Shown here: piece after piece, positions 1 through 64,000 of the stretch | Numbering within the stretch: position 1 is the first letter of the stretch | Layout: each line of letters starts with the position of its first letter | Assembly (NCBI GenBank): GCA_030698495.1 | Contig: JAUYKA010000005.1 | Location: forward strand, 8,404 to 72,403 | DNA from: a bacterium | GTDB lineage: Bacteria > Patescibacteriota > Andersenbacteria > UBA10190 | Direction: 5' to 3' | DNA: 64,000 nucleotides | Notes under the pieces: generated by a model | Seen by the model: the letters and a program-made list of their open reading frames with translations, nothing else | Database searches by the model: none | Told to the model about the DNA's origin: nothing | Translations under genes and position numbers: made by a program

Positions 1-687
1 GCCGCCACCGCATCTTTTATATAAACAAAATCCCGTTCCTGCTCGCCATCGCCAAACCCATCGTTATATGATTTAAATAACTCAATAACCCCTTTGTCGC
101 GCACCTGCTCAAACTTTTTTGCTATCACACTACGCATCGACCCCTTGTGCTGCTCGTTCGAACCAAACACATTGAAATACCGCAATCCCACCACCTTATC
201 TAAATATCCGCCGTCCCTCGCCCAAATATCCACCGCTAACTTGGATTTGCCGTACAAATTTAGCGGCTTCAACCGATCAAATAAATCATGGTCGTCTTTA
301 AATCCCAGCTTGCCGTCGCCATAGGTCGCCGCACTGGAAGCATAAACACATCGCCCATCCCGATCAAAACACCAGCGTATTATATCCTTTGAATACTCAA
401 CGTTATTATCAACCAAATAATCCCAGTCATTTTCTGTCGTACTGCTGCACGCCCCCATATGCAACACCGCTTCAACGCCGCTATCGTTGTATTCCCCGGC
501 TACCAGCTTTTCCCGAAACTCTTTTATACCTGCCAACTGCTCATACTGCAAACCGGCAATATTTATTTCCTTGTCATCACTGTCAATGTCATCAACAACC
601 AAAACATCGCTAACCCCGCGTTCGTTCAGCCCCCACAACAAAGCACTGCCGATAAAACCCGCGCCGCCAGTGATAATATACTTCATA
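1..687 (-). CDS. hldD: ADP-L-glycero-D-manno-heptose 6-epimerase (SDR family). N-terminal part only; the C-terminus lies beyond the window start.
   Basis: Minus-strand translation starts MKYIITGGAGFIGSALLWGLNERG with the GxxGxxG Rossmann motif. The HKGSMRSV and ASSAATYG blocks are typical of HldD/RfaD. ATG at 685-687. Confidence 0.75.
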
Positions 688-690
688 TAT

Positions 691-1206
691 TTAGCTCTCT
701 TCCTTTATTTTTTTCACAATGTCGCTCGTGGCCAATCCCGGGCGGCGCTTAACCGTATAACCTTGCGCCCCAACTTCTTCCATTACCGGCCACTCTATCC
801 ATGTTTCCGGTTCACCGTATTCCGAACCGTTTACATGCACCTGCGGCTTTATCAAGCGTATTAAGGTTTGCGCCACCTCATCGTAAAGCCGATCAACAAT
901 CACCACGTAATCCACACTCTCTAGCGCCGCCAGCATTGCCGCTCGCTCATCTTCAGGAATATACGGCCGGCTCTCTCCCTTGCCTTCCCGCACCGACTTA
1001 TCCGAATTCAAACCGATAAACAAAACATCACCCTGCCGCTTGGCCTCCTCCAGAAAATCCAAATGCCCCGCGTGCAGCAAATCAAAAGAGCCGTTAACAG
1101 TCACAATTTTCTTCCCCGAAACCCGCAACTCCTCCGCTCGTCTCCCTCCCTCCTCCAAGGAAAGGATTTTGTCGTATCGCCAATTATGTTTAGTTTTATC
1201 ATCCAT
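691..1206 (-). CDS. hldC: D-glycero-beta-D-manno-heptose 1-phosphate adenylyltransferase (cytidylyltransferase fold, RfaE domain II-like stand-alone protein)
   Basis: GSFDLLHAGH nucleotidyltransferase (H/T)xGH motif; size 171 aa; sits between gmhB and hldD. Confidence 0.75.
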   Translation of the reverse strand: MDDKTKHNWRYDKILSLEEGGRRAEELRVSGKKIVTVNGSFDLLHAGHLDFLEEAKRQGDVLFIGLNSDKSVREGKGESRPYIPEDERAAMLAALESVDYVVIVDRLYDEVAQTLIRLIKPQVHVNGSEYGEPETWIEWPVMEEVGAQGYTVKRRPGLATSDIVKKIKEES

Positions 1207-1278
1207 AAATTATTATTACATTCTCATAATGACACCAGTCTTACCTATCTTGCAATGATACACACAGTGTCCAGCACT

Positions 1279-1414
1279 CACACCGCGTGTCTTTTGTGAC
1301 CGTCTAAAAGCCTGTCAGCTCGGTTCCCCGCCTTTGGGCGGGGATGACAGGCTTTTAGTCGATAGCGACCGCCGCTGGAGCGGTCGCTATGTGTCACAAA
1401 AAACACGCGGCGTG
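1279..1414. repeat. GC-rich structured intergenic element, family E, copy 1 (between gmhB and hldC)
   Basis: Conserved core GACCGTCTNAAG...CCGCC-loop-GGCGG...TCGA...CCGCCGCTGG..GCGG inside an outer stem whose sequence is unique to this copy. Confidence 0.7.
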
Positions 1415-1451
1415 AAAAGTGCCGGACACTAGTGAACCCGCGAAAGATAAT

Positions 1452-1997
1452 TTACCTAATAGACAAGACCATCTTCACCGCTTCAAACAAAGAATCAACT
1501 ATTAAATCCGGCCTATCACTCAATTTATCCTCCTCCCAAAACCTGCTCGTAATTAAAGCTGTGTGCATTCCCAGCGCCTTGCCAAAACCTAAATCCGCCT
1601 CCTTATCTCCTATCATCCAACTATTCCCATAATCAATCGGCCCCAGCGCCGCTTCAACCTGCTTGGCCATGCCCGTTCGCGGTTTACGACAATCACATAT
1701 ATCTTCCCGCCCGTGCGGACAATAGGCGATATAATCCAGTTTTGCCCCTGATTTTGCCAGCTCTTCTTCCATATACTCGTGCAATTTCTTCATATCTTCT
1801 GCCGTGTACAACCCGGCCGCTATGCCCGACTGATTAGTAATCACCGCCAACTTAAAACCGGCGTCCCGCAGTGCTATCAACGCCTCCGGCGCCCGCTCGG
1901 TGAACCGCCAATCTTCTATTTTATAAGTGAATCCGTCATCAATATTTATCGTCCCATCCCGGTCCAGAAAAAATACCTTATGTCCCTTACCGCTCAT
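1452..1997 (-). CDS. gmhB: D,D-heptose 1,7-bisphosphate phosphatase (HAD family)
   Basis: FLDRDGTIN HAD motif I; CPHGREDICDCRKP zinc-binding motif typical of GmhB; 11-nt overlap with the upstream kinase gene. Confidence 0.8.
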   Translation of the reverse strand: MSGKGHKVFFLDRDGTINIDDGFTYKIEDWRFTERAPEALIALRDAGFKLAVITNQSGIAAGLYTAEDMKKLHEYMEEELAKSGAKLDYIAYCPHGREDICDCRKPRTGMAKQVEAALGPIDYGNSWMIGDKEADLGFGKALGMHTALITSRFWEEDKLSDRPDLIVDSLFEAVKMVLSIR

Positions 1998-2985
1998 TAT
2001 AATGCGTCAGCAAATCAATAACTTCTGCCCCCGTTGTGCCGGCGCTGCCGATCTTATGCGCTACCACCGCGGCCGCCGCGTTAGCCAAATCGGCCGCTTC
2101 CGCATCTTCTGCCCCGCCCAGCTTAGCCAGCAGTACTACCGCTGCCACCGTATCACCGCACCCCGAAGGATCCAAAACGTCGTTGGATTTTACATAATCT
2201 TGAGGTATGTGTTCACCTTCTCCGCCACCGTCAAAAACGTAAATCCCTTGGTCGCTCAAAGTCAAAAATATTGTGGCGCCAAACGTCTCGTGTAACAGCG
2301 CCGCCAGTTCTTCCTTATCCTTGCCTCCACCGTCAAACTGATTCAACCCCAAAAACTCATGCGCTTCCTTTCGGTTGGGAGATAAATATGTCGCGTTGGT
2401 AAAGTAATTAATCCGCGACGGCTTTACGTCGGCCATCAGAGGCAAATTATTTTCCTTACACACAACCTGCACCGCCTCCGCCACTTTTTCTGTCACCACC
2501 CCTTTGGCATAATCGGACACCAATACTCCATCTGCCTCTTTTGCTGCTTCTCTTATGGCCGCTATTAGTTTTTCCTCAACTTCACCGGAAACATCGCTTG
2601 CTTCTTCATAATCCACCCGCAATATTTGCTGCGTCTTCACAATAAACCTGGTCTTATCGATTGTTGAACGTTCTTTATCCCGCACCGGTTTCAAATCGTA
2701 TCCTTCCTTACCCGCCGTTTCCGCTACCTCGTCAGCCACATCATCTTCACCGGATACACCAATCAAAATTGTTTGGGCGCCCAACATCGCCAAATTTTTC
2801 GCCGTATTCCCCGCCCCGCCTGTCGCTTTCTTTTCTTCCTGCGCCAGTAAAATCGGCACCGGCGCTTCCGGATTTAACCGTTCCACTTTGCCATAAATAT
2901 ACCTATCCAAAAAAACATCCCCAACCACCAGTACGCACTTACCGGCAAACTGATTAATCAATTCTTTTGCTCTACTTAATTCCAT
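1987..2985 (-). CDS. hldA: D-glycero-beta-D-manno-heptose 7-phosphate 1-kinase (PfkB family, RfaE domain I-like stand-alone protein)
   Basis: PfkB ribokinase-like fold with GGAGNTA and DPSGCGDT motifs; 332 aa; heptose gene context. Confidence 0.7.
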   Translation of the reverse strand: MELSRAKELINQFAGKCVLVVGDVFLDRYIYGKVERLNPEAPVPILLAQEEKKATGGAGNTAKNLAMLGAQTILIGVSGEDDVADEVAETAGKEGYDLKPVRDKERSTIDKTRFIVKTQQILRVDYEEASDVSGEVEEKLIAAIREAAKEADGVLVSDYAKGVVTEKVAEAVQVVCKENNLPLMADVKPSRINYFTNATYLSPNRKEAHEFLGLNQFDGGGKDKEELAALLHETFGATIFLTLSDQGIYVFDGGGEGEHIPQDYVKSNDVLDPSGCGDTVAAVVLLAKLGGAEDAEAADLANAAAAVVAHKIGSAGTTGAEVIDLLTHYNER

Positions 2986-3022
2986 TATAATAAGTTATGA
3001 GTTACGAGTTCCAAGTTATACA

Positions 3023-3589
3023 TTATGCTTCCGGCGGTTCAAACATCTCACACATCAGGTGTATTGCGTGCAAATGCATCTCTTGTATTCTGGCACCCGT
3101 CTCACTTGGCGACACAATCGCGTAATCCGCCATATCCTTAAATTCACCTTTTCTGCCTGTCATCGCCACCACCGTCATTCCCCGTTTTCTCGCTTCCTCC
3201 GCCGCCAGTAAAATATTTTTCGAAGTACCCGACGTTGTCAGGCCGATAAACACATCGCCCTCCCCGCCTAAAGCCTGTACCTGGCGTTTAAAAACATCCT
3301 CGTACCCCCAATCGTTACCAATACAAGTTATCACCGCTCCATCAGCCGTCAGTGCAATTACCGGATAAGCCGGCCTCTCCTGCTTATATTTCCCCACCAT
3401 CTCGTCCGATAAATGCTGTGCCTCCGCCGCCGAACCGCCATTACCGGCCACCAACACTTTATTCCCCCGCTCAAAAACCTCCCGCAAATGTTCTCCCACT
3501 TCCTCCACCTGCCGGTGAAATTCCTCCACGTCTGCCGTCACCTCGTGCAGCTCTTGCGAATGTTTTTTAAATATCTCTACTGTTTTCAT
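3023..3589 (-). CDS. gmhA: Phosphoheptose isomerase (SIS domain)
   Basis: SIS domain motifs (VAGNGGSAAEAQH, TTSGTSKN). The likely start is MKTVEIFKK, with ATG at 3587-3589; the longer ORF-track start lies inside the upstream spacer. Confidence 0.8.
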   Translation of the reverse strand: MKTVEIFKKHSQELHEVTADVEEFHRQVEEVGEHLREVFERGNKVLVAGNGGSAAEAQHLSDEMVGKYKQERPAYPVIALTADGAVITCIGNDWGYEDVFKRQVQALGGEGDVFIGLTTSGTSKNILLAAEEARKRGMTVVAMTGRKGEFKDMADYAIVSPSETGARIQEMHLHAIHLMCEMFEPPEA

Positions 3590-3675
3590 ACTGTTATTAT
3601 TTAATGCTTTATAACTATGACACAAAACATACAAATACCTTACAACCTTCCCGGGCGGGTGGCGCCTGCAGGCGC

Positions 3676-3835
3676 TTAGTCACGGCTGCTTTTGTTTTTT
3701 GCGACCGTCTCAAGAACTGCCAGCCCGGTCCCCGCCTTGAGTTTATCGAAAGGCGGGGTGGCAGATCTTGAGCCGAGCGCAGTCCGCCGCCGGGGCGGAC
3801 AAGTACGTCGCAAAAAGCAAAAGCAGCTGTGACTA
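3676..3835. repeat. Family E element, copy 2 (between gmhA and rfbD)
   Basis: Same core architecture; the outer stem is AGTCACGGCTGCTTTTGTTTTTTGCGAC paired with its complement. Confidence 0.7.
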
Positions 3836-3875
3836 AAAATGCACCCGCCAAAGACCGCTCTCCAACACTAATCAC

Positions 3876-4697
3876 TTACCTCGTTTTAATGTACTCGTCA
3901 AGAGCCGTCTCCCACGGCCGCAACACCGGCCCCCTCGTATTATTCAATATACTATATTTCGGCCTCGCCGCGGGCAAAGGATATTCACTGCTGGCAATCG
4001 GCCTAACTATTACCTTCATCCCCGCCAACTCAAAAATCTTGACCGCAAAATCATACCAACTGGCACGGCCGCTGTTCACGGCATGATAAACCCCCGGCTC
4101 ATAACCGCCCGACACAACTTCCTTTGTCGCCCCGGCCAAATCCATCGTATACGTCGGACTGCCCCACTGATCATTAACCACCCCCAACTCTTTCTTCTCG
4201 CCGACCAAACGCAGCATCGTCTCCACAAAATTCTTACCATACGCACCGTAAAGCCACGCTGTGCGTAATAAATAATACTTTGGCGCTATTTCCCGCAAAG
4301 CCTTCTCTCCGGCCAACTTTGATTCTCCATACACATTCACTGCCGGACCAGGCTCGTCATCTTCGCCGTACCCCGCTTCCTGCTTACCATTAAAAACATA
4401 GTCCGTACTATAATGTACTAATATCGCGCCGCTTTCTTTGGCCGCCAATGCCAGATTTCTCACGCCCGTCTCGTTTATAGCAAAAGCCAAGTCGCGCTCT
4501 TTCTCCGCCCCGTCGACGTTCGTATAAGCTGCCGCGTTAATAATCAACTCCGGTGACAGCTCACTAATTTCCCGATTAACATCAGACTGTTTCGTAATGT
4601 CCAGTTTATCCTTATCCCCCACAACAGCTTCTGCCCAAACAGAGCGCAGCGCGTGCCCCAGCATACCGTTGCCGCCCACAATCAGCACCTTGGCCAT
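3876..4697 (-). CDS. rfbD: dTDP-4-dehydrorhamnose reductase
   Basis: N-terminal GGNGMLG Rossmann motif; YSTDYVF and YGESK catalytic motifs of RmlD. Confidence 0.8.
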   Translation of the reverse strand: MAKVLIVGGNGMLGHALRSVWAEAVVGDKDKLDITKQSDVNREISELSPELIINAAAYTNVDGAEKERDLAFAINETGVRNLALAAKESGAILVHYSTDYVFNGKQEAGYGEDDEPGPAVNVYGESKLAGEKALREIAPKYYLLRTAWLYGAYGKNFVETMLRLVGEKKELGVVNDQWGSPTYTMDLAGATKEVVSGGYEPGVYHAVNSGRASWYDFAVKIFELAGMKVIVRPIASSEYPLPAARPKYSILNNTRGPVLRPWETALDEYIKTR

Positions 4698-4701
4698 ACT
4701 A

Positions 4702-5649
4702 TTATTTACTTGCCAGATAATTCTTAAGCCATATTACAAATTTTTTCGCGCCTTCATCCACCGAGATTTTAGGCTCATACCCCAGTAAATCTTTAGCTTT
4801 ATCGATATTGGCGAACGTAATCTTCATTTCGCCCGGAGGAGTCGGGCGATCTTTCACTTGCGCCTTCTTTTCTGCTGCTCTCTCTAACAATGATACCAGC
4901 TCTCTAATCACCACCGGCTCCCCCCGTCCGATATTTAACACCTCAAAATCCAGCTCTGTATCTAGAGCCGCCAGTACCGCCGGAACCACATCATCAATAT
5001 ATGTTAAATCTCTCTGCCGCTCATCCACGTTTACCTCCAATACTTCACCTTTTAATATGCGCTCCGCAAATATCATCGGCGCCATATCCGGCCGCCCCCA
5101 GGGACCGTAAACACTGAAGAAACGCAGCACGGTTATTTTAGTGCCATACAACTCATGCCACATCTGACAATAAACTTCCGCCGCCGCTTTCGAAGCTCCG
5201 TAAGGAGACTTCGGCTTTAAAGGATAACTGTCTTCCTTAAACGGAACCTGCTCGTCGTTATAAACAGACGAACTTCCCGCCAATACCACCCTGTTCACGC
5301 CATGACGGCGCGTCGCCTCCAAAACCGACAACGTCCCGTCAACATTAACACGTGTGTACTCAAAAGAATTATCCAGGCTGGTTTTAGGATTGGCGTGCGC
5401 CGCCAAATGCAGCACCACATCAACACCATTTTTCATCGCCTCGTCTAAAACCGCCGCGTCTAAAATACTTCCCTCAATCAGCCTGGCTCCCTTCCCAACC
5501 AACTCTGCCAATCGCCGGCGCTTTAAATCCGCTCCGTACACTAAGTCGCTAAAATTATCCACTATCACAACATCATCTCCACGCTCCGCCAGCGCCTTTG
5601 CCACATACGCGCCGATAAAACCGGCGCCGCCGGTAATAAGTACTTTCAT
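4702..5649 (-). CDS. NAD-dependent nucleotide-sugar epimerase/dehydratase (UDP-glucuronate 4-epimerase-like)
   Basis: GGAGFIG motif, the YGASK catalytic YxxxK and the GRPDMA motif of the Cap1J/UDP-GlcA epimerase subgroup. Confidence 0.6.
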   Translation of the reverse strand: MKVLITGGAGFIGAYVAKALAERGDDVVIVDNFSDLVYGADLKRRRLAELVGKGARLIEGSILDAAVLDEAMKNGVDVVLHLAAHANPKTSLDNSFEYTRVNVDGTLSVLEATRRHGVNRVVLAGSSSVYNDEQVPFKEDSYPLKPKSPYGASKAAAEVYCQMWHELYGTKITVLRFFSVYGPWGRPDMAPMIFAERILKGEVLEVNVDERQRDLTYIDDVVPAVLAALDTELDFEVLNIGRGEPVVIRELVSLLERAAEKKAQVKDRPTPPGEMKITFANIDKAKDLLGYEPKISVDEGAKKFVIWLKNYLASK

Positions 5650-6197
5650 ACAAAATTATATTCGCCCTTATCAAAATCCGGAAAATTCGCGTCCCTTTCG
5701 GATACTACCGGATTTTCTACCGGCCACTCGATATTCAGCTTTGCGTCGTTCCATCTTACGCCACGCTCGTGATCCGGCGAATAATAATCGGTGCAGTAAT
5801 AAATCACTTCGGCTTTATCTGCCAGCACTACAAATCCGTGCGCGAATCCCGGCGGAATGTATAGCAACTCTTTTGTCCGCGCCTCAAGTTTTTTTCCCAC
5901 CCACCTACCAAAACTATCCGATGATTTCCTTAAGTCAACCGCCACGTCAAAAATTTCTCCGGTTATAGCCGTAATTAATTTGCCTTGCGTCTTTGGTTCA
6001 AGCTGATAGTGCAAACCGCGCAAAACACCATGTTTACTTGCCGAGTGGTTAACCTGAACAAAGCCCATTTCAATGCCGTTGTCGCTAAATTCCTTCTTTC
6101 GATACATTTCTGCAAACAAACCACGCTCATCCGGATATAATTTCGGCCTGACGCTCACTACGCCACTAATTTCCAGCTGTTTAAACTCAAAAGACAT
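5646..6197 (-). CDS. rfbC: dTDP-4-dehydrorhamnose 3,5-epimerase
   Basis: Cupin fold with RGLHYQ, PPGFAHGF and YYCTDYYSP motifs of RmlC. Confidence 0.85.
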   Translation of the reverse strand: MSFEFKQLEISGVVSVRPKLYPDERGLFAEMYRKKEFSDNGIEMGFVQVNHSASKHGVLRGLHYQLEPKTQGKLITAITGEIFDVAVDLRKSSDSFGRWVGKKLEARTKELLYIPPGFAHGFVVLADKAEVIYYCTDYYSPDHERGVRWNDAKLNIEWPVENPVVSERDANFPDFDKGEYNFV

Positions 6198-6264
6198 AAT
6201 TTTAGTATCAGTTTATCCTATATACTACGCTTTCTCACCCCCATTTTCTAGTTTTAATATCCTT

Positions 6265-6612
6265 CTAAAATTTCGTTTGTTGCTCCACTAAAAAATCATC
6301 CAGCCACATCCTCGCCTCTTCGCCTTTTAATATCTCCTCCGCATTACTGCCTACCGCCGCGCCGGTCTTAGCCGGCAAAAGCGTATACGCGCCTTCCGAT
6401 AATAACAATACCCGCTTTTGCCGGCGACCAGTCAAAACATCGCCGCGTACCGCCGCCGCGATAATCGCGCCGACCAGCCATAAAACAAAACTCAACACCG
6501 GCACCGTATGCAAAATAACACTAATAAACAAACCGACCAAGGCGCCGCCCAAGACCCATAAAATAGTTACGATATTCTGTGTCGGCTTATCAGTAATCAT
6601 AAATAGCTCCAA
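6265..6612 (-). CDS. Hypothetical small membrane protein (2 TM)
   Basis: Hydrophobic ORF of 115 aa; no recognisable domain. Confidence 0.35.
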   Translation of the reverse strand: MELFMITDKPTQNIVTILWVLGGALVGLFISVILHTVPVLSFVLWLVGAIIAAAVRGDVLTGRRQKRVLLLSEGAYTLLPAKTGAAVGSNAEEILKGEEARMWLDDFLVEQQTKF

Positions 6613-6639
6613 ATCCTACCAAACCTTCGCCAAATAATC

Positions 6640-6815
6640 AACCGCCATACCAGCGAGTACAGTAAATACAGCAAGTACAGTTTTTCTAACCCCCTCTATT
6701 CTAATCCTTAGGTTTAGAAAGACCTCTACAGCCTGTCTAACACTCTTTCTAAACCTAAGGTTTAGAATAATTAGAATACTTTTCTGTATTTACTGTCCTC
6801 GCTGTATTTACTAAA
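6640..6815 (-). terminator. 175-bp nested inverted repeat 3' of lepA (outer CAGTAAATACAG/CTGTATTTACTG, inner TTCTAA..TTAGGTTTAGAAAG/CTTTCTAAACCTAAGG..TTAGAA)
   Basis: Two nested inverted repeats; the CTGTATTTACT motif recurs at 37083-37141 and 58683-58730. Confidence 0.45.
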
Positions 6816-6822
6816 TTTATCC

Positions 6823-8640
6823 TCACGTTCTCTTTAATACCGCCAAATATGCCTGCGTTGGAATTTTCACTTTGCCTTGCTGCCCCATCCGTTTCTTTCC
6901 CTTCTTCTGTTTTTCCAGCAACTTTCTTTTGCGGGTCACATCCCCACCATACAAATATCCCGTCACATCCTTGCGCATTGCCGGTAATGTTTCCCGCGCA
7001 ATAATATTGCCGCCAATCGCCGCCTGAATCGGTATGGCAAACAACTGGCGCGGAATCACCTCTTTAAGCTTCTTCACCATGCGTCGTCCGATTGCTTCCG
7101 ACCTGGAACGAGCCACAATCACCGAGAGCGCCTCTACCGTCTCATGATTTACCATTACTGCCAGCTTTACCACGTCCGCGTCGCGCCATTCCGTCAATTC
7201 ATAGCTCATCGACCCATAACCCGCCGTGACCGACTTCAAATGATCGTATAAATCAACCACTAATTCCCGCAACGGCATTTCATACGTCAGCTGAACACGA
7301 TCGGCCTCCAAATAATGTTGGTTTTTTATTACCGCCTCCCGATCTTGCATAATCTCAAACACCGCCCCCATATACTTAACCGGCGTCAGCACGTCCACTG
7401 CGGCGTATCTCTCTTTTATTGATTCAATATTAGACGGATCAGGCCAACTAGCCGGAGTGTTGGCTTCTATTTCCTTCCCCCCACGCCCCATTATCTTGTA
7501 AGCGACACTGGGTGTGGTAATCACCAAATCCAGTTTATGCTCCCGATGCAGCCTCTCTTGCACAATATCCATGTGCAACATACCTAAAAATCCGCAGTGA
7601 AAACCTTGGCCCAGCGCGTCGCTCCTTTCCTGAACCACCGAAATACTGGAATCGCTAAGCAGTAACTCTCCGATGGCGTCGCGCAAAATCGGAAAATCAT
7701 CGCCTCGTTCCGGAAAAATTCCGGCGAACACTTTCGGCTGGGGAATACTGAAACCGAGCAAAGCCGTCAATTTGCCACCATCCTTAACCAGCGCGATCGT
7801 ATCTCCAACCCTCGCTTGCCGCACATCTTTCAACCCGGTAGCAATGTAGCCTATTTCCCCGGCCGACAACTCGGACTTTACCTGCCAATCGGGATTAAAA
7901 ATGCCAACCTCCACCGCGCGATCCGACGCTCCCGTTCCCAAAAAAACAATTTCATCACGCGCCTTTACTTTCCCCTCCACCACGCGCACATAAGCCACCA
8001 CTCCTTTATAATCATCGTAAACGGAATCAAAAATCAAAGCGCGCAGGGGACTATTAACGACTTGTTCAGCTGCCGGCACCCGCGACAATATTGCGTCCAG
8101 AACCTTCTCCACGCCTTCGCCCGTTTTTGCCGAAATCAACAAAATATCTTCCTCCCTGCCGCCCAAAAGACTTATTATTTCTTTCTTCGTTTTTTTAACA
8201 TCCGCCGCCGGCAAATCAACTTTATTGATCACCGGAATTATAACCAGATTCTGCTCCAATGCCAGATACAAGTTGGCAATTGTTTGCGCCTGCACTCCTT
8301 GCGTAGCATCCACCAGCAATATCGCTCCCTCCACCGCCTGTAGGCTTCGGCTGACCTCGTACTGAAAATCAACGTGCCCGGGCGTGTCGATTAAATTCAA
8401 AACACTATCACGCCTGTCCCCCATAGCCGTCACATCATGGGACGCGGCGGGGGGCCAGCTCATCCGCACCGGCTGCAATTTAATGGTGATGCCGCGCTCC
8501 CGCTCCAGCTCCATCGAGTCTAATAATTGCTCCTTCATGTGGCGTTTATCGACCGTTCCCGTCAACTCCAGCATCCGATCCGCCAAAGTGCTTTTACCGT
8601 GATCAATATGAGCGATAATACAAAAATTATATATATTCAT
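6823..8640 (-). CDS. lepA: Translation elongation factor 4 (LepA)
   Basis: AHIDHGKST G1 motif, DTPGH motif and the LepA-specific C-terminal domain; 605 aa. Confidence 0.9.
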   Translation of the reverse strand: MNIYNFCIIAHIDHGKSTLADRMLELTGTVDKRHMKEQLLDSMELERERGITIKLQPVRMSWPPAASHDVTAMGDRRDSVLNLIDTPGHVDFQYEVSRSLQAVEGAILLVDATQGVQAQTIANLYLALEQNLVIIPVINKVDLPAADVKKTKKEIISLLGGREEDILLISAKTGEGVEKVLDAILSRVPAAEQVVNSPLRALIFDSVYDDYKGVVAYVRVVEGKVKARDEIVFLGTGASDRAVEVGIFNPDWQVKSELSAGEIGYIATGLKDVRQARVGDTIALVKDGGKLTALLGFSIPQPKVFAGIFPERGDDFPILRDAIGELLLSDSSISVVQERSDALGQGFHCGFLGMLHMDIVQERLHREHKLDLVITTPSVAYKIMGRGGKEIEANTPASWPDPSNIESIKERYAAVDVLTPVKYMGAVFEIMQDREAVIKNQHYLEADRVQLTYEMPLRELVVDLYDHLKSVTAGYGSMSYELTEWRDADVVKLAVMVNHETVEALSVIVARSRSEAIGRRMVKKLKEVIPRQLFAIPIQAAIGGNIIARETLPAMRKDVTGYLYGGDVTRKRKLLEKQKKGKKRMGQQGKVKIPTQAYLAVLKRT

Positions 8641-9124
8641 AAGCCTTAGTATCGAGAATATAACACAAGACCGTATCAGCTGCCATAAATAAAATTAGGC
8701 CGCCGTTATCTGCCAAGTATCGCGATCCCCCCAGGAATCAATGCGACTCGACAAACAACGACGGCCAAAAGGGCCAAGATTCTCGCTTCGCCTTTTGACT
8801 TCACCGCGTGAAAACCGGACTGTCTCTTGGCATCCCTTTTACCTCCAACTTTAGGGTTTAGGGTGCACAGGCCAGGGGATCGCGGTACGGCTGTCGGGTG
8901 ACTTCCCCGACATTCAAACCGTTACCCGCGCGCCCGGGGGCCGCCGTCAGGAGGTCGTCGCGCAATAAGACCTTTTCTCGAGCTTCCCTCGCATACGCGC
9001 TCCTTCCTGCCAGGGCAACTAGATAGCCACCCGGCAAAGAGACAGAAAAAGAGAACAACTAACTACCCGTTTTATAGTACCTATTGACACACGAGTCAAT
9101 AGTCACATAAAAAATTAACGAGAA

Positions 9125-9230
9125 ACTCAAAATGAAAAACTCAAATTAACAAGATAAAACCAAAAACAGTTGCGGCAGTTTTGCCTTTTGCGTTGTTATT
9201 TTGAGTTTTTCGTTTTTAGTTTTTAGTTCT
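9125..9230 (-). terminator. Long AT-rich imperfect hairpin (AAAAC-repeat family) 3' of murJ
   Basis: Arms GAAAAACTCAAA...CAAAA and TTTTG...TTTGAGTTTTTC. Confidence 0.4.
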
Positions 9231-9232
9231 CT

Positions 9233-10849
9233 CTACTCCAACATCCCCCCAAACCTCGGCGTCTCCGTTCCCGCCTCTATCTTCGCCCGCCGCGGCAAAT
9301 ATTTCCGTATCGCCGCCAGCTCGTCGCACCTAAACAACAAACACATAGCCACATACGCCGCCACCCCGCCGCCGAAAGATACTAACAGCTGCAGCAATAC
9401 CCCCCAAAACCTGGTCATATCCACCATCGCCGCCACCGGATATTTTAGCGCCTGCAAAACCATTCCGGCCAGTACCGCCGCTACCGTTATCCTCGCCAAA
9501 CTAAACAGCACCTCGCGATCATTAAAACCGTTCAACTGCCAATGCAGCACGCCCAACAGCATCACTAAATTCAAAATCGCCGCCACCGAAAAAGCCAGCG
9601 CCAGCCCCTGCACGCCCATTCGCGGCGCCAACCATATTGCCAGCGCCACATTTACCACAATACTGATTAAAGAAACCGTCACCGGAATAATCGTGTTTTG
9701 CCTCACATAAAACGCTCGCGTCAACAACGGCACCGTCGCTTGCGCAAACAAACTGATCAGCAGCAACCCCAGTGTTTCGAAGGTTAGAATAGTATCTTCC
9801 CAGTCAAAAGCGCCGTCGCCAAACAGCACCCGAATCAACTGCGCGCGCAGCAAAAAGAAAAAGACCGCCACCGGCACCACTAGAAACAAAATATACCGAA
9901 AGGTTTTTGTCAGTGTATTCCTGAATTCTTTTTCCTGTCCTCGCGCTACTTGCTCCGCCAAGGTGGGAAAAGCCGCTTGGGCAAACGCCAAGCCGAATAC
10001 CCCTATCGGCAGACTCTGCACATTACTGGCCAAATGAAAAACCGAAATGGTTCCCGCCGCCAGCCCGGAACCGATTATCGTAACTAAAAACAAATTCACC
10101 TGTGTTCCGGCCAAACCGAATATACGCGGAATTATCATTCGCCGCAGTTTTTTTACATCAACGGAAGACCACTCCATTATCAGCCGCCAGCGCCAGCCGA
10201 CCGCGATCGCGCTCGGCAATTGCACCAACATATGTAGTGCTGCGCCCAGCACCACACCCCACCCCAGTCCGGATACTCCCATCATCGGCACCAGCCAAAC
10301 CACGCCGATAATTATACCGACGTTATAAAGAATCGGCGCCATCGCGTAAGCCACAAAACGCTTAAACGAATTCAGCACCCCGGAGAAAATAAAACTGATA
10401 CTCAATAATATCGGCTGCAGCGCCATCACTCGGGAAAGCATTATCGTCATTGCCAACTTGCCGCCGCTAAAACCCGGCGTTATCAAAGGCACAATCTTAT
10501 CGGCCAACATCACATATAAAATACTGAATATTATTACCACAATCAGGACTAAGTGAAGAACGGACAAGGAAAAATCAAACGCCTCTCTCTTTTTTTTATC
10601 TTTGCTATGAACCAGTTTCTCTGTGAACAAAGGAATAAACGCGGCCGACAAAGCTCCTACTACAACCAAATTAAAAATCAGGTCTGGTAAACGAAACGCC
10701 GCCACAAAAGCGTCAAACGTATCACCCGCGCCAAAGGTCGTGGTAAAAACCCTTTCTCTGATTAAACCCATGAAACGCGAACCTAAAGAGGCCGCTCCTA
10801 AAATCAGGGCCGCCGACACTACTCGACTGCTTACACCGTTTCTGGCCAT
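9233..10849 (-). CDS. murJ: Lipid II flippase MurJ/MviN family
   Basis: 538-aa polytopic membrane protein with the MurJ N-terminal signature (FMGLIRERVFTTTFGAGDTFDAF). Confidence 0.8.
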   Translation of the reverse strand: MARNGVSSRVVSAALILGAASLGSRFMGLIRERVFTTTFGAGDTFDAFVAAFRLPDLIFNLVVVGALSAAFIPLFTEKLVHSKDKKKREAFDFSLSVLHLVLIVVIIFSILYVMLADKIVPLITPGFSGGKLAMTIMLSRVMALQPILLSISFIFSGVLNSFKRFVAYAMAPILYNVGIIIGVVWLVPMMGVSGLGWGVVLGAALHMLVQLPSAIAVGWRWRLIMEWSSVDVKKLRRMIIPRIFGLAGTQVNLFLVTIIGSGLAAGTISVFHLASNVQSLPIGVFGLAFAQAAFPTLAEQVARGQEKEFRNTLTKTFRYILFLVVPVAVFFFLLRAQLIRVLFGDGAFDWEDTILTFETLGLLLISLFAQATVPLLTRAFYVRQNTIIPVTVSLISIVVNVALAIWLAPRMGVQGLALAFSVAAILNLVMLLGVLHWQLNGFNDREVLFSLARITVAAVLAGMVLQALKYPVAAMVDMTRFWGVLLQLLVSFGGGVAAYVAMCLLFRCDELAAIRKYLPRRAKIEAGTETPRFGGMLE

Positions 10850-10890
10850 ATTTTTTCCTTGTTATATCTTAGCCCCCCAAATACAGATTG

Positions 10891-12843
10891 CTATTTACTC
10901 TCCAGCACCGCACCGATCAGCCTATCTTCCCTCAACTCGCCGCGATACGTAAAACGATTATAATCTGTTTGCGTAATTCCGTCACTTGGCACTATATAAC
11001 CCACCCTAACGTTTTCCGGCAGTCTTATCTCCGTTCGTAATTGCGTACGCGTATCTCCCGGCTGCTTAGCCACATACACCGAGTAACGCCCCGCTTTATT
11101 AATTAATCCTGGCATCTGCACACCCTGGGGAATAATATACCGATACAAAGCCACGGACGTCGCTCCCGGTTGCGTCACTATCCAGTTGGCAAAATACAAA
11201 TAGCCCGCTTCTTCACCTATCAACGTACCATTTTCCCCCTGCCGTTGCGCCTGCTGCCAGGCAGCCACGTCGGCATCAGCCGACAACCCCTCAATCTCCT
11301 CTGGCTCAACCAGCTGTGGTACTTGCCCGGCCGGAGTAAAACCTCGCACCTCCTCAAGCACGGCGCCTTTCGGAACAAACACCCGCTGATATATGACATT
11401 ATCTTTAAAGGCCGGGTCTTCTCCTTCCCGATAATTCCCCGCGATCTTCTCCTCCGGTCCGCGATGCGTCCGCCTGATTGTTACCGTTGCCTCCACCTCC
11501 CCGTTTTCCCTGACCTCACTGCGATAATCTATCTCCTGCTCCACAAACTGATCGCTTTTATGCCCGCCGATATTGGCGTTTATCACACTCAAAAAGCCCG
11601 GTTCCGCCTGCGGCCACGTACCGCTGCCGCCCATCTCATCCAGCCTCTGCTGCTCGGCACCGTCTTTCATGTAAACCAGCAGTTGCTTCTCTTGAATCAT
11701 TTTTGCCAGCGCCGACATTGCCTGTAGATTATTCTGTCCCGCTCCCGTAAAAACCTTATTCATCAGCAGCGGAGTTAAATCAGCCAAAAATTGTTTCGGC
11801 TTATTCACTTCCCGGTCATATGAATAAGTCACCTGGTCTTGCGTTAAAGCCACAAAATTATCGGCGCCCACCGTCACACCGTACGCCGGCACTTCAATCG
11901 GTCCCGTAATTTTGAGCAGCTCTTTTACCACCTCCGGCGTCATAGCAATAACTCCGTCCACCGTCGGACCGCCTTCTTTCTCAAAAAAGTCCGCCGCCTT
12001 AGCCGCGCTCACACTGTAATCCGCAAACCAATTTACATCGCGCAAATACCACCGATTCGTTATGCGCCTTAGCGGCTCCGGCGGCGCAATATAGTCTTTC
12101 ATCTGTCCGTCCGGATCATACACCGTTTGCACATCAACTGTTTCAATTATCCCCCGATCCACATTAACCAAGCCAATACTGCCGATAAATCCTCCAGTCG
12201 GCCGCTGTTCGTTGTTGTTTTCAAATAAAATCAGATACTGCCGCTCGCGCTTACTACCCAACAAAGTTAACAGCCAATCTCCCTGGTTAACCAATAAATC
12301 CAACGGTTTTTTTATCTTCGCTACCGCGTTTTTCGTTTCACTCACCTGCTGTTTCAACTCATTAGGCAAAAACACGTCGTTGACTGTGTTCAAATTCGCG
12401 TCCGCCGCGTCTATCTCCGCCGCCGCCGCTCTCATCTCCTCCAGAGAATCCGACAACGCTGACATAAAATTACTCCCCTCCGCATCGACACCATTGACCA
12501 GCGGCTCGGCTCCGCGGGCAAAATGTTGTCCGGCACGGGCAATAGCTTCGGCGGCACGTAATATTCTGTCCCCGGATTTTACCGTTCCCGTTAAATCAAC
12601 AACCTCCAACACAGTTTTGGCTGTCGCTAACGCCCCCGCCAACTCACTCCTGGCTTCAGCCAACAACTGTTCCGCTTCTCCAAACTTTGTCTCGCCTTCC
12701 GCAAAATTTTGATCGGCCAGCGCCGTCTGTCCCATCGCCACTCTCTCATACGCTTCCTTAGCGTTACTAGCCACCGAACCGAGCGCTGCGTAACCCCTGC
12801 CTAAAGCCTGCAAATTCCACAGCAACCCCCAAGACGCTGACAA
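10891..12843 (-). CDS. DUF4012 domain cell-envelope protein (C-terminal 650 aa; TTG start is probably artificial, see frameshift finding)
   Basis: YLILFENNNEQRPTGGFIGS is a DUF4012 hallmark. A TM helix (ANLILLLVGLSASWGLLW) is encoded immediately upstream in the same frame, without an ATG. Confidence 0.6.
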   Translation of the reverse strand: MSASWGLLWNLQALGRGYAALGSVASNAKEAYERVAMGQTALADQNFAEGETKFGEAEQLLAEARSELAGALATAKTVLEVVDLTGTVKSGDRILRAAEAIARAGQHFARGAEPLVNGVDAEGSNFMSALSDSLEEMRAAAAEIDAADANLNTVNDVFLPNELKQQVSETKNAVAKIKKPLDLLVNQGDWLLTLLGSKRERQYLILFENNNEQRPTGGFIGSIGLVNVDRGIIETVDVQTVYDPDGQMKDYIAPPEPLRRITNRWYLRDVNWFADYSVSAAKAADFFEKEGGPTVDGVIAMTPEVVKELLKITGPIEVPAYGVTVGADNFVALTQDQVTYSYDREVNKPKQFLADLTPLLMNKVFTGAGQNNLQAMSALAKMIQEKQLLVYMKDGAEQQRLDEMGGSGTWPQAEPGFLSVINANIGGHKSDQFVEQEIDYRSEVRENGEVEATVTIRRTHRGPEEKIAGNYREGEDPAFKDNVIYQRVFVPKGAVLEEVRGFTPAGQVPQLVEPEEIEGLSADADVAAWQQAQRQGENGTLIGEEAGYLYFANWIVTQPGATSVALYRYIIPQGVQMPGLINKAGRYSVYVAKQPGDTRTQLRTEIRLPENVRVGYIVPSDGITQTDYNRFTYRGELREDRLIGAVLESK

Positions 12844-12860
12844 ACCAACCAGCAGTAAAA

Positions 12861-13805
12861 TCAGGTTAGCGGTATAAAATACTGTTTTTTTTTACCCCGC
12901 GCCGCCTCGTCGCAAGAGAGGCGAAGTGGGTGTTTGCCCCGCGCCGCTTGATTGTAATCGGACCTCTGCGGGGTTTCACTCAACCCGACTTGATTGTCTT
13001 CAGTCATCCCGCCCGCGTCAACAAATTCCGGCGTCGGCTTATAACCCAAGACTGGTTTATGTTTCATTGGACTATGTTTTTTCCCAGGCAGCCGCCCAAA
13101 AGGCCAGATACTGAAATGCAATGGTAAGGCAAATCGTCGCCTCGGCTCCTCGATTGTTGCCGACGCTAAGATTGGTTCCGTCATTTCCAAAGTAGCCGGA
13201 GCCGAACTTTTTTCTTGCGACCAAGAATATGACACGTCTCTTTCTCCGCTCACCAACAGACCTGTAGGGATCTTTTCTTTTTTCCTGCTCGGCCAATTCG
13301 CCACTCCCGGTCGCTTAATTTTCTTGCGCGTCATATTTTCTGCCTTTACCGGCACTGTCCGCGCCACAGTCACTTTCGTCGTCGGTGCGGTTCTCCTCTT
13401 GACCGCCAAACCCACATATGGCGGTAATGTCATTTTTAGCGTCGGTTTCGACTGGCGATAAACATCTCCGGTGTGATATTCCACGCCCCTATTCACCTGC
13501 TTGGGCACTTTCAATCTGCCGTAAGCGGGTGCCGTACTCGGCAATTCGGAATATATCGGTCTTCTCTCAAAACGAACAATTGCCTCGCGTTGTTTTTTCT
13601 GCCGCCGCATACGCGTCATTTCCTCCCTCACTGGCCGGCGCAGTCTGGCCGGCAGACGCCAATCAATTTGTACCACTTTCGGCCCTGCTTGGTTCATCGT
13701 CTGACGCTTTCTGCTTTCCGCGCCCACTAAACGACGCCGGCGGTCTTTCCCTCCGCGCTCTTCGTGATTGTATGAAGGATTATTGGGTGCAACTACATCC
13801 AGCAC
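12861..13805 (-). pseudogene. Basic Pro/Arg/Lys-rich 314-aa ORF, probably the N-terminal cytoplasmic region of the DUF4012 gene split off by a 1-nt frameshift in a T9/A9 homopolymer (12885-12893)
   Basis: The ORF ends GKKKQYFIPLT* reading through AAAAAAAAA. One additional A fuses it in-frame to KKTVFYTANLILLLVGLSASW..., the start of the DUF4012 ORF. Confidence 0.5.
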
Positions 13806-13857
13806 ACTCCTATTGTAGAACCAAACTCGTTCTTAAGCCAGCCTAAAACAAACCGGA

Positions 13858-14988
13858 TCATCGTTTTCCTGTTGCCTCTTCATACACCTTAAGATGTTGT
13901 TCCACCGCCTTATCCCACTTAAAGAATTGCGCCCGCGCTCTCCCTTCATCCGTTAATCGCGCCCGCAATCTATCGTCGTTCATAACCCGCTCCACCCCGG
14001 CCGCTATATCAACCACGCTTTCCGGATTGACATAAATCGCCGCCTCCCCCATTACTTCAGGCAAACTGGACACGTTAGATGTAACCACCGGCGCGCCGCA
14101 GGCCGCCGCTTCCAGTACCGGCAAACCAAACCCTTCGTACAAACTGGGCCAAACAAAACACGCCGCTTCTGCGTACATGGCCGGTAACAATTTCTGCGGC
14201 ACATACCCGGGAAAAATTACTTTTTGCTCCAGACTCAATGTCCGTGTCAACTTTAAAACTTTTCCCCAACCCGCCTTGGGCCGTCCGGTAATCACTAATT
14301 TATAATCGAATCCTTTTTTAATCAGTAAACCAAACGCCCTGATTAAACGATCCAAATTCTTGTGGCTCATCCACACCCCCACAAATAGCAAATACGGTTT
14401 GTTCGTACCAATAAGCAGCCTGGCCTTCTGCCTCTCCTCTCCGGTCACCGGCCGCCAAAATGACTCGTCCACACCTTCATATATCACTGTAGTTTTATCC
14501 GACATCTGAAGCGGCAAAAAGTTCAGCGCTTCTTTTGTCGCTTGCGACACGGCGATTATCGCCCTTGCGCCCTCTATCGCTCTCTTAAATACATACTCGT
14601 ACGCTATTTGCTGTTTCAAACCCTGGCGCCGCTGGCCAGGAAAAATAAACCGTGTCACATCATGCACGGTTACCACATACGGTCCCCGAAAAAATACCGG
14701 CACGTTAAAATGAGTAAAATGCCACAAATCCGCCCGCACTCCCGCGAGCTGCCGCCAGAACACAGTCTGTTCCCGCCAGGAATAATACGACCCATCCACT
14801 AATTTCATCTCAACTTTCCCTTTCGGAAACTCCGCGGCAAATCGCTTAAACGCCTCAGCGTCCGGCGCGCTTACCAGCGCCACATACTTATGATTATCCT
14901 CACAGCGCGCCAGACCCGCGATGATATTTCTGGTATATCTCCCGATCCCCGCCCAGCTAAAAGCTCTCGCGTCAATTGCTATTCGCAT
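13858..14988 (-). CDS. Glycosyltransferase family 4 (GT-B, RfaB-like)
   Basis: C-terminal GT1/GT4 E-x7-E region (EGFGLPVLEAAACGAPVV). Confidence 0.8.
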   Translation of the reverse strand: MRIAIDARAFSWAGIGRYTRNIIAGLARCEDNHKYVALVSAPDAEAFKRFAAEFPKGKVEMKLVDGSYYSWREQTVFWRQLAGVRADLWHFTHFNVPVFFRGPYVVTVHDVTRFIFPGQRRQGLKQQIAYEYVFKRAIEGARAIIAVSQATKEALNFLPLQMSDKTTVIYEGVDESFWRPVTGEERQKARLLIGTNKPYLLFVGVWMSHKNLDRLIRAFGLLIKKGFDYKLVITGRPKAGWGKVLKLTRTLSLEQKVIFPGYVPQKLLPAMYAEAACFVWPSLYEGFGLPVLEAAACGAPVVTSNVSSLPEVMGEAAIYVNPESVVDIAAGVERVMNDDRLRARLTDEGRARAQFFKWDKAVEQHLKVYEEATGKR

Positions 14989-15053
14989 ACGTTATAGATT
15001 ATACATAATTTTTAATCTTCAGTTCGCAAACAAGGAGTTTGGAAATTTCTAAG

Positions 15054-16181
15054 TCACTCCAAGACGCTCTCCATAACTTCTATCGTCTCCCGTGCCGCGT
15101 TCCCCCAAGAATATCTATTCCGTATTTCCTCCCTTTGCTGACTGGTAACTTCCGGCAAATCATTCAACAGCTCGCGCAACACCACGGCAATTTCCGCCGC
15201 GTTGGCGGGGTCCACTAAAGTCGCCCAGTCGCCGACTACCTCCGGCAGTGATGAGTTAAAAGAAGTAACCACCGGCGTTCCCGCCAGCAACGCTTCCAGC
15301 GGTGGAAAACCAAACCCTTCGTAAAAACTGGGGTAAACAAACAAATCCGCTCCGGCATACAAACACTGCTTATCTTCTTCTTCCACAAAGCCCATCACCT
15401 TAATTCGCGCGCGCGCCGATGACTGCCTGACCGCCGCTTGAATCGGCCCCATTAACCAGCCCCTGCTGCCGGCAATAACCAGGTCTTGCTCGACACTATC
15501 GGCAATCGCGGTATACGAACGCACTACGCCAATAATATTTTTACGCGGTTCAAAAGTACCTAAAAACAGCACATATCTACGAGGCAATCCGTATTTTTCC
15601 CGCACCCGGTCAATCTCTTCGCGGGAAGGCGGCTCTTTCCAATCCGGCGTACCGGAATGAATGACCGTCACCTTAGCCGCGTCCAAACCGTAAATATCCG
15701 TTACGTCCCGGGCGGCGGCGGCGGAAACCGCGATTATGTGATCGGCATTCCTCAATAATTTTCTCGGCTGAACATATCGATGCCACAGACGCCTCTGTCG
15801 GGAATAAAATTCCGGAAAGCGCTCAAAAGATAAATCATGCACCGTCACCACGTATGGCGTCCTGGCCGACACCGGCAGGGGACGCGCGTTTGGCACAAAA
15901 AAACAATCCGCCGTGATCAAACCATCCCAGCGCGGCCAATTCAGTACATACTGACTGGCGTTGAATAGTTTATTGGGATATTTAAATACTGCCCTCTCAA
16001 TATCTTCGCCTAAATACGGCAACTCAACCGGCGACCAGGCGTTGTAGAAAACTTCGTATTTATTATCTCCGGGCACCTCCAGCATAGCCCTGATAATTTG
16101 CGAAGTGTACTCTTCGACTCCGCTGTGCCTGCCTTCCATCAGCGACCGAACGTCAATCGCTATTTTATGTCCCCCCTTCAT
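15054..16181 (-). CDS. Glycosyltransferase family 4
   Basis: EGFGFPPLEALLAGTPVV motif. Confidence 0.8.
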   Translation of the reverse strand: MKGGHKIAIDVRSLMEGRHSGVEEYTSQIIRAMLEVPGDNKYEVFYNAWSPVELPYLGEDIERAVFKYPNKLFNASQYVLNWPRWDGLITADCFFVPNARPLPVSARTPYVVTVHDLSFERFPEFYSRQRRLWHRYVQPRKLLRNADHIIAVSAAAARDVTDIYGLDAAKVTVIHSGTPDWKEPPSREEIDRVREKYGLPRRYVLFLGTFEPRKNIIGVVRSYTAIADSVEQDLVIAGSRGWLMGPIQAAVRQSSARARIKVMGFVEEEDKQCLYAGADLFVYPSFYEGFGFPPLEALLAGTPVVTSFNSSLPEVVGDWATLVDPANAAEIAVVLRELLNDLPEVTSQQREEIRNRYSWGNAARETIEVMESVLE

Positions 16182-16212
16182 AAGGAGGAAATTAAGAGGG
16201 GGTAAATAATTT

Positions 16213-16839
16213 TCACGCTTCTTCTTGATTCAGACTTTTCCATAATAACGCCCCGTTAACCAATATCAACAACGTCATAACAAACGTCGCTACCGTTATT
16301 ACCGGCACGCTTACCGCGCTTTTCCCTTCCCACGGCGTACTGGTCACCACCCTGAACTTCAGTGCCGGTATCCCTTCCTGCTGATATATATCAACATTAT
16401 TAGCCATTACCTCTTCTAGTCCCTTCGCCAGCAGACTGGCCTTTTCTTCGTCTCGGTCACGCACCGTAACCTGAATCAATTGCGGCGCTGTTTTTTCCGC
16501 CGTCACACTGCGCGCCAAGATTTTCGGATCTTCGCCGGGCAAATCCAAACCGGCCGACTCGTATGCCGCTACCACCGTCTCCGGAGTTGTTGCCCACTTG
16601 GCCAAAGAAGCCGCGAATAAATCCGTCGCCTGCAACGCGTAATAACCGTCAAAGGTGTATTCCGAAGGATTCTCGCGTTCACTTAAAGAAACCAAATAAG
16701 AATAATGCACTTCGTATGTTGGCCCGGAGCGCTCCGCCAGCGCATATGCCACCGCGGCGACGGCTAAACTCGCGATTAACAGCCACGGCATCATCCGCCA
16801 TAAATACTCCCGATAATATGACAAGCTCCCCCGGTTCAT
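16213..16839 (-). CDS. Wzz-like polysaccharide chain-length determinant (PCP) protein
   Basis: N- and C-terminal TM helices flanking a periplasmic domain. The likely start is MNRGSLSYY, whose ATG overlaps the upstream GT stop codon as ATGA (translational coupling). Confidence 0.55.
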   Translation of the reverse strand: MNRGSLSYYREYLWRMMPWLLIASLAVAAVAYALAERSGPTYEVHYSYLVSLSERENPSEYTFDGYYALQATDLFAASLAKWATTPETVVAAYESAGLDLPGEDPKILARSVTAEKTAPQLIQVTVRDRDEEKASLLAKGLEEVMANNVDIYQQEGIPALKFRVVTSTPWEGKSAVSVPVITVATFVMTLLILVNGALLWKSLNQEEA

Positions 16840-17951
16840 AATCTTACCGAATTTTCCTTTTGGTAAACCATCCATTGATTCTGCACCTCTTCCCGAATAG
16901 CGCGCAAGAAATTCTGCCGGCGATATTTCTCTGCGTGCCGCCGAATCAACTCCGGATCGAAATTCTTTTGTTCAAGCCTCAATATCGCCCCCATTAAACT
17001 TGTCACCGTCTGTTCTTCAAAAAAAACGCCCGTCTCATCCGCCACCACCGTTTCCAGCGCTCCTCCCCCCGCGTACGCCACCGTGGGCTTTCCCGCCGCG
17101 GCCGCCTCCAGCGGCGTTATGCCAAAATCTTCCTCCTGCGGAAAAAGCAGAGCCCGGCATCCCGCGTATAATTGCGGCAACTGTTCATCTGGCACAAACC
17201 CCAGAAATTCCACGTACTCGCCCCCGCGCTTACGCAGGGATTCATAGTCTTGTCCTGTTCCCGCAATTTTAAGCGGACGCTTCAAACGCTCGCATGCTTC
17301 TATCGCCAATTCCACTCGTTTATATGGCACCAGTCTTGATACCACCAAATAATACCCCCCCGTCTCTTTACTGACCTTAAAATCATCAACATCCACCGGC
17401 GGCGGTACCACACGCGAATCACGATGATAATATTTCTTTATCCGACGCGCCACCACCTGCGACAGTGTCAGATAGCTATCAACCCTTTGCGCCGCGTAAT
17501 AATCCCACAAACGCATGTAAGACAAACCTAAGGGCGCTAGTGGCTTAAATAAAGCTAATCGGGAAAATTCACGCACGTACCGGTGCGAATCATCCCACAA
17601 ATATCTTGTCGGCGTAAAACAATAAGATAGATGCATAGTCGACGCTCCGGTAATAATTCCCTTGGTAAAACTATGCGTATCCGATAACACCACATCGTAT
17701 TCGCTAAAATCAAACTGCTCCACCGCCAGCGGCATCAGCAGGGGAAAAAAACGATGGTGACGCTTGGCGCCCGGCACGCGCTGCAGGAAAGACACCCTGA
17801 TCCTCGCCTCATCGAAACCGGCCGGCATCACCCGCCCGTTATGCAACAATGTGAACACGGGAGCATTCTCAAATGCCTCCATTAGCGCCAACAAGACTCT
17901 CTCCGCCCCGCCAAACTGGGTTAAATAGTCATGGACAATAGCTACGCGCAT
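16836..17951 (-). CDS. Glycosyltransferase family 4
   Basis: GT-B fold; the N-terminal MRVAIVHDYLTQFGGAERV is typical of GT4. Confidence 0.8.
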   Translation of the reverse strand: MRVAIVHDYLTQFGGAERVLLALMEAFENAPVFTLLHNGRVMPAGFDEARIRVSFLQRVPGAKRHHRFFPLLMPLAVEQFDFSEYDVVLSDTHSFTKGIITGASTMHLSYCFTPTRYLWDDSHRYVREFSRLALFKPLAPLGLSYMRLWDYYAAQRVDSYLTLSQVVARRIKKYYHRDSRVVPPPVDVDDFKVSKETGGYYLVVSRLVPYKRVELAIEACERLKRPLKIAGTGQDYESLRKRGGEYVEFLGFVPDEQLPQLYAGCRALLFPQEEDFGITPLEAAAAGKPTVAYAGGGALETVVADETGVFFEEQTVTSLMGAILRLEQKNFDPELIRRHAEKYRRQNFLRAIREEVQNQWMVYQKENSVRL

Positions 17952-17995
17952 CCAGATATATTAACGTAAGGTTGGCGACAACGCCAACCCCGCCA

Positions 17996-18110
17996 TAAAC
18001 TTAAAACTAAAAACTAAAAACTAAAAACTGCACCATAAAAAGAAAAAAGAACCGCGTAAAATCGTTCTTTTTCGTTTTTCACTTTACGTTTTGCGTTTTC
18101 TTATACCGCA
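17996..18110 (-). terminator. AAAAC-repeat hairpin family, 3' of the WbaP-like gene
   Basis: (AAAACT)x4 arm, central GC hairpin, GTTTTTCACTTTACGTTTTGCG arm. Confidence 0.4.
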
Positions 18111-19555
18111 TTCTTATCCTTCAAAAGAAGCACCAAAGTTTTAAACAATAAAATTATATCCAAAAACAAAGACCACCCTTCCACGTACGCAATATCCAAA
18201 TTAGCTTCCTGATCAAACGAAAGACCGGCGTTTCCGTTTACCTGCGCCATCCCCGACATGCCCGGCTTAATGGTAAACAGCTTTTGGTGATGCTTGCCGT
18301 AACGGCTCACCTCATTCGGCAAATGCGGCCGCGGTCCGAACAAGCTCATTTCCCCTCGCGCCACATTAATCAATTGCGGCAACTCATCAATCCGCCATTT
18401 TCTTATAAATCTCCCCACCCGCGTCACCCGCGGGTCCATTTTCATTTTAAAAAGAGGCCCCGACCTCTCATTCGTTTCCTGCCGCAGTTTTTCTTCGTAT
18501 TGCCTCGCTTTTTCTCCACCGTAATTATTCCCCGTACAAAACTCCTGCTTCATACTGCGGAATTTATAAATATCAAACGGCTTCTTATTCCGCCCAATCC
18601 TGGTTTGACTGTATAAAATCGGTCCGGGCGAATCCATTCTTATAGCCACCGCCGCGGCCATGTAAATCGGTGCTAAAATGACCGCCCCCACCAACACGCC
18701 GAACAAATCCATCAGCCGCTTGGCCACCCGACCCCAGCCGTCCAATGGCGTGCGCTGCAATTCCATCACCGGCACTCCCCCAATCTGGCGAAATTGAACA
18801 TTGGCCGCGTGCGCCTCAAACGTATTGGGCACATATTTATAATCAATCTTGTATTTATCGCAAAAATCCAACAGCATCAAATTATCTTCATCCGTTAATG
18901 TCGGCGCTGTTTGAATAACCTCATCCAGCCCCGACCGCTGATACAACTCCTCCATTTCCTCCCAGCGCACCTTTTCCGACATTCCCACCACCACATAGCC
19001 AAGCTGGGGTTTTCGCCGAAAAACCCGCTCTAACTGATCGCCATATTTTCCGTTGCCTATCAAGGCCACGCGGTGGACCCCCGTGCCGCGACGCAACAAC
19101 CATTTCTGCGCGTACCTGACCCCGAACCTCCCCGCCGTCACAAAAATAATGGCGAACACATAAGCCGCCATCACAATGAATCGAGATTGAAACAAAGCCG
19201 CACTTAAGAAAACATAAACCAGCACTATCATCACCCCGATTGATATACTGGAAAAAATATGTGTTAACTCATCCAGCGGACGACGTGTCGCTCGCATCAC
19301 ATAAAGTCCCTGCATGGCGAAAATCACAATCGTTACTACCGCCACCACGCTTATCAACTGCAGATACTCAACCAGCGGCAAATCCAGCTGAAAAACAGCC
19401 GGTCTTATCTCCTGCGCCGTCGGACTCACCCGCAAATAATAAGCCAGCAACCCGGCCGCTATCATCGCGACGAAATCAATGGGCACTAAAATCGCCCCGA
19501 AAAATAACTCGGATCTTTTCATACTCTTGTATTCAACCAGCGACCATACGACCAA
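18101..19555 (-). CDS. Undecaprenyl-phosphate hexose-1-phosphate transferase (WbaP/CpsE-type initiating sugar transferase)
   Basis: Several N-terminal TM helices; C-terminal bacterial sugar transferase domain (DELPQLINV, KPGMSGMAQVNG). Confidence 0.8.
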   Translation of the reverse strand: MVVWSLVEYKSMKRSELFFGAILVPIDFVAMIAAGLLAYYLRVSPTAQEIRPAVFQLDLPLVEYLQLISVVAVVTIVIFAMQGLYVMRATRRPLDELTHIFSSISIGVMIVLVYVFLSAALFQSRFIVMAAYVFAIIFVTAGRFGVRYAQKWLLRRGTGVHRVALIGNGKYGDQLERVFRRKPQLGYVVVGMSEKVRWEEMEELYQRSGLDEVIQTAPTLTDEDNLMLLDFCDKYKIDYKYVPNTFEAHAANVQFRQIGGVPVMELQRTPLDGWGRVAKRLMDLFGVLVGAVILAPIYMAAAVAIRMDSPGPILYSQTRIGRNKKPFDIYKFRSMKQEFCTGNNYGGEKARQYEEKLRQETNERSGPLFKMKMDPRVTRVGRFIRKWRIDELPQLINVARGEMSLFGPRPHLPNEVSRYGKHHQKLFTIKPGMSGMAQVNGNAGLSFDQEANLDIAYVEGWSLFLDIILLFKTLVLLLKDKNAV

Positions 19556-19823
19556 TCACCTAAATTGTCAATACAATATGACACTGTCTTATATTGTAAT
19601 GCCGCTACCACCTAAACCGCAACGGTTATTTAACGTGCCTATCACGGCGGGTGACGCGCTGGGGGGTCCCCCGCCGAGCGCCTGCACCCGCCTAAATTTT
19701 GCCGCAGCAAAATATTAGGCGGGGAAGCCGTCGGGCGGGGGCTCGAGCGCGGCAGGACCCGCCGGAGATGAACAATATTAGCCCCAGTCGCCTAAACGTC
19801 GTTTGACAAACCCCACATTTCGT

Positions 19824-19829
19824 ATATAA
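19824..19829 (+). promoter_or_regulatory. Candidate -10 box (TATAAT) for rnpB
   Basis: TATAAT lies 8 nt upstream of the inferred RNase P RNA 5' end. Confidence 0.35.
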
Positions 19830-19837
19830 TGTCAAAT

Positions 19838-20350
19838 GAAGACAGGTGAATGGCCGCTCTTTGTTCAAAGTTCGAGGCAACCCCTTAGGGGTTTACCCTG
19901 AGCTTGTCGAAGGGAGGAAAGTCCGGACACCTTATTGATCTTTTTCAATAAACGGGTGGCAGATAACGTCTGCCCGGAGCAATCCGAGGGACCGATACAA
20001 AATGGATAGATAGACACACGTGTATATCTATTTAATCGGCCAAGAGTGCAACAGAAACATACCGCTTTCACCCGCCGAAGCTTTACGCGAAGGCGGGCTA
20101 GTCCACTTCTTGTGGAGAGTAAGGTTGAAATCGTGAGGCCCGCCTTCGCGCGGGATACCCCTCGCTTCGGCGAGGCAAAGTAAGAGCTCACGCGGCCGCG
20201 CGGCAACGCGCGGACGGGGCAAGCCCCACCCGGTGCAACCTCAAGCAATTCCGCCTTAAAACGGAATAGGTAGAGGGCAAGAGGCGTACGGCGACGTGCG
20301 TCCCAGATAGATGGCCATTCCAGACAGAATCCGGCTTACAGCCTGTCTTC
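19838..20350 (+). ncRNA. rnpB: RNase P RNA (bacterial type A-like), about 513 nt with insertions
   Basis: P4 strands GGAGGAAAGTCCGGACACC (5') and ACAGAATCCGGCTTAC (3'). P1 pairs GAAGACAGG with CCTGTCTTC. Conserved blocks AGTGCAACAGAAAC and GGTAAGGTTGAAA are present. The region has no ORF and is GC-rich. Confidence 0.8.
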
Positions 20351-20409
20351 AAAAAAACCGCCCAGATTTTTGTCTGAGCTGTTTTTTTATGCCAACCAAA
20401 TAGATAATT

Positions 20410-21837
20410 TTAATATGCCCTGCCAAACACAACTCGTTGCCTGGACGGTTTCCCGCTCTTAATGCACAAACCCTTCTCTTTCTCCGCCTTAAAGGGAATA
20501 CATCGAATGGTTGCTTTCGTTTCCTCTTTTATTTGTCTTTCAATGGCAGCGTCTCCCGACCAATGCGCCAGCACATAGTTACCGGCGTTAATTTCACGCA
20601 CAAACTCATCCCACGTATCCACTCGGCGAGCCTTTGTCTCCAGCAACTTTTGGGATCGAAGAAGCAAATTGTTTTGGATGTCTTTAAGCATATTTTCTAC
20701 CGATTTTTTCACATCGTCATTCGCGACAATGCTCTTCTCTCCCGTATCTCTTCGCACCAGCACTACTTTATTATTCGCTAAATCCTTGGGTCCCAACTCA
20801 AGTCGTAGAGGCACCCCCTTCTTCTCCCACTCGTAAAATTTTTCTCCCGGCCTGACTTCCAACCGGTCATCAAAAATCGGATTGTATTTTTTAAGATGCC
20901 TGTACATTTTCTTGGCGGCATCCGTAACATCTGACGGGGCGCTATTGGCTATTGGCACGATAACAATTTTATGAGGCGCTATTTTTGGTGGCAAAACTAT
21001 ACCCTTATCGTCTCCATGGCTCATAACTAGGCCCCCGATAAGACGCGTACTGACTCCCCAGCTCGTATTGTAAACGTACTGTTGTGTCCCGTCTTCGCTC
21101 AAATACCGCACATTGAATGCTTTGGCGAAATGATCCGACAAATCATGGCTTGTACCCGATTGCAAAAACTTACCGTCGCGCATCAACGTTTCAATGGAAT
21201 ACGTGCTTAACGCGCCCGCGAACTTTTCACTCTCCGTCTTCTGTCCGTCAATAACCGCCATGGCCAAATGTTTTTCCGCAAAAGGCTTGTAAACTTTTTT
21301 CAGAATCTTAAGCGCGTATTGCCTGGCTTCTCTTTTTGTCGCGTGCGCCGTGTGCCCTTCCTGCCACAGGAATTCCGTCGTGCGCAAGAAAAGACGCGGC
21401 CGCATTTCCCAGCGCACCACATTCGCCCATTGATTGATACGCAGCGGCAAATCCCTGTACGAATGAATCCAACGCGAGAACGCGTCGTAAATAATCGTTT
21501 CCGAAGTTGGCCGAATCACCAAAGGTTCCGTCAGCTCCTTGCCTCCGCCGTACGTCACAACCGCCAGCTCCGGACTGAATCCTTTAATGTGCTCCGCTTC
21601 CTTTTGTAAAAACTTCTCCGGAATAAGCAACGGAAAGTAGGCGTTCTCCACCCCTTGTTTCTGGAATTGACTATCAAGTTCCTTCCGGATATTCTCCCAA
21701 ATTGCGTATCCATACGGCTTAATCACCATACAACCGCGCACCGACGAATTCTCCGCCAGATCCGCGGCCGTGATAACGTCCTGATACCACTGGGCGAAGT
21801 TTTCCGCTTGTGGAGTAATTTTTGTATTATTTGACAT
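20410..21837 (-). CDS. proS: Prolyl-tRNA synthetase (archaeal/eukaryotic-type class II, without the editing-domain insertion)
   Basis: 475 aa; class II aaRS motifs and C-terminal Zn-binding domain; N-terminus MSNNTKITPQAENFAQWYQDVI is typical of ProRS. Confidence 0.9.
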   Translation of the reverse strand: MSNNTKITPQAENFAQWYQDVITAADLAENSSVRGCMVIKPYGYAIWENIRKELDSQFQKQGVENAYFPLLIPEKFLQKEAEHIKGFSPELAVVTYGGGKELTEPLVIRPTSETIIYDAFSRWIHSYRDLPLRINQWANVVRWEMRPRLFLRTTEFLWQEGHTAHATKREARQYALKILKKVYKPFAEKHLAMAVIDGQKTESEKFAGALSTYSIETLMRDGKFLQSGTSHDLSDHFAKAFNVRYLSEDGTQQYVYNTSWGVSTRLIGGLVMSHGDDKGIVLPPKIAPHKIVIVPIANSAPSDVTDAAKKMYRHLKKYNPIFDDRLEVRPGEKFYEWEKKGVPLRLELGPKDLANNKVVLVRRDTGEKSIVANDDVKKSVENMLKDIQNNLLLRSQKLLETKARRVDTWDEFVREINAGNYVLAHWSGDAAIERQIKEETKATIRCIPFKAEKEKGLCIKSGKPSRQRVVFGRAY

Positions 21838-21952
21838 ATATCAATCGGCGTTGAGATTAAACAACCTGAACTAATTTAATCATTATAACCGGTTTATAAC
21901 AAGGTGAAATACGAATAAAGACTATTCCAACACGGACATTGAATTTTCCCTG

Positions 21953-21982
21953 AAACGGCTCAACCGTACGGATGAGCCGTTT
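21953..21982 (-). terminator. Hairpin AAACGGCTCAACCGTACGGATGAGCCGTTT abutting the stop codon of the wHTH gene
   Basis: Same conserved stem as the hairpins at 25506-25535 and 63174-63208. Confidence 0.5.
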
Positions 21983-22354
21983 CTATATCACCTCGTACCG
22001 CACTCCCCGTCCGGTATTGCCTTCCTGTTTGAGCTTCCCCCGGAGTTCCAGCTCTTCCAAATATCTGGTGGCCGTAGCATCGGATACTCCCGTTGCCTTT
22101 TGCACCTCATCGTTACTCACGCCGCCGTGCTCGCGCGCGTACGCCATAACCTGCGCCAAAATATTTTCTTTGCGCTCCTGATCCTGCCGCACACTGTCCG
22201 CCAGCTCCGCCGGCACCGCTCCGCCACCACCGGAGCCCGAATCGTCCGCGCCACTACCAACCAAACCCAAACCGCGCCGCCTCAAAAACCAAGCACCCGC
22301 GCCCGCTACAATAAACCCAACTATAAATCCCCAAATAAATCCATTCATAAACAA
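21983..22354 (-). CDS. Membrane-anchored winged-helix DNA-binding protein (hypothetical regulator)
   Basis: N-terminal TM helix, Gly/Ser linker, C-terminal wHTH (VSNDEVQKATGVSDATATRYLEELE). Confidence 0.45.
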   Translation of the reverse strand: MFMNGFIWGFIVGFIVAGAGAWFLRRRGLGLVGSGADDSGSGGGGAVPAELADSVRQDQERKENILAQVMAYAREHGGVSNDEVQKATGVSDATATRYLEELELRGKLKQEGNTGRGVRYEVI

Positions 22355-22363
22355 ATACCTAAC

Positions 22364-22945
22364 CTACTGCAAAAGCCTAAATGATGAAATAACTTGTCTG
22401 ACTTCCTTCACGTTTTTATCAAAATCTTTTTGAGGACACGTAAATGTGATTTGATAATGCTTTTGTGCCCTTACACTATCAACCAGTAATTGCCGGCCTT
22501 GTTGTATTATGCCATTTGAATCAGTTGCTTCTTCTTTAGCAACCCTCTCTACCGCCATATTCCCCAAAAGCATAATATCGTCCTTGCTTATTAAGCTACT
22601 CGGCGAATTACCTATATGTGTCCCCGCTACAATCTGATCCAATGTCATCATATCCGGTTTTAATTCTCCAATTTCAACTTTAAAATCATCTTTTGCGTTA
22701 TCAAAAGTTAAGTAAATAATATCCTCGTCTCCCGGTGCATTTTTTTCATAAGTAACCTTTACCCTCTTCCATGACGACGGGTATGTAAACTCAAAACCAT
22801 ACTTATTATTTTGATAGGTAACCGAACGACTCAAACCGATAGCGGACAAACCATTGTGACTGTAGAAATAGTAACCTCCACCCAAAACAATAGCCCCTAG
22901 CAACAACACCGCAACTGCCGATACATAGCCTCCCTGCTTATTCAT
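22364..22945 (-). CDS. Hypothetical membrane-anchored/secreted protein
   Basis: N-terminal signal anchor; no recognisable domain. Confidence 0.45.
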   Translation of the reverse strand: MNKQGGYVSAVAVLLLGAIVLGGGYYFYSHNGLSAIGLSRSVTYQNNKYGFEFTYPSSWKRVKVTYEKNAPGDEDIIYLTFDNAKDDFKVEIGELKPDMMTLDQIVAGTHIGNSPSSLISKDDIMLLGNMAVERVAKEEATDSNGIIQQGRQLLVDSVRAQKHYQITFTCPQKDFDKNVKEVRQVISSFRLLQ

Positions 22946-23077
22946 AACTCAATATTAACACTAACTAAAAATCTCCCCAAATAAACCCGCTCATAAAGTC
23001 AGTTTAGCATAAATTCGTAAGTGAAAATAAAATTCTATACGCCAAATTATGACTATTCAAACATCGGGGGTGAATTT

Positions 23078-23854
23078 CTATTTAAACCTCTCAAAGTACT
23101 TGTCAATTTCTCCTCTTAACTCAATGCCAACTCTTTCAAAACAATCTAATAGGTTCTTATAAGCATTTTTACCACCTAGAAAATCCCAAAATTCATCAGC
23201 AACCTTAAGCTCATTGGGTAAATCCAACATTCCTCTCATGGTCCAACGATTATAAGCCTGCGGTTCATATGGATTATATGGAATAGCAATATAAGTATGT
23301 ATGGATGCCTTCGGTCTTTCTACTAATATTACAGCAACCCATTCTAGTAGTGTGCGCTTGAATTCCTTAAAACCACCTGCATTTGGTTTCGCTGTTTTTA
23401 TATCAAAAAGATAGTAGTCGTCATTACCAGATTCAACCATTAGGTCTACTCTCGTTGGTTTAACATCTACTATTTTACCTTTTTGGCAAACTTTTCTTAT
23501 ACGCTCAATTTCCTTTTGTTTATCGGGTGAAACACTCGCAGTAGTCAGCCCGTCGATAATTTTCTGGATTTCAGTTTGAGCTTCACTGCTTATCTGATGC
23601 CCCACAATCACTTGTGACTCAGCCTTTTTGAAGTTTTTTTGAGCCAAAGCTAAACCAACTGGTTCAAAAATACTTGTTCCGAAATTTGTATTTAATGAAT
23701 GAATAAAAGAGTATAGAGCTAATCTATCCTTACCAAGTAATCTAGTATGGAATGGCATAACCGCCGGCTCTGGTTTGTAGTTCTGAAACTTGTTTCTAAG
23801 ACTAGTCTTTAAAACCTCCTCGACTTCCTTAATTTGTTTATTTGATATAGACAT
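23078..23854 (-). CDS. Putative type II restriction endonuclease (TdeIII-like family, tentative)
   Basis: 258-aa protein whose start lies 1 nt from the stop of the DNA methyltransferase gene. Low-GC region. Family assignment is from memory of RE_TdeIII-like motifs, not from a search. Confidence 0.45.
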   Translation of the reverse strand: MSISNKQIKEVEEVLKTSLRNKFQNYKPEPAVMPFHTRLLGKDRLALYSFIHSLNTNFGTSIFEPVGLALAQKNFKKAESQVIVGHQISSEAQTEIQKIIDGLTTASVSPDKQKEIERIRKVCQKGKIVDVKPTRVDLMVESGNDDYYLFDIKTAKPNAGGFKEFKRTLLEWVAVILVERPKASIHTYIAIPYNPYEPQAYNRWTMRGMLDLPNELKVADEFWDFLGGKNAYKNLLDCFERVGIELRGEIDKYFERFK

Positions 23855-23855
23855 A

Positions 23856-25442
23856 CTAAATTTGCTTGAGATGAAAAATTATCTCTGAATATGGGTTTCT
23901 GTCACGCTCTGTTCTATTTAAAACCGGCCGCTTAAATCTATTAACTATTTCCATACCCGCTTTTTCTGCAATAGAAGGATATAAGTCATATTTATCATTT
24001 GCAACCAGGAAAACATTGCGGTCGTTTGCCAAATACTTTTTGCAGTTGTTTAAAACAAAAGCAATACCTTCAACGTATGACATTCTAGCTTCCGCACCTT
24101 GTCCTCTATATAAGGGGCCAATTTCATATTCGTCCCTGCGCTCAAAGCCAAACAAATCATAAGCATAGGCATGCTGCTCATGATAATCAATCTGACCAAC
24201 ATAAGGCGGCGAAGTAAAAATACCAGCAATTTTCTTCTTCTGCAAAATTCCATACAGTGTTTTATTTCTCTTTTTCACTTCCTTAAATATATCAACTTGT
24301 CTCGAATCTGCCGGAAGAATAGCATAGTGACTACCTGTTTTTAGATTGTCATATGTTTTGAGTCGATAGACAGTATCAGTTGCGTAACGATCAAACCAGG
24401 TTTTTATAGAAAACAATGGCTTACAAATTTTCTTATGCTTCCAACAATAATAAGTGGCCAGTTGCGGTTCTTTTAGTGTCGCTAAATCCGAGTGGGTCGT
24501 AGCACGACACGACCTAATGGTCCTGCTTAAAATCACTGCTAATATCTTTTTGTTTTTTATATCCGTTACTTTCTTAACCAAATCAAAAGCATAATCAATC
24601 TCTTTTCTAACTCCGTTAATATACCACCTATCAAGAAATGTATTTGTTCCTTTTTGCTTTAACTCAATACTATACTTCTTAATTTGACGCTTATAAACAC
24701 TCAAAAATTCTTTTTCTTTTTCCTCTGCATACTGTTTCTCATTAATCTGTCCCCTGTTTACCTTGTATTTATACTCAGGGCTTGGAAAATACTTATTATT
24801 AAATACAGCCAACTCATTTAGTAGCTCATTTTCAAAAGTGGACATCATACTATCATTTTCATATCCAGCTATTAAGGTTTTAATCTTATCAACATCCTTA
24901 TCTAAAAGGTTAAAATCATAATCCAGCAGCTTAGTCTCCGTAACCATACAGTTAAAGTGCGATATATCTACACCAATCGCATGAATACCCATTTCGTTAG
25001 CCTGAACTAATGCTGTTCCCGAACCGGAAAACGGGTCAAGAACCACGTCTCCTTTTTTAAAATAAACATCCTTTTTGAAATCATCAGTATGGCCATCTAA
25101 AAAATATTCAACCAACTGCGGAATAAACTTACCTTTGTACGGATGAAGTCGATGAACATGTTTAGTCGTGTCTTTTTCACGAAGATGATCAAAAGACAAT
25201 GACCAATTCAAATCGTTGCCCAAACGTTTTTTATACACTAACTCCCGCTTCCCACGAAATGATTTATAGTAGCGCTCAAGATCAGTAACGCTGACATATA
25301 CACCACTTTCGTTAACCCTTTTCTTTACTTTTCCGTACTGAATTAAGTAAGAAATATTAGACTCGCTTATATCTCTTTCTAAAAAATCACTAGCCCATCG
25401 ACTAGCTTCCATAAGAGTTAATAATTTCGTGTTGCCATTCAT
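23856..25442 (-). CDS. DNA methyltransferase (alpha-class amino-MTase; SPPY motif suggests N4-cytosine or N6-adenine)
   Basis: Motif I DPFSGSGT and motif IV TSPPY, separated by about 290 aa (alpha-class order). Confidence 0.8.
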   Translation of the reverse strand: MNGNTKLLTLMEASRWASDFLERDISESNISYLIQYGKVKKRVNESGVYVSVTDLERYYKSFRGKRELVYKKRLGNDLNWSLSFDHLREKDTTKHVHRLHPYKGKFIPQLVEYFLDGHTDDFKKDVYFKKGDVVLDPFSGSGTALVQANEMGIHAIGVDISHFNCMVTETKLLDYDFNLLDKDVDKIKTLIAGYENDSMMSTFENELLNELAVFNNKYFPSPEYKYKVNRGQINEKQYAEEKEKEFLSVYKRQIKKYSIELKQKGTNTFLDRWYINGVRKEIDYAFDLVKKVTDIKNKKILAVILSRTIRSCRATTHSDLATLKEPQLATYYCWKHKKICKPLFSIKTWFDRYATDTVYRLKTYDNLKTGSHYAILPADSRQVDIFKEVKKRNKTLYGILQKKKIAGIFTSPPYVGQIDYHEQHAYAYDLFGFERRDEYEIGPLYRGQGAEARMSYVEGIAFVLNNCKKYLANDRNVFLVANDKYDLYPSIAEKAGMEIVNRFKRPVLNRTERDRNPYSEIIFHLKQI

Positions 25443-25505
25443 GATGTCTTTCCTAATATATCATTCCCCATACAAAAATCAAAAACCCCGTCCCCAGCCA
25501 ACAAT

Positions 25506-25535
25506 AAACGGCTCAAGCGGACGCTTGAGCCGTTT
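25506..25535 (-). terminator. Hairpin AAACGGCTCAAGCGGACGCTTGAGCCGTTT downstream of Fic
   Basis: 10-bp GC stem plus flanking A/T runs; conserved-stem family (see findings). Confidence 0.5.
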
Positions 25536-25544
25536 ATTATAAGT

Positions 25545-26435
25545 CTATTGTTTGTAACTAAACCCTTCCCCTATCTTCCACACACCCTTCTCCCGAAAAG
25601 CGGGAATAGACTGCCGCCGCGCCGCATTAGTTATCGCCGACGCCGAAAGATTATTTTTCTTAATATATTCAGACAAACTGACAATGTTCTCTCCTTTTAA
25701 ATAAGTCACCCGTTTGTACAGGGATTCAATCAACATCAAAGCTAATATCTTTTCCATTGTTTTGGTATTCTTTTTCTCCCGATAGTCATCAAACGCCCGA
25801 TAATAATTGGTTTTCTCTTTATTGCGTACAATTAGACGGGGAAATCCCAATCGCAAGAGTTGAAAATTAACTATAACCCGCCCAATGCGTCCGTTACCAT
25901 CATTAAACGGGTGAATACTTTCAAAATCCAAATGCCACTTGGCGATTTTATCTAAGAAATACTTATCCAATTCACTGGAGTACTCCAACATAATTTCATC
26001 TATCAAACGCTCCACGTGCTCCGGCGGAGGCGCTACATGAGTTCCTACCCGAACATATTCACCTGCCTTGCGCCAACGCCCGGCAATTGCATCATCAATT
26101 CCACCTATCAGCATCTTGTGCAAAAGCAAAATCAATTCTTTGGAAACCTCTTCTGTTATCGCCTTGCCTCGCTTGTAATCAACAACCTGAGCCAAATTTT
26201 TTGCCTCGAAAACCTCCCGCAACGATACGTCCCGTGCCAACTCCTGTTCCAGCAAAATCTTCTCCGTTTCTTTCAAAGTGAGAGTTGAATTTTCTATCGC
26301 ATTTGAGTTATAGACACTTTCAGGAATTTCCGCTTCATCAATCATGCTTAAGAGCGACTCTTTACCCTTTTTTAAGGCATCAAAATCAGCCTTTAGCGTC
26401 TTAATTTGCTCCCTAAATTGTTTGGTTGTTGCCAT
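25545..26435 (-). CDS. Fic/Doc family protein (AMPylase)
   Basis: Canonical Fic motif HPFNDGNGRIGR. Confidence 0.85.
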   Translation of the reverse strand: MATTKQFREQIKTLKADFDALKKGKESLLSMIDEAEIPESVYNSNAIENSTLTLKETEKILLEQELARDVSLREVFEAKNLAQVVDYKRGKAITEEVSKELILLLHKMLIGGIDDAIAGRWRKAGEYVRVGTHVAPPPEHVERLIDEIMLEYSSELDKYFLDKIAKWHLDFESIHPFNDGNGRIGRVIVNFQLLRLGFPRLIVRNKEKTNYYRAFDDYREKKNTKTMEKILALMLIESLYKRVTYLKGENIVSLSEYIKKNNLSASAITNAARRQSIPAFREKGVWKIGEGFSYKQ

Positions 26436-26564
26436 AATTACATTATATCAAATTCACGCGTTTTTGTCAAAACCACGTGAATTGCACCCAATAACAGCCC
26501 TTCATTCACGCGTTTTTCTACAAATTCCCCCCCTGTCCACACTCGGTGTGGACAGGGAAATCAT

Positions 26565-27275
26565 CTATTTCCTCATCAGCCCATTTTCCCGAAAGCTGAA
26601 CAGTTGCGTTTTGCTGACTACCACATGATCTAGTAATCCTATTCCCATCAATTTTCCCGCTTCAGTTATTTGTTTTGTCACCGCCAAATCCGCTTCGCTC
26701 GGATTGGGATCGCCGGAAGGATGATTGTGGCAAACAGCGATGCTGGCGGCGTGCCGTCTTATTGCCGCGTCAAATGTTTCGCGCGGATGCACTAAATTAG
26801 CGTTAAGCGTCCCGACACCAATCAAGTCCACCCCTAACACCCGGTTACGATTATCAAACGAGGCTACGAAAAAATGTTCTTTCTGCCAGTCGCCAATAAA
26901 TGGTTTTACCAGCCGGGCGATGTCCTCCGGTGCCGCCACCGCTTTTGACTTATTTCTCTTTACCTCACTATCAGTTTCCTCCCGCACCACCCGCCGGGCA
27001 ATTTCCAGACATGCTTTTAATTGCAGTGCTTTCGCCTGCCCCAATCCCGGCACTTTCTGTAACTCCTCAACTGAAGCCGATACTACACCTGCCAACGATC
27101 CAAAACAACTCAACAAATTCTGCGCTATCTGCATTACCGATAACCCCGCCGTCCCGCGACCAAGCACGACGGCAATCAACTCCTGTGCCGAAACACTGCC
27201 AGCGCCGTATTTTACCAAACGCTCCCGCGGCCTCTCCTCCACAGGCATGTCCCGCACCGTGAAATTTTGCTTCAT
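26565..27275 (-). CDS. radC: RadC-like JAB/MPN domain protein
   Basis: HNHPSGDPNPSEAD JAMM motif; N-terminal HhH; start MKQNFTVRDMPVEERPRERL (ATG at 27273-27275). Confidence 0.8.
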   Translation of the reverse strand: MKQNFTVRDMPVEERPRERLVKYGAGSVSAQELIAVVLGRGTAGLSVMQIAQNLLSCFGSLAGVVSASVEELQKVPGLGQAKALQLKACLEIARRVVREETDSEVKRNKSKAVAAPEDIARLVKPFIGDWQKEHFFVASFDNRNRVLGVDLIGVGTLNANLVHPRETFDAAIRRHAASIAVCHNHPSGDPNPSEADLAVTKQITEAGKLMGIGLLDHVVVSKTQLFSFRENGLMRK

Positions 27276-27319
27276 GATTTTATCTACTGAATTTCCCCGC
27301 CCTAAGCCGCCATGATTAA

Positions 27320-27610
27320 TTAGTAAATATTTACCCCCCCACCAAGAACAAAGAGTACCCATACCACCAGAAGAAATCCAACCCAGGCTACACTACCATA
27401 CAAAGCAAATAGATTTATCAAAAAAAATCTACTGGGCTTTTCCAAGTTATTAAGTCGTATTAAATAAAAAAACTCTAATAAAGCAACAGCCACTGGAATA
27501 ATAAACGCAAATATTAAATCATTCTCATTAAAAAAAACAAGGATCGTTAGTGCAACACTAACCACAGCTAAAATTACCGCGACTGCTAAATGTATTTTTA
27601 TCATTCTCAT
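27320..27610 (-). CDS. Hypothetical small membrane protein
   Basis: 96 aa with three hydrophobic helices. Confidence 0.35.
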   Translation of the reverse strand: MRMIKIHLAVAVILAVVSVALTILVFFNENDLIFAFIIPVAVALLEFFYLIRLNNLEKPSRFFLINLFALYGSVAWVGFLLVVWVLFVLGGGVNIY

Positions 27611-27763
27611 AAAACTCTTTATATTTTACAACGTTTCTCTAATTGCGGCTATCATTTCCCGTAACGGTAACGCTTTCTCCTGATCAACCCTACCCCCGCG
27701 TATTGACCCGGCAAAATATATATACATATTTTTATTCTATCCCACCCATACAAAAAACAATAA

Positions 27764-27782
27764 ATCCAACACCCGATGTTAA
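27764..27782 (+). repeat. Direct repeat ATCCAACACCCGATGTTAA, copy 1
   Basis: Identical 19-mer at 29022-29040; extended similarity of about 30 bp. Confidence 0.7.
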
Positions 27783-27879
27783 TATTACACCGTAACACTA
27801 CTGTGCATTAACCACACTAGCCGTTTGGGTATCGTGTTTTTAGTGCTATGATTAAAGAAATTATCATTAATTTTATTCT

Positions 27880-28986
27880 ATGGAAAATATGGGGATGGAC
27901 AATCAAATAAATGAACAGCAGGAAGGTCAGTTTAATAACCAGCAAGCGGGTCAGCCTACTGAAGTTATTAACGAAATAAAGCCTAGAAAAAATTATACAT
28001 TGGCTATTGTTCTATTGGTTCTTGTTATATTTATAATGGTTTTTGCGGGAGGAGTTTTCGCTTATCTGTATTTTTCTTCCAAGACTAATAATATTGTGGC
28101 TGATGTGCCGATGGATACGAGCGCGCCCGTAGAATCTGCTACGCCAAGTCCCTCTGGTGAGTTGTCTGTAGTGTTTACACCTCCATATCCGGTTGTGTTT
28201 TCGGAAAGGGACAATACGCCAAACTTTGGCGGCGCGGGAAAATTTTCCCTAACTGGAGTTACGATAGGTGATTATGAGGTTACGGAAAGTAATAAGATGT
28301 CTTTCTGGGACGGATTTAAATACACATACGACGTGGGGCAGAAAATTAATTCCGTTGCATTAGAATTTAAAATTAACGTCACTGAGGGAGGCCAGCTTCC
28401 TCAAAGTATTAGAATGATTTCCGTGGATGAAGCGGGGGGTGAAGACAGGACACCACCGATAAACAGAGATTATTTGTATGATGGCCATAAGCCGATGAAT
28501 GATTTTGCGACGACTGACTCTACTGTCGAGAATGCACAGGTTGTTTTTGCAGTGCCGGAAGGCGCGACTTCATTTATGTTTACGAGCGGGGGAAGTTCAG
28601 AAATTAAGTTTAGTGTGGCCGTAAACAACGGACAGATATCAGTTAACCAGGCAAATCTTGGTGAAACCAGTACATTCACGAAATATATGACTGGAAATAT
28701 TGGGATTGATGTGGTTGAAGTGATGATTAATAGAGAAGGAGGAGTGCTGGCAGGAAATTTTGTGTCGGATAAAAAAGTCGGGATTATAAAGGGGACAGTG
28801 GATAGTGCCGGAAATTATTTTATGCAGTTAACGTTTCTAGAAGATAATCAGGAGTACGGAGTAATGACGGGCGCTCTTACGCTAGTGGATGATATAACTG
28901 GTAATTGGCGGGCGGCGGGTTCACTTGAGGATGTTCCGTTCACTTTGACCAAGGCGCAAATACGAATACCAGCCTTTGCTCAGTAG
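27880..28986 (+). CDS. Hypothetical membrane-anchored extracellular protein (the only substantial plus-strand CDS apart from rpmB)
   Basis: Q/N-rich N-terminus, single TM helix (LAIVLLVLVIFIMVFAGGVFAYLYF), and a 300-aa beta-rich ectodomain. Confidence 0.6.
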   Translation: MENMGMDNQINEQQEGQFNNQQAGQPTEVINEIKPRKNYTLAIVLLVLVIFIMVFAGGVFAYLYFSSKTNNIVADVPMDTSAPVESATPSPSGELSVVFTPPYPVVFSERDNTPNFGGAGKFSLTGVTIGDYEVTESNKMSFWDGFKYTYDVGQKINSVALEFKINVTEGGQLPQSIRMISVDEAGGEDRTPPINRDYLYDGHKPMNDFATTDSTVENAQVVFAVPEGATSFMFTSGGSSEIKFSVAVNNGQISVNQANLGETSTFTKYMTGNIGIDVVEVMINREGGVLAGNFVSDKKVGIIKGTVDSAGNYFMQLTFLEDNQEYGVMTGALTLVDDITGNWRAAGSLEDVPFTLTKAQIRIPAFAQ

Positions 28987-29021
28987 AAGAGATAAAAAAA
29001 TTTGTAAGGAAAAATAAGCCA

Positions 29022-29040
29022 ATCCAACACCCGATGTTAA
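29022..29040 (+). repeat. Direct repeat ATCCAACACCCGATGTTAA, copy 2
   Basis: See copy 1. Confidence 0.7.
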
Positions 29041-29176
29041 CATCGCAAATCGCGTGAATTTTAGTGAAAAACGGGTCTCATTCACGCGTTTTTCCTGATT
29101 TTTCCTACTTCACATACTCCACTGAACCACCCTTAATCTTCTTGTTTTTCAAGCAATCAACTGCCATAGGCACCAT

Positions 29177-29533
29177 CTATGACAAACCTTCAATACCACC
29201 GTCCGGCAAATCATCCGCCTCAAACCACTCTATTTCTTCATCCGTAGTAGTAGAAAAGTCGTTGGTATCCCCTTTATAAACAATGGCGTATAAATCTACC
29301 CGCCAACCTTTTGCTTTTAGCTTCCCGAAATATTTCCAGTCTTTCTTTTTGGTTTTCACGCCGGCTTCTTCTTTTACCTCCCTGACAATACAGTCACTGC
29401 TTTCCTCACCGCGCTCAATCCTGCCACCAATTCCATTCAGCTTGCCCGCTTGCCAGTCTGGCCTATTTTTATGCATCAATAAAACCTTTAAAAGATCATG
29501 GCTAAAAATAAAACCGAGAGTATAAGCTTTCAT
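29177..29533 (-). CDS. NUDIX hydrolase
   Basis: Nudix box GIGGRIERGEESSDCIVREVKEEAGV. Confidence 0.75.
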   Translation of the reverse strand: MKAYTLGFIFSHDLLKVLLMHKNRPDWQAGKLNGIGGRIERGEESSDCIVREVKEEAGVKTKKKDWKYFGKLKAKGWRVDLYAIVYKGDTNDFSTTTDEEIEWFEADDLPDGGIEGLS

Positions 29534-29653
29534 ACTCTAACTATATCAGAACCTGACACTCCTATCTGATCCGATCCAGTGCCTCGTTCACCATTTTGTC
29601 CGCTATCTTGTTTTTCTCCCTGGCCACACGATATGGTTTATTTCCGGAGTTAG

Positions 29654-29947
29654 TTATTCCTTAAACTTGAATGAGCGCTTGTTAGCTTCTTGCAGGATTT
29701 TTAATGTTGCCTGCACAGACAAATTGTCGCTTGGTAACAGCACCAGACGGTCGCCTAATTCATCGGCAAGAGGACTTAAAAATTCATCAGTCCACGACGG
29801 CGACAGGGTCAGCACCCCGGAAAAATCTATTTCCAAAACATCATCCCGTGGTAAATCACGTAAGGTAGTCCGAAACGCTTTAAGGGCCTCACTTCCCAAC
29901 TCCCGGGTAATTAAAGTGGTTCCGAATTTTTCCAACATCAATTTCAT
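29654..29947 (-). CDS. STAS-like domain protein (DUF4325-like; anti-sigma-factor-antagonist fold)
   Basis: 97 aa; secondary-structure pattern and size are consistent with the STAS/DUF4325 family (assignment from memory). Sits immediately downstream of a GHKL ATPase. Confidence 0.45.
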   Translation of the reverse strand: MKLMLEKFGTTLITRELGSEALKAFRTTLRDLPRDDVLEIDFSGVLTLSPSWTDEFLSPLADELGDRLVLLPSDNLSVQATLKILQEANKRSFKFKE

Positions 29948-29970
29948 AAATTTATATATTATCTTATTGC

Positions 29971-30690
29971 TTAAAAATCAATCTTGGCCAAACACCCGTT
30001 TATCGTATTTACTCCCCTAACAACTTTAAAGTCTTTATTGTCATTCTGTAGACGCACTTCAGCATCTCCGCTGGTAAAAAACAGATTAATCGGATTACCG
30101 ACTACAACTTCCCGAACCAATTTCAAACCGTTGCCTCGTTTCTCCGGCGCCCGGCCGGAAATAAATTCAGTAAAAGCCACTTTTACCGCGGCAACATGGT
30201 TAGACAACTCCGGACGAACTTGACGCAATGTCCTTAGAATACCAAGTCCTCTGTCAGCTAATACAATTACCCCCTTCTTAATATCATACCCAAAAAATAT
30301 TCCGGGCACATCCGGCCATTTGCCTAAATTATGAGCAAATGAATTATCACCTATTTCACCGGCAATCAAGACAATAAGTGAATATAACTCTTCAAATCCA
30401 GGCTTGGCCATAAGTTCACGCTCCATTTTTACCAGCCTTGCTTGAAAGACAGCACTTGTCTGACAATAGAATCTCTCCGGAAATTCAGTTTTGTCACCAG
30501 CCCATTCGAAAGCGAATTTTAAAAGATCACTCGCGAAAATTTCGAGATCTTTCTCTCGATAATATCTGTGTGTTCCGCCTTCCTTTTTAATGGCAACCAA
30601 TTTTCCTCTTTCATCCCACCGGCGCAGGGTATCAATTGAAACACCAAGTATTTCAGCCGCTTGACTGATTGTTAACAGTTTTCTTTCCAT
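29971..30690 (-). CDS. MerR-type HTH fused to a GHKL (histidine-kinase-like / anti-sigma-factor-kinase-like) ATPase domain
   Basis: N-terminal LTISQAAEILGVSIDTLRRWDERGKL (MerR HTH). N-box GEIGDNSFAHN, G1 box DRGLGI and G2 box GNGLKLVRE. Confidence 0.6.
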   Translation of the reverse strand: MERKLLTISQAAEILGVSIDTLRRWDERGKLVAIKKEGGTHRYYREKDLEIFASDLLKFAFEWAGDKTEFPERFYCQTSAVFQARLVKMERELMAKPGFEELYSLIVLIAGEIGDNSFAHNLGKWPDVPGIFFGYDIKKGVIVLADRGLGILRTLRQVRPELSNHVAAVKVAFTEFISGRAPEKRGNGLKLVREVVVGNPINLFFTSGDAEVRLQNDNKDFKVVRGVNTINGCLAKIDF

Positions 30691-30832
30691 ATCTACACTA
30701 TAACATACCCTATAAATCTATGCAATTATTACATAAAACTATGCATTATTACTATAATCTATGCATTTTATTGATATTTATGGGCAAATTTCATACTTTC
30801 AGCTCATAAATTCACGCGTTTTTCCTGATTTT

Positions 30833-31237
30833 CTATTTCTCCCGATCCAGCGCTTCATTCACTAGCCTATCAGCTATCTTATTTTTATCCCGCGTCACGT
30901 GCGTAAAAGAAGTTGTCTCAAACTTATCCGCTAGTTCCTTCGCCTCAACAAATAACTGTTTTAATCCGTTATTTTTCACCCGATAATTTCCTTTCAACTG
31001 CTCCACCACCAACTGGCTGTCCAGAAAACATTTTATCTCGGACACCCCCGCCTCCAGCGCCATAGCTAATCCTTTTATCAACGCTTTATATTCCGCCTGA
31101 TTGTTTGTCGTCTCGCCGATATACTCGCCGTACTCCAGCGCCTGTTCCCCTTCCACCCTAAGCACTAAACCGATTCCCGCCGGCCCCGGGTTCCCTCTGG
31201 CTCCTCCATCGGTAAATAAAGTGGCTTTTTTTGACAT
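30833..31237 (-). CDS. rnhA: Ribonuclease HI
   Basis: TDGGARGNPG, NNQAEY and DSQLVV catalytic DEDD motifs. Confidence 0.8.
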   Translation of the reverse strand: MSKKATLFTDGGARGNPGPAGIGLVLRVEGEQALEYGEYIGETTNNQAEYKALIKGLAMALEAGVSEIKCFLDSQLVVEQLKGNYRVKNNGLKQLFVEAKELADKFETTSFTHVTRDKNKIADRLVNEALDREK

Positions 31238-31240
31238 ATT

Positions 31241-32941
31241 TTATTTTTGAAATGTTATTTTCATCTCGCCCGCTCGCGCCGCGTCCCGGACGTTAAACTG
31301 CAGCCTTCTTCTGCCTTGCCATTGATTTTCGGTTAATTCTCCCAATATATCAATAGATCCTTTGGTAATTTTAGCCGCGGCCATCTCGTGTGCCAATCCG
31401 AAACCGATGCCGTCAACTAATTCGTTGTTTATAACCAGCCCCAACTTGGCGTGATCCGAATTTTTTCCCACCGCCCGCCACTCGTGTAGCTGTATGTTTT
31501 GTGCCACCAGTTGCGGCCTTTTATTCCCCTCCCCGAACGGCGCGAACTCTTCTATCACCCGCACCGTCTGTTTATCTAAAATTTCCGGCGCCACCAGTGC
31601 TTCCGCTTCCAAAGTCAGCAGTCGTTCCCGCTCTTCAATAACTGCCCCGGCTTCCATCCCCCGCATCGCCTCGGTGAACATCGGCAGATTACTCACGTCT
31701 ATCGTCAACCCCGCCGCCTGACTGTGCCCGCCCAGTTTTACCAGCATACTTTGTGCCTGCCGCAGTATTTCCAGCACATTTGTTCCTTCCGGGCTGCGCG
31801 CCGAACCTACTCCGCCCCGCCCGAAGACCACCGCCGGTTTGCCATATTTATCCGCCAGACGATTAGCCGCCAAACCAACCACGCCGGGCGGCCAGTCTTC
31901 TCCGCTGGCTACAATTACCGCGCCGCATCCCGCCAGTTGTTTTTCCGCTTCCCGCACTACCTTCTGTGTAACCGTCTGCCGCCTTCTGTTTAACAGATTC
32001 AACTCGGCCACCAGCTTGTCCGCTTTGGCTTCGTCTTTTGTCATTAACAGCTCCAGCGCCGGCTGGGCGTGATCCATTCGGCCGGCCGCGTTCAGCATCG
32101 GTACTATTTTAAACACCACGTCCTCCGTCGATACTTCCTTGCCGGCCAACCCGACAAAATCAATCAGTTTCCGCAGGCCCACGCGCTTGGTCCGCCGTAA
32201 AACATCCAAACCGAAACGTACAATTGCCCGATTTTCTCCCAGCACCGGCACCGAATCGCCCAGAGTTCCCAACATCGCCAAATCCAACAGCCACTTTACT
32301 CTATCGGTGTCTCCTCTCCAAACCGAGCGATTATCATTAGACAAAGCCTGCGCCACTTTCCACGCCGTGCCGGCGCCGCATAAATAAGGCCAAGAGTAGC
32401 TGCCAACCGGATAATTGGGATGGATAATAGCAACCGCCGCCGGCTTCACCCTCCCCGGCGTATGATGATCGACTATAACCGTGTCTATTTTCTGGCGCTT
32501 CAGCCACTTAACTTCTTCCGCCGCGGTAACGCCGCAGTCAACCGTAACCAGCAGCGACATCTCCGGCGCCAGCCTTTCCAGCACTTCTTTATTAAGTCCG
32601 TATCCGTCATCTATCCGGTGCGGAATATATGGACTTACCCGCGCGCCGTGCTCGCGCAAAGTTTCCACTAAAATAGCCGTACTACTGATGCCGTCGGCGT
32701 CATAATCGCCGTAAACTATGATCTGCTCCTTATCCTTTATGGCCCGAAAAATTCTGTCCACGCCCGCGGCCATATCGGGGAAATTTCCCGGATCATGAAT
32801 ATCGTCTTTATACGAGGAACGAAAAAAACCGGCCGCCCCATCGGCGCCGACTCCCCGACGCACTAGCAAAAATCCCCTTAATTCTTCCGTCGAACTGATC
32901 GCGCCGCGCGCGTCTGCCGTCACTACCCACTGTCTATTCAT
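31241..32941 (-). CDS. recJ: Single-stranded-DNA-specific exonuclease RecJ
   Basis: DHH motifs (YGDYDADGISS, DHH) and DHHA1 domain; 566 aa. Confidence 0.85.
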   Translation of the reverse strand: MNRQWVVTADARGAISSTEELRGFLLVRRGVGADGAAGFFRSSYKDDIHDPGNFPDMAAGVDRIFRAIKDKEQIIVYGDYDADGISSTAILVETLREHGARVSPYIPHRIDDGYGLNKEVLERLAPEMSLLVTVDCGVTAAEEVKWLKRQKIDTVIVDHHTPGRVKPAAVAIIHPNYPVGSYSWPYLCGAGTAWKVAQALSNDNRSVWRGDTDRVKWLLDLAMLGTLGDSVPVLGENRAIVRFGLDVLRRTKRVGLRKLIDFVGLAGKEVSTEDVVFKIVPMLNAAGRMDHAQPALELLMTKDEAKADKLVAELNLLNRRRQTVTQKVVREAEKQLAGCGAVIVASGEDWPPGVVGLAANRLADKYGKPAVVFGRGGVGSARSPEGTNVLEILRQAQSMLVKLGGHSQAAGLTIDVSNLPMFTEAMRGMEAGAVIEERERLLTLEAEALVAPEILDKQTVRVIEEFAPFGEGNKRPQLVAQNIQLHEWRAVGKNSDHAKLGLVINNELVDGIGFGLAHEMAAAKITKGSIDILGELTENQWQGRRRLQFNVRDAARAGEMKITFQK

Positions 32942-32947
32942 GCCGTG

Positions 32948-33376
32948 CTATTGAATTCTCGGACCCTTCGTGTGCCGGTTGATAACATTTTTTTCCGTCC
33001 GGGTATGCCTGATAAACTTATGCAGCAAATCCACGATGCCCGCGTACTGGGTGATAATACTGGACAAATCGCGCTGCACCTCTTCTTTCTGCTGGAGCAC
33101 GTATGCCAACCTCAACCAATAATCCGTTTCAATCGCTTTCATCCTCGCCTCCGTCAAATGTCTATCAAAATCACCCGGCTCCTCCGCCGCGTTCGCCCGC
33201 ACCAAGTGGGTGCCCACTGCCATAGCCGTTTTCACCATTTCCTGCTTCACTATCACCCCGCCCGCGTCATCCTCCAAAGAATCCGCCAGCGTCACCACAT
33301 CCTGAATAACCTGAAAAATCCGGTCCCACAATTCCGCCTGCCGATGCTCCCAAATTGAAGAATGCGAATCTTCCAT
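32948..33376 (-). CDS. Four-helix-bundle protein (23S rRNA intervening-sequence protein family)
   Basis: 142-aa all-alpha protein resembling the TIGR02436-type family (from memory). Confidence 0.45.
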   Translation of the reverse strand: MEDSHSSIWEHRQAELWDRIFQVIQDVVTLADSLEDDAGGVIVKQEMVKTAMAVGTHLVRANAAEEPGDFDRHLTEARMKAIETDYWLRLAYVLQQKEEVQRDLSSIITQYAGIVDLLHKFIRHTRTEKNVINRHTKGPRIQ

Positions 33377-33446
33377 ACTTAGTATATGTCAATTATAGAA
33401 CATATTCTGTTTCTGAACCAGTACACCACCCATGCGGCTAATTTAT

Positions 33447-34775
33447 CTAAACATCATCTTTAATATTAACCCCGCCTGTATCCGGCTGATGGTATTCCAA
33501 AAAAGCCTGAAAAGGCTTGGCCAGCTTCGCCTGTGTCTCCTCCTCGATCCGTAACAGCCGGTTATACTTCGCTGTTCTCTCTGATCGTGTCGGCGCGCCC
33601 GTCTTGATTTGTCCTGCTCCGGTAGCTACCGCCAAATCGGCGATAAAAGTATCCTCCGTCTCGCCGGAGCGATGCGAAATAATAACATTTTGCTTGGCCT
33701 CTTGCGCCATCAATATCGCCTGCAGAGTTTCCGAAACGGTACCCACCTGGTTAAGCTTAATCAGCACCGCATTGGCCGCTCCGCGCACAATGCCCTCGCG
33801 TATTCTTGTGCTGTTAGTCACGTACAAATCATCGCCCACAATCTGTAACGCCTGCCCGTTGCGCTTGGTAAAATTCACCCAGTCATCCCAACTATCTTCA
33901 TCAAAAGGATCTTCGATAGAAATAAGTGGATAGCGTTCTCTCCATGTTTTATACAAATAAGCCAAGTCACCCGGCGGCATATCCTTACCGTCCATCTTAT
34001 AAACCTTGTTTTCGTGATCATAAAATTCGTTGGCCGCCGCGTCTATCCCCAGAAAAGCATCCACCCCCGGCTTATAGCCGGCCGTTTCAATTGCCCTGTT
34101 TAAAAACGTAAATACCAGCTCACTTTGCCCCAGCTTCGGCGCGAAGCCCCCCTCGTCAGCCACTTCCACCTGCCAGCCTTCTTTCTTTAAAATATCGCGC
34201 AAAGCATAGTGAATTTCCGCGCCCATGCGCAAAGCCTCGCTAAAACTGGCCGTCCCTACCGGCAGAACATGAAATTCCTGTATCGCCAGCTGATTACTCG
34301 CGTGCACTCCGCCATTTATCAAATTCATTTGCGGTACTGGCAGCCTTGCTTCTCGCTCCGGAAAAAGCTGCTGCAGATACATATACAGCGGCAAACCTTG
34401 TGCCGCCGCCTCCGCTCGGACACACGCCATCGATACCGCCAGTATCGCGTTGGCTCCCAGTCTCGATTTATTCGGTGTGCCATCCAACTCCAGCAATGTC
34501 CGATCAATTTTTGATTGATTGGCTGTATCTTTTCCGTGTAAAGCCGCGTTAATCTCGCCTCTAATATTCTTAACCGCTCCCAGTATGCCCTTTCCCCGAT
34601 AACGCTTCTCATCGCCGTCACGTAGCTCGTGCGCTTCGTGCTTTCCCGTGGAAGCGCCCGAGGGCACCATCGCGCTCACGCTAATACCGCCGGCCGCGTC
34701 CACCTGCGCCTCCACCGTCGGATTTCCCCGGGAATCCAAAATCTCCCTCGCAATTATCTTCTCAATCTTGGCCAT
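33447..34775 (-). CDS. eno: Enolase
   Basis: N-terminal IIAREILDSRGNPTVEA; enolase signature SHRSGETED. Confidence 0.95.
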   Translation of the reverse strand: MAKIEKIIAREILDSRGNPTVEAQVDAAGGISVSAMVPSGASTGKHEAHELRDGDEKRYRGKGILGAVKNIRGEINAALHGKDTANQSKIDRTLLELDGTPNKSRLGANAILAVSMACVRAEAAAQGLPLYMYLQQLFPEREARLPVPQMNLINGGVHASNQLAIQEFHVLPVGTASFSEALRMGAEIHYALRDILKKEGWQVEVADEGGFAPKLGQSELVFTFLNRAIETAGYKPGVDAFLGIDAAANEFYDHENKVYKMDGKDMPPGDLAYLYKTWRERYPLISIEDPFDEDSWDDWVNFTKRNGQALQIVGDDLYVTNSTRIREGIVRGAANAVLIKLNQVGTVSETLQAILMAQEAKQNVIISHRSGETEDTFIADLAVATGAGQIKTGAPTRSERTAKYNRLLRIEEETQAKLAKPFQAFLEYHQPDTGGVNIKDDV

Positions 34776-34800
34776 AATCCTACAGGCTAATGACTAATAG

Positions 34801-35991
34801 CTAATCACTAACATACAGCGGTTCCAATCCCGGCATCCTCTTATTCTCCAGAAAAGCGATCATCGCGCCGCCGCCCACCGAAACATGGTCGTACTTATTC
34901 AGCACTTTCGCTTTCTGTAAAGCGATAATAGTATCACCGCCGCCTACCACCCGATAGCTGGATAATTGCGCCAGCTCCGTTGCCAAAGCCTCCGTCGCCT
35001 TGGCATAAGCCGGTACCTCAAAACGCCCCATCGGTCCATTCCACATAATAGTCGCGGCTTCCCTGGCGTATTTCATAAACAGTTCCACCGTTTTAGGCCC
35101 GACATCAAAAACTCCCGCCACCCCCTCCGGTATCTCATCAACGCCTGCTACCACAGCATCGCTTCCATCCTCATTGCCAATCACCACATCAACCGGCAAA
35201 ACTATTTTATCGCCGCCTTTATCCAGCAAGACCCGGGCAACCGATGTCTCGTCAGCCGTAAAATGGTCCGCGCGCTTACCCTGCGCCGCCAAAAAAACAT
35301 TGGCTAACCGGCCTCCGATGCATAACTTATCCACCTGTTCCAGCAACCGATAAAGCATCCCTATCTTCGTCTCAATTTTTGCTCCTGAAGTTATCGCCAC
35401 ATACGGCTTAGCCGGATTACTCCTTAACTTTGTCAGCTTCGCCACTTCCTCCACCGTCCGCCGTCCCGCGCCCGAAGACAATAATCTGGGTGCGATAGAC
35501 ACCGACGCGTGATTACGGTGTGACACACTGAAAGCTTCATTTATATATACCTCCGCGTTATCGCAAATTTCCCGAGCGAATTGTTCGCTGCCTTCCTCTT
35601 CCCGCACATCCATCCGCACATTCGGCAGCAAAGCCACATCTCCCGGGTTCATACCTCCCAGCACCGCCTTAACTCCATCGCCGTACAACTTATTGATACT
35701 GGTTACTTCCTCGCCCAACAAGCCCTCCAAACGATCACGCACCGGCCCCAGCTCCGTGTTTTCCTTGCTCTCCCCCGGACGGCCGCGATGGGTAAGCAAT
35801 AGCACCTTGCATCTTCTTTGCATCAACTCTTCGATCGTCGCTAGAGCCGCTTTTATCCGGTAATCTTCCGTTTCTTCCACTCTCCCGCTATCATTCGTCG
35901 CCACGTTAAAATCAACTCTCACTAAAACTGCCTTACCGTCCACCGGCAAGTCATCAAGAGTTTTTAACTTTCTCGCGGTCTTATTCTCCAT
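34801..35991 (-). CDS. pgk: Phosphoglycerate kinase
   Basis: RVDFNV and MAKKGVT-like motifs; 396 aa. Confidence 0.95.
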   Translation of the reverse strand: MENKTARKLKTLDDLPVDGKAVLVRVDFNVATNDSGRVEETEDYRIKAALATIEELMQRRCKVLLLTHRGRPGESKENTELGPVRDRLEGLLGEEVTSINKLYGDGVKAVLGGMNPGDVALLPNVRMDVREEEGSEQFAREICDNAEVYINEAFSVSHRNHASVSIAPRLLSSGAGRRTVEEVAKLTKLRSNPAKPYVAITSGAKIETKIGMLYRLLEQVDKLCIGGRLANVFLAAQGKRADHFTADETSVARVLLDKGGDKIVLPVDVVIGNEDGSDAVVAGVDEIPEGVAGVFDVGPKTVELFMKYAREAATIMWNGPMGRFEVPAYAKATEALATELAQLSSYRVVGGGDTIIALQKAKVLNKYDHVSVGGGAMIAFLENKRMPGLEPLYVSD

Positions 35992-36018
35992 AAAGTCAGA
36001 TTATCACAACCAACCCGC

Positions 36019-37029
36019 TTATTTTGCGCTTTGCCTTATCGCCACGGCTTGTTCAACCAATCGATTGGAATACCCCCACTCGTTATCGTACCAACCCATA
36101 ACCTTCACTAAATTGCCGCCTACCACGCGCGTCATGGCCAAATCTACCGTCACTGAATGCGGATCGCCGATAAAATCACTGGATACCACCGGCTCGCTCG
36201 TTACCGCCAGCACTCCCTCATAAAGAGGATTGCTCGCCGCTTCTTCAAAGACCTTAACGATTTCCTCGACTGTCACTTCTTTCTTAGTCACCAACACGCA
36301 ATCCGACATCGACACCACCGGTACCGGCACCCGCAAGGCCACCCCGTCAAACTTGCCCGCCAGTGGCTGATACGCTTTGGTCGCCGCTATCGCCGCGCCG
36401 GTAGAAGACGGCACCATGTTAGCCGCGGCCGCCCGTCCGCGCCGAAAATCTTTCTTCGCCGGTCCGTCAACAACACTCTGCGTGGCCGTGTAGGCATGCA
36501 CCGTAGTCATAACCGCTTTCTCCACCCCGAACGCGTTATCCATCACCGCCACCATTGGCGCCACGCAATTTGTGGTGCACGAAGCATTGGAAACTATTTC
36601 CTTACCCGCCAAATCTTTATCGTTGACACCCATAACCACCGTGGCTACCCCCTCGCTTTTTGTGGGCGCCGAGATAATAACATGCTTAGCCCCGGCCGTT
36701 ATGTGACGACGGGCTTCCTCTTCTTCAGTGAAGACACCGGTGGACTCAATGACCGTATCAATGCCCATCTCCCCCCAGGGCAACTTGTCCGGCTCGCGTT
36801 CATTCAGCACTTTTATCTCCTTGTCATCAACTCGCAGAACACCGTCGCTCATTGTTACTTTTCTGGCATAGCGACCGTACACTGTGTCGTATCGCAATAA
36901 ATAAGCTAAATTTTCCGGATCACCCAAGTCGTTTATCGCCACCATTTCCACATCATCGTTCTCCAACGCTATTTTAAAAACCGCCCGGCCGATGCGCCCG
37001 AAACCATTGATTGCAATTTTTGTTTTCAT
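36019..37029 (-). CDS. gap: Glyceraldehyde-3-phosphate dehydrogenase
   Basis: INGFGRIGR NAD-binding motif; ASCTTNC active site. Confidence 0.95.
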   Translation of the reverse strand: MKTKIAINGFGRIGRAVFKIALENDDVEMVAINDLGDPENLAYLLRYDTVYGRYARKVTMSDGVLRVDDKEIKVLNEREPDKLPWGEMGIDTVIESTGVFTEEEEARRHITAGAKHVIISAPTKSEGVATVVMGVNDKDLAGKEIVSNASCTTNCVAPMVAVMDNAFGVEKAVMTTVHAYTATQSVVDGPAKKDFRRGRAAAANMVPSSTGAAIAATKAYQPLAGKFDGVALRVPVPVVSMSDCVLVTKKEVTVEEIVKVFEEAASNPLYEGVLAVTSEPVVSSDFIGDPHSVTVDLAMTRVVGGNLVKVMGWYDNEWGYSNRLVEQAVAIRQSAK

Positions 37030-37141
37030 AGTTGAGTAGAATTAAGAATCATGAATAAAGAATACAATATACTTAATTTACTGTCCTCGCCTTGTCCTCC
37101 GTAGCTTCATGCGAAGGATGGGCTGTATTTACTGTATTTAC

Positions 37142-38152
37142 TTAAATAGTGCCATAAACCACAGGCTTAATCTTGCTGTTTTTGCGAATCAATTGCTCTA
37201 CACCATCTTTATTTAAAAGCCCCTCCCTCGCCCCGATATAACGCACCACCGAAGTTGAATTAGCATTACCCCACAGCATTGCCTCGGTTATTGTTTTACC
37301 GTGCACTAAAGCCCCCATAAACCCGGCGCCATAACTGTCCCCGGCCCCTGTTCTTTCCACCACTTCACCGGCAAAAATTTTCAACCTTAAAATTTTTCCT
37401 CCGTCAACCGCGTATGAACCGTTCGGGCCATCAGTTAGCACCACGCTGCCAACCCCGATATCCAAAAACCCCTTTATCAATTGACCTACATCATCGCTTG
37501 ATATCCTCAACAGCTCTTGCGATTCCTCGCGATTAATAAATAGTACCTCGGTCTTTTCTAACAACGGCTTTAATCCCTCTAGACCCAAATTCATCTGGTG
37601 CGTCCCCGGATTAAACGCTATCTTTACTTCCGGATTTTCCTCTAAATACGCCAGTACTTGCTCATGTAAACTTTTTACTCCGCCGCCAGACGAAGACGTC
37701 AAATAAATCCAGCGCGGCCGGGCAAAATGCGGCAAGCGATACTCCCGCGGCTCATGATAAACCAGAATAGTCCGCTCGCTGTTAAAGTTTATTACTGCAG
37801 AGAAGTTGGTACCGTGCTCCTTATCAAAAACAACATATCTCGCATCTACCCCGTTCTCCCGAAAAACATCCTGGGCTAAATGACCCTGCACATCGTCTCC
37901 TAACACCGTATAAATAGCCGCTCTCAAACCCAAACGCGCCACCCCGATGGCGTGATTAGCCGCGTTCCCGACTGCCGGCACATCCGTCTTTTTCTCTACC
38001 GCTATTTTGTCCGCAAATCGCAAACAGAATTTACAATTACCGCCTTGATTGTCGCAGTGAACTTCCGCATCAGACATCTGCAAAAAAACATCTTCCGTCG
38101 TATCGCCAATAGCGACAATATCAAAAACCGGCGCGCTCACTCTTTTCTCCAT
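37142..38152 (-). CDS. PfkB-family carbohydrate kinase (candidate phosphofructokinase, PFK-2 type)
   Basis: PfkB signature GAGDSYGAGFMGAL; embedded between gap and fba. Confidence 0.7.
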   Translation of the reverse strand: MEKRVSAPVFDIVAIGDTTEDVFLQMSDAEVHCDNQGGNCKFCLRFADKIAVEKKTDVPAVGNAANHAIGVARLGLRAAIYTVLGDDVQGHLAQDVFRENGVDARYVVFDKEHGTNFSAVINFNSERTILVYHEPREYRLPHFARPRWIYLTSSSGGGVKSLHEQVLAYLEENPEVKIAFNPGTHQMNLGLEGLKPLLEKTEVLFINREESQELLRISSDDVGQLIKGFLDIGVGSVVLTDGPNGSYAVDGGKILRLKIFAGEVVERTGAGDSYGAGFMGALVHGKTITEAMLWGNANSTSVVRYIGAREGLLNKDGVEQLIRKNSKIKPVVYGTI

Positions 38153-38202
38153 TGGCTTATTGTATCATTTTTAACCTCTCTTGTCTCTCGCAAAAGCGGG
38201 CA

Positions 38203-38372
38203 GCGACACGCGCAGAATTTCCCTTGTCGGCCGTCTGAAGACCTGCCGGCCCGGTCTCCGCCATTGTTTTGCCTTGGCAAAACAATGGCGGAGCGGCAGG
38301 GCTTCAGCCGAGTAACACCCACCGCTGGGGTGGGTGTTATGTGCCAACAAGGGAAATTCTGCGCGTGTCGCT
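38203..38372. repeat. Family E element, copy 3 (between the PfkB kinase gene and fba)
   Basis: Same core; the outer stem is AGCGACACGCGCAGAATTTCCCTTGT paired with its complement. Confidence 0.7.
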
Positions 38373-38390
38373 CACTAAAATTCGATGCAC

Positions 38391-39278
38391 TTAAGCTGCC
38401 TTACCGTCGCTACCAAAAAGTCTAATCTTCTCTTCCACCACCCGTTGCACCGCATCTCTGGCCGGCCCCAGTATTTTACGCGGATCACACTTATCATGCT
38501 CCTGGCCAAAATAACTTTTTACAGCACGCTCAAACGCCAACCGCAGCTCCGTATCCACATTTACTTTACAGACATTAGTATGCGCCACTCTCTGCAAATG
38601 TTCGCTCGCCAGCCCCGAAGCCCCATGAATGACCAACGGCAATGCCGGCAGCTGCTTGGCTATTTCCTCTACTAACTCAAACCTGATATACTCCCGACCA
38701 CTAAACGCACCGTGTATCGTACCAACCGCCACCGCTAAACAATCAACCCCCGTCGCTTCCACAAATTTCTTTGTCTGCGCGGGATTCGTTAGCAACTCAT
38801 CCGAAGGCGCCTCTCCCTGCAAAGTTTTTATCCCTTCCGCCCCTAAAATAGTGCCCAGCTCTGCCTCCACCCACACTCCGTGCGCATGCGCATATTCAAC
38901 CACTTCGCCGGTCAACGCGATATTTTCGTCTATCGGCTTGGTAGAGGCGTCAATCATTACGGAAGTGTATCCGGCCTCAATGCAATTTTTCACCACTGCC
39001 ATACTGTGACCGTGATCCAAATGCATCACCACCGGCACATTTGCTTCCCCTGCCAGGGAACTGATAATCGCTGCTATCTGTTTTTGCCCCGTGTATTCTA
39101 TTGCCCCCTCCGACGTTTGCACTATAACCGGCGCACGTTGTTTCTGTGCTGCCCAGATAATTGCCTGTGTTAACTCTAAATTTGATGTATTAAAAGCGCC
39201 CAATGCGTACTGCATATTAAATGCCTTGGCAAATAATTCACGAGGTTTAACTAACATATCATTATAATAAATTTTCAA
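38391..39278 (-). CDS. fba: Fructose-bisphosphate aldolase class II
   Basis: HLDHG metal-binding motif; the N-terminus is typical of FbaA. Confidence 0.9.
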   Translation of the reverse strand: MKIYYNDMLVKPRELFAKAFNMQYALGAFNTSNLELTQAIIWAAQKQRAPVIVQTSEGAIEYTGQKQIAAIISSLAGEANVPVVMHLDHGHSMAVVKNCIEAGYTSVMIDASTKPIDENIALTGEVVEYAHAHGVWVEAELGTILGAEGIKTLQGEAPSDELLTNPAQTKKFVEATGVDCLAVAVGTIHGAFSGREYIRFELVEEIAKQLPALPLVIHGASGLASEHLQRVAHTNVCKVNVDTELRLAFERAVKSYFGQEHDKCDPRKILGPARDAVQRVVEEKIRLFGSDGKAA

Positions 39279-39328
39279 TTATCAATTTACAATTTTCATT
39301 GAAGCATCAATGATTCAATTTCTAAACA

Positions 39329-40108
39329 TTAAAAAGTTCTTTCAATCTTTTCTACAGCTTTTACAATATTCACAAACTCTGCCGATTTTACCGAAGCGCC
39401 TCCCACCAGCACGCCGTCCACCCCCGGCTCACTAACAAAATCCGCTGCGTTTCCGGCATTTACACTCCCGCCGTATAAAATTCTGATCTTCTCCGCCGCC
39501 TCCGCTCCCAACTTTTCCGCTGCTATTTTCCGAATCAACAGCATAGTCTGCGCCGCTTCCGCCGGATCGGGCGTTTCTCCCGTACCAATCGCCCAGATCG
39601 GTTCATATGCAATTACCAACCGAGACACAGACACTCCGGTTTGTTGGGTAAATATTGCAGTAGCTTGCCGGGTAATCTTACTCACAGTCTCTCCCCTGTT
39701 TCTTTCATCTGCGGTTTCTCCCACACATACAATCGGCGTCAACCCGTGCTTCTGTAACACGTAAACTTTTGCTCTTACCTGCTCGTCCGTCTCCCCAACC
39801 AACTGACGTCGCTCCGAATGCCCCACAATGCACCAGCGCGCAAACGGTGTCAGCTGGGACACCGACACCTCACCCGTCCAGGCTCCTCCTTCTTCCCAAT
39901 GAACATTTTGCGCTCCAAGTTGCACTTTTTCATTTTTTGCTAACTTGGTCGCTACCGCCGGCAAAGACGTAAATGAAGGCGCGATTACTACATCCACATC
40001 CAAATAAATACCGGCTAACATCTTTTTTATCGCTCCGGCAACTTCCAAAGCCGCCTTATGCGATAGATCCATTTTCCAATTTCCAACAACCAAAAACTTA
40101 TTCGCCAT
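39329..40108 (-). CDS. tpiA: Triosephosphate isomerase
   Basis: GNWKMD, GHSERR and AYEPIWAIGTG motifs. Confidence 0.9.
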   Translation of the reverse strand: MANKFLVVGNWKMDLSHKAALEVAGAIKKMLAGIYLDVDVVIAPSFTSLPAVATKLAKNEKVQLGAQNVHWEEGGAWTGEVSVSQLTPFARWCIVGHSERRQLVGETDEQVRAKVYVLQKHGLTPIVCVGETADERNRGETVSKITRQATAIFTQQTGVSVSRLVIAYEPIWAIGTGETPDPAEAAQTMLLIRKIAAEKLGAEAAEKIRILYGGSVNAGNAADFVSEPGVDGVLVGGASVKSAEFVNIVKAVEKIERTF

Positions 40109-40155
40109 ATATCTAGTATATGAATAATTATAAAATTTAGTAATTAAGAAATTGA

Positions 40156-40680
40156 TTAAAAATTATTACCCCAAATCCCCCGTATTGTAAACACCGTTCC
40201 GGCCGTTACCACCAACACAATAACCGCCGATATACAAACACCGACAAAAATCGCCCAAAAAGAACGCGCTCGCGGCAGACCAAAAACAAACGCCGCCAGT
40301 GTTCCTGTCCATGCCCCTGTCACCGGCAAAGGAATAGCCACAAACAAAGCCAATGCCCACACACCGTATTTTGTCACGTTGCCCTGCAACTTAACACGCG
40401 TCCTCGCAAATAAATAATCGAAAAATCTATCCGCTGTCCTTGAATGAACTCTAGACCATTCGGCTATCTTCTCAAAAAATACCAGTAAGAAATACACCGG
40501 CAGCATATTACCCGCTATTGCCAAAAACATTGCTTCCGCCAGCGGCAGCTTATAAACGGTCAGCGCCACCGGTAAAGCTCCGCGCAACTCGCCGATAGGT
40601 ATCATCGCCAGAATTACTGTCGCTACTTCAGGCGGCACCGCTCGCAAAGCATTAATGATTGCAGTCAACATAATAAACAT
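40156..40680 (-). CDS. Small multidrug-export-like membrane protein (COG2426 family)
   Basis: IPIGELRG and VTGAWTG motifs; 4 TM. Confidence 0.5.
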   Translation of the reverse strand: MFIMLTAIINALRAVPPEVATVILAMIPIGELRGALPVALTVYKLPLAEAMFLAIAGNMLPVYFLLVFFEKIAEWSRVHSRTADRFFDYLFARTRVKLQGNVTKYGVWALALFVAIPLPVTGAWTGTLAAFVFGLPRARSFWAIFVGVCISAVIVLVVTAGTVFTIRGIWGNNF

Positions 40681-40690
40681 TCTACACCTC

Positions 40691-41758
40691 TTAACAATTT
40701 TCGCAGTCCCGCAAATGCTCGGCTGCGTCTTCCGGCGCCACGTCCAATATTTCCAGCCCTGTGCCTAGTTCAAACCCGCCCCAAATATTTAATCTGGGCG
40801 TTACCTGCAAATGCCAGCGCCAGCGATCAAAATAATCAGGATTGCAAACCGACCCCGTTGCGCCACAGGGTGCCGAATAAATAAAATAATTAAGCGGCGG
40901 ATCGCCTAACACCGAATACATTCTCTTCAAGGTTTCCTGCAAAGCCCGAGCTAAGGCCTCTCTCTGTCCGGGGTTGATATTGGCAAAATTAGATCCAGGC
41001 TCCTTTGGCATAATCCATGTCTCGTAAGCCACTCGCGGCGCGAACGGACAAAAAACAGTAAACATATCATTCTCCCAGACTACCCGCCTTCCTTCCCGAC
41101 GTTCATATAACAACATGTCTTCAAAAATATCACCGCCAGTTCTCTCGTGATACCTCTGCGCCCCCAGCAGCATATCCTGAACATCGCTGGGCAAAACCGG
41201 CGTGGCAAATATCTGGTGATGCGGATGAGCCAAAGAAGCTCCGGCCGGTACCCCATAATTCCTTATTATCTGTATATAATTCACCGAGGATTTTATCTGC
41301 AACTGCCGGTATCTCAACACCAACGCTTCAATCTCCAGCGCCAAGTCAGCCTCGCTCACCAAACGCTCTACCGCGTTATGATACCTGGTAACCAGCAATT
41401 CGTGCCAACCAACCGCCTCCACCGCCCGATATGGCCCTTCTTGGCGCGAACGAAAATCTTCCTGCGGATGCAGTGCCGGGTATTTATTGGCGAAAACGTG
41501 CACCCGCCAGCTATGCGGATCATCCGGCAAACGAATAACATCCGGCGGTTGCGGATTATCAGCCAAATTACAAAACGGACAATCGTCGCGATACCTTACG
41601 TCATCGTCTCCTTTCTTTTTCTTGCCACCCGCCTTTTTACCATGCGGCCGCTTTGACCGCCCAATAGCCACAATCACCCACTTGCCCGTAATTAAGTCCT
41701 GCCGCAGTTCACCGCCACTTTGTCTCTCGGTTTTTCTTTCTATTAAATCTTTCATCAC
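40691..41758 (-). CDS. galT: Galactose-1-phosphate uridylyltransferase-like HIT-family nucleotidyltransferase
   Basis: CPFC zinc motif and HPHHQ (HxHxQ) active site. Confidence 0.7.
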   Translation of the reverse strand: MMKDLIERKTERQSGGELRQDLITGKWVIVAIGRSKRPHGKKAGGKKKKGDDDVRYRDDCPFCNLADNPQPPDVIRLPDDPHSWRVHVFANKYPALHPQEDFRSRQEGPYRAVEAVGWHELLVTRYHNAVERLVSEADLALEIEALVLRYRQLQIKSSVNYIQIIRNYGVPAGASLAHPHHQIFATPVLPSDVQDMLLGAQRYHERTGGDIFEDMLLYERREGRRVVWENDMFTVFCPFAPRVAYETWIMPKEPGSNFANINPGQREALARALQETLKRMYSVLGDPPLNYFIYSAPCGATGSVCNPDYFDRWRWHLQVTPRLNIWGGFELGTGLEILDVAPEDAAEHLRDCENC

Positions 41759-41956
41759 AATAAACAGATCTTATATTTAACCTGTCAGATAATTTCCAAT
41801 TTTCAATTCTCAATTTTCATATAAACGCCAATGCCCCAATTACCAAATCCTGATACAACGACCGCGTCTTTGTGTCTTGGTCATTGTAATTTATATGGAA
41901 ATTGGAAATTGATCATTGAAAATTTTATTACATACAAAACAACCATTGCGTTAGTT

Positions 41957-42694
41957 TTACCTATCTTTTTTATAAACACCCTGCCAAATATTCAACCTCA
42001 CTTGCACCACTTCCTTTAATACTTCCACATAAGCGGATCCGGAAACTTTGCTATTCGGATCATTAATCCACCTGATCGGCCGCTCCGCTATTTTATAACC
42101 GCGCATTTTGGTCACAGCCAGTGCTTCCACATCAAACCCCCACCGATCAATTGTTAAATAGGGAAACACATCTTCCGCCGCGTAATCAGTAAACACCTTA
42201 AATCCCGCCTGTGTATCTTTGATTCCCGGCACCGCCCAAAACCTAATCCACAAATTTCCCAAATTTCCCAGCCTCTCTTTCCACCAAGCTTGATGCACTC
42301 GTATATCCGATTCTTTTAAATGCCGCGAGCCTATCACCACATCGTAACCCATATCAAAAAAGGTTTTAAATTGCTCAAAATGATCGACTGTCGTGGAATT
42401 ATCCGCGTCCATAAACAAACGGTACTTACCAACTACATGCGTCATCCCGTATCTCACCGCGTATCCTTTGCCGCGATTTGTCCCATACTGCAGTAATTTC
42501 ACCCTCCTGTCCTGCACCGCCGCCTCCCGTACTAAATCCGCTGTCTTATCTTTAGAACCATCATCAACCACTGCCACTTCCCAGGTATATGTCTGCTTAC
42601 TCAAATACGTCAAAACCGCCTTTAAAGTGTGCGGCAATCTCTGTTCTTCGTTATATGCCGGTATCACCACCGACAAAAAAACCTTTTCGTTCAT
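41957..42694 (-). CDS. Glycosyltransferase family 2 (polyprenyl-phosphate glycosyltransferase-like)
   Basis: SVVIPAYNEE, VVDDGSKD and DAD motifs. Confidence 0.8.
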   Translation of the reverse strand: MNEKVFLSVVIPAYNEEQRLPHTLKAVLTYLSKQTYTWEVAVVDDGSKDKTADLVREAAVQDRRVKLLQYGTNRGKGYAVRYGMTHVVGKYRLFMDADNSTTVDHFEQFKTFFDMGYDVVIGSRHLKESDIRVHQAWWKERLGNLGNLWIRFWAVPGIKDTQAGFKVFTDYAAEDVFPYLTIDRWGFDVEALAVTKMRGYKIAERPIRWINDPNSKVSGSAYVEVLKEVVQVRLNIWQGVYKKDR

Positions 42695-42762
42695 GTCTTT
42701 AATATAGCATTATTTCTACAAAACCAGAATCAAAAATATTCTCCGCTTTATAAAAAATGCTG

Positions 42763-43155
42763 TCAGATTTTTTTCAAGTAATCGCTTAGCATCATCCGCG
42801 CCGCTTCGGCATGCGCGTCATCTTTGTCCGCCCCTTCGCTTTTTATCCGACGATCAGCTTCCACGCTAGTGAATGTTTCGTCCACGCCCCCCACCTCAAC
42901 TCGCGGCAACAACCCGCGCAGCTTCTCTATAAAAGCCAAGGACTGCTGGGTCTGGTCAGTTTCTTCACGCAACAAATTCAAGGGTACGCTTACCAGAATT
43001 TTCTCTACCATCTCTTTCTCAACAATATTTTTTATGACCTCCATCGCCTTCTGCTCTTTTTGATCAATTACAGAATGCCGCAACGCGATTTTATTTTCGG
43101 CATCCGTTATCGCCACACCGATATATCTTTTACCGTAATCAAGACAAAGAAGCAT
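42763..43155 (-). CDS. ruvX: YqgF/RuvX-like putative pre-16S rRNA nuclease
   Basis: LCLDYGKRYIGVAITD N-terminus; RNase H-like fold; 130 aa. Confidence 0.8.
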   Translation of the reverse strand: MLLCLDYGKRYIGVAITDAENKIALRHSVIDQKEQKAMEVIKNIVEKEMVEKILVSVPLNLLREETDQTQQSLAFIEKLRGLLPRVEVGGVDETFTSVEADRRIKSEGADKDDAHAEAARMMLSDYLKKI

Positions 43156-43270
43156 GAAATTAACGTAAAATTAAAAACTAAAAACGTAAAACAACAACGT
43201 AAAAACCAAAAGACTGACGACGTTAGCGATATGGTTGTTTTTACTTTTGAGTTGTTGCTTTTCGTTTTTC
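43145..43270 (-). terminator. AAAAC-repeat hairpin family, 3' of map
   Basis: Arms of about 50 nt; shares CGTTTTTCACTTTAAGTTTT with the copy at 45045-45172. Confidence 0.45.
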
Positions 43271-43273
43271 ACT

Positions 43274-44116
43274 TTAAGTTTTTCGCTTACTCGTTAACAC
43301 TACTGGCCCCTCTTCCATCACCGCCACCGTGTGCTCCGCGTGCGCCGATAAGTTCCCGGATTTTATTTTTACCGACCAGCCATCCTCACCAGTCACCACA
43401 ACCGGATTTCCTTTTGTCACCATCGGCTCAATCGCAATCACCAACCCCGGTTCTATTAAAGCGCCGGCGCCTGCTCGGCCGAAGTTCGGCACCTGTGGTT
43501 CCTCATGCACCGCGTAACCAACACCATGCCCGACCAGCTGGCGCACTACTTCAAACCCCGCTGACTCAACATAACGCTGAATGGCACAACCGATATCACC
43601 AATCCTATTCCCTGGCAAAGCCGCCGCTATTCCCCGCTGTAGTGCTTCTTCTGTAACCGCCACTAATTCTTTTGTCTTACCGGATCCGCCTCCGACTATA
43701 ACCGTCTGCGCACTATCCAGATAATATTTACCCCGATAAATCAACCCCAAATCCAAACCAACCACATCCCCGCCAACAAATGGCGCGTCAGTTGGTATGC
43801 CATGTACCACCGCATCATTTATTGAAACACAAAGCGCCGCCGGAAAAGGTTGCTGGCCACTTGAAGCGTAATTCAAGAAAGCCGGTTCGCAACCTCGCGC
43901 CCGAATTAACCGCGTGGCCAATTCATCCAGTTCTGCTCCGGTTGTACCAACCTTAACAACACCGGCCAGTTCTGCCAACACTTCTCCCAGCATCCTTCCT
44001 CCCTCTCTTAATTTCTCTATATCATCCTTGGTTTTTAAGCGAATCACATTATTAGAATTAAGAATTATCCCCCGTCGCCCCGTCTTGACGGGGACTATGG
44101 GGGACAGGTGAATCAA
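43274..44116 (-). CDS. map: Methionine aminopeptidase type I
   Basis: Metal-ligand motifs (GHGVG, HEEP). The start is uncertain between MIHLSP and a downstream codon. Confidence 0.85.
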   Translation of the reverse strand: MIHLSPIVPVKTGRRGIILNSNNVIRLKTKDDIEKLREGGRMLGEVLAELAGVVKVGTTGAELDELATRLIRARGCEPAFLNYASSGQQPFPAALCVSINDAVVHGIPTDAPFVGGDVVGLDLGLIYRGKYYLDSAQTVIVGGGSGKTKELVAVTEEALQRGIAAALPGNRIGDIGCAIQRYVESAGFEVVRQLVGHGVGYAVHEEPQVPNFGRAGAGALIEPGLVIAIEPMVTKGNPVVVTGEDGWSVKIKSGNLSAHAEHTVAVMEEGPVVLTSKRKT

Positions 44117-44206
44117 GAATCAAGACTATCCTCCTTCCCCACCCACCATCCTCTCTACTCTTAATGAGTAATATGCCTTTAATCAACCAAATAGGCAAAG
44201 TCAGTA

Positions 44207-44372
44207 CCAACAAACGATACTCACGGCGCCCGTGCATGAGGGACCGTCTCAAGGCTTGCCGGCCTGGTCTCCGCCTTTAGGCGGAGCGGCAAGCCTTGAG
44301 TCGAGTGCCGCCCGCCGCTGGGGCGGGCAAAGGTGTCACTCATGTGCGGGTGACGGGAGTATCGTTTGTTGG
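44207..44372. repeat. Family E element, copy 4 (between map and adk)
   Basis: Same core; the outer stem is CCAACAAACGATACTC...GAGTATCGTTTGTTGG. Confidence 0.7.
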
Positions 44373-44381
44373 CAACAATAA

Positions 44382-45041
44382 TTAATTCTGCACTTTATCA
44401 ATAACCTTCATCACACTCTTAAAAACCTCCGCCACACTCGGCATCCCGTCCAACTCATGCAGTTCTCCCCGCCGGCGGTACTCCTCCACCACCGGGTATG
44501 TTAACGTCATGAACTGATCCCAGCGCGTCGCAAACTTACCCGGCTCATCATCGGGACGTACCCCTATCATTCCCCTTCTCTCCTCACAGCGGCGTCGGTC
44601 ATCGTCATTAACCACCGGAAAGTCGCCCGACACCCCCAAACAAAACTTGCGCTTAGAATTGCGCTCAATCATCTCTGCCCGATCAACAGCCAGATAGATA
44701 ACCAGCGGTTTCCCATAGTTCTCCTCGGCAAAAAAAAGATCAACAATTTTGGCTTCCGCCACCGTTCTGGGCGTGCCGTCAAAAACCAACCCCCTGCCGG
44801 ATTCAATATGTTCTTTTACCGCCGTCATTACAATTTCAGCAGCCATCTCCGGCGGCGCCAGATACCCGTTATCAATCGTCTCCTTAACGCGGTGCCCTAA
44901 ATCCGTATTCTGACGCGCCACTTCTCGAAACGCATCGCCCGTACTGAACTGATGATAACCAATTTTTTCCGCCAGCATTTTTGCCTGCGTCCCTTTTCCT
45001 GCACCTGGTGCACCCATAATATAAATAATTTTTGGCAACAT
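44382..45041 (-). CDS. adk: Adenylate kinase
   Basis: P-loop GAPGAGKGTQA; LID region with Cys/acidic residues. Confidence 0.9.
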   Translation of the reverse strand: MLPKIIYIMGAPGAGKGTQAKMLAEKIGYHQFSTGDAFREVARQNTDLGHRVKETIDNGYLAPPEMAAEIVMTAVKEHIESGRGLVFDGTPRTVAEAKIVDLFFAEENYGKPLVIYLAVDRAEMIERNSKRKFCLGVSGDFPVVNDDDRRRCEERRGMIGVRPDDEPGKFATRWDQFMTLTYPVVEEYRRRGELHELDGMPSVAEVFKSVMKVIDKVQN

Positions 45042-45044
45042 GAA

Positions 45045-45172
45045 AAATAAAAGTTAAAAACTAAAAGCGAAAAACAACAACGCAAAAATAAAAACAACTA
45101 CGCCGACGTCGGTCTTTTTGCTTTTGCGTTGTTGTTTTGCGTTTTTCACTTTAAGTTTTACGTTTACGAAAA
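45045..45172 (-). terminator. AAAAC-repeat hairpin family, 3' of secY
   Basis: GCGAAAAACAACAACGCAAAA pairs with TTTTGCGTTGTTGTTTTGCG; shared motif CGTTTTTCACTTTAAGTTTT. Confidence 0.45.
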
Positions 45173-46465
45173 CCCCTCATACTCCCGCATTGTCAGCTGC
45201 GACTCAATCTGTTTCAACGTCTCTACCACCACGGAAACCACGATCAACAAAGCTGTACCGCCAATCGTCAGGGTGGTTAAACCGGTAAATGCCTGTAATA
45301 ACAAAGGCAAAACGGCGATAAATCCCAGAAAAATCGCGCCCGTCAAAGTAATCCGGTTAATCACGTATTTCAAAAACATGGTTGTTTGTCGCCCTGGACG
45401 TATCCCGGGAATAAACCCTCCCTGTTTTTGAATGTTTTCCGCTACATTCTTCGGATCAAAAGTCACCGCCGTGTAGAAATATGTAAAAACCACCACCAAC
45501 ACAAAATACATCGCTCCGTAAAATAACTGGTTTTGGAACGCGTTCACAATACGCTGGGCCACACTACTCACTACAGCATTACTTACTCCCACAAAAAAGT
45601 TAGCGATCACTCCGGGAAACAACATGATCGACAACGCGAAAATTATCGGAATAACTCCGGCTTGATTAACCCGCAAAGGCAGATGAGTTGAAACACCGCC
45701 AAACATCCGATTTCCCCGCACCCGCTTAGCGTAACTCACCGGAATTGATCTCTGCCCCTCTGTAATAATCACCACTCCGGCCACAACCACTACAGAAATC
45801 ACCAGAAAAGCGCCATAGGTAAGCAGTTGGTCAGAAGTTAAAGTTGATAAAATTTGTGCCGTTACGCTCGGCAGACGGGCGATAATGCCAACAAATATAA
45901 TTAAAGAAATACCATTACCTATATTCTGTTCGGTAATCAATTCTCCCAGCCACATCAAAAATATCGTCCCGGCCGTAACGCTGATGATAGTCACCACTAA
46001 TTGCCAAAAAGAAAAAGTAATCTCCGGCCCTGTCCCGCCGGATAATCCTCCGCGCTGGATCAGATTCAAAAAAGCAAACGCCTGCAAAGCGGCCAACGGC
46101 ACCGTCAACAGTCTCGTCCATTGATTTATCTTTCGGCGGCCGGCTTCTCCTTCCTCTTTTTGCATTTCCTCCAACCGCGGCACGATCATTGTCATCAACT
46201 GCATTACAATTGACGCGGTAATATACGGACCGACCCCCAACATAACTATCGAAAGATTTGATAACCCTCCGCCTGAAAACACGTCCAATAAACCGAATAA
46301 TTGATTGCCGGCGAATAAATTATGTAAACTCGTCGGATCAATACCCGGTACCGGTATAACCGCCGCGATTCTAAAAACAACCAACAACCCCAATACTATC
46401 AAAATTTTCTTGCGCAACTCCGGCACCCGAAACATCGCCAGATATCTTTTCCAATTCAAAGCCAT
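45164..46465 (-). CDS. secY: Preprotein translocase SecY
   Basis: 10-TM protein with conserved SecY blocks; sits after rplO. Confidence 0.95.
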   Translation of the reverse strand: MALNWKRYLAMFRVPELRKKILIVLGLLVVFRIAAVIPVPGIDPTSLHNLFAGNQLFGLLDVFSGGGLSNLSIVMLGVGPYITASIVMQLMTMIVPRLEEMQKEEGEAGRRKINQWTRLLTVPLAALQAFAFLNLIQRGGLSGGTGPEITFSFWQLVVTIISVTAGTIFLMWLGELITEQNIGNGISLIIFVGIIARLPSVTAQILSTLTSDQLLTYGAFLVISVVVVAGVVIITEGQRSIPVSYAKRVRGNRMFGGVSTHLPLRVNQAGVIPIIFALSIMLFPGVIANFFVGVSNAVVSSVAQRIVNAFQNQLFYGAMYFVLVVVFTYFYTAVTFDPKNVAENIQKQGGFIPGIRPGRQTTMFLKYVINRITLTGAIFLGFIAVLPLLLQAFTGLTTLTIGGTALLIVVSVVVETLKQIESQLTMREYEGFS

Positions 46466-46603
46466 ATATTTAAACTAATACTACAATTCCCAATGCACAA
46501 TTTCCAATTTCCATATAATACCCAATGCACAATAATCAAATATCAAATAGTGTCGTTATTGTATTGGGAAATTGGCTATTGATTATTATATGAAAATTGA
46601 AAA

Positions 46604-47047
46604 TTACGCGATTATCTCCACTTTACCGCCCGCTTTCTCCACCCGCTCCTTGGCCGCTTCGCTCACACCATGAACCCTGACAGTCAGCTTCTTATCTACT
46701 AACCCGGACACTATCAACTTGACCCGATCGGACCGACCCGAAATCCAACCAAGCTTTTTCATTTGTCCCGGTCCAACCACCGTTCCGTCATCAAACCTTT
46801 GTAATTGTCCCGTGCTTACCGTTAATACCCGTACTCTCTTTTTGGTCATGCGATGTTTTGTCCCTCTGCCTTTCGGCAAACGCATATACAAAGGCGTTTG
46901 CCCGCCTTCAAAACCAAGCTTGCGGCTGTAACCGGCTCGCGAGCGCTGTCCCTTCATCCCTCGTCCCGACTTGGCTCCCCGCCCGCCAATACCGCGGCCA
47001 ACCCGCTTTTTCCGCTTAACAATTTTTGGTAACTCGTGTAAAAACAT
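46604..47047 (-). CDS. rplO: Ribosomal protein L15
   Basis: Conserved sequence; position in the spc operon. Confidence 0.9.
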   Translation of the reverse strand: MFLHELPKIVKRKKRVGRGIGGRGAKSGRGMKGQRSRAGYSRKLGFEGGQTPLYMRLPKGRGTKHRMTKKRVRVLTVSTGQLQRFDDGTVVGPGQMKKLGWISGRSDRVKLIVSGLVDKKLTVRVHGVSEAAKERVEKAGGKVEIIA

Positions 47048-47049
47048 AT

Positions 47050-47592
47050 TTATTCTTTATCAACTTTCTTTTTAACCGAACCAACCGACACGCCTGACGC
47101 TACTAGGGCTGCTAACGCTGCTTTCGCGTTGCTCATCTTATTAACCGATCCATACCTCTTGGAAACCAAATCTTTTATCCCCGCCAGATCAGCCACCGTT
47201 CTGACTATGCCGCCGGCAATTACTCCCGTACCGGGCTTGGCCGGCTTCAGTAATATCTGCGCGCCTTTATATGAAACTTGCACCGAGTGTAAAATCGTTC
47301 CTTTCTTAAGAGACACTTTTATCACCCGTTTAGCTGCAGCATCTTCCGCTTTCTTTATGGCTTGCTGTACATCCCGGCTTTTACCCACACCCAATCCTAC
47401 CATTCCCGATCTGTCGCCAACCACCACGCTGGCCCTGAACCTGAACCTGCGGCCGCCCTTTACCACCCTGACTACCCGGGCAATTTCCAGTACCTCGTGA
47501 TCAAACTGACTGGCCTTTTCTCCTTTATTAAAAGTCCGGCGGCGGCGAGGCCCCATGGATGAATTCGGCTGAACAGTTAAATTAGTAGACAT
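47050..47592 (-). CDS. rpsE: Ribosomal protein S5
   Basis: Conserved S5 dsRBD and C-terminal domains. Followed by rplO after a 2-nt gap, so there is no rpmD. Confidence 0.9.
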   Translation of the reverse strand: MSTNLTVQPNSSMGPRRRRTFNKGEKASQFDHEVLEIARVVRVVKGGRRFRFRASVVVGDRSGMVGLGVGKSRDVQQAIKKAEDAAAKRVIKVSLKKGTILHSVQVSYKGAQILLKPAKPGTGVIAGGIVRTVADLAGIKDLVSKRYGSVNKMSNAKAALAALVASGVSVGSVKKKVDKE

Positions 47593-47608
47593 AGTTTTAT
47601 TTTTTCAG

Positions 47609-47956
47609 TTACACCTTAATTCCTTCCGCCCGCATAGCCTCCACCACAGCCTTAACCCGGCCATGATAGCGATACCCGGAACGATCAAATATCATCGCGT
47701 TAATTCCGGCCTTCTTCGCCGCTTTAGCCAAAGTCCGCCCGACTAAAGCGGCTTGCTCTGTCTTGTTTTTCGCTTTTTCTTTTTTACCATGACTAGCCAA
47801 AACTGTCTTCCCTTTTTGGTCATCTATCAACTGAACCTCAACGTATCGGTCCGAGCGAAACACACTCACGCGGGGCCTCTTGGCCGTACCAAACAATCGC
47901 GCTCTGATTCGTCGATGACGTCTGGCTCGATTATCTCTTTTTGATGATTTATTCAT
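47609..47956 (-). CDS. rplR: Ribosomal protein L18
   Basis: Conserved sequence and operon position. Confidence 0.9.
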   Translation of the reverse strand: MNKSSKRDNRARRHRRIRARLFGTAKRPRVSVFRSDRYVEVQLIDDQKGKTVLASHGKKEKAKNKTEQAALVGRTLAKAAKKAGINAMIFDRSGYRYHGRVKAVVEAMRAEGIKV

Positions 47957-47973
47957 AGCGGTATTCTTCTTAA

Positions 47974-48519
47974 TTATTCAGTTGTCGAACCGACCACTTT
48001 ACCGACCTTCCGACGTACATGCTCACCAACATAACGCACCCCTTTACCTTTATACGGCTCCGGCGGACGTAACTTGCGTATATCGGCCGCCACTTGCCCC
48101 ACCAGCACATTATCTCTGCCGGTTATGGTAATAATTTCTTTTTCTACCGTGAATTTTATCCCTTCCGGCGCCTTCACTGAAATCGGATGAGAAAATCCTA
48201 ATGACATATCCAAACCGTCTCCCTTTGCCTGCGCCCGAAAACCTACACCCTGCAATTCCAACTGCTTACTAAAACCTTTCGTCACTCCCTCGACAATATT
48301 AGCCAGCCTGGCTCTCGTTGTCCCCCATAAAGCCGCTGCCTTTTTACCTGGCTTAACCACTCGAACAACCAACTCGCCGTCCGTTAAGGCAACTCCTATA
48401 GCCGGATGCACCCCGTAGACTAACTCACCCAGCGGTCCTTTCACCTTAACTTCCCTGCCAGCCACTTCGGCCGTAACGCCATCAGGTATAACTATCGGTT
48501 GTTTTCCTATACGAGACAT
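47974..48519 (-). CDS. rplF: Ribosomal protein L6
   Basis: Conserved sequence and operon position. Confidence 0.9.
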   Translation of the reverse strand: MSRIGKQPIVIPDGVTAEVAGREVKVKGPLGELVYGVHPAIGVALTDGELVVRVVKPGKKAAALWGTTRARLANIVEGVTKGFSKQLELQGVGFRAQAKGDGLDMSLGFSHPISVKAPEGIKFTVEKEIITITGRDNVLVGQVAADIRKLRPPEPYKGKGVRYVGEHVRRKVGKVVGSTTE

Positions 48520-48599
48520 AACTTTTTAGCTTAACTAACCTATTAGCAATACTAAACAATATAATACAAACCAATAATTAGCAAGAGACGCTATTTTCT

Positions 48600-48986
48600 C
48601 TACCATATTTCACAAATCATCTCTCCGCCCAGTCCGGCCTTTCTTGCCTTGTGATCATCCATTAAGCCTTGCGGCGTCGACAACACAATACAACCCATCC
48701 CGTCCATTGAATACGGTATGCGAGACTTTTTAACATACCACCTCTGCCCGGGGCGACTAATTCTCTTTAAGCCATGTATGCGCGCTTGACCCTTTTCATC
48801 ATAAGCCAAAGTTAATACCAGCTTTGCCTTTGGTCCGCTTTGCACCCGCAACGCTGACAAAAATCCTTTCTCTTGCAATATCTGTGCCAATCTTTCTTTG
48901 ATACCGGAATAAGGCACAGCCACGCGCTGCTTACCCGCCCGCTGCGCGTTTATAAGAGATGTTAACATGTTCGCTATTGTATCCAT
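48600..48986 (-). CDS. rpsH: Ribosomal protein S8
   Basis: Conserved sequence and operon position. Confidence 0.9.
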   Translation of the reverse strand: MDTIANMLTSLINAQRAGKQRVAVPYSGIKERLAQILQEKGFLSALRVQSGPKAKLVLTLAYDEKGQARIHGLKRISRPGQRWYVKKSRIPYSMDGMGCIVLSTPQGLMDDHKARKAGLGGEMICEIW

Positions 48987-49016
48987 AATAATTTGAAGAT
49001 TGAAAATTGATATCTG

Positions 49017-49202
49017 CTACCAGGAAGATTTTCGCACGCCCGGAACATGCCCCCGCTCGGCATTCTCCCTAAAACAAATGCGACACAAACCGAAATCCCG
49101 CATGTAGCCTCGCTTGCGTCCGCATAAGGCGCACCGCCTGACAAGCCGAGAAGTAAACTTCGGGACTTTTCTGCTTTTTGCTTTTTGCGCTTCTGTTGCC
49201 AT
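49017..49202 (-). CDS. rpsZ: Ribosomal protein S14 type Z (zinc-binding, 61 aa)
   Basis: CxxC...CxxC zinc motif ([20 protein letters not shown]). Confidence 0.9.
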
Positions 49203-49366
49203 ACCTAGTATATCAACATCACCCAGCGACGCTCATAAGCTTGCCGCCTGGGGATTGCTGTTAAGATTAAGTTAAACGTATTCATAAGCTCGTTTTGCTG
49301 ATTATGACCGCGCGCTGCATTCAAGGCAAGCTTGGGCGATGTTGTATTACTAGGCATGAAATTATC
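49203..49366 (-). other. 164-nt ORF-free structured spacer between rpsZ and rplE, closed by an imperfect stem of about 28 bp
   Basis: CCTAGTATATCAACATCACCC...AAGCTTGCC (49203-49244) pairs with GGCAAGCTTGGGCGATGTTGTATTACTAGG (49324-49353). Confidence 0.5.
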
Positions 49367-49972
49367 TTAAGATTTATTTTTACTCTTTCCCTTCTTCTCT
49401 GCTACTGGGACAACGCCGACATTATCAATCTCTTCTTTCGTTAACGGAAAACCAAGCGCGCGAAACAGAGCTTCACCCGTTTCGTTATCAGCAGCGCCGG
49501 TTACAAAAGTTACCTGCACTCCAAACACGAAATCTGTCTTATCAGCATGCACTTCCGGAAAAGGCAGTTGTTCCCTCAAACCCACGTTTAAATTGCCCCT
49601 ACCGTCCAGGGCAGTCACACTGATGCCACGAAAATCTCTCACCCGAGGCAAGGTCACAGCTACAAAACGCTTAATAAAATCATCCCGCCGCGCTCCGCGC
49701 AAAGTCACTCGATATCCAACCAGATTACCTTGTCTGACCTTAAACCCGGCTACCGCTTTACGCGCCTTTCTTTCGTGCGGCATCTGCCCGCATATCATGG
49801 CCACGTCCCGTTTGACCGTTTCCAGAAACGCTTGATTATCACGGTTCTTACCGACACCAACATTCACCACCACCCTGGTTACTTTGGGGACAGCCTGAAT
49901 ATTGGACACGCCGATTTGCTTGCCAAACGCCTTGTATTCTTTTGTAAAATTTGTGGACATATAACCAATCAA
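49367..49972 (-). CDS. rplE: Ribosomal protein L5 (TTG start)
   Basis: Conserved sequence and operon position. Confidence 0.9.
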   Translation of the reverse strand: MIGYMSTNFTKEYKAFGKQIGVSNIQAVPKVTRVVVNVGVGKNRDNQAFLETVKRDVAMICGQMPHERKARKAVAGFKVRQGNLVGYRVTLRGARRDDFIKRFVAVTLPRVRDFRGISVTALDGRGNLNVGLREQLPFPEVHADKTDFVFGVQVTFVTGAADNETGEALFRALGFPLTKEEIDNVGVVPVAEKKGKSKNKS

Positions 49973-49983
49973 TCTAAATACAT

Positions 49984-50322
49984 TTATTTAATGGGCGCTT
50001 GGCATTTCTTGCACAAACGCTGCCGCCCGCCATTATCACGACTGATACCGACACGCGTGGGTTTTTTACAAGACGGACATACCAACTGAACATTCGATAT
50101 AGTCATAGGCGCGGCCACGCTTACTCGCTGCCCCTTACTTCCAGACCGCTTAGGTTTAATATGTTTCTTAACCATGTTCACACCCTCAACCATTACTCTG
50201 CCCTGTCTAGGAAATACCACCAAAACCCTGGCTCGCTTGCCACGATCCTTGCCCAACAAAACCTTCACCAAGTCGCCTTTCTTGATCCGAACAGCTATTC
50301 TTTTGGACTTAATCTCTTTCAT
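49984..50322 (-). CDS. rplX: Ribosomal protein L24
   Basis: KOW motif; operon position. Confidence 0.9.
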   Translation of the reverse strand: MKEIKSKRIAVRIKKGDLVKVLLGKDRGKRARVLVVFPRQGRVMVEGVNMVKKHIKPKRSGSKGQRVSVAAPMTISNVQLVCPSCKKPTRVGISRDNGGRQRLCKKCQAPIK

Positions 50323-50360
50323 CTTATTAGCTTATCTAGCTTATTAACTTATCTCGCCAA

Positions 50361-50732
50361 TTACCAAACTTCGGGCGCCAACGAAACTATCTTCTGATAA
50401 CCCCCATTGCGCACTTCCCGGGCGATAGGCCCAAACACACGCGTTCCTATTGGCTCCTTGCTTTCCTTTTGCAGTATTACCGCCGCGTTATCGTCAAACC
50501 GAATTGCCGATCCGTCTTTCCTCTTTTCCTCTTTGCTGGTACGAACAATTACAGCACGCACTACATCGCTCTTTTTTACTGCTCCCCTCGGTTCGGCTAT
50601 TTTTACTGTTACTACCACAATATCACCCAAATATGCATACCGGCGGCCGGTATTGCCCAACACCCGAATCACCTGCAGCAACTTGGCTCCGGTATTGTCT
50701 GCGACACTCAACATTGTCCGTTCATGTACCAT
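50361..50732 (-). CDS. rplN: Ribosomal protein L14
   Basis: Conserved sequence. Confidence 0.9.
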
Positions 50733-50875
50733 ATATACTTATCTCGCTTATCAACTTATCTTACTTTGCCCGCCGGCCGTGTCCCTCCGTAGCCTTGTGC
50801 GGAGGGGGACCGTGTCCCTCCGTAGCCTTGTGCGGAGGGGGAAGCTTTAGCGAAGGCTGGGCTTATCTCGCTTAA
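50733..50875 (-). repeat. Intra-operon repeat element, copy 1 (GATAAG-repeat leader plus tandem-duplicated hairpin TCCCTCCG-N10-CGGAGGGA plus a segment encoding DKPSLR-stop)
   Basis: Near-identical copy at 53117-53235. Its distal end supplies the last 6 codons and the stop codon of rpsQ. Confidence 0.7.
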
Positions 50876-51137
50876 CCACCACCCAGCGCTTCCGAGCGGA
50901 TAGTGGCCTCGATTCTCTTATCATCACCTTATCGCCCGCTTGACACTCGTTCTGCTCGTCATGTGCCAGATATATTTTGGAGCGCAAACGCCGCTTTTGA
51001 TACATACTGTGGACTTCCACGGTTTCTACCTGAACAGCCACCGTTTTATCTCCGGACTTTTTTGTCACCACGCCCGTTAGCGTCTGTCTTCTTCCCGACG
51101 ACACCGGTTCTTGTTTTGTTTCTGCTTGTTTTGACAT
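50847..51137 (-). CDS. rpsQ: Ribosomal protein S17
   Basis: Conserved OB fold; the C-terminus DKPSLR is encoded by the repeat element. Confidence 0.9.
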   Translation of the reverse strand: MSKQAETKQEPVSSGRRQTLTGVVTKKSGDKTVAVQVETVEVHSMYQKRRLRSKIYLAHDEQNECQAGDKVMIRESRPLSARKRWVVVKRDKPSLR

Positions 51138-51157
51138 AATCTAATATTCTGCAACAA

Positions 51158-51364
51158 TTAATCTTTTTTTGCAACTTGTCTGCGCTGTTCCTGATACACG
51201 GTTTCCGCTCTGGCAATATCCGCCCGAATAACCTTCAAAATGGCATGGTTTTTCTCTTTTCCCGACCTGATATCGATTTGTTTCTTAAAGTAATCTCCTT
51301 TAAGAGTGTGTATCCTGGCCGCCAACTCATCGGTATTTAAGTTTCTAAAATCATGCGCTTTCAT
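51158..51364 (-). CDS. rpmC: Ribosomal protein L29
   Basis: Conserved sequence. Confidence 0.85.
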   Translation of the reverse strand: MKAHDFRNLNTDELAARIHTLKGDYFKKQIDIRSGKEKNHAILKVIRADIARAETVYQEQRRQVAKKD

Positions 51365-51774
51365 AACCCGTGTCTCTTAATGAATCTGGTTTTTACCGGC
51401 AATTTATGCCCGGCTAAACGCAGCGCTTCTCTAGCCGTGGCTTCGTCAACCCCGTCCATTTCGAAAATCACCCGACCGCGATGCAGCGGCACAACAAAGT
51501 GATCTACCGCGCCCTTGCCGTTCCCCATAGGAACTTCCGCTCCTTTTTTAGTAATTGGCTTATCAGGAAATACTCTGATCCATATTTTTCCGCTGCGCTG
51601 GACAAATCTTGTCATCGCTCGTCTCGCCGCCTCAATCTGCCTGGCAGTCAGCCAGCGATTTTCCATCGCCTTCAAACCGTACTGACCGAAATCAACCGTC
51701 TGCGCGCCTTTCGAGGCACCCTTTACGGTCCCTTTCTGATGCTTACGATGTTTTACTTTTCGTGGCATTAACAT
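51361..51774 (-). CDS. rplP: Ribosomal protein L16
   Basis: Conserved sequence; 4-nt overlap with rpmC. Confidence 0.9.
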   Translation of the reverse strand: MLMPRKVKHRKHQKGTVKGASKGAQTVDFGQYGLKAMENRWLTARQIEAARRAMTRFVQRSGKIWIRVFPDKPITKKGAEVPMGNGKGAVDHFVVPLHRGRVIFEMDGVDEATAREALRLAGHKLPVKTRFIKRHGL

Positions 51775-51788
51775 ATCAATAGTCTCCT

Positions 51789-52541
51789 CTATTCATTAAC
51801 TTCTACTTTTGTCTCCACCGCCTTATCGGCCAGAGATTTTCGATGTCTGCGACTGGTTACCTTGCTTGGCTCAATACTTTTTCCCGGCTTTTCTTCGTTT
51901 TCTACTTTGTATTCGCCGCGATTTATCCAAACTTTCACGCCGATTGTTCCGTAAGTCGTGTAGGCTGTCATTTGCGCGTAGGATATATCGGCTCTAAATG
52001 TATGCAGAGGCACATTACCCTCCGCCAACCATTCTCGACGGGCAATTTCCGCTCCGTTCAAGCGGCCGGACAATGCCACTCGCACCCCAACCGCTCCGGC
52101 TTGCATAGCTCGCGATACGGATTGTTTTAAAACGCGCCGAAAGGGCATTCGCCTCTCCAGCTGATCCACAATCTGCGTTGCTACCGCTGCTGAATCAGTA
52201 TCAGGATTGCGTATTTCCTGCACATTAATTCTTATTTTACCCGTGGGGCCGAACTTTCTAGTCAAATCCTTCTGTATTTTTTCGATCCCTGAACCGCCCC
52301 GGCCAATCACCACCGCCGGCCGAGACGTGTGAATCGTCAGCACCGTCTCCTTTTGATCCCGTGCTATTTCCACCCGCGAGATAGAAGCGCTGCGCAATTC
52401 TTTACGCAAGTATTCACGAATTAGCAAATCCTGCCGCAATTGCCGTCGATAAATGTGGCGACGATCAGCAAACCATTTAGGATCCCATGACCGCAAGGTA
52501 TTGCTGATACGTATTATATTCGGATTTGTTTTTCTTCCCAT
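51789..52541 (-). CDS. rpsC: Ribosomal protein S3 (with a C-terminal extension)
   Basis: KH and S3-C domains. Confidence 0.9.
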   Translation of the reverse strand: MGRKTNPNIIRISNTLRSWDPKWFADRRHIYRRQLRQDLLIREYLRKELRSASISRVEIARDQKETVLTIHTSRPAVVIGRGGSGIEKIQKDLTRKFGPTGKIRINVQEIRNPDTDSAAVATQIVDQLERRMPFRRVLKQSVSRAMQAGAVGVRVALSGRLNGAEIARREWLAEGNVPLHTFRADISYAQMTAYTTYGTIGVKVWINRGEYKVENEEKPGKSIEPSKVTSRRHRKSLADKAVETKVEVNE

Positions 52542-52579
52542 ACTTTATTATTTGAAAATTGATAATTGAAAATTGTTTG

Positions 52580-53116
52580 TTATCCTTCTCCCATCGACTT
52601 GCGCCGATAGGATTTATGCGCATCGCCACCCTGCTGCGGCATTCTTTTTATATTACGCACATCCTTCTGTTTTTCTTTTACTTCGGATACTTCTTTACTC
52701 GGCGTCTGCCCGGCAACAAAATCTTCAGCGGCTATGGTTTCGATCTGACTCTTCTTTCCCTTCCTGGCCGCCCCTTTGGCCACGCCGATTTCTTCCAGCA
52801 CCACCGTCACGTGGGCAGTCCGCTTTAAAATCGGATGGGCCGATCCTTTACTGGCCGGTTGGGAACGCTTCATCACAAAACCGCCGTCCACTACCATATC
52901 CGCTACTCCCAGAGAGGCTTCTTCGATAGAATAATTATGTTGGGCGTTTGCCATCGCGCTGCGCAATACATTTCCCACTAAGTCGGCTGCTTTCCCCGGC
53001 ATAAACTCAAGCTGCGCTCTAGCCTCCACCGCCGACAAGCCAACAATTGCCTCACGAATCAATCGCAGCTTTCTCGCCGCTATCCTGGCATTCTTATGTT
53101 GTGCTTTTACTTCCAT
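52580..53116 (-). CDS. rplV: Ribosomal protein L22 (with a charged C-terminal extension of about 60 aa)
   Basis: Conserved L22 core. Confidence 0.85.
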   Translation of the reverse strand: MEVKAQHKNARIAARKLRLIREAIVGLSAVEARAQLEFMPGKAADLVGNVLRSAMANAQHNYSIEEASLGVADMVVDGGFVMKRSQPASKGSAHPILKRTAHVTVVLEEIGVAKGAARKGKKSQIETIAAEDFVAGQTPSKEVSEVKEKQKDVRNIKRMPQQGGDAHKSYRRKSMGEG

Positions 53117-53235
53117 ATGCTTATTATCTTATTTACTTATCTCGCTTATTAACTTATTTTACTTTGCCCGCCGGCCGTGTCCCTCCGTAGCCTTGTGCGA
53201 AGGGGGAAGCTTTAGCGAAGGCTGGGCTTATCTGC
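53117..53235 (-). repeat. Intra-operon repeat element, copy 2 (ATAAG x5 leader plus hairpin plus DKPSLR-stop segment)
   Basis: See copy 1. Supplies the C-terminal DKPSLR and the stop codon of rpsS. Confidence 0.7.
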
Positions 53236-53544
53236 CGCCGGCTTTATCGCCGCAGCTGCGGCGGCCGCCATCTCCGCCTCTTTCTGTATGCGTCCACCAT
53301 GTTTAACAAACTTGCGTGTTGGCGAAAATTCTCCCAGTTTATGCCCTACCATTTCCTCAACTACCAGCACTTCCACGTGTTCGCGTCCGTTGTGCACGCC
53401 AAACCTGAAACCGACCATTTCTGGATATATCGTAGAGGAACGCGCCCAGGTTTTTATAACCGTACGATCACCGGCTTTTAGACGCTTAACTTTGGCTAAA
53501 AGTTTCGGTTCAATGTATGGTCCTTTTTTGGTTGATCTAGACAT
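53212..53544 (-). CDS. rpsS: Ribosomal protein S19
   Basis: Conserved sequence; the C-terminal AADKPSLR is encoded by the repeat. Confidence 0.9.
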
Positions 53545-53566
53545 AATTTAGAAATTGAAAATTGTA

Positions 53567-54412
53567 TTAACGCCTTTTTTTCTTAGTCCGACGTTTTAAT
53601 ATCATACTATCCGAATACTTTCCCTTACGCCGTGTTTTAACCCCCAGCGCCGGCTTCCCCCATAAAGTCTTAGGATGCTTCAAACCGATTGGCTGCGCAC
53701 CTTCACCGCCACCATGAGGATGATCAACCGGATTCATCGCCTTGCCTCGCACTTGAGGCCTTCGTCCGCGCCGACGCATTCTCCCGGCCGATCCCGCCCG
53801 TTCCAGCCAGGCATCGGCATTACTCGCTTCGCCTATAGTGGCATACGCCTCCCTCGCAATCAAGCGGATTTCACCGGATGGCATTTTCAGCTGCGCGTGC
53901 CCGCCTTTTACATCCATTAGTACAGCCGATGCCCCCGCCGCCCGCAATATCTGACCGCCGCGTCCCGGTTTCAGCTCCACATTAAAGACCGCTGTTCCCG
54001 GTGTTATCGCTTTCAGAGCCATCCGATTTCCGGGTTTTTCCGGCGCTTTATCGCTAACAACAATTTCATCTCCTTCTCTCGCGCCTTCCCAGGAAACCAC
54101 ATAGCGACGCTCGCCGTCCCGGTATAACAACAGTGCTAAAAAAGCCGAGCGGTTTGGATCATACTCTATCTTTTCCACTTTGGCCGGAATATCTTTTTTA
54201 TCCTGTCTGAAATCGACTACACGCCACAATCTCTTGGCGCCTCCGCCGCGATGCCGCACTGTTATAATACCCTGTGAACCTCTCCCGTTTAAACGTTTTC
54301 GGCCCACCACTAACGACCGATGCGGCTTACCCGCGCTTAAATCCCGCCGATCAATAACCGACATATTTTTTCTGGCTGCGCGATTTGTTTTGTAATTTCT
54401 GACTGGCATCAC
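53567..54412 (-). CDS. rplB: Ribosomal protein L2
   Basis: Conserved sequence. Confidence 0.9.
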   Translation of the reverse strand: MMPVRNYKTNRAARKNMSVIDRRDLSAGKPHRSLVVGRKRLNGRGSQGIITVRHRGGGAKRLWRVVDFRQDKKDIPAKVEKIEYDPNRSAFLALLLYRDGERRYVVSWEGAREGDEIVVSDKAPEKPGNRMALKAITPGTAVFNVELKPGRGGQILRAAGASAVLMDVKGGHAQLKMPSGEIRLIAREAYATIGEASNADAWLERAGSAGRMRRRGRRPQVRGKAMNPVDHPHGGGEGAQPIGLKHPKTLWGKPALGVKTRRKGKYSDSMILKRRTKKKRR

Positions 54413-54438
54413 TTTTACTATTAACTAAAGACTAATAA

Positions 54439-54861
54439 CTAAACCGTAAAATCGATTGTTTTTCCGGCCGGCAGTTTCACGTACGCTTTTTTCCAGTAGT
54501 TTGTCTGTCCGCTGGTTGCGCCGCGCCGTCTATTTTTTGCCGGCATGTTCATTGTCCGCACCATAACCGGCTCAATCTTATATTGCTCCAAAACCGCTGC
54601 CGCTATCTGATTTTTGTTTGCGTCGCAGCTAACCCGGAAAACAACTGTATTCGTATCACTCTGCGCATCGACTCCTTTTTCCGTTACTAACGCAACCAAC
54701 CCAATTTTTCCGGCCAAAACAGATACTTCTCTATCAACCACGTCTGGCTTATCCGCCAATTTCATTTTTGGTTTAGCCAAACTCACCGGACTCTTCTTCG
54801 TCGGCTTTTTTTTGCCTGGCACACTACCGGGTTCTCTTTTTAAAAATGATAGTACAGACAT
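54439..54861 (-). CDS. rplW: Ribosomal protein L23 (with a basic N-terminal extension)
   Basis: Conserved L23 core. Confidence 0.85.
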   Translation of the reverse strand: MSVLSFLKREPGSVPGKKKPTKKSPVSLAKPKMKLADKPDVVDREVSVLAGKIGLVALVTEKGVDAQSDTNTVVFRVSCDANKNQIAAAVLEQYKIEPVMVRTMNMPAKNRRRGATSGQTNYWKKAYVKLPAGKTIDFTV

Positions 54862-54865
54862 ATTA

Positions 54866-55552
54866 TTATGCTTTTATTTCTACACTTGACTTGCCGCAAC
54901 GTCTCTCAACCTCCGGCAACGCTGTCCTGGCCAACCATACTTTCCTGGCCACCATCAAATCGGATACTGTTGCTTGCGCCACCGGCATCACTTTAATCGC
55001 CGGCAAATTTCTCGTTGCTCTGGCTAAAGAACCGGACTCCCCCGCGGCTGTCAGAATCAACAACCCCCGGCAATCCGCCGGCAGCTTCTCTTTTATTTCG
55101 TTTGTTTTAACGGGCAAATCCTTGTTTATCTCAACCACTGCCAATCGATCCGCTTGCGCTAAATTATATAAAACTCCCGCGAAGGCGCGTCTTTTCATTG
55201 CTGTCGGCACCGGCAGAACCCTTGTCTTACGTGAGCGGGGACCAAAAGTTATTCCGCCGCCAACCCATATCGGCGATCTGATTGAACCGTGTCTGGAATT
55301 ACCCGTGCCCTTCTGTTTCCATGGCTTTCTTCCGCCGCCACGCACTTCCGCTCTGCCTTTGGTATGTGCCCGACGCACTCGCACTCTTTTTTGGTGCGTT
55401 AACACAGTCTGCGCCAACAATCTGTCTGAAACCTCTTTTATTATGTATTCCGGCCAAGGCATAACTCCCGTTGGCTTGCCGCCCAAATCAACAACCGCCA
55501 GCTCGTTTTTCGTCTGTTTACGATTATCGATTTTTTTAGGTTCAGAATTCAT
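54866..55552 (-). CDS. rplD: Ribosomal protein L4
   Basis: Conserved sequence. Confidence 0.9.
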   Translation of the reverse strand: MNSEPKKIDNRKQTKNELAVVDLGGKPTGVMPWPEYIIKEVSDRLLAQTVLTHQKRVRVRRAHTKGRAEVRGGGRKPWKQKGTGNSRHGSIRSPIWVGGGITFGPRSRKTRVLPVPTAMKRRAFAGVLYNLAQADRLAVVEINKDLPVKTNEIKEKLPADCRGLLILTAAGESGSLARATRNLPAIKVMPVAQATVSDLMVARKVWLARTALPEVERRCGKSSVEIKA

Positions 55553-55567
55553 TTATGTAATCAAAGA

Positions 55568-56128
55568 TTAATCAACTTGCTTGATTTCCAACACAGCCCC
55601 CCGCCTACCCGGCACCGCCCCCCTTATCGCCAGTACATTTTGTTCTGCGTCCACCGCCGCCACCCGCAAATTTTTCACCGTCACCCGATCGGCACCCATG
55701 CGCCCCGCCATCCGCACTCCCTTTCTGGTGTGCTGGGGATACCGGGAACCGATTGACCCGGGACGACGCAATACATGCCTGTGGCCATGACTAGCCGGAC
55801 CGCCCTTAAAATGATGGCGCTTAACCACCCCTTGAAAGCCCTTCCCCTTGGAAACCCCGCTTACTTCCACCGTGTCGCCAACCTCAAACTGCCCGACACC
55901 CAACTCTTCCACGTCTTGAGCCACTTCAATAGCAAATTCTTTCTTTATTGAATATTTCCCCTTTCGATCCACCATACCCAGCTGAACCGCTTCGTACCCA
56001 TCCCTAGCTTCACTGCGCCTTAAAGTTACTTTATTAGGCACAGCTTCCACCAAGGTAACAGCCAACACTTCTCCCTCGGGAGAAAACATCTGCGACATAC
56101 CGATTTTTCTTCCTAACAAAGCTTTCAT
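55568..56128 (-). CDS. rplC: Ribosomal protein L3
   Basis: Start MKALLGRKIGMSQMF (ATG at 56126-56128). Confidence 0.9.
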   Translation of the reverse strand: MKALLGRKIGMSQMFSPEGEVLAVTLVEAVPNKVTLRRSEARDGYEAVQLGMVDRKGKYSIKKEFAIEVAQDVEELGVGQFEVGDTVEVSGVSKGKGFQGVVKRHHFKGGPASHGHRHVLRRPGSIGSRYPQHTRKGVRMAGRMGADRVTVKNLRVAAVDAEQNVLAIRGAVPGRRGAVLEIKQVD

Positions 56129-56382
56129 AACAAACTGAACATTATTTAAACAAAAAACCACTCACCTTAAAACCGAGAGGTTTTTATCTAGCTATCAGAC
56201 ATGACCGCGTACTGTTTACCCTGAGCGAGCGAAGCGAGTCGAAGGGCCCCCTCGACAACCCTCAATCACCAGGCGTACATCATCCGCGACTAATCTAAGG
56301 CTGGTTATACTATAAATAATCCTGCCCAAAAACGCAAATTTATTCCTCTACTTCTCAAAGCGAAAAGTTGTTTCTGTCCTTC

Positions 56383-56739
56383 CTAACCTGTTTTCATCGA
56401 CACATCAACCCCCGCCGGAAGATTCAAACTCATCAGAGTATCTACCGTTCTTGGTGTTGATTCCACAATATCAATTAACCGCTTGTGTACTCGAATCTCA
56501 TACTGATCCCTGGAATTCTTATGCACAAACGTCGATCGATTAACCGTGTATTTTTTCTTACTGGTAGGCAACGGTACCGGACCGGCTATTTTGCCGCCCT
56601 CCCGCTCAACCGCGTCAACAATCTGTTTAGCTGATTGATCGATCAGCTTATGATCGTAGGCCTTCAGTTTTATCCGAATGCGCGGCACCGCCGGTGCTGG
56701 AGTTTCTTCTGTCTCTTTCGTTGCCGCTTTTGCGTTCAT
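56383..56739 (-). CDS. rpsJ: Ribosomal protein S10
   Basis: Conserved sequence. Confidence 0.9.
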
Positions 56740-56786
56740 GCAGTTCGAGTTACAAGTTCCAAGTTATAAGTTATAAGTTATGAGTT

Positions 56787-57980
56787 CTACTCAATAATTT
56801 TCGTCACCACACCGGCGCCGACCGTCCGGCCGCCTTCGCGGATGGCAAAGCGCATGCCGTCTTCCATAGCTACTGCTGAAACCAACTCAACTTTCAAATC
56901 AACTTCATCACCGGGCATAACCATCTCGGCACCCTCGGGCAATTCAACCGAACCGGTAACATCAGTCGTTCTCACATAAAACTGCGGCTTATATCCCTTA
57001 AAGAATGGTGTGTGCCTTCCGCCTTCATCTTTGGTGAGAATATACACCTTACACTCGAATTTCTTATGCGGCGTAATGGTACCGGGTTTGGCCAATACTT
57101 GCCCGCGCTCGACATCTTCCTTCTTTAGTCCGCGCAACAGCACCCCGGCATTGTCACCAGCCTGGCCTTCATCCAACTGTTTGTTAAACATTTCTATACC
57201 GGTTACCACCGTTTTCTGCGTCTCACGCAAACCGACAATTTCCACCTCATCATTAAGATTAACCTTACCGCGCTCAATCCGTCCGGTCACCACCGTACCG
57301 CGTCCTTCAATACTAAACACATCTTCAATCGGCATCAGGAAAGGCTTTTCCACATCGCGTACCGGCTCCGGAATCGTCTCGTCTAAAGCAGTGATCAAAT
57401 CAACAATCGGCTTGGCCGCTTCGTCATCCGGACTTTTGGTATCCAACGCTTTTAGCGCCGAACCGCGAATAACCTTAATGTTTTTCCCGTCATATTTATA
57501 CTTCGTCAGTAATTCCCGCACTTCCTCTTCCACTAAATCAACCAACTCCGGATCGTCCACTTGATCCACTTTGTTCAGAAAAACCACAATCGCCGGCACA
57601 CCAACTTGATAGGCCAGCAAAATATGCTCGCGTGTCTGCGGCATCGGACCATCAGTTGCCGAAACAACCAATACCGCGCCATCCATCTGGGCGGCTCCGG
57701 TAATCATGTTCTTGATGTAATCGGCATGCCCGGGACAATCCACATGCGCGTAATGCCTCTTGTCCGATTCATACTCACAATGAGTCGTGGAAATGGTGAT
57801 ACCACGCGCTTTTTCTTCCGGAGAGTTATCAATTTCGTCAACGGTAAGAACTTTCTTAGCCCCGCCCTTCATGCCCATAACGTGCAAAATTGCAGCCGTC
57901 AGGGTTGTCTTGCCGTGATCAACGTGTCCAATTGTTCCCACGTTGACATGCGGCTTTGATCGATCAAACTTCTCTGCCAT
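56787..57980 (-). CDS. tuf: Translation elongation factor Tu
   Basis: GHVDHGKTT and DCPGH motifs; start [19 protein letters not shown] (ATG at 57978-57980). Confidence 0.95.
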
Positions 57981-58218
57981 ATGTTTGTTGCTTTTAATAA
58001 TAATCAAAAAACCCTCCGACGTTTCAGCCACCCGCCTATTTTGCGCCGCAAATATTGACAGGCGTCGAGGTTACCTATTTTGTAACACAAGCCGTTTTAA
58101 ATGTAAACACCTTTTTTCAGTATCCTAAACCCTCACTATTCTGGCACACCACACTCAATCAATTATTGAAAAAATAAAAATTAAATGGAAATTGAAAATT
58201 GATAATTGAAAATTGTAT

Positions 58219-58665
58219 CTATTCCTGCAGCTCCGGCGGCAAGTCCCCCCTGATCGGTTCAAACCTGATTCTTCGCGGCGGCTCGTATGCTCTCTTTTGC
58301 AACTCCTCCCCAACCAACGTCGGTTCTTCCTCCTCAACCATATCGCCTTGCTCTATTTCTTCACTGTCAAACTCCATTTCTTCCTCTTCCGGATCCTGTC
58401 CCTGCCTATCTTGATCTTGCTGCCACTGAAAAAGAGCAATATCCCGGTTAATCTTATCCAACATATCGCCCGCGGAAGGTACTTCCTCGACTTCTCCCGC
58501 ACCGGGCAAAGCCAGTTGCACGTCTCTCACCGACTGCTGCAAATCCTCAAAATCTTCCTTGGCTGTTATCACATACTCCCTCCCATCTCCGGCCGGAAAC
58601 ACAAAATAACCGCCCAACTCCCGCAAAGCCGCGATTACCATCTCAATTGAACCATTATCTAACAT
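58219..58665 (-). CDS. Hypothetical acidic protein located between fusA and tuf
   Basis: 148 aa; the N-terminal 60 aa resemble a YefM/Phd-like fold (weak); C-terminal poly-Asp/Glu tail. Confidence 0.45.
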   Translation of the reverse strand: MLDNGSIEMVIAALRELGGYFVFPAGDGREYVITAKEDFEDLQQSVRDVQLALPGAGEVEEVPSAGDMLDKINRDIALFQWQQDQDRQGQDPEEEEMEFDSEEIEQGDMVEEEEPTLVGEELQKRAYEPPRRIRFEPIRGDLPPELQE

Positions 58666-58715
58666 CTATTTAAATTACCCCTATACAGTAAAGACAGCAA
58701 GGGCAGCGGCTGTAT

Positions 58716-60821
58716 TTACTTACCCCTGCCTGTCTGCTTTAAGCCGACAATCTCGTCCTGGATATTCTTTGGCACACCTTCGTAATGATCAAACTCCATC
58801 GAATATATCGCCCGACCGGAAGTCAGTGAACGTAACGCCGTAGCATAACCAAACATTTCCGCCAACGGCACCGTCGCGTCAATTACCTTGATGTTACCCC
58901 TGTCTTCAATGCTATTTATTTGTCCGCGTCTGGAATTAACATCTCCCACCACATCGCCCATGTGCTTCTCCGGCGTTGTCACCTCGATTTTCATAATCGG
59001 CTCCAGCAATACGGGACTGGCTTTCTTAAACGCCGCGCGAAAGGCCATCGAACCGGCAATCTTAAAGGCAATTTCCGAACTGTCTACTTCATGGTAGCTG
59101 CCGTCAAAAGCGATGGCTTTCACGTCAACCACCGGGTATCCGGCCAGCACGCCGTTATTAGCCGCTTCATTTACCCCTTTACCGATAGGTGTAATATACT
59201 CCTGCGGTACCGTGCCTCCTTTGATTTGACTCTCATACTCAACCCCGGCGCCACGCTCTTGCGGCTCCAGCCTTAGCCACACATGACCATACTGACCACG
59301 GCCGCCGCTCTGTTTGATGTATCTCCCTTCCGCTTCGGCCACTTTGCGAATGGTTTCCTTGTACGCCACCTGCGGTTTTCCCACATTAACTTCCACCCCA
59401 AACTCTCTCTTCAACCGATCGGCAATAATTTCCAAATGCAGCTCACCCATCCCCTGCATAATCGTCTGCAAAGTTTCTGCGTCCGTTTTCACGCGGAAAG
59501 TGGGATCTTCACTCTGCAAAGCCTTCAACGCCATACCCATCTTTTCCTGATCCGCTTTAGTCCTTGGTTCCACCGCGATGGAAATAACCGGCTCCTGCCC
59601 CACAATGCGTTCCAGTAAAATCGGCTGGTCCTGGTCACACAAAGTATCGCCGGTAGTTGTATTCTTCAAGCCAACCAGCGCGCCGATTCCGCCCGCGCCG
59701 ATTTCTTTCACATCTTCGCGATCATTGGAATGCATCCGCAATATGCGGCTGATTCTTTCTTTTCTGCCATTGGAAGCGTTAAGAACATACGATCCGGAAG
59801 TTAACCTGCCCGAATAAACACGAAAATATGTAATTTGTCCGACAAAAGGATCGGTTGCCACCTTAAACGCCAGCGCCGCAAACGGTTCATTATCTTCCGG
59901 TTTTCTTTGGAGTTTCACTTCGTGGTTGTCCGGATCTGTTCCTTCCACCGGCGGCAAATCCATCGGCGACGGCAGATAATCAACAATCGCGTCCAAAACT
60001 AACTGCACCCCTTTATTCTTCAAAGCCGAACCGCACAACACCGGCACCACCTCGCCCTTGATAACCGCCCGGCGCAATACTGCCTTCAGATCATCAATCA
60101 CCATCTCCTCTCCGTTTAAGAATTTCTCAATCAAAGCTTCATCAAAACCGGCGATCTTCTCAACCGTCTCATCTCGATATTTAGCCGCTTCTTCTCTTAA
60201 TTCCTGCGGAATATCCTTCCACACAACTTTTTCTCCTTTTTGTCCTTCAAAATACACCGCCTGATTGCGCAGTAGATCCACCACTCCTTCCAGTTTGTCT
60301 TCTGTCCCGATCGGTATATTCATGATCACTGTTTTGTCCGTCAGTCGCTCATGAATCGACCCTACCGCCTTCCAAAAATCCGCTCCGGTTCGGTCCAATT
60401 TATTGATAAAACACATGCGCGGTACCTGATACTTATCCGCTTGACGCCATACTGTTTCACTCTGCGGCTCTACTCCCGCCACACCGTCAAACACCACTAC
60501 TGCTCCATCCAAAACACGCAGACTACGCTCTACCTCTACGGTGAAATCAACGTGCCCCGGCGTGTCAATCAAATTCAAGCGATGCCCCTGCCAAAAACAG
60601 GTGGTTGTCGCTGACGTAATGGTAATGCCGCGCTCCCGTTCCTGTTCCATCCAGTCCATCACCGCCGCGCCTTCGTGCACCTCACCGATTTTGTGTGTTA
60701 AGCCGGTATAAAAAAGCACTCGCTCCGATACGGTGGTTTTACCGGCGTCAATGTGGGCAATGATACCGAAATTTCTTACTTTTTCGATAGTAACACTGGG
60801 AAATTGTTTTAAGTCACTCAT
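58716..60821 (-). CDS. fusA: Translation elongation factor G
   Basis: AHIDAGKTT and DTPGH motifs; 701 aa with five domains. Confidence 0.95.
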
Positions 60822-60946
60822 ACTATCAATCTTTAATTTCCAATTTCCAATTTCCCCACGCGAATAGCGTCGTTTCGTCGTGTTTGCTAATTGTAAATTG
60901 GCAATTCAATGGAAATTGAAAATTGTAAATTGGAAATTTTAGCTAC

Positions 60947-61420
60947 TTACGCAAAGTGGCTAAATGCCCGGTTCGACTCCGCCATCCGATGCACATCGTC
61001 GCGCTTCTTTATCGCCGCGCCTTCCTTATTGGATGCCGCGATAATTTCCGCTGCTAACTTTTCCGCCATACTTTTGCCGGAACGATTGCGCGCCGCGTCC
61101 CGCAGCCAGCGCATCGCCAATGTCTCTTTCCTGTCCCCGCGCACTTCAATCGCCACCTGATAATTCGCCCCCCCTATACGCCGCGCTTTCACTTCCAAAA
61201 CCGGCGATACGTTTCTTATCGCGTTATCAAATACCAGTAGGGGATCGTTTTTTGTCTGCGCCGAAACCAATTCCAAGGCATCATAAACCACTTTTTGCAC
61301 CGTGTTTTTTTTACCACCCTTCATCAGATGATTGATGAATTTGGACAACATCAAATTACCGAACTTCGGATCCGGCTTTAAAAACTTTTTATTCTTATAG
61401 ACTCTTTTACGTCGCGGCAT
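60947..61420 (-). CDS. rpsG: Ribosomal protein S7
   Basis: Conserved sequence. Confidence 0.9.
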   Translation of the reverse strand: MPRRKRVYKNKKFLKPDPKFGNLMLSKFINHLMKGGKKNTVQKVVYDALELVSAQTKNDPLLVFDNAIRNVSPVLEVKARRIGGANYQVAIEVRGDRKETLAMRWLRDAARNRSGKSMAEKLAAEIIAASNKEGAAIKKRDDVHRMAESNRAFSHFA

Positions 61421-61444
61421 GGTTTGAAAATTGAAATTTGAAAA

Positions 61445-61867
61445 TTACGCCTTCGGGCGTTTGGCGCCATAACGACTGCGTCCCCGTCTGCGCCCTTCTA
61501 CTCCGGATGCGTCCAACACACCACGCACCACCTGATAACGTACACCGGGCAAATCCTTACGCCGCCCGCCGCGCACCAACACAATCGAGTGCTCCTGCAA
61601 ATTATGCCCTTCGCCCGGAATAAACGCTGTCACTTCAACACCGTTGGTCAAACGCACCCGCGCCACCTTGCGCAAAGCTGAATTAGGTTTCTTTGGTGTC
61701 ATAGTCTTTACCTGCAAACAAACTCCCCGCTTAAACGGCGAGCCTCCCTTTTTAAACCGAACCGGCTTATTTTTCAAGACATTAAAACCCCGTAACAACG
61801 CCGGCGCTTTTGATTTCTTCTTCTTACTCACCCGCCCCTTACGGACTAACTGATTCGTGGTTGGCAT
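61445..61867 (-). CDS. rpsL: Ribosomal protein S12
   Basis: Conserved sequence ([13 protein letters not shown]). Confidence 0.9.
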
Positions 61868-62043
61868 CTTAACTGACCTTTAACGTTTAACCTTTAACGT
61901 TTAACCCTGTCGATCAACGTAAAGTCAAAAGTCAAAGGTTAAATGTCAAATGTTTCTTTAAATACGCACCGCCAAGCGGTGCTGTTACCCGCCAAAAGCG
62001 AGTAGCCACACTATAAAAAAAGTTTAGCTACTTGTCAAAACCG

Positions 62044-62116
62044 TTTTTTGTAACTACTCACAACCTTGAAGTCGTTCGTCATTATCCTCGGTCTTGTGAG
62101 TAGTTACCGTTTTTTT
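62044..62116 (-). terminator. Rho-independent terminator-like hairpin (14-bp stem GTAACTACTCACAA/TTGTGAGTAGTTAC) flanked by T/A runs
   Basis: Perfect 14-bp inverted repeat with T6-T7 runs on both sides; lies immediately 3' of the M50 protease gene. Confidence 0.6.
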
Positions 62117-62129
62117 ACTTTATCGCTCA

Positions 62130-62798
62130 CTACAACAAACTGATCAGCTCCGTCACCGAAAATCCCGAGAACAAACTCGTTAAGCGCAATGTCGGCAGAA
62201 ACACCAACTGCGTCAGCAAACTGCCGCCGAAAAACAAAACGACCAGTAATAAAATCAAACCGTATCTCTCCATCCAAGCGATCACATCCGGCCGCTTCTC
62301 CAAAAACAGATACAGCACCTTCGACCCGTCCAGCGGCGGCACCGGAATCAAATTAAACAACATTAGTATTCCGTTAATCAACGCTATCGTCGCCAACAAC
62401 GCCGGCAACTCCGTCGATGCCGGCGCGATTCTGGCCAGCCCGCCGAAAATAGCTAACAACAAAAAATTAGTCATCGGCCCGGCCAGCGCCACAATTAACG
62501 GACCCCATTTTCCGCGGCGCAAATTATAATAGTTAACCGGCACCGGCTTGGCCCAACCGAAGATGATGCCAATTTGGGAAATATAAAGAAGCACCGGTAT
62601 TATTATCGTTCCCCACAGATCTATATGCGCTATCGGATTTAATGTCAGACGTCCCGCCAATTTTGCTGTCGGATCACCCAAACGCAGCGCCGCCACCCCG
62701 TGCGACACCTCGTGAAAAATGACCGCGATCAAAAAACCCAACAACAGCGCGCCACCCTGCGCGACACCGCTGCTGAATCCGAAAGCTTGTAACATCAT
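62130..62798 (-). CDS. Site-2 protease family (M50) zinc metalloprotease
   Basis: HEVSHG (HExxH) within a TM helix; polytopic membrane protein. Confidence 0.75.
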   Translation of the reverse strand: MMLQAFGFSSGVAQGGALLLGFLIAVIFHEVSHGVAALRLGDPTAKLAGRLTLNPIAHIDLWGTIIIPVLLYISQIGIIFGWAKPVPVNYYNLRRGKWGPLIVALAGPMTNFLLLAIFGGLARIAPASTELPALLATIALINGILMLFNLIPVPPLDGSKVLYLFLEKRPDVIAWMERYGLILLLVVLFFGGSLLTQLVFLPTLRLTSLFSGFSVTELISLL

Positions 62799-62939
62799 AA
62801 ATACACTCTATCAATTATTAGCCTAACCGCCAATGTTCTTGCCAAAAATATCTATATCTGCTATCAATTAACACACTACCAAAGGGAAAACAAATACAAA
62901 CCCTTACTGCTTGCTACTAACTACTTACTACTAATATAT

Positions 62940-63131
62940 ATGCCTCGCATATGCGCCATCTGCGGTAAAGGAAAACAAATGGGTAACACCCGCAAGCTTT
63001 TGCGCGGTCATTACAACATCACCGGCCGTCGTGCTTTCAAGCCCAACTTGCAAAAGACCACTTACCAGGGTGAAAAAGTTCTCGCCTGCGTAAAGTGCAT
63101 CAAAACCCAACACAAATCCGCCCGCGCCTAA
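62940..63131 (+). CDS. rpmB: Ribosomal protein L28
   Basis: MPRICAICGKGKQMGN...PNLQ pattern of L28. Confidence 0.8.
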   Translation: MPRICAICGKGKQMGNTRKLLRGHYNITGRRAFKPNLQKTTYQGEKVLACVKCIKTQHKSARA

Positions 63132-63173
63132 TTCCTCTTTAGAAACAATAATAGCAGCTTAACAAAGCAAAGA

Positions 63174-63208
63174 AAAACGGCTCAGGCGTGCGCTTGAGCC
63201 GTTTTTTC
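63174..63208 (+). terminator. Terminator hairpin AAAAACGGCTCAGGCGTGCGCTTGAGCCGTTTTTT after rpmB
   Basis: GC stem GGCTCA/TGAGCC plus T6; bidirectional (A5 upstream). Confidence 0.65.
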
Positions 63209-63700
63209 GTTCTCTATAAAGAGCTCCGTTTTCACCATCCACAACGAGCCGTATGAACGGCGGCTTTGTAGTAGCCCCACCTCACCAATGCCTTCACCCG
63301 ACAGGCGCGCTGGAAAACCAGACACCATAAAGTGAAGTCTCTCACCTTCTTCACCGCACGGCGCATCCGCTTCAACTCCCACTCTGACCGCTCCACCGGA
63401 CCAACCCTGTATGCTCTTTCTTTCATCGCCAACCCCTTCCCTGAAAAAGAACAAGAAACCGTTTCTGTCGCAATTACTGAACGAAGCTCGAACCTTTTTT
63501 GAACAAAACTCTGACTGATTGCCGCGCTTCGCGCGGCAGAAACTGAACGCTCCGCCTGCGTTGAAACTTCGGCGGACAAGTCGGGCGGGCAAAAAGGAAG
63601 GGGGTTGGGGGGGAAGGAATTTTTGCCCGCCCTCGCTTTCCGATTCCGATTTTTCCGCCGCCGCTGAATTTCGTGCCAGTGAAACTGGCGCGCCGCACCA

Positions 63701-63991
63701 TTAGCTCAAATCCTTCTTTCTTTCGTCAAACTCTTTTTTGTCAATCTCACCTTTTGCATATCGTTCTTTCAAAATTTCAAGTGGAGATTTTTCGCGGACG
63801 CCATTGCCGCGAGATTGACCTGTGAGCCATTTGATAAGTGCTACAATTCCAGCGATTATTAACACCCACCAAAGAATCATAAAAATCCAACCGAAACCAC
63901 CAAAGGGTGAAAATCCAAAGTTCATCATAGAATTATTTCCTTGATTAAGTCCCGAGGGAGACGACCACCCTCCCATCATCATTTGCATCAT
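63701..63991 (-). CDS. SHOCT-domain membrane protein (start near the window edge, possibly incomplete)
   Basis: C-terminal [26 protein letters not shown] is a SHOCT motif; TM helix; Met/Gly/Phe-rich N-terminus. Confidence 0.6.
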
Positions 63992-64000
63992 GGGTATAAA

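Follow-up and report, generated by a model that had tools for sequence, protein, structure and literature searches.

The short tandem repeats that fill many gene spacers of this uncultured Andersenbacteria-like (CPR/Parcubacteria) bacterium are intergenic heptanucleotide repeats, a kind that includes the TAACTGA repeats and the cyanobacterial STRR, and represent recent, genome-specific insertions of an already known, unexplained repeat type. In the 64,000-nt stretch analysed here (the window), a tandem scan that required at least 12 of 14 self-matches found 16 period-7 arrays, where local shuffles gave 0.7, and 15 of the 16 are non-coding, with non-coding DNA making up 12.7% of the bases. The same scan of the window returned no arrays at periods 8–12, and at periods 5–6 there was either no enrichment or the arrays were coding. 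The intergenic lag-7 autocorrelation reaches z = 9.4, and (CAATTNN)x3 has 16 matches against 0.03 expected. The individual units are imperfect, with CAATT as the conserved core and the other two positions variable. The preliminary description had spoken of AT-rich 5–8-mer repeats in many minus-strand intercistronic spacers; for the str-S10-spc cluster their presence is confirmed far above chance, while the unit is 7 nt by the period scan, with only the ATAAG family at about 8. Several dispersed families with unrelated units (CAATTTY, TAACTTR, ATAAG and AAAAACN) coexist in the one genome. Independent assemblies, namely GCA_034372665.1 and the Logan assemblies of SRR26726065 and SRR13727534, carry exactly the same repeats.

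Except for one array noted below, all sites described here lie on the minus strand. CAATTTY arrays fill the 24-nt rpsL–rpsG spacer (ttttcaaatttcaattttcaaacc, 61421..61447) and the rplB–rpsS spacer (53545..53567), and are likewise found in the rplV–rpsC spacer (52545..52580) and between rpsN and rpsH (48987..49016), where the spacer is 30 nt long since rpsN is the 61-aa ORF at 49202..49017. The CAATTTY array at 58178..58219, formerly assigned to the tuf leader, was misplaced, as it begins 1 nt past the orf148 stop and 205 nt 5′ of the tuf AUG; it contains a 25-mer, acaattttcaattatcaattttcaa, identical to a 25-mer of the rpsC leader. An array of the CAATTNN family in the complementary (GAAAATT) orientation is located 17 nt 5′ of the fba start (39262..39300), and both orientations occur in the window. 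The CAATTTY repeats reported before secY and galT do lie upstream of these genes, but there they form the hairpin arm that is farther from the gene; the nearer arm, 30–35 nt from the AUG, is the complement GGAAATT/GAAAATT. Of the 15 non-coding arrays, 9 end no more than 17 nt from a start codon, including a (CTTACTA)-type array on the plus strand (62903..62940) directly 5′ of the start of rpmB (L28) at 62941, the one plus-strand gene among them; arrays adjoin stop codons, however, just as often as start codons.

The remaining families occupy spacers in a similar manner. TAACTTA/GAACTTG/TAACTCG heptamers fill the tuf–rpsJ spacer (56740..56786), and a second copy of this TAACTTR element lies between an SIS (gmhA-like) gene and a pfkB-kinase gene ('hldA') at 2986..3022; the near-identity claimed for the rpsJ and 'hldA' leaders is borne out by a common 21-mer with one difference (56747–56767 and 2999–3019). 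The element at 53117..53233, designated family C, comprises the last 22 nt of rpsS (encoding DKPSLR and the stop), a hairpin (ccttcgCACAAGGCTAcggaggg) and an ATAAG period-8 array reaching the rplV AUG. Its second copy (50733..50868) likewise begins with the last 22 nt of rpsQ, encoding the same residues and stop, and continues with a 33-nt hairpin unit in perfect tandem duplicate (100%) and an ATAAG array up to the rplN AUG. Since the rplN–rplX spacer (50323..50360) is likewise filled by an ATAAG element, gataagttaataagctagataagctaataag, all three reported occurrences of this element upstream of rplV, rplN and rplX are accounted for. The 83-nt elements before rplV and rplN are 93% identical, and the adjoining 59-nt stretch, which takes in the 3′-terminal 22 nt of rpsS and rpsQ, is 98% identical; the DKPSLR tail common to RpsS and RpsQ is absent from all relatives compared. 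Further heptamers include the TTAG-ending ttattag, tctttag and ttaatag of the rplW–rplB spacer (54410..54438; period 14), (ATTAGCN) units at the end of pgk and in the pgk–eno spacer (34776..34810), a (TTATTCT-type) array in the gap leader (37038..37064), and, in the rpsL 5′ UTR (61876..61943), a (GTTAAAC/GTTAAAG) array and a (TTTGACT/TTTAACC) array, both downstream of the best promoter-like site (62038..62010).

Several arrays are arranged as inverted pairs that fold into hairpins of 20–45 bp. The three hairpins singled out previously (41775-41935, 46470-46600 and 60822-60946) all fold, with z-scores from −2.6 to −5.7. In the rpsG–fusA cassette (60822..60946; MFE −33 kcal/mol, z −4.9), a 5′ arm of (AATTTCC/AATTTAC/AATTTTC)n (60885-60942) is followed by a GC-richer central segment and a (GGAAATT)3 3′ arm (60830-60858), while the rplO–secY cassette (46466..46603; z −2.6) has inverted CAATTTY/GGAAATT arms and begins at nucleotide 1 past the stop codon. 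The strongest hairpin, in the GT2–galT cassette (41790..41935; MFE −43, z −5.7), pairs an (AATTTTC/AATTTCC) arm with a (GAAAATT/GAGAATT) arm across a central segment. A second type, family B, is found in the secY–adk spacer (45042..45163; z −3.8), where A-rich AAAAACN heptamers precede T-rich NGTTTTT heptamers and separate two genes that overlap in relatives, as well as in the map–ruvX spacer (43156..43273) and, beyond the range of the preliminary description, at 17952..18100, together with a GC hairpin, and at 9100..9232, beginning 2 nt past a stop codon. Across the set, hairpins start 0–5 nt past stop codons, and they have no sense/antisense energy asymmetry, which places their symmetry at the DNA level.

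REP/BIME are small, dispersed, multi-copy imperfect palindromes, intercistronic or 3′ in operons, that can form RNA hairpins, and in these respects the window elements resemble them; they differ in having AU-rich arms made of heptad repeats, no element-wide consensus and no associated transposase that could be seen. Spread as MITE- or REP-like mobile elements by a transposase encoded elsewhere (e.g. RAYT or IS200/IS605-type) would account for dispersed imperfect palindromes in intergenic DNA, for their appearance as insertions when set against relatives, and for one element supplying the stop codon and last codons of two genes. Such an origin is nevertheless very unlikely, as terminal inverted repeats with target-site duplications could not be recognised, the hairpin centres are not conserved between copies, solo arms are common, and the scanned window proteins, from a small part of the genome, include no transposase.

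The comparison with relatives, which covered 26 genome loci and 20 metagenome loci, argues for lability. At the 26 genome loci the orthologous spacers are tiny or the genes overlap: spacers that bear arrays here measure 22–138 nt, the relatives' medians −4 to 28 nt. Arrays are absent from 20 of the 26 genome loci and from most of the 20 metagenome loci, and arrays at other loci differ in their units or sit in other spacers; even between L025 and L026, with 85% protein identity, array presence differs at the same spacer. With relatives' spacers so small and mostly array-free, the arrays are labile insertions and not conserved initiation signals. Together with the copies at distant loci (the 25-mer, the 21-mer and the 83-nt element), these minimal spacers support the earlier suggestion of a dispersed repeat family colonising spacers. 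On a modest balance of probability, then, dispersed, fast-turnover heptanucleotide elements have enlarged normally minimal spacers in one Andersenbacteria-like genome and are spacer-filling passengers, not a dedicated initiation signal.

The absence of Shine-Dalgarno (SD) motifs, first noted for about 40 starts, largely stands, with exceptions before rplP (AGAGGAG, at about −14..−8) and the gene at 40680 (AAGAGGTG), and extends to the whole window and to relatives. SD-like 4-mers at −20..−4 occur in 5 of 63 window leaders, a second count gave 6 of 58 against 10.3 ± 2.6 expected from shuffles, and relatives have SD motifs in 69 of 419 leaders. The sole strong start-site signal is a U at −1, which 68% of the genes in the window and 82% of those in relatives have. 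The scarcity fits the published loss of the anti-SD motif, which about 52% of Parcubacteria 16S genes lack (PMC9297842); read here from the mRNA side, it is compatible with anti-SD loss and anti-SD sequestration alike. SD-less, A/U-rich, accessible leaders are a likeness to the SD-independent initiation of Bacteroidota and to the Parcubacteria case (PMC9297842); the strongest signal here, a U at −1 (CCU AUG in relatives), is a difference from both. All start regions open more readily than controls taken from within a CDS (p = 4e-9), and the opening energy of array-bearing leaders does not differ from that of other leaders (p = 0.39).

That equality, the array-free starts of relatives' genes, the presence of both orientations and the stop-adjoining arrays leave the idea of an S1- or protein-dependent initiation signal unsupported as a requirement. 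A broader version holds that the arrays are functional RNA elements of SD-independent expression, with A/U-rich heptads as ribosome standby or landing sites, possibly bound by bS1 or a cold-shock or other OB-fold protein at about 7 nt per domain, and with inverted pairs whose hairpins punctuate the polycistronic mRNA through RNase III processing, 3′-end protection or termination/re-initiation coupling. The start-codon proximity of the window arrays, that of rpmB included, and the opening of hairpins just past stop codons favour it, as do the similarly placed TAACTGA repeats, with few SDs and also within r-protein operons (PMC4679880). The comparison with relatives, the occurrence of both orientations, the accessibility data, the lack of G-U or strand asymmetry in the hairpins and the many different units in the one genome, the last of which speaks against one sequence-specific binder, make this version a possible but rather doubtful one.

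Phage contigs also speak in its favour. (CAATTNT)n arrays are abundant in mid-GC phage contigs (median 0.34 arrays per kb), which also carry stereotyped array–hairpin–inverted-array cassettes built like those of the window, and at least one array-bearing contig is related to Bacteroides phages. The distance from the array end to a downstream long-ORF AUG is below 20 nt for 36% of 141 viral (CAATTNT)n arrays in sense and for 16% in antisense, a 2.3-fold orientation bias towards start codons, with permuted-unit controls at 10–12%; 83% of 406 arrays in phage contigs are non-coding. An SD-poor look in 69 of 106 array-bearing phage contigs points the same way, although it rests on crude start calls with no baseline. 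The abundance, start bias and cassettes are difficult to square with pure neutrality in genomes as compact as those of phages; given the orientation bias, a facultative role of the arrays in initiation may be considered, but as a requirement it is not supported.

Alternatively, the arrays could act on DNA, as phased sites for nucleoid-associated or regulatory proteins or as promoter-like or terminator cassettes, so that placement at gene starts would reflect transcription. The 5-nt core and two variable positions at fixed 7-nt spacing, the palindromic symmetry of the DNA and the TTGACT/TTGACA-like heptads of the rpsL 5′ region would agree with this. In some phage contigs the units TTGACAA/TTGTCAA contain the −35 hexamer, with SD and AUG following, and phage cassettes flank GC hairpins with T-runs, terminator-like in look. 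Action on DNA nonetheless appears improbable: the region has no enrichment of promoter-like (27 versus 23.1 expected) or terminator-like sites (23 versus 21.3), the good matches include no arrays, the window CAATTTY units match −35/−10 weakly, and internal promoters would not be expected in the conserved operon that contains most of the arrays.

Among the nearest counterparts are the TAACTGA heptamer direct repeats of marine Beggiatoaceae, which some Cyanobacteria and Bacteroidetes have as well (MacGregor 2015, PMC4679880). Both systems have 7-nt units in short tandem sets (2–6 copies there), intergenic and mostly a few nucleotides 5′ of start codons, also inside r-protein operons (fusA, L3 and S4), in spacers that seldom have an SD, and with a sporadic phylogenetic distribution, relatives' spacers being shorter and repeat-free; two window units, TAACTTA and TAATTGA (reverse complement and rotation of CAATTAT), are one base from TAACTGA. 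In contrast, one unit dominates there and several unrelated families share the genome here, where both orientations, stop-proximal copies and inverted, hairpin-folding pairs are common and the CPR host is nearly SD-less, whereas SD use in the Beggiatoaceae genome is about 25%. In many bacteria, heptanucleotide repeats outnumber every other class of long SSR, with polymerase slippage proposed as the cause (Mrazek 2007, as related in PMC4679880 and PMC4692102). As far as these accounts describe them, such SSRs and the STRR, three tandemly repeated heptanucleotides of Calothrix PCC 7601, share with the window the specific over-representation of 7-nt units, the intergenic bias, several heptamer types per genome (Calothrix) and differences in length and sequence between close relatives, and the GGGAATC repeats of Xanthomonas have inverted arrangements as well (PMC4692102). 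Compared with what is described there, the window units are A/T-rich, neither G-rich nor G4-forming, and the arrays, short and imperfect, cluster within a reduced genome in an operon that is highly conserved.

For the dispersed, fast-turnover elements, a plausible course would begin with short 7-nt arrays arising and lengthening through replication slippage; recombination or gene conversion would then copy them between spacers, sometimes with a few codons of the upstream gene, and frequent inverted duplication around a central segment would yield the long AU-rich hairpins. Against this reading stand the lack of copy-number variation among three assemblies or samples and the CAATT core with its variable positions, which resembles a maintained motif more than it does a recent product of slippage; neither a mobilising enzyme nor a target-site duplication could be identified. 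In a lineage without SD pairing, as seen on the mRNA side, arrays may be tolerated beside start codons: initiation would need no more than a leader rich in A/U and weak in structure, usually with U at −1, and since arrays supply such a leader as well as other sequences do, they would be compatible passengers. The hairpin cassettes probably have secondary effects at the RNA level, such as marking cistron boundaries or processing or stabilising mRNA, or they may keep stop and start codons close together. As recent, genome-specific insertions with similar arrays in many phages, the repeats are therefore no conserved replacement for the missing ribosome-binding site.

Short tandem repeats are present in the spacers between genes of the window far beyond chance, as the preliminary description had claimed, although the unit is clearly a heptamer and not a range of 5-8-mers. 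When three copies of the unit must give 12 or more self-matches out of 14, with the expectation taken from locally shuffled sequence, the window contains 16 period-7 arrays compared to 0.7 expected, and 15 of the 16 are non-coding, though non-coding sequence makes up just 12.7% of the bases. By the same criterion the window has no arrays with periods of 8-12, its period-6 arrays are all coding and the count of period-5 arrays is below expectation. Tandem Repeats Finder reports about 30 period-7 arrays in the window, the intergenic autocorrelation peaks at lag 7 (z = 9.4) and lag 14 (z = 5.9), and the pattern (CAATTNN)x3 has 16 matches where 0.03 would be expected.

The copies are dispersed and belong to several families. 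Family A, with the unit C-A-A-T-T-T-(T/C), occurs at 12 sites with 42 units in register, with a conservation of 83-100% at positions 1-5 and variable bases at positions 6-7. Eight of the sites carry CAATTTY on the mRNA strand and four the complement, three of the latter being the 3′ arms of hairpins. The TAACTTR family is located upstream of rpsJ and of a pfkB-family kinase gene, previously referred to as hldA, and the two leaders, reported as nearly identical, indeed have a 21-mer in common. The ATAAG element, a unit of roughly 23 nt (GATAAGTTRATAAGCKAGATAAG) in three copies, is likewise confirmed before rplN, rplV and rplX. Family B consists of four hairpins of 120-150 nt with an A-rich 5′ arm, (AAAAACN)n, and a T-rich 3′ arm. 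In Family C, a GC hairpin, CCTCCG-CACAAGGCTA-CGGAGGG, is joined to an ATAAG array; a single hairpin of this kind precedes rplV, and two 33-nt units in perfect tandem precede rplN. The element reaches 22 nt into the 3′ ends of rpsS and rpsQ, so that both proteins end in DKPSLR*, a tail that RpsS and RpsQ have in none of the relatives. Other heptad arrays are found in the 5′ UTR of rpsL and before rplB, eno and gap, and one is located directly before rpmB on the opposite (plus) strand.

Many of the arrays lie directly upstream of start codons, as originally proposed, but they are flush with stop codons equally often: for nine of 15 the distance from the array end to a start codon is at most 17 nt, as many adjoin stop codons, and both orientations occur. 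The array that had been assigned to the tuf leader begins 1 nt past the stop codon of orf148 and 205 nt from the tuf AUG, and the CAATTTY arrays before secY and galT, while present, form the distal arm of a hairpin. The long hairpins that had been suggested in particular spacers fold well. Their stability does not differ consistently between the sense and antisense strands and they contain few G-U pairs; the symmetry of the hairpins is at the DNA level, and an RNA-strand-specific stability is not seen. Any RNA-level role of the hairpins is putative. The proximity to start codons, together with the orientation bias of similar arrays in phage contigs, leaves some weight to the main rival reading, in which the arrays would be functional landing pads and punctuation elements of SD-free expression; we regard it as real, if clearly less probable than a spread of repeat elements into the spacers.

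Another structured element, Family D, is GC-rich, 120-145 nt long and present in four copies, all on the minus strand, at 1285-1408, 3690-3822, 38216-38358 and 44229-44350. Its core is kept, with a CCAGCGG loop and the pattern CTCAAG..CTGCC..CCGCC/GGCGG..GACCRGGCYGGCA..CTTGAGACGGTC, and the long outer stem is wholly different in sequence in each copy, yet almost perfectly Watson-Crick paired, with compensatory changes at 14 of 43 pairs. Family D has no Rfam match at E <= 1, and a covariance-model search found no copies in 575 kb of the relatives' loci; a 19-nt pattern taken from the core has matches in ten viral contigs. In addition, a gene-free spacer of 592 nt (8641-9232, minus strand) contains a Family B hairpin followed by GC-rich, apparently structured sequence, without an Rfam match at the gathering threshold.

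The analysis covers 64 kb of sequence from this genome, in which nearly all genes are on the minus strand, the GC content is ~48% and the coding strand is strongly skewed towards G over C. The run rpsL-rpsG-fusA-(orf148)-tuf-rpsJ...rplO-secY extends from 61867 to 45164 (minus) and is followed by adk, map, ruvX, a GT2 glycosyltransferase gene, a galT-like gene, tpiA and fba. The gap between rpsE and rplO is 2 nt, without an L30 gene, which fits a CPR bacterium, given that uL30 is reported to be absent from all CPR genomes (PMC9297842). The best RpsC relatives, at 65-78% identity, are from MAGs labelled Candidatus Andersenbacteria or mislabelled 'Saccharibacteria', and the closest ones in genome-collection and metagenome scans are 78-81% identical; Andersenbacteria are placed by NCBI under the Parcubacteria group of Patescibacteria. 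The acidic 148-aa ORF between fusA and tuf (58219-58665, minus) has no Pfam match and keeps its position in the relatives at 28-43% identity. An RNase P RNA of bacterial class A (170.6 bits) is located at 19838-20354 on the plus strand, opposite to nearly all genes, and spans 517 nt compared to the 367 positions of the model, which indicates large insertions. A region of low GC content at about 22000-31000 (37-43% versus about 49%) has genes for an N6/N4 DNA methylase, a restriction endonuclease of TdeIII type and Fic, RadC, MerR/excisionase-like HTH and NUDIX proteins, as well as the single large plus-strand gene of the window (27880-28986, without a Pfam match), and is probably a mobile or defence island. 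It also contains a 23-nt repeat, ATTCACGCGTTTTTCCTGATTTT, which is identical at 29080 and 30810 and 78% identical at 26504.

A contig of the NCBI MAG GCA_034372665.1 and Logan assemblies of two runs (SRR26726065 and SRR13727534), found via identical RpsS and RplN, are 99.95-100% identical to the window, so that a faulty single assembly cannot account for the repeats. The repeats show no differences among the NCBI contig and the two Logan runs, and no copy-number polymorphism is seen in the arrays among the three assemblies or samples; as these may represent one population, the identity is weak evidence. The picture in the relatives is different. With gene starts called by homology or first-AUG heuristics, the orthologous genes in 26 genome and 20 metagenome loci overlap or are separated by tiny spacers, typically TAA-CCT-ATG; the array-bearing spacers of the window measure 22-138 nt, compared to medians of -4 to 28 nt in the relatives, in relation to which the arrays are insertions. 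A period-7 array is absent from 20 of the 26 genome loci. The genome loci L010, which has an inverted array pair upstream of rpsC, L022, L025 and L026 do have arrays, built from units that are similar or different (AATTTCT, AAGTAKC, GAAAATA and CAATTTY), and three metagenome loci (L029, L039 and L040) have arrays as well. L025 and L026 have a median protein identity of 85%, yet differ in the presence or absence of an array at a given spacer. These comparisons show that the arrays are labile expansions of recent date and do not belong to what is conserved in the gene expression of the clade; we infer that they originated by slippage and recombination.

Similar repeats are known from other bacteria. 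In many bacteria, the long SSRs most often have heptanucleotide units, for which polymerase slippage is a proposed cause, as relayed from Mrazek 2007 by PMC4679880 and PMC4692102. The arrays of the window resemble such LSSR/STRR repeats in the 7-nt unit, the non-coding bias, the sporadic distribution and the rapid turnover, but differ in that slippage-type copy-number polymorphism was not found. Another counterpart is the TAACTGA repeats, which are located just upstream of start codons, also within r-protein operons, where an SD is rare in the spacers concerned, and which relatives do not have; binding of S1, Csp or CsrA to these repeats was proposed without any test (MacGregor 2015, PMC4679880). 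The repeat spacers of the window are likewise devoid of SD sequences, and while its units are not TAACTGA but CAATTTY, TAACTTR, ATAAG(N3) and AAAAACN, two of them are 1-nt variants of TAACTGA. No description of heptamer repeats in Patescibacteria, or of the CAATTNN strings, was found in the literature.

The initial claim that no SD precedes the start codons holds throughout the window. Any 4-mer of AGGAGGT at positions -20 to -4 is present in five of 63 window leaders and in 69 of 419 leaders of the relatives, and the motif is not above chance (six of 58 leaders compared to 10.3 +/- 2.6 in shuffles). Rfam models detect no rRNA genes in the window, and a motif scan of 48 related loci detects none either; in Parcubacteria, the anti-SD motif is undetectable in about 52% of the 16S genes (Tsurumaki et al., PMC9297842). 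A clear start-site signal is instead provided by a U at position -1, present in 68% of the window genes and 82% of the genes in the relatives' genome loci. The start context in many of the relatives is (C)CU-AUG, with C at -2 in 48% and at -3 in 33%, and these non-SD starts often directly follow the upstream stop codon (TAACCTATG). The U(-1) might reflect extended pairing with A37 of the initiator tRNA. Within coding sequences AGGAGG occurs 11 times where synonymous-codon shuffles predict 27.3 (z = -3.6, 0.40 of expectation), which could stem from avoidance of internal SD-like sites or from codon-pair bias. Its depletion was dropped as a proxy for an active anti-SD and says little, since control motifs deviate as strongly, GGCGG being at 1.59 of expectation (about 1.6-fold enriched).

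Start regions are more easily opened than sites inside coding sequences (about 5-6 versus 10 kcal/mol, p = 4e-9), and leaders with a solo array or a hairpin are just as accessible as other leaders (p = 0.39 and 0.67); a better accessibility of array leaders is not seen. The most likely explanation, at slightly better than even odds, is that dispersed heptanucleotide-repeat elements have colonised and expanded the intercistronic spacers, where they would be tolerated because initiation does not depend on an SD and any leader that is open and A/U-rich would suffice.

A protein-binding or promoter role of the arrays at the DNA level seems quite unlikely. Promoter-like and terminator-like sites are not enriched, for which reason a promoter or terminator function was rejected; the CAATTTY hairpins are AU-rich and do not have the U-tract of an intrinsic terminator, and the Family B arms are T-rich, but have stems of 30-45 bp. 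A MITE-like origin of the elements has in its favour the dispersed palindromes and the insertions with respect to relatives, which are both present, but no TSD is recognised and no transposases are found among 20 window proteins scanned, and we consider such an origin very improbable. Covariance models of known RNA families such as r-protein leaders and riboswitches (Rfam 15) have no match in the repeats: in the window only RNase P reaches the gathering threshold, and at E <= 1 the sole matches in the region 39000-62200 are those of two hairpins to miRNA precursors of plants, which are due to chance.

Attenuator- or terminator-like hairpins followed by T-runs are located just upstream of tuf (57981-58060, minus; ggctgaaacgtcggagggttttttg) and of rplC (56129-56200, minus; aaaacctctcggttttaaggtgagtggttttttg), with position and form kept in most relatives, and the rpsJ-rplC spacer is long across the clade (220-1477 nt). 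One intrinsic-terminator hairpin (AAACGGCTCAAGCG..CGCTTGAGCCGTTT) is present in three copies at 21946-21985, 25499-25538 and 63168-63207, and differences from the NCBI MAG confined to the loop of the last copy (63185-63190) make up five of the six found in 12 kb.

Arrays of the CAATTNN type are also abundant in phage contigs, which adds to the case for arrays as landing pads. A scan of IMG/VR for (CAATTNT)x4 returned at least 120 stretches, compared to 44 and 81 for permuted-unit controls. Among the matches listed, the CAATTNT contigs have a median GC content of 0.51, compared to 0.30 for the controls, which include many giant-virus bins, and a median of five copies per array, compared to 6-7; with gene starts called by homology or first-AUG heuristics, 36% of the arrays end less than 20 nt upstream of the AUG of a long ORF in the sense orientation (controls 10-12%) and 16% in the antisense orientation (controls 0%). 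The CAATTNT contigs among the matches listed contain 406 period-7 arrays, of which 83% are non-coding, at a median density of 0.34 and a maximum of 1.5 per kb (0.25 in the window), and for 16% of the arrays an inverted partner lies no more than 150 nt away, compared to 4% for control regions. Several heptamer families are present per CAATTNT contig. Stereotyped cassettes, consisting of an array, a segment of ~10-60 nt and an inverted array, are located between genes in L107/L075 (L107 1825-1942 and 7953-8072), L126 (5836-5917) and L137 (5308-5429), and in L107/L075 and L137 the central segment has GC hairpins. The same architecture is seen in the rpsG-fusA, rplO-secY and GT2-galT spacers of the window. 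Contig L095 encodes a terminase with 51-61% identity to the terminases of Bacteroides phages and of phage contigs from human faeces, and MT836083 and Bacteroides phage BKO1-TP4, two relatives of this contig in GenBank, are devoid of period-7 arrays; a host search for L107 gave no match, and L137 matches only unannotated faecal phage contigs. Among the matches listed, 69 of 106 contigs look SD-poor, judged by crude start calls and without a baseline, and in L068/L103, which are one phage, TTGACAA-type arrays are located upstream of normal SDs. No description of such phage arrays and cassettes was found in the searchable literature.

A broader reading, which we consider unlikely, is that the arrays and the array-hairpin-inverted-array cassettes would be a general modular expression element of SD-independent genomes, read in register by an OB-fold protein that loads ribosomes at the AUG, with the hairpins punctuating polycistronic mRNAs. 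The group would comprise CPR bacteria, Bacteroidota and their phages, some cyanobacteria and Beggiatoaceae, and the reader may be bS1 or a cold-shock protein that binds the single-stranded array at about 7 nt per domain; a motif search found no cold-shock protein gene in the window. If true, heptanucleotide repeats would at last have a function: they have been known since 1990, and decades of cataloguing between the genes of cyanobacteria, Xanthomonas, Beggiatoaceae and Bacteroidetes have not established a role for them. Mid-GC phage contigs, of which at least one is related to Bacteroides phages, have many CAATTNN arrays and cassettes close to start codons, and since Bacteroides phages and their hosts are cultivable, effects of heptad arrays on translation or mRNA processing could be tested there. 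The window itself amounts to a natural experiment, in which the minimal spacers of the most conserved operon of bacteria have become up to about 30-fold longer in a reduced CPR genome without SD use, while close relatives retain compact spacers. The comparison with these relatives shows that the arrays are not needed for initiation and that, for SD-free initiation, almost any leader will do as long as it is A/U-rich.

Follow-up and report, generated by a model that had tools for sequence, protein, structure and literature searches.

The 64-kb stretch of DNA analysed here, hereafter the window, comes from a Candidatus Andersenbacteria genome and includes its S10/spc ribosomal-protein cluster. 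Two spacers of this cluster, one between the genes for S17 and L14 and one between those for S19 and L22, hold repeat segments. The identities of S17, S19, L14, L22 and L24 were confirmed with Pfam, and the coordinates and sequences of the segments given below are all read on the minus strand. The first-pass annotation had described near-identical elements in the two spacers that furnish both upstream proteins with a shared DKPSLR ending and stop codon, and this description is borne out. The segments are 98% identical over 59 nt and 93% identical over 83 nt, and the 21-mer GATAAGCCCAGCCTTCGCTAA occurs exactly twice in the 64 kb (50847-50867 and 53212-53232; expected 0), forming the 3′ end of the S17 ORF (...VVVKRDKPSLR-stop) and of the S19 ORF (...DKPSLR-stop). 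For rpsQ (50847-51137, minus; 96 aa), the Pfam S17 domain ends at residue 89. For rpsS (53212-53544, minus; 110 aa), the Pfam domain ends at residue 82 and is followed by an Ala-rich tail typical of the lineage. In both genes the last six codons and the TAA stop (50847-50849 in S17, 53212-53214 in S19) are encoded by the repeat.

Downstream of both stop codons the order of parts is the same: AGCTT, one or two 33-nt units, CCGGCGGGCAAAGTAA, which follows the hairpin unit in both segments, and an ATAAG array. The core of the first copy, in the S17-L14 spacer (50761-50867, minus), is composed of an array unit, the arms of an outer hairpin and two nested 33-nt units. It begins with the GATAAG array unit (50862-50867), followed by the outer 5′ arm and the start of the loop, CCCAGCCTTCGC-TAA-AGCTT (50842-50861), then by the nested hairpin unit TCCCCCTCCGCACAAGGCTACGGAGGGACACGG (stem CCCTCCG/CGGAGGG) in 2.0 exact tandem copies (50777-50842), and ends with the outer 3′ arm and tail CCGGCGGGCAAAGTAA (50761-50776). 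The first nested stem begins 8 nt past the S17 stop. An ATAAG array (GATAAGTTGATAAGCGAGATAAG) plus TATAT (50733-50760) then reaches the L14 start codon at 50732. The core of the second copy, in the S19-L22 spacer (53159-53232, minus), has the same GATAAG, outer 5′ arm and TAA-containing loop, a single nested 33-nt unit (53175-53207) and the outer 3′ arm CCGGCGGGCAAAGTAA (53159-53174); its array, five units plus CAT (53117-53158), reaches the L22 start codon at 53116. The hairpin motif CCCTCCG-N10-CGGAGGG, reported earlier as tandem in the first copy, is found three times, at 50783-50806 and 50816-50839 within the exact tandem and at 53181-53204, where a single C>T change in the stem retains a G-U pair.

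The ATAAG arrays have a period of 8/9 nt. Three units lead up to the start codon of L14, five to that of L22 and four to that of L24, and no such array was found on the minus strand of the window beyond these three spacers. The L14-L24 spacer agrees with the earlier description of an ATAAG-only version: it is filled by GAGATAAGTTAATAAGCTAGATAAGCTAATAAG (50323-50360, minus), with the array itself at 50323-50352, and has no hairpin module.

Repeat-induced mis-joins during assembly or binning might in principle have made both spacers. Assemblers do break at the hairpin repeat, and a Logan contig terminates 8 nt past the S19 stop, as contigs tend to do at repeats. Against an artefact, the identical sequences, including the exact 2 × 33-nt tandem, are present in contigs with different, independently set boundaries from NCBI MAG GCA_034372665.1, which encodes proteins identical to those of the window, and the flanking reading frames are all intact and collinear with those of relatives. 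An artefactual origin is therefore hardly credible.

Comparison with relatives places the segments as insertions in this lineage. None of the 119 closest S19 proteins ends in DKPSLR, nor does any of 74 S17 relatives, whose tails were reconstructed from 74 related loci; convergent native tails were rejected as an explanation on these counts, and the suggestion that the ending is lineage-specific holds. All 119 S19 proteins have an Ala-rich, variable C-terminal extension, the closest ending in ...TAKPAAPAAK as against ...DKPSLR in the window, and the S17 tails in the 74 loci consist of 2-16 variable residues after KRW. The spacers themselves differ in length. In the two nearest relatives with available DNA (S19 84-85% identical), the S19-L22, S17-L14 and L14-L24 spacers measure 4-9 nt, as against 95, 114 and 38 nt, respectively, in the window, and in ~80 Patescibacteria loci the same spacers are mostly -4 to 30 nt. 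The absence of the tail from relatives, together with their 4-9-nt spacers, identifies the segment as a lineage-specific insertion, and sequence comparison thus shows the operon segments to be inserted repetitive DNA.

Whether the native C-termini were replaced, as initially proposed, is a separate matter. The insertion itself is upheld by the short spacers of relatives, whereas replacement and extension by a few residues fit the protein lengths equally, as the total lengths of S17 and S19 fall inside the range of their relatives. When the segment between the two AGATAAG repeats of the S19 copy is removed in silico, the gene reads ...AAG CCG GCG GCA GAT AAG TAA, then ATAAGATAATAAGCAT, then ATG, that is, a natural ...KPAADK-stop end with a 16-nt spacer. 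Removal of the segment between the AAGCGAGATAAG repeats of the S17 copy leaves no in-frame stop before L14.

The piece that encodes KPSLR and the stop proved to be a hairpin in its own right, ~35 nt long and GC-rich, with a conserved 14-nt loop TTCGCTAAAGCTWC. The TAA within this loop is the stop codon of both S17 and S19. The 21-mer AAGCCCAGCCTTCGCTAAAGC, which encodes KPSLR-stop, has matches in seven metagenome contigs, in unrelated contexts and mostly near contig ends, where the sequence that follows runs ...AAAGCT[A/T]CGGCGGGCAAGC. Relative to these metagenome copies, the operon segments contain the same hairpin, interrupted after AAAGCTT by an insert of 33 nt in the S19 copy and 66 nt in the S17 copy, and the inserted 33-nt unit is a diverged member of the same family (CCCTCCGCACAAGGCTACGGAGGG versus CCTTCGCTAAAGCTACGGCGGG). 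The hairpin noted earlier is a second family member, nested in the loop of the outer one. The earlier view that the last six residues and the stop derive from the same repetitive DNA also calls for refinement: the DKPSLR tail is chimeric, DK coming from an ATAAG array unit (GAT AAG) and PSLR-TAA from the outer 5′ arm and conserved loop.

The family consensus is a C-rich 5′ arm (CCAGCC, CCCGCC, CCATCC or TCCGCC), the conserved 14-nt loop, which can be written TTCGCTAAAGCT[A/T]C, a complementary 3′ arm and then CAAG. Modules span 33-39 nt with a GC stem of 6-7 bp. Across 14 copies, stem pairing is 85.7%, with changes on both sides at three of the six pairs, a level that exceeds slid controls and most shuffles. 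The family could not be matched to any Rfam family or to published REP tag classes.

Further copies had been called for as a check on a purely local origin, and the KPSLR-stop module was found at three more sites in the window as well as in other organisms. Beyond the seven metagenome contigs, two further copies lie in IMG/VR contigs and a diverged copy occupies the S10-L3 spacer of a related locus (L009), so that the generic hairpin is present outside the window in nine unrelated metagenomic or viral contigs and one related genome. The GC content of the contigs carrying the foreign copies varies between 0.39 and 0.63, and the UvrD helicase on one of these contigs marks it as Azambacteria-like, so that the family extends across CPR lineages at the minimum. 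A covariance model built from the foreign copies only recovers both operon copies and three more in the window (E = 4e-4 to 5e-3, values that should be read as rough), bringing the window to five family loci and three nested units in 64 kb. The first of the additional members, CCCATCC-TTCGCATGAAGCTAC-GGAGGAC (37089-37128, minus), lies in sense orientation in the 112-nt spacer between a pfkB-family kinase gene and gap, with GTAAATACAG-type short units on either side. The second, CCCGCC-TTCGCGTAAAGCTTC-GGCGGG (20071-20097, minus), is antisense within the RNase P RNA gene (19838-20354, plus), as an insertion at the tip of a helix that we take to be P12 from the flanking consensus ...ACCGC/...GUAAGGNUGAAA. 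The third, the diverged TCCGCC-TGCGTTGAAACTTC-GGCGGA (63544-63582, plus), is part of a cluster of GC-rich hairpins, and the NCBI MAG contig JAXMKP010000061 terminates at it. Assemblies thus break at family copies, which are found in both orientations and in unrelated contexts, and the matches together show both the dispersal of the hairpin and its family membership.

The searches also set bounds on this dispersal. In ~550 kb of relatives' operon regions, L009 alone had a member. The exact nested hairpin gave no match in genome, metagenome and viral contig collections, and a longer version of the element's 5′ part gave none in viral contigs. Blastn of the generic hairpin against plasmids returned chance-level matches only, and six-frame translations compared with 5.8 billion protein clusters revealed no ORF overlapping the other element copies at E ≤ 10.

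In our preferred reading, the two segments are probably copies of one composite selfish repeat, in which a REP-like dispersed hairpin, itself nested, sits within ATAAG arrays. The nested insert is common to both copies, as are the left junction AGATAAG|CCCAGCC and the array on the right, ...[G/A]ATAAGTT[G/A]ATAAGCGAGATAAGTA, and together these argue that the composite arose once and not through independent insertions of a simple hairpin. The core is the ~35-nt GC-rich hairpin, with its variable, covarying stem and conserved 14-nt loop TTCGCTAAAGCTWC, lodged inside an array of the 8-9-nt ATAAG units peculiar to three spacers of this operon. A diverged second family member (33 nt) is inserted in the loop of the first, as a single unit in the S19 copy and as a tandem pair in the S17 copy. 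The composite would then have been copied to a second spacer 2.4 kb away, most likely by recombination or gene conversion between ATAAG arrays. We infer this route from the similarity between the copies, which ends within ATAAG units on both sides, and from the core-less array in the next spacer. With the left junction at the 3′ ends of the genes in the frame GAT-AAG-CCC-AGC-CTT-CGC-TAA, both ORFs read DK and then PSLR and stop at the TAA of the loop. The tails themselves are probably tolerated, nearly neutral by-products: in all relatives S17 and S19 end in short extensions that vary, and two of the three frames into the element meet a stop within seven codons. Plausible consequences of the insertion are that a terminating ribosome has to open the nested stem, which begins 8 nt past the stop codon, and that the increase in stop-start distance from <10 nt to ~100 nt weakens termination-reinitiation coupling. 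The C-poor ATAAG array, being unable to pair with itself, may keep the next start codon unstructured and so let L14 and L22 initiate without tight stop-start coupling. Against the reading stand the lack of any further match to the exact composite in the collections searched, the lack of a transposase among the window ORFs scanned that could account for mobility, and the missing in-frame stop before L14 when the S17 segment is removed.

Transposition of the composite with duplication of AGATAAG is the main alternative to array recombination or gene conversion. The arrays and hairpins together would then be the mobile unit, having moved independently to both sites by targeting and duplicating AGATAAG, and the array-only L14-L24 spacer, like the short-unit arrays generally, would be a footprint of insertion and excision. 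The boundaries of the copies are compatible with such a process: both are bounded on the left by AGATAAG and on the right by ...GAGATAAG, the copy at 37089-37128 has ACAGTAAAT at either flank, and the 8-9-nt period of the arrays is the size of many target-site duplications. These flanking repeats are, however, units of the surrounding arrays, and so are expected with or without a target-site duplication. A Pfam scan of most of the window's 72 ORFs of at least 90 aa detected no transposase or RAYT domain, and a third composite copy is absent from the window and from all genome, metagenome and viral collections searched, where the exact composite was matched nowhere outside the two spacers. Typical MITEs are also larger than the 35-nt module. 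On balance, we regard independent transposition of the composite as improbable.

The proposed composite selfish repeat can be set beside several known classes. REP elements are 20-40-nt GC-rich imperfect palindromes with dispersed copies and a GTAG/CGTC tag at one end (PMC3733652). The modules described here, at 33-39 nt with a 6-7-bp GC stem, have the size and palindromic form of a REP. As with the REP/BIME elements of Proteobacteria (PMC3733652), they are short and GC-rich, with dispersed copies, here five loci in 64 kb; most follow a coding region in a spacer between co-directional genes, either orientation is seen, some copies are clustered or intragenic, and transcription as an RNA hairpin is plausible. 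They differ in that the unpaired GTAG/CGTC end tag is absent, the sole GTAG lying inside the loop on the complementary strand (GTAGCTTTAGCGAA), and in that conservation resides in the 14-nt loop and not in the stem. Many REP families are confined to one species, whereas copies of this hairpin are nearly identical between different CPR lineages and viral contigs. The window ORFs scanned include no RAYT gene. The element resembles a REP or a very small MITE, but the missing end tag sets it apart from REPs as strictly defined by the tagged superfamilies.

MITEs such as Correia/NEMIS in Neisseria and ERIC in enterobacteria offer a second comparison, as non-autonomous repeats found in or beside genes and in one another and transcribed with their neighbours; their co-transcribed hairpins can be substrates of RNase III or RNase E and alter transcript levels (PMC10969869). 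The present module is smaller, at ~35 nt, and has no clear terminal inverted repeats beyond the hairpin. No unambiguous target-site duplication or related insertion sequence was seen in the 64-kb window, the AGATAAG that flanks both composites and the ACAGTAAAT that flanks the 37089 copy both being units of the arrays around them. Rickettsia palindromic elements (RPEs) are palindromic repeats that sit in frame in unrelated genes, with the resulting proteins tolerated (PMC10969869). As with RPEs, the repeat here would be read as part of its host protein, since the predicted S17 and S19 ORFs run into it and stop at its TAA. RPEs are nonetheless ~100-150 bp long and contribute an internal peptide, whereas this element sits at the extreme 3′ end and contributes six residues and a stop.

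A different view holds that selection maintains the element as a cis-regulatory RNA dedicated to the S10/spc operon, with the shared tail as a side effect. It could act as an attenuator, as an RNase processing or stabilising hairpin, or as an uncoupler of L14 and L22 translation from that of S17 and S19. Some features speak for this view. Both copies are in sense orientation between cistrons, and in E. coli the S17/L14 site is where the S10 and spc operons meet. Only 8 nt separate the stop codon from the nested stem, and REP hairpins within ~15 nt of a stop are said to affect translation of the upstream gene in E. coli (reportedly the work of Liang, Rudd and Deutscher in 2015). The sole stem difference between the copies preserves a G-U pair, and another family member lies in the spacer of a glycolytic operon.

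Other observations count against a dedicated regulator. None of the relatives examined has the element in its orthologous spacers, which are 4-30 nt long. No U-tract follows the hairpins on the transcribed strand, ACACGG... and AAAGTAAGATAAG following instead, and the terminator scan gave nothing at the element, with counts from the terminator and promoter scans at chance level. Rfam searches returned no match at the element, either for the whole window at the gathering threshold or for a 3.1-kb region at E ≤ 10. Although hairpins are predicted, the stability of the RNA fold shows no excess over shuffled sequence (z = +0.7 to -1.7). The same hairpin is antisense in the RNase P RNA and occurs in unrelated organisms and viral contigs. 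Intrinsic terminators, attenuators and ribosomal-protein leaders resemble the element in placing a GC-rich stem-loop in or between ribosomal-protein cistrons. The element departs from these classes in having no U-tract on the transcribed strand, neither conservation at orthologous positions nor an Rfam leader match, and further copies in non-ribosomal contexts. The attenuator or processing role raised in the first-pass annotation is thus unsupported, and we consider a dedicated cis-regulatory RNA unlikely.

A selected function of another kind also deserves consideration. The hairpin might be an undescribed functional RNA or DNA module, for example a recognition hairpin for a conserved nuclease, recombinase or RNA-binding factor, a reading that we regard as doubtful. 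It is compatible with the conserved loop UUCGCUAAAGCUAC, the covarying stem and the near-identity across CPR lineages and viral contigs, and it also fits the placement in RNase P P12 and in intercistronic spacers of highly expressed operons. The short-unit arrays (ATAAG, GTAAATACAG) would then be insertion footprints or platforms for translation re-initiation. Both composites and two other members lie between co-directional genes of highly expressed operons, a location that counts against the selfish-repeat reading in that it could reflect selection for function and not tolerance.

Repeat DNA has given two ribosomal proteins identical C-terminal tails and stop codons, a mechanistically ordinary but tidy example. 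It shows that a streamlined CPR genome may be colonised by repeat DNA even in its most conserved operon, and that two essential ribosomal proteins can have their C-termini and stop codons rewritten by it in an identical way. It also brings to light a newly identified hairpin repeat family with a conserved loop, found in more than one CPR lineage. Our literature search found no papers on repeats in Patescibacteria ribosomal-protein operons; taken with the other spacer elements of the window and of other Patescibacteria described below, the finding suggests that expanded spacers are a recurrent, unstudied feature of these operons. The conservation of the loop across lineages and the recurrence of unrelated elements in ribosomal-protein spacers are the points that could raise the significance of the finding. 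There is also a practical caution for genome work: assemblies of marker-gene operons are interrupted at such repeats, and proteins that serve as phylogenetic markers acquire lineage-specific 'tails'.

Enlarged spacers, 70-210 nt long, also occur in the S10/spc clusters of several other Patescibacteria (L053/L055, L070, L018, L048, L009, L020, L021 and L068). They hold elements that are repeated within their own operon and unrelated in sequence to the window element. In two Moranbacteria (L053/L055; 7451-7562 and 7927-8031), near-identical 103/110-nt elements occupy the S17-L14 and L14-L24 spacers, and other Patescibacteria spacers contain long palindromes of TAGAAAT, AGCTTC or TACGAA units. 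Colonisation of ribosomal-protein operon spacers thus appears to be recurrent in Patescibacteria.

Within the window, the 164-nt L5-S14 spacer (49203-49366, minus) folds as one long hairpin (z = -3.4), at whose base the S14 start codon region (GGUAUGG) pairs with CAUGCC just past the L5 stop. Its arms (ATGCCYAGTAATACAAC and GTTGATATACTRGGTATG) and some internal motifs are shared with the L22-S3 spacer of a distant member of the Patescibacteria (L018, 5398-5548); it is a second spacer element conserved across genomes, in different spacers. The S10-L3 spacer (56162-56382, minus) is unusually long, at 221 nt in the window and 365 nt in L009 (1464-1828). It contains GC-rich hairpin-like segments, for example GTCGAGGGGGCCCTTCGAC and CTCGCTTCGCTCGCTCAGGG, and its counterpart in L009 holds the member of the hairpin family mentioned above.

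Two ~175-nt GC-rich elements, in the adk/map spacer (44200-44375, minus) and in the spacer between a HAD-like and a cytidylyltransferase-like gene (1262-1435, minus), have one nested-stem architecture in common, although their sequences are very different. Of the 39 pairs predicted by RNAalifold, 9 show compensatory changes, and CCAGCGGCGG, TCGACTnAAGC, a YAAA-loop hairpin and AGACGGTC are among the unpaired motifs that are conserved. They gave no Rfam match and were not found in the other loci compared; we regard them as a candidate structured RNA or structured mobile element.

Short-unit arrays other than ATAAG are also found in many of the operon spacers, at 56740-56786, 53545-53566, 52542-52579, 48987-49016, 46466-46603 and 58032-58218. 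(CAATTTT/CAATTAT)n directly follows the stops of orf148, L2, L22, S14 and L15, and the tuf-S10 spacer holds (AACTTAT)n, in which CTTAT is ATAAG in reverse complement. Few operon spacers have a Shine-Dalgarno-like GGAG. Long AT-rich intergenic palindromes built of 7-nt units form two families, (CCAATTT/CAATTTT)n...(GGAAATT)n and (AAAACNN)n...(NNGTTTT)n, each with at least three copies in the window (41783-41932, 46499-46605 and 60810-60949; 9117-9228, 43167-43262 and 45050-45159), the L15-secY and secY-adk spacers being among these sites.

The RNase P RNA (19838-20354, plus) is 517 nt long as against a 367-position model, enlarged by sizeable insertions in its first hairpin and P12 and by two of 60 and 48 nt in other helices; the insertion in P12 corresponds to the hairpin-family member. 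Two of the foreign copies lie beside tRNA-like sequence. In L088 (2270-2470), the generic hairpin is ~45 nt downstream of a tRNA-Leu gene, on the opposite strand, and is followed by TTGTTTTT, where it resembles an intrinsic terminator. In the viral contig L094 (12030-12110), it comes directly after the tRNA-3′-end-like GGTTCGAGCCC...CCACCA; ARAGORN called no tRNA in L094, and the window is likewise without any. Nearly all of the window's 72 ORFs of at least 90 aa lie on the minus strand, and the window also encodes a TdeIII-type restriction endonuclease with a DNA methylase (23081-25442), Fic, RadC and a protein of the 23S-rRNA-IVS family.
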